Positions 1 through 41,197 of a stretch of 41,197 nt of DNA are shown here, piece after piece. Under the pieces are notes generated by a model. That model did not search any database, was not told where the DNA came from, and saw only the letters and a program-made list of their open reading frames with translations. The stretch lies in NCBI RefSeq assembly GCF_004010195.1, contig NC_057752.1, forward strand, positions 11,616,915 through 11,658,111, written 5' to 3'. Origin of the DNA: Chiloscyllium plagiosum (lineage: Eukaryota). How positions within the stretch are numbered: position 1 is the stretch's first letter; each line of letters begins with the position of its first letter. A program made the translations under genes and the position numbers.

Positions 1-1958
1 AAATTGGGAGCAGATACTCTCAGGGAAATGCAAGACAGAAATGTGGAGGTTGTTTAGGGAGCATTTGCTGCGAGTGTTGAATAGGTTTGTCCCACTGAGG
101 TGAGGAAGGGGTGGTAGGGTGTTGGAACCATGGATGACAAGGGCTGTGGAATATCTAGTCAAGAGGAAGAAGGAAGCTTACATAAGTCTTAGGAAGAAAG
201 GATCAGACAGGACTATAGAGGTTTACAAGGTAGCCAGAAAGGAACCGAAGAATGGAGTTAGGAGAGCTAGAATGGGGCATTAAAAAGCCTTGAAGGGTCA
301 GATTAGGGAAAACCTCAAGGTGTTGTCCCCTTATGTGAGGAACAAGAGGATGGCCACAGTGAGGGCAGGACTGATCAGGATAGTGGAGGAAATGTGTGTC
401 TGGTGTCAGAGGAGGTCAGGTAGGTTCTTGAAAAATGCTATGTTTCACTGTTCACTTGTGAGAGGGACCTTGTCATTTGTGAGGACATCGTGAAAAAGGC
501 TGATCGGCTGTGAATTTTGAAAACTTGAGGATAGATAAGTCCCCTGGACCAGATGGGATATACCCAAGGTTGACTGCAGGAAGCGAGGGAAAAGATTGCT
601 GCACCTTTGTCGGTGATCTTTGCATCCTCACTGACCACTGGAATAGTACCAGATGATTGGAGGGTGGCAAATGCTGTGCTCTTGCTCAAGAAAATGAATA
701 GGGGTAACCTTGTGAATTACAGACCAGTCAGTCTCAAATTGGTGAGCGGCAAATTCATGGAGAAGTTTCTGAGAGGTGAGTTTTAAGATTATTTGGAAAT
801 GCATAGCTTGATTAGAGATCATCAGCATGGCTTTGTTAGGGGCAAGCTTCATAAGCCTTATTGAATTCATTTAGAATGTGACAAAACATATTGATGAAGG
901 TAGGGTAGTGGATGAGATGGGATACAGGGAAATCTGACTTGGTGGTGGTAGGTGGAAAGTATTCAGTCTGGAGCTCGATGATCCACAGGGATTGCTTCCG
1001 AGACCTCTGCTGTTTGTGTTGCTTTATAAATGATTTGGATGAGTAAGTAGAAGGATGGGTTAGTAAGTTTACCAATGACACAAAGGTCTTTGGAGTTGTG
1101 GATCGTGTGGAGGGATGTGGTAGTTTGCAATGGGACATTGACAGGATACTGAGCTGGACTGAGAAGTGGCAAATGTAGTTCAACTTGGAAAAGTGTGAAG
1201 TGATTCATTTTCGAAGGTGGAATTTGAATGCAGATTACAGGGTTAAAGGCAGGATTCTTGGCAGCGTGCAGGAACAGAGGGATCTTGGGGTCCATGCCCT
1301 TAGATCCCGCATATTTGCCACCCAAGTTGAGAACATTGTTAAGAAGGCATATAGTGTTTTGGTTTTCATGAGCAGGGGAATTTAATTTAAGAGCCGCGAG
1401 GTTATGCTGCAGTTCTATAAAGCCCTGGTTAGAATACACTGGGAATATTGTGTTCAGTTCTGGTCACCTCATTACAGGAAGGATGTGAAGCTCAGAAAGT
1501 GTGCAGAGGATGTTGCCTAGACTGGAGGGCATGTCGTCTGAAGAAAGGTTGAGGGAGCTAGGGCTTTCCTCATTGCAGCAAAGAAGGATGAGAGGTGACT
1601 TGATAGAGGTGTACAAGATGATGAGAGGCATAGATATAATGGATAGCCAGAGACTTTTTCCGAGTGCAGAAATGGCTGTCACAAGGGGTCATAGTTTTAT
1701 GGTAATTGGAGGAGATGTCAGAGGTAGGTTCTTTACACAGAGAGCAGTAGGTGTGTGGAATGCACTGCTAGCAGTGATAGTGGAGTCAGATACATGAGCA
1801 ACATTTAAGTGACTCTTGGATAGGCACATGGAAGATAGTAAAATGTAGGGTATGCAGGTTAGTTTGATCTTAGAGTAAGATAAAAGGTTGGCACAACATC
1901 GAGGGCCCAAGGGCCTGTACTGTGTTGTCCTGTTCTGCATTCTGTGTTCTATGTTCAT
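1..1958 (+). mobile_element. CR1-type LINE, degenerate ORF2 (RT and C-terminal region) through the 3' tail; 5' part lies outside the window
   Basis: Fragmented frames give CR1 ORF2 motifs (KSPGPDGIYPR, EKCEVIHF, QRDLGVH, RMRGDLIEVYKMM, FFTQRAVGVWNAL). It ends in a GTTCTRTG-like microsatellite tail at about 1930-1958. Many stops and frameshifts. Confidence 0.93.
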
Positions 1959-2566
1959 GTATCATCAAACTCTCAAAACTGTTAGAAAGGCAGAAATAGC
2001 ACAGGACAGGAATAAAAGATAATGTTTCTTCATATTTGCGACCAGAGATTCCCCAAATTAATATCCTGGTATTTATTGATTTCAATTGATTACGGGAATG
2101 AGATTAAAAGTACATTGTCGCACTGGCGATATTAAGAAGTTTCTGATCACAATTGCCAAATGTAGGCAGGTGAACATTTTGTTGCAATTTTCTGATAGTT
2201 AATTGAGAAATGGTGCATTAGTTACTGAGGCAAAGAAAGAAAGTATATAGTTGTGATAATTTGTCCTCTGTTTTCATATCGAGATTTGTTTCCATTTGCA
2301 GAAGGCTAGTTACTGATGTGACACAGTTAAATGAAGCTTCATGTGACACGGGAAATACCAGATATGGAACGGTAAATTAATGCCAACGTCAACAATACAT
2401 TTTTCAAATAAAAGGAGGATGAATCCTCAAAATTGTATGACATATCTGTGTTTACAGAAACACCACAGGAGCAGATAAGGTACCATTTGAAGGTCTCATT
2501 AAGTGAAAATTAAAGAATGGGAAGAAAAAAAACATTTCAGTGATGAGAACATTTCAAATGTTAGTA

Positions 2567-2927
2567 CGGGTAGACAACCCTTTATCCAAATTCCTGAAAT
2601 CCAAAAAGCTCTGAAATCTGAAGGCTTTTCGTGAAGTTTCTTTCTCATGAGCAAGGTTGTTTGGCGTGCAGTTAACCCAACTCCACACCCACTCAATGAA
2701 TGTCACTCAGATGCGACATGGTGGTGGGGGGGGGGGGGGGGGTTGTGGCCCACCACTGGCAGGCCCCAATTCTGTCTCAGGACCCGTAGCTATCACAGTG
2801 AGTCTGCTGTTTGGTAAGATTTTAAAATATTTCACCATCAAACTGTCATTTATTCCAAAATTTGAAAGATTCTTAATTCCAAAAACCAGCTGGTCCCGAG
2901 CATTTCTGAGAAAGGGCTGTGTACCTG
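2567..2927. mobile_element. Non-autonomous Tc1/mariner-pogo (Tigger-like) DNA transposon, MITE
   Basis: Imperfect terminal inverted repeats: left TA|CGGGTAGACAACCCTTTATC versus reverse complement of right TA|CAGGTACACAGCCCTTTCTC (18/22 including TA). TA flanks at 2565-2566 and 2928-2929. Subterminal AAATCC/ATTCCAAAA repeats and CTGGTCCCGAGCATTTC resemble Tigger4/Zombi ends (from memory). Confidence 0.8.
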
Positions 2928-3433
2928 TATTGTCATGCTGGGGAATCACTTGATTGAAACCATTACAAGTAGGAGATACACATACATTATCAGCACACAG
3001 CTTTTTACTTGTGATTAGCATTTGGTTATCTGCAATAAATATTAATTCTTGTGAAATCCAGGGAAAGTGTTAGCATTTTCTGTGAACTTGATGCCAGCTG
3101 ACAGGAGGTTTGTAGAATTTGCGTACTTTGATTAAAGGATTAATATTTGTGACCATCCTCACTCCACCCTCAGAGTAATGGGGTACAAGGCTCAGTGCAC
3201 TTTCCCAAGTGAGTGGTGACAATGGGAATCGATGAGAATCCATCACATGGGGGAATAGATGACCCACGTTGTTTTCAGTCTTGCCCTTCAGAGGGTGCTC
3301 TCAGTCACCTACTCCCTCATTTATTGCCAGGGTATATAAGCTCAGGGTCGGGGATAAATATGGCATTTATGGACTGGGAATAATACCATCCATACCTTAG
3401 CTTCTTCCCTCCTGCTTTTTATTTCATCACTAA

Positions 3434-4315
3434 TCAAGCAATTGGTGCAACCAAAGAGTTCAAAGTGTCCTTGATCAGTTGCCTAAACTTGGATAGCATT
3501 GCCAAATAAATAAAGGCATTTGCATAATAAGTAACAGTCAGCAAAATAATTGAAATGTCTCTACATATTTTGATAGCTTCAGTTCAATAATCTCTCCTAA
3601 CACTGTAACGTATGAAATTTATAATGCGCCCATCCATACAAGTACAAAACTGTTGAAAATAGCAAACAGCAAACTAACTGGCTTCCTTCTTTTCTGTCTC
3701 TCTGGGTCACTGTGACTCTCTCCTTTATTCTGACCCCTCAGTCCCTTACGGACTCGACTCGTTACTAAAATGTGCTTGACTGTCAGAGTGTTGAGTAACA
3801 GAATTAATACAAATGGGAGCAACGGGGTTATAAACTTGTTAAATATGTCATCCCCTCTCCATCCTGCCTCAGTCAAATAGCTTTTCTTCAGCTTACATTT
3901 CAAGGGCACATTGTTGACTATATACCAAGGTTCATATTTAAAGTAGATAGGCACATTTCTTGAAGCAGAATAGAATGCAGGTTGTTGCTAGAATCACTTT
4001 TGCAGTTCTTTCAGTGCAATACTTTGTTTTCAGTTTCTGGCAACAAATGACTACAAATCGATCAAAGGAGAAAAACCACAGTGAACCAGACAAAAGAGTC
4101 TCTGATCACAAAATGTAAGACATACAAGAAACTACACATGGGGATGAGTTCCAGAAAAGAGTCTTGTGAAGAATATTAAGGAAAAAAATTGCTTCAGGAT
4201 GGTGTTAGTGATAGTAGACAGCAGAATCATTGTTGACATGGCCACCAAGTAGCAATGGTGCAGGTGGAGATGCTACACTTGACACGTGAAAGAATCACAA
4301 TCACAAGTAAATTAA
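3434..4315 (-). pseudogene. GPR139/GPR142-like GPCR pseudogene (exon 2 only recognisable)
   Basis: Minus-strand acceptor ttctttctatcccgcag|TTAATTTACTT (VNLLVIVILSR..C.ISTCT) sits at the same position as in the intact gene. Later segments read SFDRFVVICCQKLKTKYCTE, the ORF 3619-3954 (TM4-TM6) and ANAFIYLAMLSKFR. Frameshifts occur near TM2 and DRF, with a premature stop after TM6. Confidence 0.9.
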
Positions 4316-5048
4316 CTGCGGGATAGAAAGAATTCAAAAGTAAAATGGTAGTTGTTCCTTAAAAATTCCCTGTGTTGCATACAAAAAGGGATGAAAGGAG
4401 TTTGTCTTCACCAGAAATACCTGTGGAATGTGGGTGGTTGGCTGGTGATTCACAGATTTTACTGCTCCCCAATCGTATCTTGGACTCCAACTGAAATAAA
4501 ATTACTTTCCATGAAGCCAAAGATCTCCATTACGATTCAATTTATAGGTTTAACTCTTTTAGGACAATCAAACAGAACATTACACACAAAGTGAGCGATT
4601 GCAGCAGAATCCCCTTTCCATCATCACTGCCAGATTTCAGTTCCTCTCCAGAATCAGGCCCACTATTCTGTATCAAGTATCCAAGCAGTTTTCCAATCTT
4701 ATCTCAGCTTGCTTTTGGACACTGTCCAAGCTTGGACCTGAGATGCAAATCTGTGATGTGAGCACAATGCAAAATAAAATAAAGCTTCTCAGGGATTTGG
4801 AAAGGCTGCATGACAGCACTAAAATAATGTGAATACGTATGAGCTTGCACACTTTGTTCAGAAAAACACTGAAATTATTTTCCAAAATGGTCAGAAATCA
4901 ATTTGTATTGTATATAATTGAAGTGCGAGTGCTTTGTAGGTATTAATATTATTTATTTTAGAGTTTGACAATCAGATTACTGGTGTTTGGGTATTCCTCT
5001 AATTTTTGTGATGGGTTTAAAAATTCATTACTTTTGTCTCTCAAGATG

Positions 5049-5394
5049 GACGGCACAGTTGCTCAGTGGTTTGCCCTGCTACCTCACAGCGCCAGGGACG
5101 TGGGTTTGATTCCAGATTCGGGTAAGTGTCCATGTGGAATTTTCACACTCTTCCTGTGTCTGTGTGGGTTACCTCTGGGTGCTCCGGTTTTCTCCCACAG
5201 TGGAAATATGTGCAGGTTAGGTGAATTGGCCATGCTGAATTCCCCATAGGGATGTGTAGCTTAGTTGCTTTAGTCAGTGGCAAATATATGATAGGGGAAT
5301 CGGTGTGGATGCGTTACTTTTCAAAGGGTTGGTGTGGACTTGTTGGACCGGAGGGCCTGTTTCCAAAGTGTAGGGATTCTAATTCTAATTCTAA
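5049..5394 (+). mobile_element. HE1-type tRNA-derived V-SINE
   Basis: Degenerate A/B boxes (TTGCTCAGTGG, GGTTTGATTCC), V-domain (TCTGTGTGGGTT...GGGTGCTCCGGTTTTCTCCCACA), CR1-derived 3' end and (ATTCTA)n tail. Confidence 0.9.
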
Positions 5395-5418
5395 GACACT
5401 GATTTACAAAACTCTAGT

Positions 5419-6095
5419 TGTCATAGAGCAGTTAACTGCCCTGTAAATGGAAGCTTGTTTACATCATGGCAGTTAAAACAGCAGAGGAAAGATCACATTG
5501 TGAGCTCCAACAATACTGATGAGTAAGGTATTCAATTTTGTTGGAAAACATTTCAATTCAGTGCATAATAGAGCTTACTGAGCTCAGAAGCAAGCAAGCT
5601 CTCTGATAAAGGAGATTTATCAAAGCAGTAAAGATGACAGGTTGCCTCAGTGAAAGAGTATAATTCATGCACATTCCAGTCCAAGTGTTTGGCCAAATTT
5701 TGCAGGTTAGTAAATGTAAACTCCCAGTTGTAGGAATATTAATTTTTTTTTTAATTCACAGTTTACGAGACAGGAACTGAGAACTAGCAGTTAAATCAAA
5801 TCTGGAAAATCCACATGGAATTTCTCTGCATCTTGAACACTGTAAAGAAATATTGTTGGGGGATGAGAGGGGTTTAGTGAAGTATTTCAAGTAATGTTAT
5901 CTTTAGCTCACTTGCTTTATTTTATTTTGATTTATTTTGTGTAATAAATATCTGTCTTATTGTCAAGAACAGTATTGCACCGTTGTCTTCCAGTGAAGGA
6001 CTGGCTTGTTAATTGAATGCAAGATGCTACCTATCGAGCCAGAATTAATTCTGGACCTGTATTCTCCAGTCTCAACCTCAGCTGCAATCAGAACA
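5419..6095 (+). mobile_element. Probable 5' LTR of a Gypsy (Gmr1-like) retrotransposon
   Basis: TG...CA bounded segment with AATAAA near 5943, ending ...AGAACA immediately before a PBS-like sequence and gag-like coding. The left boundary is uncertain. Confidence 0.5.
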
Positions 6096-6096
6096 T

Positions 6097-6115
6097 TGGG
6101 GGCACTTGCTGGGAT
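6097..6115 (+). other. Degenerate tRNA-Pro primer binding site
   Basis: TGGGGGCACTTGCTGGGAT versus the canonical tRNA-Pro PBS TGGGGGCTCGTCCGGGAT, located 1 nt after the putative LTR end. Confidence 0.55.
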
Positions 6116-6240
6116 CTGAAATCATTGACTTTAAGAAAACTCTTTGTCACTTTTATGAATACAGGTACCAAGAGTTTCTGAAATTAAAGTGGCTGTGCTC
6201 TGGTGAATTTTCTTGTACAGAAAATTTTCTTGTACTTAAA

Positions 6241-6586
6241 ATGAATTGGAATCTTGCAAAGAGTATTCTGCGAGTGGAATATATGACAGTGGAATATCAG
6301 AATTATTTAATTTGTACTAACCTGACAGAATAAGCAGCTAAACTGGAAACAGAAGCGGACATTGGACCTCCTCTAGAGGAGATGTTCACAGAGATTAATA
6401 AACTTTTGAACTTGGTAGAAGAGGAACCTGAAATTGAGATGTCACCACGAGACCCAATTAAGATGCAGTTTAATATGATGAGACTTTAGTTGGAAGTAAA
6501 AGACAGAGAGAGAGAGAGAGAGAGAAATGAATAGACTTGCGTGGGAAGAGGAAGTGAAGAAACTGCAATGGCAAAGGACACAGAGT
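6241..6586 (+). mobile_element. Gypsy (Gmr1-like) gag N-terminal remnant
   Basis: MNWNLAKSILRVEYMTVEY..NLTE*AAKLE followed by a coiled-coil-like MRL*LEVKDRERERER stretch. Interrupted at about 6587 by a CR1 tail. Confidence 0.55.
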
Positions 6587-9500
6587 TAGAACAAAGAACA
6601 AAGAACAAAAAACATTACAGCATAGGAACAGGCCCTTCGGACCTCCAACCCTGTGCCAATCCAGATCCTCTCTCTAAACCTGTTACCTATTTTCTAAGGA
6701 TCTCTATCCCTCTGCTCCCTGCCCTTTCATGTATCTGTCTAGATACATCTTAAATTACTCTATCATGCCCACCTCTACCACCTCCGCTGGCAATGAATTC
6801 TAGGTACCTACCACCCTCTGTGTAAAGAACTTTCCACGCATATCTCCCTTAAACTTTCCCCTCTCACCTTGAACTCGTGACTCCTACAATTGAGCTCCAC
6901 ACCCCCGTACCACTCTGGGAAAAGCTTCTTGCTATCCACCCTGTCTATACTCCTCATTTTTGTGTAGACCTCAATCAGGTCCCCCTCAACCTCTGTTTTT
7001 TGCATGAAACTAATCCTAATCTATCAACCTGTTTTCAAAGCTTTTGCTCACCATAACAGGCAACATCCTGGTAAACCTCCTCTGCACCCTCTCCAAAGCA
7101 TCCACATCCTTTTGGGAATGTGCTAACGTATGCAGTATTCAAAGTATGGCCGAACCAATGTCCAATACAACTGTAACATGACCTGTCAACTCTTGCACTC
7201 AATACCCCGTCCAATGAAGGAAAGCATGCTGTATGCCTTCTTGACCGCTCTATCGACCTGGTTCCCACCTTCAGAATACAATGGACCTGAAGAACCAAAT
7301 ATCTCTGCACATCAATTTTCCCAGGCCTTTTCCCTTTCCTGTCCTGTTCGCTCCAGAATTAGATCTTTCAAAATGTATCACCTATCATTTGCCCACATTG
7401 AACTCCATCTGCCATTTCTCTGTCTAACACTCCATTCTATATATATTCTGCTGCATTCTCTGACAGTCCCCTTCACTATCTGCTACTCCATCAATCTAAG
7501 TGTCATCTGCAAGCTTGCTAATCAGACCACCTATACCTTCCTCCAGATCATTTATGTATATCACAAACAGCAATGGTCCCAGCAAAAAACCCTGTGGAAC
7601 ACCACTGGTCACACTTCTCCATTTTGAGAAAGTCCCTTCCACTGCTACTCTCTGCCTGCTGTTGCCCAGCCAGTGCTCTATCCATCTAGCCAGTATACCC
7701 TGGACCTCACGTGACTTCACTTTCCCCATCAGCCAACCATGAAGAACCTTATCTATGTATATGACATCTACAGCCCTAACCTCATCAATCAACTTTGTCA
7801 CTTCCACAAAGAATTCTATTAAGCTGGTAAGACATAACCTTCCCTGCACAAAATCATGTTGCCTATCACTGATAAGCCCATTTTCTTCCAAATGTAAATA
7901 GATCCTATCCCTCCGTATCTTCTTCAGGAGTTTCCCTACCATGATGTCAGGCTCACCGGTCTATAATTACCTCAATTATCCCTGCTACCCCACTTAAACA
8001 AGGGGACGACATGAGCAGTTCTCCAGGTCTCTGGGACATCACTGGTGTTCAAGGATGTTGCAAATGTATCTGTTAAGGCCTCAGCTATTTTATCTCTTCC
8101 TTCCCTCAGTAAACTGGGATAAATCCCATCTGCACCTGGGGACTTGTCCACCTTTATGCCTTTTTCAAATACTCAACACTTCCACCCTCCTTATGCTGAC
8201 TTGACCTAGAGTAATCAAGCTTCTATCCCTAACCTCAACATCCATCATGTCCCTCTCTTCTGTGAATACCGATGCAAAGTACTTATTAAGAATCTCACTC
8301 ATTTTCTCCAACTCCACGCATAACTTTCCTCCTTTGTCCTTGACTGGGCCAACCAATTCTCTAGTTACCCTCTTGCTCCTTATATACGGATAAAAGGCTT
8401 TGGAATTTTCTTTAACCCACCTTGCTAAAGATATTTCATGACCCCTTTTCACCCTCTTAAATCCTCATTTCAGATTGGTCTACTTCCCCAATATACTTCC
8501 AAAGCTTCATCTGTTTTCAGTCACCTAGACATTATGTATGCTTCCTTTATTCTCTTAACTAGTCTCACATGTTCACCTGTCATCCATGATTCCCTCATCT
8601 TACCATTTCCATCCCTCATTTTCACAGGGACATTGCGCTGTTATCAACCACTCTTTGAAAGCCTCCCACACACCAAATTTGGATTTCCACTCAAACAACT
8701 GCTCCCAATCCACATTCACCAGCTCCTGCAGATTTGTTTTAATGTAATTGGCCTTCCCCCAGTTTAGCACCCTCCCGGATGCCCCTTACAAATTTTGTGC
8801 CATTTGATCCTCTAACACTAAGTGAATCCCAAACAATGTTGGAAAAATTAAAATCTCTCACGATCTACATCTTTCCATAAACTGTTCACATATTTGTACC
8901 TCTATCTCATACTCACTGTCTGGTGACCTGTGTTACAGCACCCTTCCTGTTTCTGAGCTCTGCCCATATTGCCTCACTGCTCGAGTCCTCTATAGTGCCC
9001 TCCTTCAGCACAGCTGTGATATCCTCTCTGACCAGTAATGCAACCCCTCCAACCCTTTTACCTCCCTCTCAATCCTTCCTAAAACAATTATGTCCTGGGA
9101 TATTTAGTTGCCAATCTTGCCCTTCCCTCAACCAAGGCTCAGTCATAGCAGTAACATCATACTCCCAGTCCTAAATTCATCTGCCTTAACTACAACACTT
9201 CTCGAATTAAAACAAATGCACCTCAGCCCACCAGTCCCTTTCCATTCACCATCTGCACCCTATGTACTCTGACCCTTAGTCACACTGACTTCATTATCTG
9301 ATTCTTTACAGGCTTCAGCCACTACGTCATGACTGTCCACTAACCTCCTCATTTGGGTCCCATCCCCCTGCCGACAGTGTTTGCAAAAGCACCCCCAAGG
9401 GCATTGGTTCCAGTCGGCCCAGGTGTAGACCGTCCAATTTGTAATCATCCCACAGAGCTGGTCCTAATGTCCCAAAGGTCCTAACCCCTCCCTCCTGCAC

Positions 9501-10415
9501 CATCTCTCAAGCTACTCATTCATCCTGCCTCTTCATTCATTTCTACTCTGATTAGCACATGGCACTGGTGGCAATCCTGAGATTACTATCTGTGAGGTCC
9601 TACTTTTTAACTTGGCTCCTAATTCCCCAAATTCTTCTTGTAGGACTTCATCCCGTTTTTTACCTATGTCACTGGTGCCTACATGCACCACGTACATGTT
9701 GTTCATCCTCCCTCTTCAGAATGTCTTGTAGCCAATCTGAGACATCCCTGACACATGAACCTGGGAGGCAACGTACCATTTTTGACCACAGAACCGCCTA
9801 TCTACTCCCCATACAATTGAATCACCTATGACTATAGTCCTTCCACTCTTTTCCCACCCTTCAGTACAACAGAGCCAGCCACGGTGCTATGAACCTGGCT
9901 ACTGCTGCCTTCCCCTGGTGAGCCATCTCCCCAACAGTATCCAAAACCGTTTACCTGCATTGGAGGAGGATGACTGCAGGGGACACCTGCGCTGCCTTCC
10001 TGCTCTTTCTCTCCCTTTTGGTCGCCCATTCCCTTTCTCCCTCAGGAATACTAAATCTGCGGTGTGACCAATTCGCTAAGCATGCTATCTCCGAGCTCCT
10101 CAGAATCACAGATGCTCCAAAGTGAGTCCATCCGCAGCTCCAAAGCCATCGTGCAGTCTAACGAGAGCTGCAGCTGGACACACTTCCTGCACGTGAAGGC
10201 GTCAGGGACATCAGCCACTTCCTTGAGCTCCCACATTGAGCAAAAGGAGAATAAAACGGGTATGGGATCTCAAGCCATTTTTACACTTAACTTAGTCCAA
10301 CTATAACATCAAATAATAGATAAATCAAATGAATTTTTAAAAATACTGTTCACGCTATTTCCCAACACATAATAAAGAAAAGAAAAAGCCCTACCTTACC
10401 AACACACCACAGAGT
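6587..10415 (-). mobile_element. Near full-length degenerate CR1 LINE (ORF1 zinc-finger/leucine zipper plus esterase region, ORF2 EN-RT)
   Basis: 3' tail (AGAACAA)n at about 6587-6610. RT motifs in ORF 7496-7942 ([38 protein letters not shown]). Tether region in ORF 8165-8452. ORF1 N-terminus MWELKEVADVPDAFTCRKCVQLQL at 10051-10236. Confidence 0.93.
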
Positions 10416-10419
10416 CTGC

Positions 10420-10520
10420 ATGAGTCATGGGTAAATATAGAGGAATGGGTCTGGGTGGGATAGTCTTCAAAGGGTCGGTGTGGACTTGTTGGGCAGCAGG
10501 GCCGTTTCCACACCGTAGAT
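10420..10520 (+). mobile_element. HE1 SINE 3' fragment
   Basis: GGAATGGGTCTGGGTGGG...GGGTCGGTGTGGACTTGTTGGGC...GTTTCCACAC matches the 3' ends of the other HE1 copies in the window. Confidence 0.8.
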
Positions 10521-10524
10521 CATC

Positions 10525-11760
10525 TGATAAAGAAAGTAGAGAACAGGATCTGGCCAGAAAACATAAAGTAAAGAAGGGAAGGAGAAATAGAAACATGAGG
10601 AATTTTATTATTCCGACGAAGGATTTGATTTAACTGAAGCTTAAATCTGAACGTATTACCTACCTCTGTGAAAGATGGAGTCGAATGTTATGTCACCTTT
10701 TTTTGACAATGTAGTTGGACAGACAAAGTGGTAAAAAGTGCTTTAACCTGAATGTTGTAAGGTATTTTTACAGGTAGAACTAACACTGTGTATGCCGGTT
10801 TATCAGAAGATCAATGTGCAGATCATGAAACTCTTTCAAAGTCAAAATTCAATATTTACGACCTTGTTGCTGAAGCTATCAATTAAAGTTTTGTGTCACA
10901 AATGCCCAAGAAAGTGTAGCATAGATTGGGAGTAAGACAATTAGTATCATCTCCTCATCGTGTAAGTATTCAAGGTGTAATACAATGATGGACCAACGTT
11001 GTAAGATCACGAACAGAGCTTATTGTAAATCTTGTCTTAATGATTCAGATAAAGGAATTCTCTTATTATCATTTTTAATGACAGTTGCTTTGAATGTGTC
11101 GATTGAATTGAGTCTTTTTGAAATGAAATATGACCATGAAATTAATGAAATTGAAAATGGGAAACAACCATTTAGCGACTATGATAATGAAACAAATATC
11201 TGCAGTTGATGGAGATCTGAAACAAAAACAGAAAGTGCTGGAGAAAATCTGGCCCCTTCTGTGGAGAGAGAAACATAGTTGACGCTTCGAGTCTAGTGAC
11301 ACTTCATCAGACTGGTGTACATTATTAACAAACATTAGCTTGGTTGTACAGTCTACATTTGAATGAGAAAGGAAATAGCTAAGCATTAGGGTAAGCATTT
11401 TCGATGGAAAGATGGTTGTCAGAATGTGAAGCAGTTTTTGTGAAGCTGAAGACAATTCTGATAAATCAACCAGCTTTTCCCACCCATGACTTTCCAGGGT
11501 TTGGAAATGATGGTGGATGCATATAGGTGCAATCTTGTTACAGGATGGTTAATCCTTCATAGAAAATCCAGCAAAGTCCTGTTTGAAGAAACGATATCAG
11601 TATCTGAGGACGCACTCCACCATAGAAATATTGACATTATTATTTGTTCTTCAACGCATTGAAATCTATGTTTGAAAGAGTAACAGAGAAATATTCATAT
11701 ACACTGCCCATTATCCATTGGCATTCAGTTAAAAAAGCTGAAAAGAAAATACAATTCAGA
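10525..11760 (+). mobile_element. Continuation of the Gypsy (Gmr1-like) element: gag capsid remnant and RT-connection/RNase H remnant, internally deleted
   Basis: About 10767-10885 translates FTGRTNTVYAGLSEDQCADHETLSKSKFNIYDLVAEA (capsid-like). About 11413-11726 translates WLSECEAVFVKLKTILINQP...VDA..IGAILLQDG*..ENPA..HSTIE..LQRIEIYV..IYTAHYPLAF (RNase H DAS/STIE/TDH-like motifs). Stops and frameshifts present. Confidence 0.8.
11190..11316 (-). mobile_element. Penelope-like terminal-repeat fragment (second family) with degenerate hammerhead motif
   Basis: Minus strand reads CTGATGA-A-GTGTC-ACTA-GACTC-GAAG-CGTC-AACT (11310-11277), followed by ...TTCTCCAGCAC...GATCTCCATCAACTGCAG, resembling the 3' ends of the other Penelope-like inserts. 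Confidence 0.65.
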
Positions 11761-11794
11761 AAGAGTGTGTTATTCCTGCTGTGTATTCCAATCC

Positions 11795-12495
11795 ACTTGC
11801 TAACACTGCAGCTATAAACTGACAAAAAAACCCAGTCGTGCATTTTCACTGGAATAAGGTATTCCAATTCTCTTTGTAATCCAAACTGAGTGCAGTTCAC
11901 CCCCAATGGATAATCTCAAGACTAAATGTTCACTGGCATCAGGGTTTCAATTCTGGGCATTAAGCGCCACTCTTTGCATTACCACATTGATAGATAACCC
12001 CAGGAATATGGAGCCACTAAGGTCAGAACTTCAACTCAGGTCAGAGTCACACACTGAGTACACTTCTACATCAACAGACAATGCTGGGTGCACGGGTTCA
12101 CTGGGATCACGCACTCCACTCCAGTTAATTACACTCACTGAGTGCAGTTATAGACTGACATACAACCTCAATAATATCTGGAGACACGATCAGATATTCC
12201 ATTCCAGTTAGAGCATCTCCCTGAGTGCAGTTGTTCCCTGACAGATAATCCCAGGACTCATTGTTCAACCGGTTTTAGGGATACAGCTCTGATCATTAAT
12301 GCACACTGGGAGCAGTTCAACACTGACAGATAATCCCAGTCATACATGGTCACTGGGAGTAGGCTTTCCATTCTGGCTGAGAAGCAAACTATTTGCAGTT
12401 CTACACTAACAGATAATCACAATAATGTGTATTCACTGGGATCAAACAGTCCATTCTGTTCAGTAAACAGACACTGAGTGTAGTTCAGCTCTGAT
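11795..12495. repeat. Old degenerate tandem repeat, period about 84 bp, about 8.5 units
   Basis: An ACTGAGTGCAGTT-like anchor recurs at 11885, 11969, 12053, 12137, 12220, 12305, 12388 and 12473, each followed by GATAATCCCAG-like and TTCACTGGGATCA-like motifs. Confidence 0.85.
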
Positions 12496-12496
12496 A

Positions 12497-12855
12497 TGGA
12501 GGTGCCGGTGTAGGACTGGTGTGCACCAAGTTAAAAAACATTCTATTTTGTTTTAAAAGCACACAATCTGCAGGCAGGGAATGCCGGCAGTAAATCTATG
12601 TAATATTTTATAAATTCCTGTTTTGGAAATAGAGCCTGGCTCAGGTTTGGGATACAGACAGATTCTAACCTCACGCCTTTAATGCATTGTCTGAACTGAG
12701 ATGTCATTTTTTTTTTAATAAAACTTTAAGTTATCTCGAGAATGTGACTTGAAAGATGTTGTGGGATTTACATATTAATGAAATGAAACCTGCAAACCAT
12801 TCTAAAAGATGAAAGACTTAACACAATCTACGTTTGTTCAATATATCGTTTCATA
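12497..12855. repeat. Interspersed repeat fragment (same family as 39993-40125, probably Penelope-like)
   Basis: Starts TGGAGGTGCCGGTGTAGGACTGGTGTGCACCAAGTTAAAAA, matching TGGAGGTGCCGGTGATGATTTGGGGTGTACAAAGTTAAAAA near 40002. Confidence 0.55.
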
Positions 12856-12865
12856 CATCATTTCA

Positions 12866-12973
12866 CTTATTTATGTAGCAACACTGTGCAAGTTCAGAGA
12901 AAAGTTTACAAACGCATTAATGTTTCCTTTTAAGCAAACTACTCAATGTCAGCATCAACAAAACAAATGGTAA
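12866..12973 (+). pseudogene. Truncated GPR139-like paralogue remnant (TM7 end/helix 8 only)
   Basis: LIYVATLCKFREKFTNALMFPFKQTTQCQHQQNKW* matches the intact gene's C-terminus (21/23 aa identical over the first 23), and the downstream flank is also homologous. Confidence 0.9.
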
Positions 12974-13138
12974 TGCCACACCATGTGAACTGGAATGGAT
13001 AACAGTGATCGCTGGATGAATGGATGAAAACAAAGGTTCTGTCGGATCAAATCTGTCAATTAGTGATGACGAGAAAGGTACTCAGTGCATTAATAAGAGC
13101 GTGTCATTAAACATTTAAGGCACACCAAAGACTACTGT

Positions 13139-13407
13139 GGCACGGTGGCTCAGTGGTTAACAGTGCTGCCTCACAGCGCCAGAGACCCGGGTTCAATTCC
13201 CGTCTGTGTGGAGTTTGCACATTCTCCCCGTGTCTGCGTGGGTTTCCTCCGGGAGCTCCGGTTTCCTCCCACAATCCAAAAATGTGCTGGTTAGGTGAAT
13301 TGGCCATGCTATAATTGTGGGTTGCTCTTCAGAGAGTCGGCGTGGACTTGTTGGACCGAAGGGCCTGTTTCCACACTGTAAGTAATCTAATCTAAAACAC
13401 TTGTAAT
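13139..13407 (+). mobile_element. HE1 V-SINE with 7-bp target-site duplication
   Basis: A box TGGCTCAGTGG, B box GGTTCAATTCC, intact V-domain and (TAATC)n tail. CTACTGT duplicated at 13132-13138 and 13408-13414. The paralogous site near 28880 is empty. Confidence 0.95.
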
Positions 13408-13499
13408 CTACTGTATCAAGAACAATGGATGAACATGAATAAATGGGGAATGATCAGTGTCACAGAGTGTCCTCGAGCAAGAAAGGAGACAGAATTCTG

Positions 13500-14190
13500 A
13501 CCCTGTCCATCAGGAACTCGACATCAACCCCATTCCCTGTACCCTCCCCTGTGACAGGATGTTCCACAATCAGAGCTGTCTGAGGGCAATCCTCCAGGTG
13601 CCCTTTCGAACAGCACGGAGCACATTCTCTACTGCTACGTCTCCGGACATGCATTGGCATGACGTTTTCCCCTCCGTGGGCTGAGATTCCCATCGGCGTG
13701 TCCTCTTACCCCGGGGATCTGGTGTGGAGAATGCTGCATGCAGTGGTCCCAAGCATTCGTAGGCTGAGGGAGTTCACCGGGCGTCAGACCACACACATGT
13801 TCTGTGGCCTGGAGGAGACGGTTTTCCATGTTTATGTCGAGTGTGTTCATTTGCAGCCTCTTGCTTGGTTTTTGTAGAGGTTGTTTTTAAAATGTTGCTT
13901 ACATTTCAGTCCCACCCTCCTGATACTGACACTGGGTGTGGGGATGGGTGGGCAAATCTACAGGCCTTCTCATTCCTCTGCTCCTGGGCCTGGACAGTTC
14001 CTGACTGTCTGCCCCTCTTTCAGGTTACCTCTGCCCTCGGGTGTCCCTGCAGAGGAAGCATCTGCTCATCACCAGCATGGTTGAGGCCTTTCGAGACTGG
14101 TGGGCACTGCGGGAGCTGGACTGCATCATCAGCCTGGAAAATGATATTGTCATTCAGTAAGTTTCTGTTCCATCATAATTGTTTTTTTCC
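13500..14190 (+). mobile_element. Tx1-like (L1 clade) LINE 3' end
   Basis: ORF 13659-13877 reads GDLVWRMLHAVVP...MFCGLEETVFHVYVECVHLQPL, the C-terminal CCHC-type zinc knuckle typical of Tx1 ORF2. GC-richer than the flanks and absent from the right duplication copy. Confidence 0.8.
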
Positions 14191-16204
14191 AATTTTCATT
14201 TTTGATATTCTGAAAGAAACAAGGGATTCATTCTATCCTGTGTTGGCCCTATCCCAAGTGAGATTGATGTGGATGGCTGCAGGGGATTTGATTTTTAGTT
14301 TACTTTGACTTCTCATGTTTTGAGTGACTCTATTTTAACCTCTTGTTGTCACTACACTGATTTCCTCAGTGTAGTGTTCCTAGCCCAACAATTTTACACT
14401 TCGTCCACCATAATGTCAAAGGGAAGGATATTCACTGCTGGTTGCACAATGTTCAGCAAAATAGATTAAGAAAGACTAATGTGGGTCAATTCTATGAAAA
14501 GACAGACATTTATAACAGGAAAGTGGGAAAGGTTAGAGAAGGGAAATAAGTACTTTGTGTCTTTCTTAACAGTGAACGACACAGGAAGTGAAATGTGGAA
14601 CTGAACGAAATTCAATGTCGATATTGTAGAGAAGTCATATTGGAGATATTAATGATGTTGAAAAGGGCACTGCTGGCCTTTGCCTGAGAGAGTTGAAAAA
14701 GATGTCGACAGAGAGATTGAATATCGCATAAAGATTTCCACCACGTACATTGATCATCACAATTCACATGATATTAATACTTCAATGCGGACAGCTGTTT
14801 AGCATTTTGAAAATGTTGCATTATTGTTTAAGAAAGGGAGTACAATAAAAATAGCAGTGGCGGATCTGTAAATCTGACCTCAGTCATTGGGGAGGTGACT
14901 AATTTATTACAAAGCAGATACGTATTTGACAAGTAGAAAACAAAATTTACTAATTCAGCAGAGGCAATTCAGAATTGTGAAGGGGTGAGAACTGACAGGA
15001 ATTCCTGAAGATGATACTGACAGAGTTCATGTGGTGAAGCATTGGATGTGGTGGATTTGGATTCTCCGAAGGATTCTGATAAAGTGCTTAATGGGAAACA
15101 ATATGAATGTGCAAGGGATTTTTGGTAATATACCACCGTGAATTAAGAATAGTGTCACAGACATGGTGGGAACATTGCACTGGGAATCAAGATACACTCA
15201 TCCACAAGTCATCTCAAATATGAAATATGATGGTCAATATCTGACTGCGATCTCTGTCGAAGATAAAGAAATCATTTTTCACGATAAAATTTAAAATAAA
15301 ACAGCATGAAAACAGAAGTCATGTTTTGTGTAACAATCTATCCTTTAACCAGTGGGCAACAAATGACTAAATACTGCTCTGAAAACTTCAACTGTTTCGC
15401 ACAAAAATTCAACAGACGCGCACATTCAAGCACAGAAGAAAGATCAACAAGACACATGAGAGACTTTTGAAGAAATATCACTGGCTTGAAAAGACAAACA
15501 AAAATATCCCTTGGATAAAGTATCCAAACCACAAGAGGAAATGCCAAACTGTTAGTTTGGAGTCAGAATATTTCACATTTCTGTCACCAGACACAATGCA
15601 CAATTGAATAGCTGTGGGGTGGTCTCTCTGACTTCAATATTTTCTTTGTGTACGGTCTTTGAATGTCTTTATCACCTTATCACACCCTGGCAGCTTAATG
15701 TTCCGGGGTATAAAGGAAAGGTAGGACAGGAAGTGAAGCAAGAGAGGAGGGGGAGTGAGATTTTTATTTAGGGATAACCATTATGGCTGGACTTGAAGAA
15801 GATATTCCTGAGGGATCACCCAATGGTTTTATATGGGTAGGACTGAGAAATAAGAATGGAGTGATTACCTTGATGGAATCGTACAATAGCCCCCCAGTAG
15901 TCAACAGGAAATCAGGGAACAAAAATGTGGGGAGATCTCAAATATATGTAAGTATATGTATATATGTTGGCTGGGGAGAAAATTGTTAAGTGTGTTCAGG
16001 AAAACTTTCTTGTTCAGTAGGTGGATGTACCCAGTGGAGAAGGGGTAAAATCCGACATTCTGTTGGGACATAAGGTAGGGCAAATGACTGAGGAGTTAGT
16101 GGGGGAGCACTCTGGGACCAGTGATCATAATTCCATCCGTTTTAAAACAGTTATGGAAAAGGATAGGCCTGACCCTGATAGTTAAAGTCCTAAATTGGAG
16201 TAAG

Positions 16205-16498
16205 AGCTGAAAATGTGTTGCTGGAAAAGTGCAGCAGGTCAGGCAGCATCCAAGGAGCAGGAGAATCGAACGTTTCAGGCATGAGCCCTTCTTCAGGAAT
16301 GAGGAAAGTGGTTGGAGGGTTCCTAGGTGGAAGATGAGACGCTCTTCCTCCAACCGTTGTGTTGCTATGGTCTGGCGATGGAGGAGTCCAAGGACCTGCA
16401 TGTCCTTGGTGGAGTGGGAGGGGGAGTTGAAGTGTTGAGCACGGGTGGTTAGGTTGGTTGGTCCAGGTGTCCCAGAGGTGTTCTCTGAAACGTTCCGC
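16205..16498 (-). mobile_element. Penelope-like element fragment: GIY-YIG C-terminus plus terminal repeat, 10-bp TSD
   Basis: Minus frames read AERFREHLWDT..NQPN and AQHFNSPSHSTKDMQVLGLL..RLEEERLIFHLGTLQP. TTGGAGTAAG duplicated at 16195-16204 and 16499-16508. Confidence 0.9.
16264..16300 (-). ncRNA. Minimal hammerhead ribozyme motif
   Basis: CTGAAGA (16296-16290), extra A, stem II GGGC-TCAT-GCCT, GAAA, CGTT (putative GUU cleavage triplet). Stem I is weak. Confidence 0.6.
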
Positions 16499-16693
16499 TT
16501 GGAGTAAGGCCAGTTTTGATGGTATCGAACAGGAACTTTCAAAAGTTGATTGGGGAGACTGTTTGAAGATATCAAGCATCAAGCATGTGGGAGGTTTTCA
16601 AAAAAGAGATCATGAGAGTTCAGCAACAGCATGTTCCTGATTGTGTGAACGACAATACTGGTAGATGTAGCTGCTGGAAGATGAGAGATATTG

Positions 16694-16928
16694 GGGGGGA
16701 TGGATTAGAGTGTGCTGGAAAAGCACAGCAGGTCAGGCAGCATCCAAGAAGCAAGAAATTCGATGTTTCGGGCAAAAGTCGTTCATCAGAAACTCTGACT
16801 CCTGATGAAGGGCTTTTGCCCGAAACGTCGATTTTCCTGCTCCTCGGATGCTGCCTGACCTGTGTGCTTTTCCAGCACCACTCTAATCTAGACTCTGATC
16901 TCCAGCATCTGCAGTCCTGACTTTCACC
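16694..16928 (+). mobile_element. Penelope-like fold-back insert (inverted plus direct terminal repeat), 12-bp TSD
   Basis: Imperfect inverted arms about 16703-16789 and 16802-16888 around a 12-nt spacer, then a 3' tail of about 39 nt. TGAGAGATATTG duplicated at 16682-16693 and 16929-16940. Confidence 0.9.
16797..16835 (+). ncRNA. Minimal hammerhead ribozyme motif, best-preserved copy
   Basis: CTGATGA (16802-16808), extra A, perfect stem II GGGC-TTTT-GCCC (16810-16821), GAAA (16822-16825), palindromic ACGT stem III and GTC triplet (predicted cut after 16829). Confidence 0.72.
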
Positions 16929-17202
16929 TGAGAGATATTGAGGCTCTAGTCAAGAAAAATAAAGAAGTAGGTTTGAATGAGAATATAGAATTTATGGTTA
17001 ATAAGTTTGCAGATGACACCAAAATCAGTGTTAAAGTGGACAGTGAGGACGGTTATGGAAGAGTACAACAAGACCTTGATCAAATGGGACAATGGATCGA
17101 GGAGTAGCAGATGGACTTTAATTCAGATGAATGAGAGGTGTTGCATTTTGGCAAGGCAAACCAGGGCAGGACTTATATAGCTAATGGTAGGGCCCTGGTA
17201 AG

Positions 17203-17330
17203 ATTCCAGAAGAAGGGCTTATGCCCGAAACGTCAATTCCCCTGCTCCTTGGATGCTGCCTGGCCTGCTGTGTTTTTCCAGCATCACATTTTTCAACTCT
17301 GGTCTCCAGCATCTGCAGTCCTCACTTCCT
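17203..17330 (+). mobile_element. Penelope-like solo terminal repeat, 10-bp TSD, hammerhead core mutated
   Basis: CAGAAGA-A-GGGC-TTAT-GCCC-GAAA-CGTC followed by the shared CCAGCATCTGCAGTCCTCACTT end. CCCTGGTAAG duplicated at 17193-17202 and 17331-17340. Confidence 0.9.
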
Positions 17331-17504
17331 CCCTGGTAAGTATTGTCAAACAGAGAGACCTCAGGGTACAGGTACATAGATCCTTGAAAGAGGTGTCACA
17401 GGAAGATAGGGTGGTTAAGACGGCGTTTGGTCCATTTGACTTCATTGGCTAGAGCATTGACATTAGGAGTTGGGATGTCATGTTGCATCTGTACAAGATA
17501 CTTG

Positions 17505-17890
17505 CTGATGATATCCAACTTGATGAGAATGTGAGCTGTGAGGAGGATGGACAGCAGTTTCAAGGAGATTCAAAAAAGGCTGAATTAATGGAGAAGAACA
17601 TTGCTGATGGGATATAAAGTGGACACGTGTGAAGTTATTCTCTTTTGTTGGAGTATGGGCGGATATTTGTCAGAGGGTGAGAAATTGGAACATATTACCG
17701 CCCCAACAGCTGTCTCTGATCCTTTTACATGAGTGACAGAAAGCTAGCCTATGTGTGCAGCAATCCATGTGGAATGGAAGTGGATGGTAACCTTTATTGC
17801 AAGTGTTTTTGAGAATACAAATGCAGAAGTCATGCTATAATTACATGGAACAGTGTTAAGACCACACCTGAAGAATTTCATTCAACCTTA
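17505..17890 (+). mobile_element. Old CR1-like ORF2 fragment (different subfamily)
   Basis: ADDIQL/CEED-like and CEVILF-like remnants, and GTTAAGACCACACCTG (VRPHL). Confidence 0.55.
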
Positions 17891-17957
17891 TCAATATCTT
17901 AAAGTGAGAGGGTGACAGCACATACTAAAGTGCTGGGAAGTGAGAGAAAGTAATAGC

Positions 17958-18275
17958 ATGATGGCTATGTGGTTAGCACTGCTGCCTCATGGTACCAGGG
18001 TCTCAGGTTCGGTTTCAGCCTTGGAGGAACTGTCTGTGTTGAGGTTGCTGATTCTCCCTGGGTCTGCATGGGTTTGCTCCAACATTCCAAAACTGTCCAA
18101 GTTCAGTGGATTGGCCATGTTGAATTATCCACAATATCCAAGTATGTGTGCGCGTGGGAGATTCACCGTGGTGAACATGGGGCAACAGGATAGGGAAGGG
18201 GGTGGGGTCAGGATAGGTGCTTTTCAGAGGGTCGTTAAGGGCAGAATGGCCTCTTCCTGCACTGCAGTAATTCGA
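17958..18275 (+). mobile_element. Degenerate HE1 V-SINE
   Basis: GTGGTTAGCACTGCTGCCTCA head, partial V-domain, GGATTGGCCATG and AATGGCCTCTTCCTGCACTG tail. Confidence 0.8.
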
Positions 18276-18407
18276 CAGACAGAATAATTTTTGGAAAGAC
18301 GCATCCCTTGGCTGTGCAATAAAGAAGCAGGGGACAACATTGTCAAATAAAATTGAAAACACGAAGACTGGTCTGAGGAACAAGGTCTTCACTCAAGAGA
18401 TTTCTAG

Positions 18408-18905
18408 CGTCATGGAGTTATCCACCAGAGAAACAAATCCTTCTGTCCAACTTGCCTATGCTGAACAGACGTCCTAAATCTATCTAGTCCCATTTGCCAG
18501 CACTTGGCCCATATCCCTCTAAACCCTTACTATTCATATGCTCATCCAGATGCCTTTTAAATGTTGTAATTGACCAGCCTCTATCACTTCCTCTGGCATC
18601 TCATTCCATACATGCACCACTCTCTGCGTGAAAAGTTGCCCATTGAATCCTTTTCACATCTTTCCGCTCTCACCCTAAACCTATACCCTGTAGTTCTGGA
18701 AACCCTACCCCAGGGGAAATACCTTGTCTAAATACCCTATCAATGTTCCTTATAATTTTATAAACCTCTATAAAGTTACCCCCTCAGACACCGACACCTC
18801 AGCCTATTCAGCCTGCCCCTATAGCTCAAACCTTCCAACCCTGGAATCATCCTTGTAATCTTTTTCTGAACCATTTCAAATTTAACAACATCCTTCCGAT
18901 AGGAA
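18408..18905 (-). mobile_element. CR1 LINE 3' end
   Basis: Closely resembles 20921-21440 (CATATCCCTCTAAACCCTT..ATCCAGATGCCTTTTAAATGTTG). The minus strand encodes EVYKII-type motifs. Confidence 0.88.
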
Positions 18906-19490
18906 TGGTAACTCTTTGGAATTGTCTCCCCCCAGTGAAATGTGGGAGCTCAGTCACTCAGTCAGTTCACAGCAGATATTGATGGATTTTTCTTTACTAG
19001 AGACACCAAGGGAGACACCAAGTTAGAGCACAAACGCAGCAATGGGAGAGAGGGTCAGCACAATGTCCCTTTAACAAGTTAGGATGGGAAATGAAAGGTC
19101 TTGGAGTGTGGGGAAGAAAGATTGAATCCAAAGGGTATTGACTAATCAACTGAATCTGGAATCATGGGTAAATCATGGGTGAAGTGATGGTTGAAATGGG
19201 GTTGCTGATTGAGAATAGCTGAGCTGCTCTTACAGAGAGCTGACCCAGTCAGCACAAACTCTGTCGAAAAATGCTAGGTAGGAGTATATTGTGATATGCT
19301 TGAGCCGAAAATGGCTTAATTGAATTTCTTCATCTCAAGAGAGCTGCAGAACCCTCCAAAACAGATTGCTCACTATTCTCCTTCACCAGAGAGTTAACTC
19401 TGCTGTCATAATTCTTCTTAGTGCATTCGTCAGAAAATAAACAACTGGAAAATTTTGCAACCACAGATTCCCCTGGCAGTTCCTACAGGG

Positions 19491-19497
19491 TATAAAA
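19491..19497 (+). promoter_or_regulatory. TATA box of the GPR139-like gene
   Basis: Consensus TATAAAA in non-repetitive sequence, 80 nt upstream of the exon 1 ATG. Confidence 0.65.
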
Positions 19498-19570
19498 CAA
19501 GGGTGTTTATCCCACTCTGAATCAATGAGGTTACTGGCAGCATAAAGTGATTGATCTCTTCGCTCAGAAA

Positions 19571-19637
19571 ATGCATCGACCAATCCAAGTGATCAGGAAC
19601 ATATTCTACATTGCAGTAGCGGTACTCGGTTTGCCTG
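19571..19637 (+). CDS. GPR139/GPR142-like GPCR, exon 1 (MHRPIQVIRNIFYIAVAVLGLP + phase-1 G)
   Basis: AAAATGC start context, a hydrophobic first half of TM1 ending GLP and a perfect donor G|GTAAGT at 19638. Phase 1 joins exon 2 to give GLP-V-NLL, the class A TM1 GxPxN motif. Confidence 0.88.
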
Positions 19638-19663
19638 GTAAGTGTCTGTGATTGTTGAGGGTA

Positions 19664-19790
19664 GGGCTCTTGTAGTGCAGTGGTAGTGTCCCTACCCCTG
19701 AACTGAAGCAGGCCTGGGTACAAGCTCCCCCTGTTCCCCATGTGTTTCTCACATCTCTGTGCAGGTTGATTAAAAATTGCTGGAATTGTT
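19664..19790 (+). mobile_element. Probable degenerate tRNA-derived SINE head
   Basis: A-box-like TAGTGCAGTGGTAG and weak B-box-like GGGTACAAGCTCCC. Confidence 0.4.
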
Positions 19791-19813
19791 GAGGTTGCCT
19801 GAATCAATGTGGG

Positions 19814-19952
19814 CTGAAAAATGTGTTGCTGGAAAAACGCAGCAGGTCAGGCAGCATCCAAGGAGCAGGAGAATCGACGTTTCGGGCATAAGCCCTTTTC
19901 CAGCAACACATTTTTCAGCTCTGATCTCCAGCAACTGCAGTCCTCACTTTCT
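19814..19952 (+). mobile_element. Penelope-like fold-back mini-insert in the receptor intron, TSD up to 16 bp
   Basis: Perfect 24-bp inverted repeat (GCTGAAAAATGTGTTGCTGGAAAA / TTTTCCAGCAACACATTTTTCAGC) enclosing an antisense half-hammerhead (GGGC-TTAT-GCCC-GAAA-CGTC). CCTGAATCAATGTGGG at 19798-19813 and 19953-19968. Confidence 0.9.
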
Positions 19953-20689
19953 CCTGAATCAATGTGGGGTTTGTTTCCTGCTGTCATACTGTCACTGAAC
20001 ATGGCTGATCGAATCATCCCAACTCAACAGACATCCAGTCAGTAAAATCATTCTGTTAAATCCACTGTCTGATGGTTGTGGATAGATTCTGTTCCCTGAA
20101 CTGATATGGTGTCATAGAGACTTCTCTTCATTATAAAGCTATTGAATCACTGGAATGGTGTTTGCCTGTTCGAACAATCATAAAAGCAGGAAAGAATGGA
20201 AAAATGTTGTGGGAGGATCTCTCAATTCAGAATGGGTCTGAGTGTGGTCACTGACTGGAGTGAAACACCCGGGGCAAGTGATCATGAAGCATTGAGAGGA
20301 TCTGCCACTCTGACTGTTGTTTCATTGTTGTAAGTACAAACATGATCGTGTACAGAGGGTGTTGGTAGAAATATAGGAGATCGACACGAGGATGTTTGGT
20401 CTTACTTATGAAAAGCTACATTACATTGTTCTATATTGTGTTCCTACTTGCATACAAATCGACTGACAAACATCTTCAAGAATGAAACCTATTTATCACG
20501 TGGGGACTGCCTGTAGGGGAATTGCTGCACACACAGTATTGTGGTTAATACACTACAGGCTACCTTCAATTTAGTTCCTTCAGAAGAACTCTCACAGACA
20601 ACCATGTACCGAAATAGTGATTTGAACTTTATTGCATGTAACAAACAAAGTGTGACACCTCAAGTTAGCAAATTAAGCCTCACAACTGA

Positions 20690-20752
20690 ATAGGGTTGGT
20701 GTGGACTTGTTGAGCCGAAGATGCCTGTTTCCATACTGTAAGGAAACTAAAT
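20690..20752 (+). mobile_element. HE1 SINE 3' tail fragment
   Basis: GGGTTGGTGTGGACTTGTTGAGCCGAAGATGCCTGTTTCCATACTGTAAG. Confidence 0.7.
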
Positions 20753-20920
20753 CTTATTTCATTGGAAAGTTAAAAAAAAAGTTTGAGTAAGCTCTGGTAG
20801 AAATGATATTAGAAAAACTTTTTAGCTTGTTATCAAAACATGGATAAATTGTTTTTGCTAACATCCAATTTGAACTCTGAATTTGGGATGAGAAAATGTT
20901 TGTGCATGTACCTTGTATTT

Positions 20921-21652
20921 ATAGAGTCAGAGAGGCATAGGAATGTACAGCACGGAAACAGGCCCTTCGGTCCAACCCATCCATGCTGACCAGATATCCA
21001 AACCTAATCTAGTCCCACCTGCCAGCACCTGGCCCATATCCCTTCAAACCCTTCCTATTCATATACGCATCCAGATGCCTTTTAAATGTTGCAACTGTAC
21101 CAGCCTCCACCTTCACCTTACTCTGGCAGCTCATTCCATACACGTGCCACCCTCTACGTGAAAAAGTTGCCCCTTAGGTCTCTTTCTTAGGTCTCTTTTA
21201 TGTCTTTCCCCTCTCACCCTGAACCTATGCCCTCGAGTTCTGGACTCCCCCACCCTGTGGGAAAGACTTTTGTCTATTTATTCTATCCATGCCCCTCATG
21301 ATTTCATAAACCTCTGTAAGGTCACCCCTCAGCCACCGATGCTTCAGGGAAAACAGCCCTAATCCTCCAACCCTGGCAACATCCTTGTAAATCTTTTCTG
21401 AATCCTTTCAGGTTTCACAACATCTTTCCGATAGGAGGGAGACCAGAATTGCACACGATATTCCAACAGTGGCCTAACTAATGTCCTGTACAGCCACAAC
21501 ATAACCTCCCAACTCCTGTACTCAATACTCTGACCAATAAAGGAAAGCATACCAAACACCTTCTTCACTATCCTATCTACCTGAGACTCCACTTTCAAGG
21601 AGCTATGAAGCTGCACTCCAAGGTCTCTTTTTTCCGCAACACTCCTTAGGAT
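20921..21652 (-). mobile_element. 5'-truncated CR1 LINE
   Basis: ORF 21359-21616 (LYRTLVRPLLEYRVQFWSPSYRKD...QKRFTRMLPGL) plus the CR1 3' UTR and tail. Confidence 0.92.
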
Positions 21653-22724
21653 CTTGGAAAATGTTTCATTTAAGACAACAAAAATGTAAAATGTGAGATT
21701 ATTAAAATATTTTCTGACAGTTTTTTTAAAAATAAACTGAATATATGTAAGTATAACATGACATCACCTAGTAACCTGGGCTCTGCCCCTTCTGAGGCCA
21801 GCAGAGTGCCCTCGTCCTGCTGTCTGTTTTAAATCTTCTGACACGCCTCCTAAGTGGTGTGATTTATGATTCCGGGAATGATTAACGCATTGGGCTTCTT
21901 CCAGTCAACTCTGTTGCTTCGGAACAGGTTTCAAGAACACAGCAATGGAGCTGGAAGTCTTACAAAGACAAAGTCTTTGAAAACAGCAGAACTCCTAAGT
22001 GACTACAATCATCTGAATCTCCAGTATAAGGGATTTGTTGAAAAGTACCAAGCCTGGATGTAATTGTTTCTGAAATTGAGATTGATAACATTACTTGATA
22101 CCAGGTGCTAGTTCAAACATGCAATAGGACATTTCATCTAATGATAAAGGGCAAATAGTTGTAAATCATTAAATTTTAACTTGAAAATAAGAGAAGCTAA
22201 CAGAATCAGTCCGGGCAGTTTTAATTTGGAGAAAATAAATGCTGGGAAGAATTAATTGGCCACTAATGAATTCTGTCAGCCGGACAATAATGCAAGGACA
22301 CAAAACAAAGTTGAGTCAGTTGCAGTCAATTTTGAATTTGGAATAATTTTGAAAAAAAAGGTAGCCAATTATAACCAAACAATTTATATTTGAGAAAGAG
22401 CAAACAAGCAAAAACTGGGCATGGGCATGCTTGTAAACCAGGCAGTAATAATGTTAGTTTGTCTCCTTTGAAGCTGTTGTGGAGACATGTCGTTTTTGTT
22501 TAATCTGGACAGTAAAGCGTTCTCTGGGATTCCTGAATCATCATAATGGGAATTGATGGACGGGGTGGGGGGGGGGGGGGGGGGCACACTTAAAATAGAA
22601 GAAGAGCAATAGGTAGAAAGTGACTTAGCATCAAGTGGAAATGGGAATGACTCAGTGCAGTTAAACGGAATATTGTTAATGAAATCCAAGTGTATATAGA
22701 ATGAGATAATTAACAGCTTCTCTT

Positions 22725-25490
22725 GCAGATACATGCGTGGACGAACATCTGGCCCTTCGAGCCTGCTCTGCCATTCAATAACATTATGGCTAATCTTTTC
22801 GTGGACACAGCTCCACTTACCCATCCTCTCACCGCACCCCTTAAATCCTTTATTTTTCAAAAAGAAAATCGACCATAACTTTAAAAATGTTTACAGAAGT
22901 AACGCCAACTACTTCCCTGGGCAAGGAATGCCAGAAATGTACCACCCTCTGGGTGAAGAAGTTCCTTCTCAATTCAGTCCTAAATTTGCTCCCTTTAATC
23001 TTGAGGCTATTCCCACTTTTCCTAGCTTCAGTGGAAACATCCTCTCTGCTTCTATCCTATCTATTCTCTTCATAATTGTATATGTCTCTAAATGGTCCCC
23101 CCTCACTCTTCTGAATTCCAATGAATATATTCCCAATCTCCTCAGTCTCTCCTCAAAAACCAACCCCCTCAACTCCAGAATCAACCACCTCTTCACCCCC
23201 TCCAGTGCCAGAACATCCTTTCTCAAGTCAGGACACCAAAACTGCACACAGTACTTCAGGTGTGGCCTCACCAGAACCTTGTACAACTACAACACATCTC
23301 TCTGCTTTTAAACTCAATCCCTTTAGTGATGAAGGAAAACATTCCATTTGCCTTCTTAATCACTTGTTGCACCTGCAGACCAACCCTCTGTGATTCATGC
23401 ACAAAGACTCCCAGGTCCCCCTGCACAGCAGCATGCTGCAGCTTTTTCCTATTCAAGTAATAACTTTTTTTGCTGTTACTCCTATCCAAAATGGATGACT
23501 TCACATTTATTAACATTATATTCCATCTGCCAGACTGTTGCCCACTTAGTCAATGCATCATTGTTCCTCTTCAAAGTTTCACAGTCCTCTGCACACTTTG
23601 CTCTGCCACTCACCTTTGTGTCATCTGTAAACTTTGGCACCCTACACGTGGTCCCCAACTCCAAATCATCGATATAATTTGTAAATAATTGCAGTCCCAA
23701 CACCGATCCCTGAGGCACACCACTAGTCGCTGATTGGCAGCCAGAATATTTATTCATTTATTCCCAATCTTTGCTTATTGGTCGTCAAGAAATCCTCTAT
23801 CCATGCTAACATTTTAACCCTGACGCCATGCATACTTATCTTATGCAGCAGCCTCTTGTGCGGCCACTTGTTGAAGGCCATTTGTTCCATCCAGGTACCC
23901 CATAACTACTGGATCTCCATTGTCCACCTTGCTCGAAATGTCTTCATAGAATTCCAAAAGATTTGTCAAGTGTGACCTGCCCTTCATGAACTCATGCTGC
24001 GTCTGTCCAATGGGACAATTTCTATTGAGATGCCCTTTGATTTCTTCCTTGATAACAGACTCAAGCATCTTCCCCACAACAGAGGTTAAGCTAACCCAAC
24101 TATATTCCCCATCTTTCATCTATTCATCATATCCTATAACAAAATACCCCTTCTCATCCTCTAAAGGACTAACATTTACTTCCACCACTCTTTATCGTTT
24201 TATAGATTTACAGAAACTTTTGCTATTTGTCTTTATATTCTGTGCTCGTTTTTGTTCTAATTTTCGGTGTTACTTTTCTTTACAGCACTTTTTGTGGCTT
24301 TGTGTTGAGTTTTAAAGTTTTCCCAATCTTCTAGTTTCATGCTTTTCTTGACCACTTTGTATGCCTTCTCTTTCAACCTTACTTCCTTAGATACCCATGG
24401 CAGATTATCCCTTTTCTTCCAGTCCTTCCCTTTCACTGGAACATACGTTTGCTGAGTACTTTGAAAAATGGCTTTGAAAGACTTCCACTGCTCGTCAACT
24501 GACCACCATAAATCTTTGTTTCCAGTCCACTTTAGCCAGGTCCTCCCTCATTCTGTTGTGGTCCCCCTTGTTCAAGCACAGGACCCTGGTATTGGATTTT
24601 ATCTTCACACTCTCCATCTGTATACTAAATTCAACCACACTGTTGATCACTCCTTCCAAGAGGATCCCTAACTATTAGGCTATTAGTTATTCCTGTCTCA
24701 TTACACAGGACCAGATCTAGGAAAGCTTTATCCCTCATCGGTGGCATTACCTACTGTTCAAGAAAACTATCATGGATACACTCAACGAACTCCTCTTCAA
24801 GGCTACCCTGACCGAGCTGGTTCGACCAACCTACATGTAGATTAAAATCTCCCATAATAGCCGTACCATTTTTACAAGGCATTACTTATTTCTTGGTTTA
24901 TCGCCCACCCCAATTCTGCCTTGAACTTAAACCATCCTGCACACATGCTAACGTGCTGCTTACCTTTTTATTTATCATCCTTATTCCTTCCTGTCGTTTT
25001 CCCTTCCCTTCTCCTTGACTCACAAATTTAAAGTCCTAGTGACCACTCTATTTATCCTTTTCGCTTGAACACTGGTTCCAGATCGGTTCAGGTGCAGAGC
25101 GTCCCATCAGTACAGATCCCCTGGTTCCAAAACTGCTGCCAATGTCCCATGAAAGGGAACCCCTCTTCCCCACACCATTCCATGAGCCACGTGTTCACTT
25201 CCCGAATTTCCTTATCCCTAAGCCAACTTGCACGTGGCTGGAGCAAATTGCTTGATAATCCCCATTGCCTATGTTGTTAGTCCCAATGTGAATCACAACA
25301 ACTGGATTCCACCCACCCTCCCACTCCAATAACCTTTCAAGCCGGTCCTGCATCCTGGCACCAGGCAGACAACACACCATGCGGGACTCCCAATCTAACT
25401 TGCACCTATCCTCCTAATGGTAGGATGCCCCATAATTACCATTTGTCTTTTTGCTCCCTCCTCTTGAATGGCCTTCTGCACTTGTGCTGC
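22725..25490 (-). mobile_element. Degenerate CR1 LINE with deletions (ORF1 esterase to ORF2 3' end)
   Basis: VRPHLKYCVQFW, SGVPQGSVLG..FT.YIDDL..FTDDTK and QHEFMKGRSHLTNLLEF. ORF1 SGNH-esterase motifs VCCLPGA and VVIHIGTNNIG at 25195-25380. Confidence 0.92.
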
Positions 25491-25492
25491 TG

Positions 25493-25830
25493 TCATAGAG
25501 TATCACAGAATCCCTACAATGTGGAAACAAGCCATTTGCCCAACAAGTCCACACCAACACTTTGAAGAGTATCCCATGCAGACTCATTCCCCTACCCCTA
25601 TTACTCTCCATTTCCCCTGACTAATGCACCTAAGCCGAAGGATGCCTGGACACTATGGACAACTCAGCATCTTCAATTCACCCTGATCCACACATCTTTG
25701 GACTGTGGGAGGAAACTGGAGCACCCAGGGGAAAGCCACGCAGACACGGGGAGAATGTGCACAGTTACCCGAGCCTGGAATCGGTCCCTGGCGCTGTGAG
25801 GCAGCGGTGCTAACCACTGAGCCACAGTGG
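25493..25830 (-). mobile_element. HE1 V-SINE
   Basis: Reverse complement shows GTGGCTCAGTGGTTAGCACCGCTGCCTCACAGCGCCAGGGAC, a V-domain and the CR1-type tail. Confidence 0.92.
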
Positions 25831-26768
25831 GCAGGAAAATAAGGGAGGTGGGTTCAACTCTGGCCAGCTGGCTCATCCTCTCTACAGTCCATGCGTTTGT
25901 TACAGGGAACTGAATTAACTGATTTGGCCACCACGTGGAACACTGAACCAAGTGAAGATGTTAAACAGGCTCCCTCGAAAGATCAGTCGAATGTCAAGAA
26001 TGTCTGGCGTGCTCTTCGGATACTGATGTAAGTGTGCAAAAGGGATTGTTGTATCTGAAGTAACTGACATACTGGAATGCATAGTGAAAATGCACTGAAG
26101 AATAGAACACCGATGTGTGCGCCTACTCGATAAAATGATTATTGTATCTTGGAAGGTCACAAAAATAATGTTTAAATGATAAGGCACTGGCATATAACAC
26201 ACAGAGATACTGAATGTTGGTTTTGGTGGGAAGGAGATAAAAATTACAATTTGAGAGAAAGAGGAGAAAATATTGTAGGAATATCCGCAAGATGGGGGAA
26301 AGTGAAGGAAGAGCTGGAGAAGGTTTGAATTCCATGTATAATTTGCTCACATGTATAATCAGCTTGCAACTATTGAACAACATGTATGTGCTCAAGGGAG
26401 GCCTTAATAATCTGTGTTGAGGATCTCTGGGGTGGAATGGGATCCTTACAAAATGCTGTTGTCAAACCAGACAATTAAGGGTTAATTGATAAGGGATAAT
26501 GGACATGGCAATTAGGAATTGTGACCAAGTGGAAGATTACTGGCCTAGTACAAAAACAATTGATTTTGGCTGTTGTGGAACTGCACATCCTTGACTGCAT
26601 TTCAGAACCATTCTTTTATCCAGTTGACAATGGGTCACCTGGACGATGTTCCCAGCTGATTGTCTGTACAATGGAATTTCTGGAAAAGGACTGAAATGGT
26701 GCTGCAGTACGTAACCAGAATAGCATTAATGTCAGGGACTCTGTCACTCTTGTCGGATTTCACCTTGG

Positions 26769-26921
26769 TTTTGGATCAGTGGTGCTGGAAGAGCACAGCA
26801 ATTCAGGCAGCATCCGAAAAGCTTCGAAGCTTTTCGGATGCTGCCTGAATTGCTGTGCTCTTCCAGCACCACTGATCCAGAATCTGGTTTCCAGCATCTG
26901 CAGTCATTGTTTTTACCTCGT
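26769..26921 (+). mobile_element. Penelope-like fold-back insert forming a perfect 108-bp palindrome (26772-26879), 14-bp TSD
   Basis: 54-bp arms with zero spacer, centred between 26825 and 26826. The tail TCTGGTTTCCAGCATCTGCAGTCATTGTTTTTACCT is identical to that at about 36684-36719. GGATTTCACCTTGG at 26755-26768 and 26922-26935. Confidence 0.93.
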
Positions 26922-27811
26922 GGATTTCACCTTGGACCAGGATTGAGAATGATGCCAGGAACCCCGAGGCCCCCACACCAGCAGTCAGAAAGTAGGGTTC
27001 CCCACATGCAGGGGTCAAGGAGACTTGTTGTTAACCATGCCAAAAGTAGTTTCAGCTAATAGATTCACTCATTAGCTTGGGTATGTCTCGAATGTATATT
27101 AAATGGATTAAGCTAATAAATCTGATTTATATCAAAAAGCACATGTTTTCTTGTAATAATTTGATCAACCTAAAGGAACCTGAAAGGGATTTTCATCCTA
27201 ACAATAGACTGACAAGTAGTACGTTGGAATAAAGGGAAATCTACCAGATTTCTTGTACATGAATCTATCAACAAACGTTTGACTCATTGCTAAAAATGGT
27301 CGACAAGTGATTTTAAAAAATCCCTGAATGATGTGCAATTACCAACAAGGATTGGCTCGTTAACGTGGCTTGGGAGTTGTGGGTGGAGTTAAAAGTAATG
27401 GTGAGTAAAGCTGATCGACAGGGGGTAAGATCATAACATGTGACATGTGAAGGACAGACACTCAAGTCAGAGAGTGAGTCTATTGGGGTAGTGAGTATTT
27501 CTTTGAATGTCAGGCACTTTGCAACAGAAAAGGAAATAGAATACGTTGCAGCCGGTGGAGCAGAGGGTCTACTCCAACGTTACACTTCTCCAGCTTTAGA
27601 CACACAATGCCTCACTGGAATATTAAAGCACTGACCTGCTTCCAGTGAGCAGGCCGCTACATCCCTCTGACAGATACCTGTTCAATCTGATCTGAACACC
27701 TTGCAGACCTGTTGAAGTCATGGCTGATTTTTTTTTTCAATGGTCTGTCCTCAGAAACTGTGAATGATTTTTCTGTAATTACTAATCTCCTTTCTCTTCA
27801 CTCTCTCACAG

Positions 27812-28701
27812 TGAATTTACTAGCACTTGTGATTTTATTCAGAGGAAAATGTGGGATATCCCCATGCACCACCTGTTACCTGATCGCCATGGCAGCAGCA
27901 GATCTACTGTACATTATCCTTGAGGTCATACTGTACCGGATCAATAATTATTATTTCCCTCTGAATTTCTTGGATGTGACGACTGTCTGCAGAGTTCACT
28001 ACACCCTGCGCCGTGCTGCCACCGATTGTTCTGTCTGGTTCACCGTAACTTTTACCTTTGATCGATTTGTTGCCATTTGTTGCCAGAAGTTGAAAATGAA
28101 ATATTGCACCAAGAAAACTGCGACAGTGGTTCTAGCAACAACAGGCATTCTGCTCTGTTTCAAAAACATTCCCACCTACTTCAGGTACGAAGCTAAACGA
28201 ATCATTAACAATGTCGAGTGGTACTGCACCAATACTGAAGCATATTATAGTGATCCCATATGGAGAGGATTCAATAGGTTTGAAAAGGTCTTAACTCCAA
28301 TGCTCCCATTTGCTTTAATTCTGTTGATCAACACTCTGACAGTCAGGTACATTTTAGTGGCCAGTCGGGCCCGTAAGAGATTGAGAGATCAGAGCAAGGG
28401 GCAGAATCATTGTGACCTAGAGATGGAGAGCAGAAGAAAGTCTATCATTTTACTCTTTTTTATATCCAGTAGTTTCATCCTTTTATGGATGTGGTACCTT
28501 TTGAAATATTTTAATACCTTAGATCCATTATTAGAAGAAAATTCTGAATATATATTCCGATACGTCGCAAATATGCTCCGGGATATAAATTGCTGCACAA
28601 ACACACTTATTTATGTGGCAACACTGTCCAAGTTCAGAGAAAACTTTACAAATGCATTGATGTTTCCTTTTAAGCGAATTATTCATTGTAAGCATCAATA
28701 A
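27812..28701 (+). CDS. GPR139/GPR142-like class A GPCR, exon 2 (spliced product 318 aa, apparently intact)
   Basis: Branch-like CTAAT at about 27782, pyrimidine tract and acceptor CACAG| at 27811. Open frame with seven-TM motifs YLIAMAAADL, SVWFTVTFTFDRFVAIC, TM3/ECL2 Cys pair, LPFALILLIN and CTNTLIY..SKFR. No specific orthologue symbol can be assigned. Confidence 0.93.
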
Positions 28702-30270
28702 AACAAATGGTAATGTCACACCATGCAAAGGGGAATGCATAACAGTGATTGCTAGATGAATGGAGGAAAAGAAAGTTTCTGTTGCAGAACATCTGTCCAC
28801 TATTAGTGATGACGATAAATGCACACAAAGCATTTATACAAGGAAGTCATTAACCATTGCGTTTAAGACACACCAGAGACTACTGCATCAAAAACAACGG
28901 ATGAACATGAAGGAATGGGAACAACCAGTGTTGCAAAGTCTCCTGAGGAGCAGAAGAAGGCAGAATTCACAGAAATTGTTCTCACTACATTGGTTTGATT
29001 CTTAGCTGCTCACATCATGAAGAATATCTAATTCTGTGAAAAGAAAATGCTGTGCGTGGTGGAAATTTTCATGTGCCAATCTATGACTAAACTTTAAGGA
29101 GGATTATCATGGTATACTATCTTCTTATTAATACAAATTACAAACACTGGAGAACAGTGAGTAGTGACTGACCTTGACAAAAAGAGATATTTTACAATTT
29201 GCAGCATAAAAAGCCATTGCAAAACTGGAGTCAATGTGAATCAGGGGGCAATCTTTCCTCTGTTTGAAGGATCATGGAAGACAATGGAAGATAGTTGTTG
29301 TTGTTTGGGGATGGGTAACTCAGTTCCAGGACATCTCTGCAGGATTTCCTTCATGTAGTATCCCAGGCCCAACCATTTTACACTGTGTCCACCACAATAT
29401 CAAAGGGAAGGATGTTCACTGATGATGCACAACATTCAGCAAAACTGATTAAGAAAGTCTGATATGGGGCAATTCTGTGAAGAGACAGAGACCATTTAGA
29501 ATAACAAGGAGACAATCGGTAGAGAAGTGAAATGTATACTTCGTTTCTGTCTCAACACAGGAGGTCTCCCTGAAATAAGCAAGATTCAATGATCCAGTGA
29601 AAGTGTGGAACTGACAGAAATTTGATATTGAAGAGAAGATGCATTGTAAAAAATAATGATGCTGAAAATTACTACATTGAGGGGTCCGCTGGCCTTTGTC
29701 TGAGACCGTTGAAAATAATGTTGATAAAGGTAGCGAATGAGATTAATATCTCAACGCAGACTGCTGTTTGGTATTTTGAAAACGCAACATCATTCTTTAA
29801 AAAAGGAGAGAGTAAGAACATTTCCAATGCAGATCTATAAACCTGACATCAGTAGTCGGGAATATAACGAACTTATTTGAAGGCAAGTGATTATTTGACA
29901 GGTGGAAACAGATTCTCTACTTCAGCAGAGGCAGCACGGAATTGTGAAGGGGAGAGAACTGAGAGGATTTCCTGAAGATGTTACTGGCAGAGTTGATGTG
30001 GTGAAGCAGTGTATGTGGTGTATTTGGAATATGAGAAGGATTTTGATAATGTGCCTCATGGGAAACAATATGAATGTGCATGGGATTACGGGTAATATAC
30101 CACCATACATGAAGGATATTGTCACAGACATGATTGGAACATTGAACTGGGAATCAAGACACACTCGAAAACAAGTCATCTCAAAAATGAAATACTTACA
30201 GATGGTCAACATCTCACTGATCTCCATCGAAGATTAAAAAAAGCATCAGTTCCCATAGTGACTGTTAAAA
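28604..30270 (+). repeat. Right copy of the local segmental duplication
   Basis: Collinear similarity to 12864-15298, lacking the HE1 and Tx1 insertions of the left copy. Confidence 0.9.
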
Positions 30271-30271
30271 T

Positions 30272-32645
30272 CATTCATTCACTGCAGCCCTCCCTTTGTG
30301 ACTTCATACATTCATTGCAGCCCTCGTTATCTCAGTATCATTCACTCAGTGCAGCCCTACCTATCTCTGGAACATTATTCACTCACTACATCCCTCCCTA
30401 TCTCTGTAACATCACTCACTCACTGCATCCCTCCCTATCTCTGTAACATCATTCACTCCTGTACATCATTCACTCACTGCAGTCCTCCCTATCTCTGTAA
30501 TGTCACTCACTCACTGCAGCCCTCCCTATCTCTGTAACATCATTCACTCACTGCAGCCCTCCCTATCTCTGCAACATCATTCACTCACTGCAGCCCTCCC
30601 TATCTCTGTAACATCATTCACTCACTGCAGCCCTCCCTGTCTCTGCAACATCATTCACTCACTGCAGCCCTCCCTATCTCTGTAACATCATTCATTCACT
30701 GCAGCCCTCCCTATCTCTGCAACATCATTCACTCACTGCAGCCCTCTCTATCTCTGTGACATCACTCACTCACTGCAGCCTTCCTATATCTGTAAAATCA
30801 TTCACTCACTGCAGCCCACCCTATCTCTGTCACATCATTCAGTCACTGAAGCGCTACTTTTCTCTTAAATATCATTCACTCACTGCAGCATTTCCATATT
30901 TCTGTAACATGATCCAGTCACTGCATCACTCCTTATCTCTGTAACATCATTCAGTCAATGCAGCCCTCCCTATATGAGTAACATCATTCACACACTGTAG
31001 CGCTCCCTATCTCTGTAACATCATTTGCTCACTGCAGTGCTGCTTATCTCTGTGCCATCATTCAGTCACTGCAGCCCTGCCTATCTCTGTACTATCATTT
31101 AGTAACTGCAGCGCTCCCTATCTCTGTTCCATCATTCAGTCACTGCAGCATTTCTTTTCTCTATAACATCATTTAGTCAATGCAGCGCTTCCTATATCTG
31201 TGACATCAGTCACTCACTACAGCCGCCCCTATCTACATAGCAGCATTCAGTCACTGCAGCACTCCTTATCTCTGCACCATCATTCACTCACTGCCGCCCT
31301 CTCTATATCTGTAACATCATTCGCTCACTACAGCGTTCTGTATCTCTATACCATCATTCAGGCACTGCAGCCCTCCCTATCTCTGTAAAATCATTCAGTC
31401 ACTGCAGCAATCCCTATCATTGTAACATTATTCAGTCGCTGCATCCCTCCCTATCTCTGCAACATCATTCACTCACTGCAACCCTCCCTAATTCTGTAAT
31501 ATCATTCACTCACTGCAGCCCTCCCTGTCTCTGTGACATCATTCACTCACTGCAGTCCTCCCTATCTCTGTTACATCATTCAATCAGTGCAGGCCTCCCT
31601 AACTCTGTAACATCATTCACTCACTGCAGCACTCCTTGTCTGTGTAACATCATTCAGTCGCTGAAGCTCTCCCTATCTCTGTAACATCATTCACTCACTG
31701 CTATCCTCCGTAATTCTGTAACATCATTCACTCACTGCAGCTGTCCCTATCTACATAGCATCATTCAGTCACTGCGGCACTCCTTATCTCTGCAACATCA
31801 TTCACTCCCTCCAGCCCTCCCTAATTCTGCAATATCATTCACTTATTGCATCCCTCCCTATCTCTGTAATATCATTCACTCACTGCAATCCTCCCTATCT
31901 CTGCAACATAATTCACTCACTGCAGTCTCCCTGTCTCTGTGACATTATTCACTCACTGCAGTCCTCCCTAATTCTGTAACCACATTCAGTCACTGCAGCA
32001 CTCCCTGTCTGTGTAACATCATTCACTCACTGCAGTACTCCCTTACTCTCTAACATTATTCTGTCACTGCAGGACTCACTAATGCTGTCCCATCACTCCA
32101 TCCCTCCCTGCCTCTGTAGCATCATTCACTTACTGCGTCCCTCCCAACCTCTGTAACATCATTCATTCACTGCAGTTCTCCATGTCTCTGTCGCATCATT
32201 CACTCACTACAGAGCTCCCTATCTCAGCAACATCATTCAGTCACTGCCGCCCTCCCTATCTCTATAACATCATTCAAACAATACAACTCTCAGTATCTCT
32301 GTAGCATCATTCACTCACCATAGTGCTGCCGATCTCTGTACCATCTTTCAGTCACGGCAGACCTCCCCATCTCTGTAATATCATTCAGACACTGCAGCCC
32401 TCCTTATCTCTGTAATATCATTCAGTCACTGCATCGCTCCCTATATCTGTACCATCATTCAGTCATCACAACCCTCCCTATCTTTGTACCATCAATTAGT
32501 CACTGCAGCCCTCCCTAACTCTGTAACATTATTCAGTCACAGCAGTATTCCAGCCCTTCCTAACTCTGTAATATTAATCATTCACTGCAGTCCTCCCTAT
32601 CTCTGTTACATCATTCACTCACTGCAACCCTCCCAGTCTCTGTAG
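30272..32645. repeat. 37-bp minisatellite, about 64 copies (CATTCACTCACTGCAGCCCTCCCTATCTCTGTAACAT)
   Basis: Unit starts at 30541 and 30578 and continues in phase. Near-perfect units at about 30500-30750, with more diverged units elsewhere. Confidence 0.97.
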
Positions 32646-33039
32646 CCATGATGTGGAGGTGTCACCACTGAAGTTTTGTTTTATCTCTGTAACATCCCCC
32701 CAACCCCCCTCCCCCCTGAGATACTGGACTTTTTTATGTTTCCTGCCTCGTCCTTCTGCACCTACGACATTCCCTTGCTCTTGATAACCACTGAAACTCT
32801 CCCGATCGAGGAAAACCTCTCCACGCCTTCCAGCCCAAGAGGAATTGGCCATAACAGTCCACATGAGCTCCCACATTCTCTTGCTCTGTTTAAAATGAAA
32901 GTGATCAAGAAACGATACCTGGTGTTATTGAGTGATGATTTTAAACTTATCCTCTGAGCTCCTTGCTCTGTCCACTTTTAATATGAATAACTGAAATGGA
33001 TATTATCCCTAAGCACCAGCTCAGGGTATAGGAGGAGGG

Positions 33040-33690
33040 CATTCGAAGGATAATGGTTGAATGTGATATTGATTTCACTTTCCTCATCCAAGTCATTTAT
33101 TAATTGTAAATAACTGCGTCCCCAGCACCAATCCCTGTGGCACTCCACTAACTCCAGCTTGCTATCCTGAAACTGCCCCGCCTTATCTCAACTTTCTATC
33201 TTTGATTAGTTAGTCAAATTATCCACTCTAATATGTGTCCAAAACCGTGGTCCCGTGTTTTATTAAGGAGTCTAAAATTTTCAAACGACTTCTGAAAATC
33301 CAAAAACATTGCATCGACCTTTCCCCAGTTTGTTACTTCCTCAAAGATTCAGAAAGTCACGGATTCATACAGCACAGAAAAAGACCCTTTGATCCAACTC
33401 ATCCATGATGGTGACATTTCCCAAGCTAAACATATCCTATTTGCCTGCATGTGTCCCAAATCCATCTAAGCTTTTCCTATCCATGTCCCTGTCCAAATGT
33501 CTTTTAAATGGTGTAAATATGCTCACATCTATCACTTCCTCTGGCAACTTGTTCCATACACACAACGCCTTCTATCTGAAAAAGGTTGCCCCTCAGATCC
33601 CTTACAAATCTTTTTCCTCCCACTTTAAATAAGTGCTCTTTAGTTTTTGGAATCCCCTACCCTGGGGGAAAGCACTTGGCTATTCATAGA
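33040..33690 (-). mobile_element. Two adjacent CR1 fragments (RT piece and a 3' end)
   Basis: Reverse complement GGAGTGCCACAGGGATTGGTGCTGGG (GVPQG) at about 33120-33146. A CR1 3' UTR start (ACAGCACAGAAAAAGACCCTT) at about 33369. Confidence 0.8.
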
Positions 33691-33699
33691 GTATATAAC

Positions 33700-35330
33700 T
33701 GCACACTGTACAGCACAAGAAAGAACCTTTGGCCCACGATTTTGTGCCGAACCAGAAGCCAAAATAAACAGTGCCTTTCTAGGTGGTACGGTGGCCCGGT
33801 GGTTAGCACTGCTACCTCACAGTGCCAGGGGTCTGGGTTTGGTTCCTGTCTCAGGCGACTGTCTGTGTGGAGTTTTCACATTCTCCCTGTATCTGCGTGA
33901 GTTTCCTCCCAAAATTCAAACATATGCAGGTGAGGTGAACTGGCCATGCTAAATTGCGCATAGTGCTTTGGGATGTGTATGTTCGGTGCATTAGTCAGGG
34001 GCAATAACAGGGAATGGGTCTGGGTGGATACTCTTTGGAGGGTTGGTGTGGAAGTGTTGTGCCAAATGACCTGCTTTCACACTGTCAGGATTCCATGATT
34101 CTGCCTGCCCTGGGTTTATTTCCCTGTATTCCCTCAAGTCATGTGGTTATCTAAATGTCTCTTAAATGCCGCTGTTGTATCTGCCTCCACCAATACCCCT
34201 GGCAGTACATTCCAGACTCCTCCGGTTCTCTGTGTGAAACATTTGCCCCTCACATCTCCTTTGAACTTTCCTTTTTCACCTTAAATGCATTTCCTCTCGT
34301 ATTAGACATTCCAATTCCTGGGATAAAAAGATTCTGACCTTCAACCCTATCTATGCATCTCATAATTTTATAGATTTCTATCACGTCTCCCGTCTTCCTC
34401 TCCTGCTCCAGAGAGAACAACCTGAATTTGTCACACCTCTCCTTATATCTCATACCCTCTAATCCAGGCAGCATCCTGCTAAACTGTGTCTGCCCCTTTC
34501 CAAAGCCTCGAACTGTGAATGAACCAAAGTTGAATAAAAATGCAATATGACATCCTGACTCTTGTACTGAGTTCCATGACTAATCAAGACAAGCATTCCA
34601 TATGCCTTGTTGCCCACCCAATCTACTTGTGTAGCCATTGTCAGGGAGCTATTGACTTGAACCCCAAGATCCCTGTGTGTAACAATGCTGTTCAGTGTCC
34701 TACAATTAACAGTATACATTTCCTTGTCATCTGAGCTTTCAAAGTGCAGCACCTTACAATTACCTGGATTCAACTCCATCTGCCATTTCTGTGCCCATAT
34801 CTGCAACTGATCTATATTGCTCTATATCATTTGACAACCTTCTACACTATCCACAGCTCCATCGATCTTTGTATTATCTGCAAACTTCTGAACCCACCCA
34901 TCTGTATTGTCGTTCAAATCATTTACATATATCACAAACAGCAGAGGTCTGATTATGAATCCCTGCGAAACACCATTAGTCATGGACCACCAGCCTGAGA
35001 AACACCCTTCCACCACTACCATCTGCCTTCTATGGGCAAGCCAATTCTGAATCTACACAGCCAGGTTACCATAGATACCATGCATCTCAAACTTTTGAAT
35101 GAGACTATCATGAGTGAGCTTGTCGAAAGCCTTACTAAAATATATGTAAGTAACATCCATTGCTCTACGATCATCAATCACCTTTGTCACCTTCTCAAAG
35201 AAAATCCACTCAAGATAGTAAGACATGACCTGCCTTTCATGGAGCCATCCTGACTGTGCCTGATTAGGCCATGGTTTTGCAAATGTGCGTAAATTCTATC
35301 ACGAAGAGTTCTCTCCAATAGCTTCCCAAT
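33700..35330 (-). mobile_element. 5'-truncated CR1 LINE interrupted by an HE1 SINE
   Basis: ORFs 34250-34474, 34459-34806 and 34822-35022 (GVSQGFIIRPLLFVIYVND..KFADNTK, WQMELNPGNCKVLHF, GDVIEIYKIMR). Confidence 0.9.
33782..34101 (+). mobile_element. HE1 V-SINE
   Basis: GGTGGCCCGGTGGTTAGCACTGCTACCTCACAG head, GTGTGGAGTTTTCACATTCTCCC V-domain and GATTCCATGATT tail. Confidence 0.9.
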
Positions 35331-35654
35331 TCTCTCCACTAGCGTCTCAAATTCTCTCAGTATACCCCTGTTGACTTTATGAGCCTCTGTATATTCGCAT
35401 AAATTTTTTCAAGTACAAATTACCCAGTCAGTTTGTCAAGCAATATTTCTGCAATCAAGATTTCCGCAATAAAAGGAGATGACACTGATCTGATGGGCCA
35501 AAGGACCTCTTCTGTGCTGTATGATCCTATGATTCCCTGAGACACAACTCGATCCTCAACAAAATCTGGGTCTTTTACGCAATATCCAGCTGCAAACTGC
35601 CTGAAATATACAGCATAACCATTCACTGCGACACAGGGCATTGCAAGGACAAGG

Positions 35655-35800
35655 GATGACCTGGTGATATTGTCATTAAGCCTACAATCCAGTTAATGTT
35701 CTGGGACATGAGTTCAAATCCTGCTATGGCAGATGGTTGAATGTGAGTTCAATGGAAAATCTGGAATGAAGAATCGAATTTTGACCATAAAACATTTGCT
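35655..35800 (+). mobile_element. Probable second tRNA-derived SINE family, degenerate
   Basis: B-box GAGTTCAAATCC followed by GGCAGATGGTTGAATGTGAGTTCAAT..AATCTGGAAT. Recognised from memory as a common shark repeat. Confidence 0.45.
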
Positions 35801-35924
35801 TCTTGTTTGGGGAAAATGAAGGCATGTGTGATGACTATGAAATGGAGAAACCCAAATTTTTGCAGACAGTTATGGTACAAAATCCAGACAGAAGCAGATG
35901 ACAGTTAAAGTCATAACTCTTTGC

Positions 35925-36815
35925 TTTTTCCACTAGTGGGACGTGGGCGTCGCTGGCTGGGCCCAGCATTTATTGTCTGTCCCTAGTTGCCCCTAGAAGA
36001 TGGTGGTGAGCTGCTTCCTGAACTGCATCAGTCCATTTGCTGTATGTTGACCCACCATGTTGTTTAGGAGGGAGCTCCAGGATTTTGACTCAGCAACTGT
36101 GAAGGAACGGCAATATATTTCCAAATCAGAACGGTGAGTAGCTTGGAGGGAAAGTGCAGGGATTGATATTCCCAAGTATCTGCTGTCCTTCTCCTTCTAG
36201 ATCAAAGTGGTCATGGGTTTGGAAGGTGCTGTGTGAGGAGCCTTGGTGAATTTCTGCAGTGCATCTGGTAAGTGGTACATACTGCTGCTACTGAGCGTCA
36301 GATGTGGGGGGTGTGGATGCTTGTGGATGTACAGCCCAATCAAGCGAGCTGCATTGACCTGCACATCCACTAATATCATTTATTGTATCCGTTGCTCCCG
36401 ATGCGGTCTCCTCTACATTGGGGAGACTGGGCGCCTCCTAGCAGAGCGCTTTAGGGAACATCTCCGAGACACCCGCACCAATCAACCAAACCGCCCCGTG
36501 GCCCAACATTTCAACCCCCCCTCCCACTCTGCCAAGGATATGGAGGTGCTGGGCCTCCTCCACCACCGCTCCCTCACCACCAGACAGCCTTCAGCCTGAA
36601 GGGCTTTTGCCCGAAACGTCGATTTCGCTGCTCCTTGGATGCTGCCTGAACTGCTGTGCTCTTCCAGCACCACTAATCCAGAATCTGGTTTCCAGCATCT
36701 GCAGTCATTGTTTTTACCTTGCTGACTGACCTGCTCTGTTTATCCAGCACCACTCTAATCTTGTCCTGGATGGAGTCGAGCTTCTTGCTGGGATTGCATC
36801 CATCCATGCAAGTGA
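35925..36815 (-). mobile_element. Non-LTR retrotransposon 3' end distinct from the other CR1 copies (clade unresolved), interrupted by a Penelope-like insert
   Basis: ORF 35993-36175 ends SFTVAESKSWSSLLN..GLMQFRK (WNSLP-like LINE C-terminus), followed by AATAAA on the minus strand. Confidence 0.6.
36357..36760 (+). mobile_element. Penelope-like element: GIY-YIG endonuclease fragment plus terminal repeat
   Basis: TCTSTNIIYCIRCSRCGLLYIGETGRLLAERFREHLRD..VAQHFNPPSH, i.e. GIY-YIG with the CxxC insertion typical of Penelope-like elements. Followed by a hammerhead remnant (CTGA-A-GGGC-TTTT-GCCC-GAAA-CGTC, 3 nt missing) and the shared tail. Confidence 0.93.
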
Positions 36816-36838
36816 ATTGCAAGCTATCAGAAAGAACT

Positions 36839-37153
36839 TTAGATTAGATTACTTACAGTGTGGAAACAGGCCCGTCGGCCCAACAAGTCCACGCCGACCT
36901 GCCGAAGCACAACCTAACCAGACCCATTCCCCTACATTTACCCCTTCACCTAACACTACGGGCAAGTTAGCATGGCCAATTCACCTAACCTGCACATTTT
37001 TGGACTGTGGGAGGATACCAGAGCACCCGGAGAAAACCCACGCAGACACGGGAAGAATGTGCAAACTCCACACAGTCAGTCGCCTGAGGTGGGAATTGAA
37101 TGTGGATCTCTGGTGCTGTGAGGCAGCAGTGCTAACCACTGTGCCACCGTGCC
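36839..37153 (-). mobile_element. HE1 V-SINE
   Basis: Reverse complement GGCACGGTGGCACAGTGGTTAGCACTGCTGCCTCACAG, V-domain and (TAATC)n tail. Confidence 0.93.
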
Positions 37154-37462
37154 CCCATATAACTGCATATGTATTAAGTAACTTGGTGCTGACTCAATGG
37201 CTAGACAGTGTTTTGAACAGAGAACTCCACATGACAACTTTCACTCTCAATCTTAAAATTGGTTGAGAAGATGCCGCATTTGTGTGCACAAATATATTTT
37301 TACAAAGCAACATTAATCATCTTGTGAACGTACAATACAGGAGAAGCATGCCATTCAGTCCTCAAGCCTGTCCCACAATCCAATAAGATCTTGGTTGATC
37401 TGTTAAATTTAGAAACCTCACTCTCTCAATCTTGCTGTCAAGATTCAGCAACTGGGTGACAA

Positions 37463-38136
37463 CATTATGGCTTCAAGAAGTCTATTCTGTCCTGCTTGTT
37501 TTTGTGAAAAGAGGTTAAGACAGAGGTGCAGAGCAGACTGCTCCAAGCCAACAAAGTAAACAGCTTGTGAGACGCTGATTTTTTTAAAGTAGGAACAATA
37601 AAGGCAGCCTGAAGGGGATGTGACAAGATCCCAAAGAACCAGGATTTTTTGTTTAACTTGCAGTAGCTGTTGGGGTTTGGAAGCAGCTCCACGTCCCTCC
37701 CTGCTACACCAAAACACGTGAGTTCTCTCTCTCTCTTTCTCTCTCTCTCTGTCGCTCTCTCTCTCTCAGAGTTTTCCCTTGATGTTCTTTCCTCCTGGGC
37801 TGGAGAATTGCATGTGAGATAATCTATTTCACTGACTATGCCTTTGCCAAGGGTGTGTTTATGGGATGTTACAACATAGGAACAGTTGTTGTTCAGGAGT
37901 CAAATCATGTATTATTCTGTTATGTTTTCCAACAGAGTAAAGTTATCCCAATTCGTCTTTCTTTTGTTTGCATTTTAACTGTCGTGCATGAATAAAGTGT
38001 GTTGTGCTTAAAAACTGGTAGTCTGACCAATCGAATCATATCCAGAACGCAACATCTTACACGTGCATTGAGAAAACGTTGGTATCTAGGCCATCTTCTT
38101 AAAATAATTCGAAGGGATTTGGTCTGGTCCAAAACA
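37463..38136 (+). mobile_element. Probable solo LTR (Gypsy-type)
   Basis: About 670 bp with imperfect short inverted ends (CATTATGG...CCAAAACA), an internal (CT)n tract and AATAAA at 37991. No PBS follows and no clean TSD is visible. Confidence 0.45.
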
Positions 38137-38329
38137 GACAGTGAGATTTGTTTCTGCATTATTTTCATCGAAACGTGTGGAGCTGACTGCAACCGTTTCA
38201 GATCTCACAGTGGCATCTGTCCCGGAACAACTTCATGGAGTCACCAGGAGGCACATATAGCTCAGAGTAAAGGAATGCCAATACTGAAAATGTCTTTCTG
38301 CATTACCGTTTTGCATTGTTTCTGTAAAT

Positions 38330-38675
38330 TCCACTTTTGGAACACTGCGTACGATTCCGGTCACCCTCCTATAGGAAGGATGTTAACAGGACAGTTCAGC
38401 ATAGGGATGGGCCCTTAAGACATGATGTTGTGCCAAACATGATGCTAAATCAAACTAATTCCCTCTGCCTCCAACACCAACCCTGGCAGTGCATTCCAAA
38501 CACCTCCCACTGGCTGTATAAATAACTTGTCCCTCACGTCTCCTTTGAATTTTCGCCCTCTCAACTGAAATGTATTCTCTCTGGTATTAGACATTTCAAC
38601 TCTGGGAAGAAGAATCTGACTGTTGGGTCAACTTGAGAGAGTGCAGAAAATATTTACAAGGATGTTGCCTGGATG
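38330..38675. mobile_element. CR1 mosaic: + strand ORF2 piece with an inserted minus-strand 3' end
   Basis: LEHCVRFRSPSYRKDV breaks at about 38385 and resumes as LERVQKIFTRMLPG at about 38630. Confidence 0.75.
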
Positions 38676-38699
38676 AGTGGATAGGCAGAGAGGGAGTGC

Positions 38700-38965
38700 A
38701 GTGAACGAGAACAGCAGTTAAGTCATACAAAGGAATGGTTGATAGTGAGCCAGGGAAGGAGAAAAGCAGCAGTGAGGAGAATTAATCGGTGAGAATGGAG
38801 TGGATGTGCTGAGAGCAGCCCATGCAATCACACGGCCTTGGGTGTGGGGATTGGGGCAAAGGCCATGGAAAGAGATGGTCAGGATCAAACGTGAAACGTG
38901 ATATTGAGGCCTGCAGGCCAAGTGGAAAATGAGATGCTGAGAAGAAAGATTTGAATGGAATGCCA
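38700..38965 (-). mobile_element. Old Penelope-like 3' remnant
   Basis: Minus strand gives QHLIFHL, then GLNITF after a frameshift, resembling the GIY-YIG C-terminal LIFxLG..GLN motif. Confidence 0.45.
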
Positions 38966-39208
38966 TCGGAGAGAGGAGCAGAACCACCTTCTGGATGGAA
39001 ATGTTTTTCCTAACATGCCCTTGAACTAATCTACCAATTACCTTAAATCAGTTCCCTCTGACCACAGATATCGCTGCTCAGGGAAGCTGGTCTTCCATAT
39101 CCAATCTATCAAATGCCATCTTCATTCGATTATGTTCCTCTTTAGTTGACTCATCAATGGTTCTTCCGATTTATTCTATGTTCTGCTGTAAGCACAGTCT
39201 TAATATTT

Positions 39209-39318
39209 GGAGAAAGTGAGTAGCAGTCCTGATGAAGGACCTATGCCTGAAACATCGATTCTCCTGCTCCTCAGATGCTATCTGACCTGCTGTGCTTTTC
39301 CAGCACCACACTCTCGAC
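39209..39318 (+). mobile_element. Penelope-like terminal-repeat fragment with degenerate hammerhead
   Basis: CTGATGA (39229-39235)-A-GGAC-CTAT-GCCT-GAAA-CATC-GATTCTCCTGCTCC...TTTTCCAGCACCAC. Confidence 0.85.
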
Positions 39319-39329
39319 ATAGGCCTAAC

Positions 39330-40815
39330 ATTGCCTGCTCTTTCGTCTTCTGATGATGTTCTGAACAGGAAAGTAGAGGCCAGTTAGTTCATCTGTAGAT
39401 GGGAAAATGGTGGAGGCTATTATTAAAGAAAAAATAATGAGACATTTGGATAGAAAGGATTTCACAAGGCAAATGCAGAATGGATTCAGAAAGGGAAGGT
39501 CGTGTTTGACAATCTGATTGGAACTCTTTGAGGATGTAACAATCGCGCTGGATGGAGGGGAACAGTTGGATGTTGTATCCTTGGATTTCCAAAAGGCATT
39601 CAACATAATGCCACATACAAGACTCATCCATAAGATAAGAATGCATGGAGCTGTGGGGAATGTTCTAGTACAGATAGAGGACTGGCTCATCAGAAAATGG
39701 GTGTTTCTCTGGTTGGAGATCATTGGTGAGCAGGGTCTGTGTTGGACCCGCAACTATTCATGATATATAGAAATCATCTGGAAGAGGAGACAAAGCGTAA
39801 CGTATCCAAGTTTGCTGATGACGTGAAACTGAGTGGAAAGGCAAACTGTGCAAAGGGTGTGGAGGGTCTGCAGAGACGTTTAGATCGGTTAAATGAGTGG
39901 ACAAAGGGCTGGCAGATGGGGTACAAGTCGCCAAATGTGAGGTTATCCACTTTGGAAGTAAAAATACTCAGTCAAAGTATTACTTAAATGATAGTCATGA
40001 TTTGGAGGTGCCGGTGATGATTTGGGGTGTACAAAGTTAAAAAATCACACAAATCAGGTTATAGTCCAACAGGCCAATTTGGAAGTACTTGATTTCAGTG
40101 TGCTGCTCCGTCATCGGGTGGTTGAATCGTTAAAAGTTAATTTTCAGGTGCAACAGGCAATCAGGAAGACAAATGGAACATTGTCTTTCACTGCCACAGG
40201 GATTGAATTTCAGAGCAAGGAGGTTCTGCTGCAATTGTACAAGGTATTGGTGAGGCCACACATGGGGTGTTGTGCTCAGTTCTGGTCTCTGGACTTGAGG
40301 AAGTATCTACTGGCTTTGGAGGTGGTGCAGAGGAGGTTCACGCGGTTGATTCCGGAGATAAGGGAAATACCTGATGAGGAGAGGTTGAGCCGCCTGGGAC
40401 TGTAATCACAACAGTTTAGAAAAATGAGAAGGGGATCTTATAGAAACACATAAAATTATGAGATAGAGGGAGGCAGGTTGTTTCCGCTGGTGGGTGAGAC
40501 TAGGACGAGGGGAAATGGCTTCAAGATTAGGGGGAGTAGATTTAGGACAGAGATGAGGGGGATCTGAATTTCCCACAGAGTAGTGAGTCGATGGAATTCT
40601 CTGCCCAGGGAAGCAGTAGAGACAGCTTTATTATATAAATTCAACACACAGTCGGATGGATTTTTGTATTATGGTCGGGGAATTAACGTTTATGAGGATA
40701 ATGCAGGTAGAAGGAACTGAGACGATGGATATATCAGCCATGATCTTAATGATTGGCAGAGCGGGCTCGACGGACCAAATGGCCTACTCCTGCTTCTATT
40801 ACTATGAAACTATAA
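39330..40815 (+). mobile_element. 5'-truncated CR1 LINE
   Basis: LDFQKAF, SKFADD, LYKVLVRPH..AQFWS..VQRRFTRLIP, and the 3' end AATGGCCTACTCCTGCTTCTA. Confidence 0.92.
39993..40125 (-). mobile_element. Third-family Penelope-like terminal fragment inserted in CR1, highly degenerate hammerhead
   Basis: Minus strand reads CCGATGA-C-GGAGC-AGC-ACACT-GAAA. Shares its end with 12497-12540. Confidence 0.5.
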
Positions 40816-40927
40816 TTGCCGAACATATAAGTGACCCTGCTCTCTCTCCACACTGTTTCAAAAATCAACGATACAAGCCAAATATTCTGTCTGCTCTGTC
40901 ATTAGTTCATCAAATAGGTACATTGAA

Positions 40928-41197
40928 TAGAACATAGAACATAGAACAGTACAGCACAGAACAGGCCCTTCAGCCCACGATGTTGTGCCGACTACTGATC
41001 CTCATGTACGCACCCTCAAATTTCTGTGACCATATGTATGTCCAGCAGTCTCTTAAATATCCCCAATGACCCTGCCTCCACAACTGCTGCTGGCAACGCA
41101 TTCCATGCTCTCACAACTCTCTGTGTAAAGAACCCGCCTCTGACATCCCCTCTATACTTTCCTCCAACCAGCTTAAAACTATGACCCCTCATGTTAG
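40928..41197 (-). mobile_element. CR1 LINE 3' end, continuing beyond the window
   Basis: (TAGAACA)3 tail and ACAGCACAGAACAGGCCCTTCAGCCC. The reverse complement matches the 3' end at about 1690-1958. Confidence 0.92.

What the first reader, a model, noticed from the sequence alone, without database searches (positions are those of the whole stretch)
3434..28701. Birth-and-death receptor cluster: one live gene, one pseudogene, one stump within 25 kb
Seen: three paralogous loci in two orientations at different stages of decay. Established: such clusters typify chemosensory and immune receptor families. Inference: these GPR139-like genes could form an under-characterised variable receptor repertoire in sharks, which have few canonical olfactory receptors. 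Function cannot be read from this window.
Basis: partly seen in the sequence, partly recalled or inferred. Interest (0 to 1): 0.72.

Follow-up and report, generated by a model that had tools for sequence, protein, structure and literature searches.

The report
Huge hidden shark receptor gene family
The intact gene, broken gene and fragment here belong to a very large family of cell-surface receptors in sharks, rays and chimaeras, whose ligand pockets differ from copy to copy as smell receptors' do, though what they detect and where they act is untested.

Summary
The live gene has two exons (19571-19637 and 27812-28701, 8.2-kb intron) and encodes a 318-aa class A GPCR. The minus-strand pseudogene (3434-4318; five frameshifts) is an older paralogue from another subfamily, not a copy of the live gene. 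The stump (12864-13137) is the 3' end of a younger duplicate of the live gene. The family is very large: 2180 of 2989 candidate protein clusters hit, the top 120 all from sharks and rays, 38 of them on one horn-shark contig. 'GPR139' is only a nearest-relative label. The family forms its own clade, separate from two single-copy GPR139-like vertebrate genes. New here: across paralogues the ligand pocket is hypervariable (identity 0.48) while the G-protein face is conserved (0.84). The single-copy relatives keep the pocket conserved (0.94, 0.76), and presumed shark orthologues mostly keep it too. This fits a repertoire tuned to many ligands. No expression or ligand data were obtained, so chemosensory versus immune versus other use is open. 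Ten literature searches found no description; two earlier notes of this scan flagged the same family.

The parts
19491..19497 (+). TATA-like box, 80 nt before the start codon of the live gene
   Evidence: Seen in the sequence; promoter function inferred
19571..19637 (+). Exon 1 coding part (22 codons plus 1 nt): short N-terminus and first half of TM1
   Evidence: matches annotated homologue N-termini; top profile hit
19638..27811 (+). Single phase-1 GT-AG intron, 8174 nt, rich in repeats
   Evidence: the splice itself was not seen in RNA
27812..28701 (+). Exon 2: rest of TM1 to TM7, helix 8 and stop; open frame; AATAAA at 28697 overlaps the stop
   Evidence: (AlphaFold2 model, pLDDT 88.8)
3434..4318 (-). 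Pseudogene exon-2 remnant of another subfamily; splice acceptor still present; five frameshifts, 1-2 internal stops
12864..13137 (+). Stump: last 31-32 codons plus 3' UTR of a duplicate of the live gene; stop codon lost
   Evidence: (75% aa to the live gene, 72% to zebra shark P0001, 59% or less to the next hits listed)
13408..13497 (+). Duplicated 3' flank continuing after a repeat insertion at 13139-13396; matches 28880-28968
   Evidence: 78% identity
14359..15275 (+). Further colinear match to the live gene's 3' flank 29343-30246
   Evidence: 71% identity; may be an old shared repeat inside the duplicated block
12492..12863 (+). Sequence abutting the stump's 5' break; its first 47 nt match a dispersed element at 39998-40044
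   Evidence: link to the truncation is inferred

Best explanation
The window is a piece of a tandem cluster of a cartilaginous-fish-specific multigene family of class A GPCRs, derived from the GPR139/GPR142-like group and evolving by birth and death. Shown: gene anatomy, decay states, family size in relatives, a separate clade, a conserved G-protein face with a hypervariable pocket. Inferred: each intact copy binds a different small ligand or peptide in the orthosteric pocket and signals through one shared G protein (Gq/11 by analogy to GPR139). The family therefore works as a repertoire for sensing many external or microbial chemicals, in nose, taste, skin, gut or sentinel cells; amino-acid-like or peptide-like solutes are the first guess. 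Copies arise by local segmental duplication and die by frameshift or deletion.
For: Family size: 2180 of 2989 candidates at E <= 1e-5; the top 120 are all elasmobranch. 38 of those 120 share one 74.47-Mb Heterodontus contig length, 36 distinct at 90% identity. The live gene's nearest cluster is 8 sequences under 10 accessions on one 19.6-Mb zebra shark contig. Members also occur in rays, skates and Callorhinchus. Tree: family 32 rows monophyletic at 95/83, apart from lineages A and B. Mean pairwise identity at 29 pocket versus 30 G-protein-face positions: paralogues 0.48/0.84 (83 of the 120 rows), lineage B 0.94/0.85 (21), lineage A 0.76/0.76 (92 of 120). At matched 80-90% overall identity the pocket scores 0.60 (249 pairs) against 0.98 (127) and 0.92 (351). 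Seven tree-picked presumed orthologue pairs keep 21-29 of 29 pocket residues. The live gene shares 25 of 29 with zebra shark P0434 but only 9-19 of 29 with the 83 relatives. Activation motifs are intact (D2.50, DRF, P5.50, F6.44, W6.48, N7.49, Y7.53). GPR139 and GPR142 respond to L-Trp and L-Phe, and GPR139 signals mainly through Gq/11 (PMC7318219 passages).
Against: No expression, ligand or codon-level selection data for the family. Among the youngest duplicates, differences are not clearly enriched in the pocket: 4 of 26, 3 of 44, 1 of 26 and 3 of 18 variable sites, with about 10% expected. The extracellular half is generally more variable in paralogues, so relaxed constraint could explain part of the signal. 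Pairs are not independent and 68 of the 120 top rows are one species. BW numbers were assigned by hand from motifs. Near-identical zebra shark copies could be assembly or annotation duplicates. In catshark the 50 top olfactory-library genes included no GPCR (PMC11979771 passage), and V2Rs already account for robust olfactory expression (PMC10116579 passages).
Confidence: 0.62

Rival explanations
1. The family is an immune or barrier repertoire on leukocytes, mast-like or epithelial cells that senses microbial peptides or metabolites, as FPR and MRGPR families do in mammals (recalled). This overlaps the best explanation in mechanism and differs in tissue.
For: The same signature (clustered, birth and death, variable pocket) is expected for immune GPCR expansions. 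Expanded families in skate and blue shark are enriched for immune and signalling terms (PMC12361510 passage).
Against: The nearest solved relative of the family profile is GPR139 (94.7 bits), then peptide receptors; chemokine receptors score lower, 67.5 bits at best. No immune-tissue data were seen.
Confidence: 0.2
2. The copies are receptors for a diversified set of endogenous or conspecific peptides (neuropeptides, reproductive signals, pheromones).
For: GPR139 is activated by ACTH and MSH peptides. The GPR139/142 group shares an origin with protostome MIP, FMRFamide and myosuppressin receptors (PMC8514136 passages). Lymnaea has about 450 FMRFamide-receptor-like genes, read by the authors as peptide receptors (PMC11589774 passage). 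Pocket positions 3.33, 3.37, 5.39, 5.42, 5.43 and 7.42 are often charged.
Against: Receptors with one fixed endogenous ligand should keep the pocket, as lineages A and B do. I know of no matching peptide-gene expansion (not searched).
Confidence: 0.12
3. Copy number is a by-product of an unstable, repeat-rich region; most copies are redundant or decaying and pocket variation reflects relaxed selection.
For: Two of three loci here are dead. The window is dense with repeats. The youngest duplicates show no clear pocket enrichment.
Against: Neutral decay would not spare the G-protein face (0.84) while halving pocket identity (0.48). Presumed orthologues keep their pockets. Live versus pseudogene dN/dS is about 0.32.
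Confidence: 0.08

Closest known systems
Human GPR139 (and GPR142), class A orphan receptors for L-Trp and L-Phe
   Same: Best solved-structure hit of the family profile (94.7 bits against 75.8 for NTSR1). Two-exon gene (PMC7318219). W6.48 shared. 114 of the top 120 relatives are named 'probable/putative GPR139'.
   Different: The window protein scores only 26.4 bits against it, below SSTR3, whereas true orthologues are about 70% identical down to zebrafish. F3.33 and H5.43 are replaced. The family has the TM3 and ECL2 cysteines that GPR139 lacks. Multi-copy rather than single-copy.
Single-copy GPR139-like vertebrate lineages: A (sharks, coelacanth, ray-finned fish, amphibians, reptiles) and B (amphibians, sturgeon). 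Rinne et al. 2019 (PMC6504862) named GPR210A and GPR210B in this group; which of them matches A or B was not checked.
   Same: Closest non-chondrichthyan relatives (107 and 83 bits). B shares the D-P-E-M..RR motif before TM6.
   Different: About one cluster per species with a conserved pocket. Sharks keep their own lineage-A gene. The order of branching among A, B and the family is unresolved. The main text of Rinne et al. has no occurrence of 'shark' or 'cartilaginous'.
[quoted passage not shown]
   Same: Works like them in clustering, pseudogenes, species-specific blooms, short N-terminus and variable pocket with conserved signalling face.
   Different: Not a member of any: only Pfam 7tm_1 hits. 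Sharks have 6-13 OR, 3-5 TAAR, 2-4 ORA and 8-43 V2R genes (PMC10116579); one horn-shark contig alone holds at least 36 distinct members of this family. Olfactory expression is untested.
Invertebrate Srw / FMRFamide-receptor-like expansions (nematode srw, Aplysia chemosensory-like genes, Lymnaea)
   Same: Same broad branch of class A. Atlas neighbours carry PF10324 Srw. 29 of 90 Aplysia chemosensory-like genes are Srw-domain (PMC3963977 passage).
   Different: Independent expansion at 24-29% identity to the invertebrate hits. The window protein itself has no Srw hit at E 0.1.

Membership tests
Class A (rhodopsin-like) GPCR | 7tm_1 profile above the curated cut-off and a seven-helix fold | tested here: met
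   59.6 bits against cut-off 30.5; model pLDDT 88.8, pTM 0.85; TM-score about 0.7 to peptide-receptor structures
Class A (rhodopsin-like) GPCR | Activation motifs and TM3-ECL2 cysteines | tested here: met
   N1.50, D2.50, C3.25, DRF, P5.50, F6.44, W6.48, N7.49, Y7.53 present; P6.50 and P7.50 absent family-wide
GPR139 orthologue | About 70% or more identity to human GPR139, single copy | tested here: not met
   26.4 bits, 20% identity in the fold match; very many paralogues; benchmark from PMC7318219
GPR139 orthologue | Trp/Phe pocket residues F3.33, H5.43, W6.48, N7.38/7.39 | tested here: not met
   Window gene has R, K, W, N. Family: R 65%, K 54% or T 37%, W 100%, Y 52% (residues from PMC5430874)
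GPR139/GPR142-like group (broad) | GPR139 is the nearest characterised receptor | tested here: met
   Family profile, lineage A and lineage B all rank GPR139 first among solved chains. GPR139 and GPR142 themselves were not in the trees.
GPR139/GPR142-like group (broad) | Intron at the same TM1 position as in GPR139 | not tested
   Two exons in both; the same position is recalled only
Canonical olfactory receptor families (OR, TAAR, V1R, V2R) | Family-specific Pfam profile or clade | tested here: not met
   Only 7tm_1 at E <= 0.1
Chemosensory receptor repertoire (functional class) | Large clustered family with pseudogenes and lineage-specific gains | tested here: met
Chemosensory receptor repertoire (functional class) | Pocket variable among paralogues, conserved among orthologues | tested here: met
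   not clearly enriched among the youngest duplicates
Chemosensory receptor repertoire (functional class) | Sparse, one-receptor-per-cell expression in a sensory epithelium | not testable with these tools
   The one read lay gave too few informative reads and tissues are not named
Chemosensory receptor repertoire (functional class) | Activation by external chemical ligands | not testable with these tools
   Needs heterologous assays

The most novel reading that the evidence does not exclude
This family is the main, so far overlooked chemosensory receptor repertoire of sharks, rays and chimaeras: a further vertebrate olfactory or taste family, larger than their OR, TAAR, V1R and V2R sets combined, recruited from the GPR139-like branch that also gave chemoreceptor-like expansions in nematodes and molluscs, and expressed sparsely in sensory cells.
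Probability: 0.35. Interest if true: 0.92.

Novelty: new variant of a known kind. Interest (0 to 1): 0.74.

Why it matters
Cartilaginous fishes are known for keen smell yet are reported to have only about 65 chemosensory receptor genes in catshark (PMC6368271) and a 'relative paucity' of GPCRs (PMC8455134). A family with dozens of members on a single contig and a hypervariable ligand pocket contradicts the paucity view whatever its tissue. It also makes the question directly testable with existing organ RNA data and in situ probes. It may have been missed because of the uniform 'probable GPR139' label, query-based searches limited to known families, and pipelines that drop families above 100 copies (stated in the methods of PMC12361510). 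If the role is immune instead, it would be an undescribed receptor repertoire in the oldest jawed vertebrates.

Tried and rejected
No whole genome is held for this window, so intact and broken copies in this species were not counted. Expression: no RNA holder listed. In the lay of four runs on 19300-29300, repeats swamped the signal; the exon 1-exon 2 joint is not among the 15 of 1077 joints shown; X7 laid nothing; X6 gave a depth of about 2 in one exon-2 bin, which may be paralogue reads; X1 (RNA only a guess) gave two shallow contigs about 95% alike. None of this counts for or against expression. X2's summed depth of 60,120 in bin 27984-28317, against 7-62 in unique intron bins, fits many near-copies but is not a copy number. 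Rejected: ORF 27691-28701 as an intronless gene; the pseudogene as a duplicate of the live gene (the live gene is row 69 in its hit list; AU test); a TATA-like string near 3335 as a fourth promoter (no exon-1 profile hit); sequencing error as the cause of the pseudogene (29 of 120 conserved residues lost). No exon 1 found for pseudogene or stump; best local DNA scores were near shuffled values and not recognisable. Rfam: 0 matches. Fold search did not single out GPR139 (rank 6). Literature: ten searches listed no paper describing this expansion; word searches inside PMC11979771, PMC8455134 and PMC12361510 found no 'GPR139' or 'GPR' mention. The white shark genome paper was not held, the supplement of PMC11979771 could not be read, and Hara et al. 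2018 was not examined; supplements and subscription papers may mention the family.
Full report
Observation. The window is repeat-rich DNA of a shark; the nearest relatives are from carpet sharks (78% to a zebra shark protein), and the species was not determined. A tblastn of the long ORF found three family loci, and a family HMM found no fourth.

The live gene. The ORF at 27691-28701 lacks the first half of TM1. A polypyrimidine-AG acceptor precedes 27812, and a 67-nt exon with ATG at 19571 and a phase-1 GT donor at 19638 completes a 318-aa protein; a TATA-like box lies 80 nt upstream. Annotated homologues begin with nearly the same peptide, and a profile from 74 of them ranks this exon far above anything else in the window. 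The protein hits Pfam 7tm_1, folds as a seven-helix bundle at pLDDT 88.8 from a 90-sequence alignment, and keeps the class A activation motifs. It departs from 9 of 128 near-invariant family positions, within the 0-15 range of 83 relatives. 'Live' here means intact; transcription was not shown.

The dead copies. The minus-strand copy has five frameshifts and one or two internal stops and has lost 29 of 120 conserved residues, including D2.50. It is closer to another subfamily: the live gene is row 69 in its hit list and a tree forcing the two together is rejected (AU p = 0.027, with frameshift-ambiguous stretches masked). Live versus pseudogene dS is about 1.0 and dN about 0.33. The stump is the last 31-32 codons and 3' flank of a duplicate of the live gene itself: 75% aa identity to it, UTR 144 of 176 identical, stop codon lost, with colinear flank matches out to 15275. 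So the cluster records at least two separate births and two deaths.

Family size and range. The exon-2 protein hit 2180 of 2989 candidate 90%-identity clusters; only the best 120 were listed, all from sharks and rays, 114 of them named 'probable/putative GPR139'. By my reading of the names, 68 of the 120 are Heterodontus; 38 share one 74.47-Mb contig length and 36 of those are distinct at 90%. The nearest cluster is itself a bloom of 8 sequences under 10 accessions on one zebra shark contig, in two types; the near-identical ones could partly be assembly duplicates. An exhaustive search gave 105 representatives at E <= 1e-30; look-ups place divergent ones in catsharks, skates, rays and Callorhinchus. 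I could not count copies in this genome.

Relationship to GPR139. The single protein scores 26.4 bits against human GPR139; the family profile ranks GPR139 first among solved chains. Two other GPR139-like lineages are closer. Lineage B gave 20 amphibian clusters from 20 genera plus sturgeon among 25 hits of 1675 candidates. Lineage A gave 145 hits of 1739 candidates; the 120 listed span fishes, amphibians and reptiles and include three shark rows from three species. In a 47-row IQ-TREE tree (LG+G4, no mixture model) the family is one clade (95/83), A and B are each 100/100, and their branching order is open; the tool warned that long branches meet at the invertebrate outgroup. GPR139 and GPR142 were not in the tree. 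Rinne et al. named GPR210A and GPR210B in this group from bony vertebrates (PMC6504862 passages).

The main new test. I assigned BW numbers by hand from motifs and fixed 29 pocket-lining and 30 G-protein-facing positions before scoring. Mean pairwise identity, pocket/G-protein face: paralogues 0.48/0.84 (83 of 120 rows, length 290-345), B 0.94/0.85 (21 rows), A 0.76/0.76 (92 of 120 rows, length 300-370). The pocket is below the transmembrane mean in paralogues (0 of 20,000 random draws as low) and above it in both controls. At 80-90% overall identity the pocket scores 0.60, 0.98 and 0.92. Seven presumed orthologue pairs picked from the tree keep 21-29 of 29 pocket residues, and the live gene matches zebra shark P0434 at 25 of 29 against 9-19 for the 83 relatives. 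Against this: pairs are not independent, one species dominates, the whole outer half is more variable in paralogues, and the youngest duplicates show no clear pocket enrichment. Of four residues needed for Trp/Phe activation of GPR139 (PMC5430874 passages), only W6.48 is kept family-wide.

Mechanism. Shown: anatomy, turnover, conserved signalling face, divergent pocket. Inferred: many ligands, one output pathway. GPR139 signals mainly through Gq/11, and GPR142 senses the same amino acids in pancreas and gut (PMC7318219 passages). All catshark olfactory neurons appear to be microvillous TRPC2/Go cells (PMC10116579 passages), which could host such receptors, but that is conjecture. The same broad branch has expanded in Lymnaea and Aplysia. 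I put chemical-sensing repertoire in the broad sense at 0.62, of which an immune or barrier use is about 0.2; endogenous or conspecific peptide signalling at 0.12; neutral amplification at 0.08.

Expression. No RNA holder was listed and the single lay was uninformative; neither counts as evidence.

Literature. Ten searches listed no description of this expansion. I saw passages only of PMC11979771, PMC8455134, PMC11589774, PMC12361510, PMC5430874, PMC6368271, PMC6504862, PMC10116579, PMC8514136, PMC3963977 and PMC7318219; no supplements; nothing of the white shark genome paper. Published counts are 65 chemosensory genes in catshark and 8-43 V2Rs across 11 genomes. Two earlier notes of this scan describe the same family in other genomes; they are not independent support. 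One reports a 26-bp array before each promoter; no 24-28-bp periodicity was found upstream of this live gene.

Verdict. The locus is real and is an ordinary piece of an unusual family. The family is a new variant of a known kind: a large vertebrate GPCR repertoire that I could not find described, with a sequence signature of ligand diversification. Interest 0.74; 0.92 if it proves to be the main shark chemosensory family (probability about 0.35).

Noticed in passing
window 11808-12494: Degenerate tandem array of about eight 83-85-bp units (60-77% alike) between the pseudogene and the stump, missed by Tandem Repeats Finder and found nowhere else in the window. It could be a remnant of a family promoter cassette; untested.
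   Followed up: partly
window 30266-32644: 37-bp minisatellite, about 59 copies at 77% matches, starting just after the duplicated 3' flank of the live gene.
   Followed up: no
P0233, P0276-P0295: A conserved single-copy GPR139-like orphan receptor listed only in amphibians and sturgeon, with N instead of D at 2.50 and a near-invariant pocket; possibly the bony-vertebrate counterpart of the shark family and a handle on its ancestral role.
   Followed up: partly
P0251, P0300-P0417: A second single-copy GPR139-like orphan in sharks, bony fishes, amphibians and reptiles; two rows are annotated as TMEM183A isoforms, suggesting linkage to that gene. No bird or mammal row among the 120 listed.
   Followed up: partly
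window 19524-19544: Short out-of-frame upstream ATG frame (6 codons) between the TATA-like box and the start codon; the in-frame 5' UTR translation resembles the stretch before the start in zebra shark models.
   Followed up: no
(public annotations): Many public models of this family carry wrong-looking N-termini or miss the 67-nt first exon, and some carry other names (FMRFamide, capa, vasopressin V2 receptor-like), so annotation-based counts are unreliable.
   Followed up: no
window 1-1800, 7035-8400, 22900-25100, 34250-35300, 39300-40700: Decayed LINE-type reverse transcriptase fragments and many SINE copies; element names not checked.
   Followed up: no

Follow-up and report, generated by a model that had tools for sequence, protein, structure and literature searches.

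Why does a short stretch of shark DNA hold nine hammerhead ribozyme motifs, and what do they record of the element that left them there? The window, by which we mean the whole stretch analysed, comprises 41,197 nucleotides of Chiloscyllium plagiosum contig NC_057752.1 (positions 11,616,915 to 11,658,111 of the forward strand; RefSeq assembly GCF_004010195.1). An initial annotation had placed nine complete or partial hammerheads in it. Only the motif at 16802-16829 (+) keeps the core, stem II, the ACGU palindrome and any stem I. Read directly, it is CUGAUGA-A-GGGC-UUUU-GCCC-GAAA-CGUC, which agrees with the intact core claimed for it, and it is found both by a strict minimal-hammerhead descriptor and by a covariance model (48.3 bits). 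The CUGAUGA box lies at 16802-16808, followed by an extra A at 16809, stem II (16810-16813 paired with 16818-16821), GAAA at 16822-16825 and the ACGU palindrome at 16825-16828; cleavage is predicted after C16829. All parts of a minimal type I hammerhead are present, as had been proposed: a CUGANGA...GAAA-N-N'-UH core, a closed stem II and an extra base at 9/10.1. In the relative numbering used below the first core base, C3, is 0 and the predicted cut falls between +27 and +28.

Stem I (16798-16833) consists of 2 bp (16800-16801 with 16830-16831), one mismatch and then A16798-U16833, and folding gives it a pairing probability of about 0.03 as a monomer. It had rightly been called weak: families A and B and the focal copy have only two contiguous base pairs here. 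A16798 occupies position -4, the commonest start of copies. On the 3' side of the predicted cut, the terminal-repeat segment at 16830-16928 (+) ends at the far tail end (about +125). The focal copy is one arm of a head-to-head insertion whose inverted second arm (16700-16792, -) contains a damaged hammerhead at 16789-16762, and a 12-bp target-site duplication flanks the whole (left, 16682-16693, +; right, 16929-16940). The two arms pair in any read-through RNA, which is predicted to fold into one long hairpin (-144.4 kcal/mol) with a stem II probability of 0.

A chance origin of the motifs is ruled out by shuffling and by a control pattern. The strict descriptor finds two matches in the window (16802 + and 16296 -), where 100 shuffles average 0.02. 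In a 575,589-nt sample, taken in even steps along the five largest contigs, it finds 27 matches, compared with 1 in 10 shuffles; 13 of these 27 have at least three contiguous stem I pairs. Genome-wide, a general intact-core pattern matches 144,483 times and its control 32 times, so the very large ribozyme-bearing repeat population suspected from the window exists. The exact 28-nt motif occurs 53,445 times (control, 0) and the tail motif 160,838 times. The sample contains 25 general cores, where 23.4 are expected from the genome-wide count, and stem II has at least 4 bp in 23 of them; its tail counts of 96 and 25 extrapolate to some 0.6-0.75 million end modules. The palindromic, loopless stem III is ACGU or AGCU in 98 of the first 100 core matches listed (hand tally). 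No Rfam hammerhead is found in the window at E <= 5, as expected because the motifs are without stem III, and the best Rfam match, MIR6024 (below its gathering score), is the head-to-head hairpin.

All nine motifs named in the window are present. Eight of them are detected at E <= 1e-4 by a covariance model trained on 16 copies from outside the window; the ninth, at 40117 (-), belongs to family D, which was left out of the model, and is confirmed by a downstream motif. The second core match, 16296-16269 (-), had been listed as an intact copy: its core is indeed intact, but an extra base after GUU leaves it with 0 stem I pairs in register. It lies in an insertion (16205-16498, -) in which a GIY-YIG fragment (about 16498-16310) is deletion-joined to the hammerhead and a short tail, flanked by a 10-bp duplication (16195-16204/16499-16508). 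A mini-copy at 17203-17330 (+) starts exactly at -4, carries a hammerhead (17207-17234) with a U4-to-A change and has a 10-bp duplication (17193-17202/17331-17340). The insertion at 19814-19952 (-) is head-to-head, with a partial hammerhead at 19897-19876 and a 16-bp duplication (19798-19813/19953-19968). At 36345-36718 (+), a GIY-YIG coding piece (36345-36587) is deletion-joined to a partial hammerhead (36597-36621) and a full tail, and at 39229-39312 (+) a damaged hammerhead (39229-39256) with a short tail follows a 12-nt inverted stub, with no clear duplication. An old sister-family copy at 11281-11310 (-) has a 5-bp stem II and GAAG in place of GAAA (covariance model E 7.5e-5), and a heavily damaged family D copy at 40089-40117 (-) has a GGAGC/GCUCC stem, an AGCU palindrome and an unrelated tail.

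Damage is thus the rule in the window (8 of the 9 copies). The CUGANGA box is lost at the junction in the copies at 19903 and 36597, and those at 16789 and 39229 combine ACAU, a CpG decay product, with a damaged stem II. Target-site duplications of 10-16 bp accompany 5 of the 9 window insertions. A tenth insertion, absent from the earlier list, contains a 57-bp perfect hairpin (26769-26882) and no core: it is head-to-head, folded back at the palindrome, and spans 26769-26921 between 14-bp duplications (26755-26768/26922-26935). Two details of the original description change. The second family, reported with a GTGTC/GACTC stem, is real, but the 11310 copy itself carries a U-U mismatch in that stem; its intact relatives have GGGTC or GAGTC paired with GAC(T/C)C. 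Two hammerheads do directly adjoin GIY-YIG sequence on its 3' side, as noted, but because of internal deletions and not as native spacing; intact copies have about 470-490 nt between the YIGET codons and the core. Copies in the window are single or head-to-head; head-to-tail arrays of the short unit do not occur there, and the tandem arrays that do are unrelated.

The window also holds features of other kinds. A single-exon rhodopsin-type receptor frame (PF00001) at 27691-28701 (+) weakly resembles somatostatin receptor 3 and GPR139; a frameshifted paralogue and a fragment lie nearby (4352-3443, -, and 12863-12958, +). A 37-bp minisatellite of about 60 copies fills 30266-32644, and degenerate repeats at 11797-12458 are spaced at multiples of 84 bp. 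Copies of a tRNA-derived SINE, which we take to resemble the shark HE1 SINE, lie at 5052, 13139, 17955, 33785 (+) and 36956-37156 (-); a tRNA-like Rfam match at 13139-13211 is below threshold. Long 'open frames' returned by the frame search are runs of N and not genes.

The host of the hammerheads is a Penelope-like element, as the initial annotation had proposed. The segment at 36345-36584 encodes a GIY-YIG domain (PF01541, E 5.6e-6, above cut-off), and a frame joining reverse transcriptase (RT) and GIY-YIG endonuclease (EN) lies just upstream of the hammerhead in three fetched copies: by 157-213 nt in loci L261 and L160, and in locus L262 with the hammerhead at the end of a 754-aa frame. The closest named relatives of the window domain are Chiloscyllium punctatum proteins (78-80%). 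Relatives join RT and GIY-YIG in one 894-aa frame; such copies also occur in the C. plagiosum genome. A CX4CxxC linker separates RT and EN in L073 and P0001. The CX2-5CxxC class of motif at this position defines the Neptune and Nematis clades in the accessible text of PMC8557442, and because of this linker the analysis supports placing the hammerheads, as minimal type I motifs, in terminal repeats of elements of Neptune or Nematis type. At L159:4371-3700 (-), the element frame seems to carry a long Thr/Ser/Pro-rich insert between an N-terminal block and the RT.

Tail ends are bimodal among 90 tail-selected copies, with 47 at +86 to +96 and 34 at +122 to +129, about 36-40 nt apart, in agreement with loose ends in independent sequence data; an inverted arm is joined head-to-head in 34 of the 90. 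The longest fetched element copies are 5'-truncated, partial repeat tandems occur in 7 loci, and an intact junction between 5' repeat and ORF is absent among the fetched copies. Seven loci run past the tail into common element sequence with an ATG near +163, and a 5' leader of about 165 nt is therefore likely made up of ribozyme plus tail; the frame that follows has weak likeness to the relatives (E 0.02-0.06). In all tail-bearing families a conserved ATG at +46 opens a short frame, MLP[DE]LL, a possible upstream ORF. The downstream ATG lies in a different frame from it in family B but shares its frame in one family C copy.

The claim of several families holds, and the genome offers five or more natural variants (among them families A, B, C and D and a group with a U3-A8 core). 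Covariation, proposed earlier as a check on these families, is found: 8 of 9 pairs change on both sides, a score that 0 of 500 shuffles reach, and the alignment is 89.6% paired against 19-46% in slid controls. Its 15 distinct rows (family D left out) are hand-picked and related by descent, and therefore amount to a few events, not many. Comparison across families shows two-sided changes at all four stem I pairs, and concerted change of both stems, I and II, of the palindrome (which is ACGU or AGCU) and of the C3-G8 pair. The U3-A8 core has 790 exact copies genome-wide, with a perfect AGCU stem I, and one copy sits downstream of GIY-YIG sequence. Among the first 100 of the 790 listed (hand tally), both the U3 and A8 changes are present in 99 and one change in 1, and the swap counts as one inherited event. 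In families A1 and U3-A8, -4 is the first position of a stem I exactly 4 bp long. Hammerheads at L221-L240 and L151:4819-4863 are of the U3-A8 type with a self-complementary AGCU stem I, and several U3-A8 copies fold back exactly at this palindrome. Within families the picture differs from the earlier expectation that core would be better conserved than flanking repeat: 46 gap-free copies show changes in 27/460 core cells against 48/598 and 84/1,472 in the tail, and in 49/276 CpG cells. There is no core excess because inserted copies decay neutrally, with an excess at CpG, and the selective signal lies between families.

The 5' ends of the copies are concentrated just in front of the motif. 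Of the 90 tail-selected copies, 14 run into N and 7 extend beyond the fetched edge; among the 69 that are informative, 32 end at -8 to +8 (17 of those at -6 to -2), 12 end inside the core (+9 to +25) and 17 lie far upstream, in addition to the 21 uninformative ones. In an unbiased set of 67 copies, 53 of them informative, 34 end at -8 to +8 and 1 at +26 to +30. Family A contributes 5,359 copies with a non-template base at -5 (a break at -4), against 632 with one at -8 (a break at -7) under a laxer pattern. Independent contigs (X15) and RNA reads (X19) have loose ends at -4/-3, and the depth of run X15 shows no drop at the cut site but declines from 9.1 million to 1.5 million at the core's front edge. 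For U3-A8, 13 of 20 fetched copies begin at -4, in a search whose pattern required those four bases. For family D we predicted a start shifted to -8, beyond its 3-bp stem I, and a non-template base directly precedes A(-8) in 3,971 copies, a count without a matched control position; by eye, about 6 of 19 short local family D copies end at -8. Most short copies stop in front of the motif likely because the element RNA begins there, a placement drawn from copy ends. A splice acceptor was considered as the cause and rejected because junctions lead to flank or inverted arm, and because AG is missing at -4 in families A and B; only 2 of 90 junctions lead to upstream element sequence.

Upstream of this 5' pile, four families carry a TATA or TATA-like box at a distance of 31-33 nt. 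TATAAA occurs at -35 to -37 in 7/27 U3-A8 copies and at -36 to -40 in 5/7 family D copies, TTTATCT at -35/-36 in 16/71 family A copies, and (C/T)TTATCT at -37 in 35/61 copies of families B and C; copies without the box are mostly truncated before its position. The two largest families, A and B, thus have TTATCT instead of a canonical TATA box. At the start itself an A is preceded by a pyrimidine, at -4 in three groups and at -8 in family D. An untemplated G is a mark of cap copying in LINE-1 and SVA (PMC4859970, accessible text), and here the signal of such a cap-derived G is mixed. The base before the family D start is a G in 68 of the first 100 copies listed and an A in 9 (hand tally; Fisher p 0.018 against the control); the control position is itself G-rich (34 G, 14 A). 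Families A and B do not differ from the control position in this respect (p ~0.4), G precedes the start in 1/13 U3-A8 junctions, and in 7/9 flank-type junctions it falls inside the target duplication.

The predicted cut site gives evidence against cut RNA as the usual template. Three of the 69 tail-selected copies start at +28, which suggested a second pile, not supported by the genome-wide count for family A: 262 copies start at the cut site against 332 at the +30 control, in two-base tests whose design differs from that of the -4 count. Nearest-neighbour energies place the active dimer fold 5-12 kcal/mol above the predicted minimum, in line with the low unaided activity of minimal hammerheads (PMC4209133) and with the protein dependence of the anole ribozyme, which is protein-assisted and dispensable for insertion in vitro, where mutants leave insertion unaffected (PMC11167929; both as far as the accessible texts go). 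RNA run X19 yielded 2,364 reads from about 2% of the run, and X20 yielded 0. The X19 reads are host read-through, because they come from both strands and 93% run on into other sequence, and hold no information on the element's own start. Their ends do not accumulate at the cut site, a weak test.

Taken together, our preferred explanation, to which we assign a probability of about 0.6, is that the window copies are short, neutrally decaying insertions of minimal type I Penelope-like hammerheads, likely reverse-transcribed from uncut RNA up to a predicted start 4-8 nt before the core. RNA polymerase II would start at the first base of stem I in families A, B and U3-A8, and 8 nt before the core in family D. 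The element protein would prime inside the tail, as it does in vitro for the anole element (PMC11167929), and where a tandem RNA is copied from its first repeat, the cDNA would reach the 5' end and run off after 90-130 nt; if both target strands served as primers, the head-to-head pairs (34 of 90 joins) would result. Source elements under selection would keep the ribozyme, whose cleavage would require a protein-assisted dimer formed through the ACGU/AGCU palindrome. Because cleavage within the first repeat would take away the cap plus 32 nt, it would likely act as an off-switch or RNA-fate switch and not as a template-making step. A bolder version, which the sequence patterns make possible but which we hold tentatively, takes the shark hammerhead to be the capped 5' end of the mRNA: a TATA-type promoter in the repeat would start transcription at the first base of stem I, the hundreds of thousands of 90-130 nt insertions would be strong-stop-like cDNAs recording that start, and protein-assisted dimer cleavage would decap the element's own RNA as a feedback switch.

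The same elements could leave a 5' pile if reverse transcriptase arrest, an endonuclease cut or microhomology joining acted at the front edge of the ribozyme. We regard this as unlikely, though it has real points in its favour: by eye, the target at 6 of 9 flank-type junctions continues with A, AT or ATT, like the element's ATT at -4, the anole enzyme favours ATT (PMC11167929, accessible text), and ends are scattered over -8 to +8. Against these, a second ATT at +29 would be met first and has no pile (0/69), the family D pile at -8 lies away from the edge of its stem I, and the spacing of -31 to the box recurs in four families. Routine cleavage of the RNA to unit length, perhaps followed by circularization, would make the ribozyme product the template, as PMC4209133 proposes in its accessible part. 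Strong between-family selection on the fold suits this scheme, and a rejoined circle would leave no mark of the cut site; linear cut RNA is not enriched as a template (262 against 332), the 2,364 reads lack a pile at the cut site (weakly informative), ribozyme mutants do not affect insertion in vitro (PMC11167929, accessible text) and a circle leaves ends at -4 unexplained, so that we consider it improbable.

Two further possibilities concern the copies themselves. A self-propagating non-autonomous family of 90-130 nt units, SINE- or retrozyme-like and repeatedly copied by Penelope protein, would account for the very high copy number, for the duplications on both sides and for a tail priming site in every unit. 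We give it little credence: short copies carry the same subfamily marks as RT-EN-linked copies, a unit starting at -4 is without the upstream box, and the window contains no head-to-tail unit arrays. That the host keeps single genomic copies such as 16802 as working ribozymes is very improbable; the 16802 copy is intact and copies occur in polyA RNA from both strands, but its inverted arm traps it in a hairpin, 8/9 window copies are damaged and decay is neutral with CpG excess. The role of hammerheads in Penelope-like elements is a puzzle, in that they are conserved yet dispensable for insertion in vitro. More than 100,000 insertion records in the shark genome bear on it and place the likely start at the ribozyme's first base. 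What this analysis adds is that testable placement of the transcription start together with evidence against cut RNA as the usual template, and five or more natural variants, including one whose U3-A8 core comes with a stem I of four perfect base pairs, are ready substrates.

The kind of motif described here is not new, and its occurrence in a shark is an expected extension of work published in 2014. Our literature search found no paper that places the transcription start at the ribozyme or treats sharks, and Lunse et al. (2017) may list shark examples. A whale shark paper reportedly names Penelope only as present. Cervera and de la Pena (2014; PMC4209133) described minimal hammerheads in metazoan Penelope-like elements, within the terminal repeats (pLTRs). 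As far as its accessible text goes, those motifs share with the shark ones CUGANGA, the extra base before stem II, G10.1-C11.1, a loopless palindromic 15.2-16.2 pairing, a stem I of 2-4 bp, solo copies from truncated elements and opposite-strand pairs. A U3-A8 core variant occurs in both, in Schistosoma there and in shark here, and that text yielded no vertebrate example. Table S1 and Figure S3 of that paper contain no shark; its counts of about 4,000 motifs in coelacanth and about 9,000 in Xenopus compare with 144,483 cores in the shark, obtained with different descriptors. The template processing proposed there contrasts with the lack of enrichment at shark cut sites.

The available part of the work on the anole Poseidon element PAc (Frangieh et al. 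2024; PMC11167929) gives the closest mechanistic likeness: two priming sites bound a 30-40 nt tail, both strands are extended, uncut RNA is the main template and RNA ends are not seen at the cut site. The anole ORF begins at stem II, whereas in the shark a 5' leader of about 165 nt seems to contain both ribozyme and tail, and the shark protein has a Neptune/Nematis CX4CxxC linker, unlike the anole protein. In Drosophila virilis Penelope, an internal promoter starts transcription 46 nt upstream of an intron whose end lies at stem I (PMC2377424; PMC4209133; accessible texts), so a ribozyme at the cap would not be general. Other EN+ elements (Craig et al. 2021, PMC8557442; Arkhipova et al. 2013, PMC3846280) resemble the shark element in 5' truncation, inverted 5' copies, an optional tail and short duplications (8-10 bp). 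A putative TATA box and initiator are noted there for a rotifer pLTR; in the accessible portions of these papers, unlike in the shark analysis, the start is neither placed at the ribozyme nor mapped from copy ends, and PMC3846280 attributes head-to-head palindromes to self-priming on an antisense template. Non-LTR retrozymes (bioRxiv 10.64898/2026.07.22.740005, accessible text) are likewise non-coding, hammerhead-bearing and pLTR-derived, with one chondrichthyan reported; they form head-to-tail tandem units (mean 363 bp in that species), whereas the shark units are dispersed, single or head-to-head, with target duplications.

Follow-up and report, generated by a model that had tools for sequence, protein, structure and literature searches.

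The 41,197-nt window, the whole stretch of Chiloscyllium plagiosum DNA analysed here, is repeat-rich animal DNA that contains an intact gene which, at the sequence level, is a class A (rhodopsin-like) G protein-coupled receptor (GPCR). A pseudogene of a paralogue and a truncated tandem duplicate of the intact gene both lie less than 25 kb from it (Table 1). The two coding exons join in phase into a 957-nt reading frame without internal stops, which encodes 318 amino acids. The ATG of exon 1 at 19571 is preceded by an in-frame stop, the splice donor at 19638 reads CTG/GTAAGT, and the acceptor CAG, which ends at 27811, follows a tract that is 91% pyrimidine.

Table 1. Features of the receptor locus, in window coordinates.
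Feature	Position	Strand	Remarks
Pseudogene, paralogue exon 2	3443..4315	-	stops, several frame changes; tblastn E 7e-32
Truncated tandem duplicate of the intact gene	12864..15275	+	retains only the final 32 codons and the 3' flank; broken up by repeats
TATA-box candidate TATAAAA	19491-19497	+	80 nt 5' of the ATG; putative function
Coding exon 1	19571..19637	+	67 nt, ends in phase 1; encodes the short N-terminus plus the outer two-thirds of TM1
GT-AG intron	19638..27811	+	8174 nt; interspersed repeats within, no second exon 2 inside
Coding exon 2	27812..28701	+	remainder of TM1 through helix 8, stop codon

This two-exon model, with a hidden 67-nt first exon that completes a 318-aa protein, had been proposed by the first-pass annotation and is borne out by the in-phase, stop-free join and by homology. 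A profile built from the exon 1 peptides of 62 paralogues with a short N-terminus starting at Met matched only the exon at 19571 in all six frames of the window (E 1.2e-8; next best 0.14). Exon 1 and exon 2, queried separately against 419 proteins, both retrieved P0001 of the zebra shark as the top match, which is also the nearest protein to the complete receptor (78% identity) and whose residues 82-103 are 73% identical to the exon 1 peptide. Furthermore, a GxPxN-type motif in TM1 is present in 57 of the best 120 paralogues and lies at residue 20 in 40 of these 57, matching the spliced protein. Exon 1 is thus backed by the N-termini of paralogues, and the predicted splice junction 19637/27812 appears to be supported by homology. 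The alternative N-terminus of the open reading frame track (27712-27811), which the same annotation had placed within the intron, gave no match better than E 0.34 among the 419 proteins and was rejected as the real start. The TATA candidate, ATG and GTAAGT donor were likewise found where they had been described; TATAAAA occurs once on the plus strand of the window but seven times on both strands versus 5.6 expected by chance, and the match is thus weak alone. The N-termini of 58 of the best 120 paralogue database models are different or missing, and we infer that the small first exon was missed by many of these models.

Downstream of the TATA candidate and ahead of the main ATG there is a six-codon upstream open reading frame (19525-19545, plus strand), which is not in frame with that ATG. 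Residues 71-82 of P0001 read through sequence that is 5' UTR in the present model (window 19538-19573), the translation of which nearly matches, and several paralogue models carry Q-K directly before the Met; the start-codon context is suggested to be conserved among paralogues. At the 3' end, AATAAA (28697-28702, plus strand) overlaps the stop codon, and a further polyadenylation-like hexamer, ATTAAA, does not follow until 30233.

The family profile matched the pseudogene in six segments across three frames, and its acceptor AG lies at the same phase-1 position as in the intact gene; no exon 1 for this pseudogene was found within the window. The truncated duplicate is 82% identical over 282 nt to 28604-28885 and 71% identical over 963 nt to 29343-30246, and its stop position reads CAA near 12958. 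A 37-bp tandem array of ~59 copies (30266-32644) starts 1.6 kb 3' of the stop codon of the intact gene, and the similarity to the upstream duplicate stops 20 nt before it; the full 37-bp unit was not found elsewhere in the window. No 26-bp satellite was detected upstream of the gene, either within 4000-28000 at a score of 30 or across the window at a score of 50. A dispersed repeat of ~330 nt, 65-73% identical between copies, occurs at 5052-5388, 13139-13396, 25499-25829, 33782-34102 and 36838-37156, with one copy interrupting the truncated duplicate. The list of open reading frames of the window also contains coding fragments that we take to be retroelement-like.

Exon 2 matches PF00001 with 59.4 bits (cut-off 30.5; E 4.9e-16), and the predicted structure is a helical bundle (pLDDT 75) for which Foldseek retrieved class A receptors at TM-scores of about 0.6-0.7 with no clear leader; GPR139 was not among the 49 fold-search matches listed. 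The class A anchors N1.50, D2.50, C3.25, R3.50, P5.50, W6.48 and Y7.53 are all present in the 318-aa protein, and P6.50 and P7.50 are absent. The unusual features noted in the first-pass annotation are all present, namely DRF in place of DRY (residue 106), FILLWMWY without the TM6 proline (residue 244), NTLIY in place of NPxxY (residue 286) and a short N-terminus without an N-glycosylation sequon, the sole sequon of the protein being at residue 300 on the cytoplasmic side. These are family-wide traits rather than peculiarities of this gene: F3.51 is found in 113 and T7.50 in 117 of the best 120 paralogues, residue 6.50 is V, L or I in 103 of them (V being commonest, 79/120), and only one of the 62 short-Met-start paralogues has a sequon within its first 12 residues. 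The activation residues are retained in the same 120 proteins, with R3.50 in 119 and W6.48, N7.49 and Y7.53 in every one. Pfam domains of olfactory, vomeronasal and taste receptor families were absent from the 50 family members searched. Trace amine-associated receptors (TAARs) are marked by the aminergic D3.32, a position occupied by R in this receptor and, in most of the family, by L or I. By domain content and residue 3.32, the family would thus not belong to the OR, V1R/ORA, V2R/OlfC, T2R or TAAR repertoires.

The receptor had been proposed to belong to a lineage-expanded family, which agrees with the 2180 proteins retrieved at E<=1e-10 among 2989 candidates and with its position nested among shark paralogues in the tree described below. 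The best 120 of these 2180 matches, which constitute the paralogue sample used throughout, are all from sharks or rays, with over half from a single species, Heterodontus (68 by hand count), 38 of whose copies are located on one 74.5-Mb scaffold. Among 20 further strong family-profile matches, 18 are from sharks or rays and one from a chimaera (P0150), and family subgroups are common to sharks and rays. A large clustered expansion accompanied by pseudogenes, as is characteristic of chemosensory-type repertoires, is thus observed. Family members already have database entries, automatically named 'probable GPR139'. No description of this shark GPCR expansion was found in the literature accessible without subscription. 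GPR139 is not mentioned in the accessible parts of the catshark (PMC11979771) and whale shark (PMC8455134, including supplements) reports or in the bamboo shark report with its three supplements (PMC7677710). Taken alone, the gene is unremarkable within a receptor repertoire that is unusual and apparently undescribed.

The family profile also recovered proteins from bony vertebrates, including a salamander (187.7 bits), the coelacanth (178.2 bits) and two teleost proteins (155.4 and 112.3 bits); the same salamander and coelacanth proteins scored 53 and 70 bits against GPR139. The relatives comprise two sets of orthologues. Clade A consists of one sturgeon protein and 20 amphibian clusters, with each named species contributing a single cluster (21 of 25 matches among 1675 candidates), and probably represents a single-copy receptor; its members, such as P0226 (Pleurodeles), P0284 (Xenopus tropicalis) and P0300 (Acipenser), also bear the database name 'probable GPR139'. 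Clade B has members in coelacanth, teleosts, amphibians and reptiles; it also contains shark genes of its own (60-66% identity), three of which are among the 120 matches listed. In a 29-row tree, which omits 28 of 57 rows including two long outgroups, the shark family (14 rows, 91/83) and clade A form a group with 100/99 support, and clade B (100/99) lies outside it. A quick tree of all 57 rows likewise joins the shark family with clade A (95) but supports shark monophyly with only 78; true GPR139 and GPR142 are in neither tree. The amphibian/sturgeon receptor of clade A would accordingly be placed as the sister group of the shark family, with support of 100/99.

Clade A shares with the shark family the 24-26 residues before N1.50 (18/21) and a D-P-E-M..R-R-type motif in ICL3, which is found in 16 of 21 clade A and in none of 20 clade B sequences. 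In contrast to the shark family, clade A retains DRY and P6.50 and has an almost invariant, GPR139-like pocket (F3.33, W6.48, a basic K6.51 and N7.38). Among the matches listed, clade B extends to turtles and squamates and clade A contains only amphibians and the sturgeon; the listed matches of both clades name neither mammals nor birds. Two clade B receptors, P0351 and P0400 (from zebra shark and a frog), carry the name 'transmembrane protein 183A isoform', which suggests that clade B adjoins or lies within TMEM183A across jawed vertebrates and offers a handle on synteny. According to the accessible text of Rinne et al. (2019, PMC6504862), which does not mention sharks or cartilaginous fish, non-mammalian bony vertebrates possess GPR210A, GPR210B and a third set from gar and coelacanth beside GPR139/142. 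Like the receptors described here, GPR210A and GPR210B are orphans next to GPR139/142, and they and the third set may overlap clades A, B or C.

The label 'GPR139-like' given in the first pass holds in so far as GPR139 is the first match of the family profile among solved structures (60.5 bits, E 1.3e-15), but it is a loose name, as the nearest kin are separate non-mammalian receptors with short N-termini. GPR139 and GPR142 are class A orphans activated by L-Trp and L-Phe. The shark receptors share with GPR139 a two-exon gene, as described in the accessible part of PMC7318219, N at 5.58, W6.48 and the absence of P7.50 (NFFLY in human GPR139), and this copy also keeps N7.38 (N271 in GPR139). 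They differ from it in possessing the TM3-ECL2 cysteines (C3.25 is absent from the GPR139 chain), in lacking P6.50, in their shorter N-terminus and very low similarity, and in forming a large multigene family, whereas GPR139 is one conserved gene. Of the six GPR139 ligand residues, mapped by eye from the alignment with numbering checked on S62V in the accessible part of PMC8807744, only W241 and N271 are kept (W248 and N276), and E108, F109, H187 and R244 correspond to R89, R90, E180 and Y251. Since most of the GPR139 pocket for aromatic amino acids is not conserved here, L-Trp or L-Phe cannot be assumed to be the ligand.

We compared the ligand-facing and signalling sides of the receptor in pairs of 62-75% overall identity (4488 pairs of shark paralogues, 36 of clade A and 46 of clade B), using the two clades as orthologue controls. 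At 25 positions, which we take to line the pocket from generic numbering rather than from model coordinates, shark paralogues are 44% identical; the corresponding values are 94% for clade A and 81% for clade B. Over the cytoplasmic half, the same pairs show the reverse, with 83% identity among shark paralogues, 71% in clade A and 76% in clade B. None of 10,000 random sets of TM positions was as variable as the pocket, and in the 120 paralogues the outer TM halves average 1.35 bits versus 0.58 for the inner halves. Most of the GPR139-like pocket residues of clade A are replaced in the shark family; the deep pocket positions D3.37 (106/120) and R3.33 (78/120) are fairly constant in the best 120 paralogues. 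The pocket positions of this copy include E60, R89, R90, D94, E180, R272, R279 and D280, and it differs from P0001 at 6 of the 25 positions in the pocket, 29 of the 148 elsewhere in the TM segments and 12 of the 112 on the cytoplasmic side. The family thus combines a variable pocket with a conserved cytoplasmic face, as is characteristic of chemosensory-type repertoires.

High variability of the outer TM segments has been used to argue for chemosensory GPCR expansions in lophotrochozoans (PMC11886862, accessible part), and the shark family resembles these class A systems both in being expanded and in its high outer-segment entropy. Clusters bearing the nematode Srw domain (PF10324) were likewise among its feature neighbours, but PF10324 matches only one of 50 shark family members. 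Unlike the lophotrochozoan and Srw systems, the shark family belongs to vertebrates and keeps the TM3-ECL2 cysteine pair.

The explanation we put forward, and to which we give about an even chance, is that the gene is one unit of a birth-and-death receptor repertoire that senses varied water-soluble ligands in a sensory role. One gene of the jawed-vertebrate ancestor would have given rise to the shark family and would survive as the conserved receptor of amphibians and sturgeon. Tandem duplication and decay would build the repertoire of cartilaginous fishes, and after the expansion paralogues may have been tuned to different water-soluble polar ligands, such as amino-acid derivatives, amines or short peptides; beside this proposal we note the richness of this copy's pocket positions in Arg, Glu and Asp. 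All copies could signal through a shared G-protein route, probably Gq/11 or Gi by analogy with GPR139, for which this coupling is described in the accessible part of PMC8807744. The likeliest use would be chemosensation of molecules from outside or from the gut lumen. Against a sensory role, the 50 top genes of catshark brain and olfactory epithelium in the accessible part of PMC11979771 include no GPCR, a weak objection as known olfactory receptors are absent from them too.

The main rival is a sentinel or immune repertoire comparable to mammalian formyl-peptide receptors (FPRs) or MRGPRs, which are variable receptors for peptides and metabolites of microbial or damage-related origin; the shark receptors would then serve to sense such molecules on leukocytes, mast-like cells or somatosensory neurons. 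Expansion, pseudogenes and a variable pocket fit this possibility too, and the reported lack of MAS1 and its relatives in cartilaginous fishes (PMC8455134, accessible part) would leave room for an analogue, but we consider it unlikely, as the family has no sequence link to FPRs or MRGPRs, its best solved-structure match is GPR139, and the lineage is related to receptors for amino acids and neuropeptides (PMC12208981, accessible part). Pocket variability relative to the orthologue controls could also reflect relaxed constraint rather than selection. The receptor would then respond to an endogenous signal, its copies arising from a duplication-prone genome structure and drift, as the repeat-rich locus with its broken duplicates and the fairly constant D3.37 and R3.33 among the best 120 paralogues might indicate. 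We hold this to be distinctly improbable, because the paralogues diverge chiefly at pocket positions, their cytoplasmic half exceeds that of the controls in conservation, and subfamilies are common to sharks and rays.

Two further alternatives concern the gene itself. That its model is wrong or the gene silent, with another first exon or with exons 1 and 2 not co-transcribed, could be argued from a splice model drawn from homology, the upstream open reading frame starting at 19525 and seven donor-like NNG/GTRAG sites in 12000-27800; the presence of a single exon-1-like sequence in the window, the best relative shared by both exons and a frame that has stayed open while two neighbouring copies decayed make this very unlikely. 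Identity as the single-copy orthologue of GPR139 (or GPR142), sensing L-Trp or L-Phe, is the least credible of all and barely worth entertaining. The database names of the relatives, the structural match of the family profile and the retained W6.48 and N7.38 speak for it, but exon 2 matches the human GPR139 chain with only E 3.8e-5 (26.4 bits, below somatostatin receptor 3), compared with 70% identity between human and zebrafish GPR139 (PMC7318219, accessible part), four of six ligand residues differ, and the receptor nests among many shark paralogues, in a tree that excludes true GPR139 and GPR142. On these same grounds, the placement that the first-pass annotation had named as contrary to its view is counted against.

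If the repertoire is sensory, as we prefer, the family might constitute a further major class of vertebrate chemosensory receptors, independent of OR, TAAR, V1R, V2R and taste receptors and derived from a GPR139-related amino-acid or peptide receptor, which would account for a large share of chemical sensing in sharks, rays and chimaeras and whose ancestral ligand the conserved amphibian gene would reveal; this wider proposal is tentative and, on balance, doubtful. Cartilaginous fishes have been reported to possess comparatively few GPCRs and olfactory receptors (PMC8455134, accessible part), a picture that would be altered by a large family gathered under one automatic name with first exons that are often mis-modelled. 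The family would also supply candidates for chemical or immune sensing in sharks, and its kinship to a conserved gene of Xenopus and the axolotl would allow laboratory animals to be used for testing where it originated and what its ancestral ligand was.
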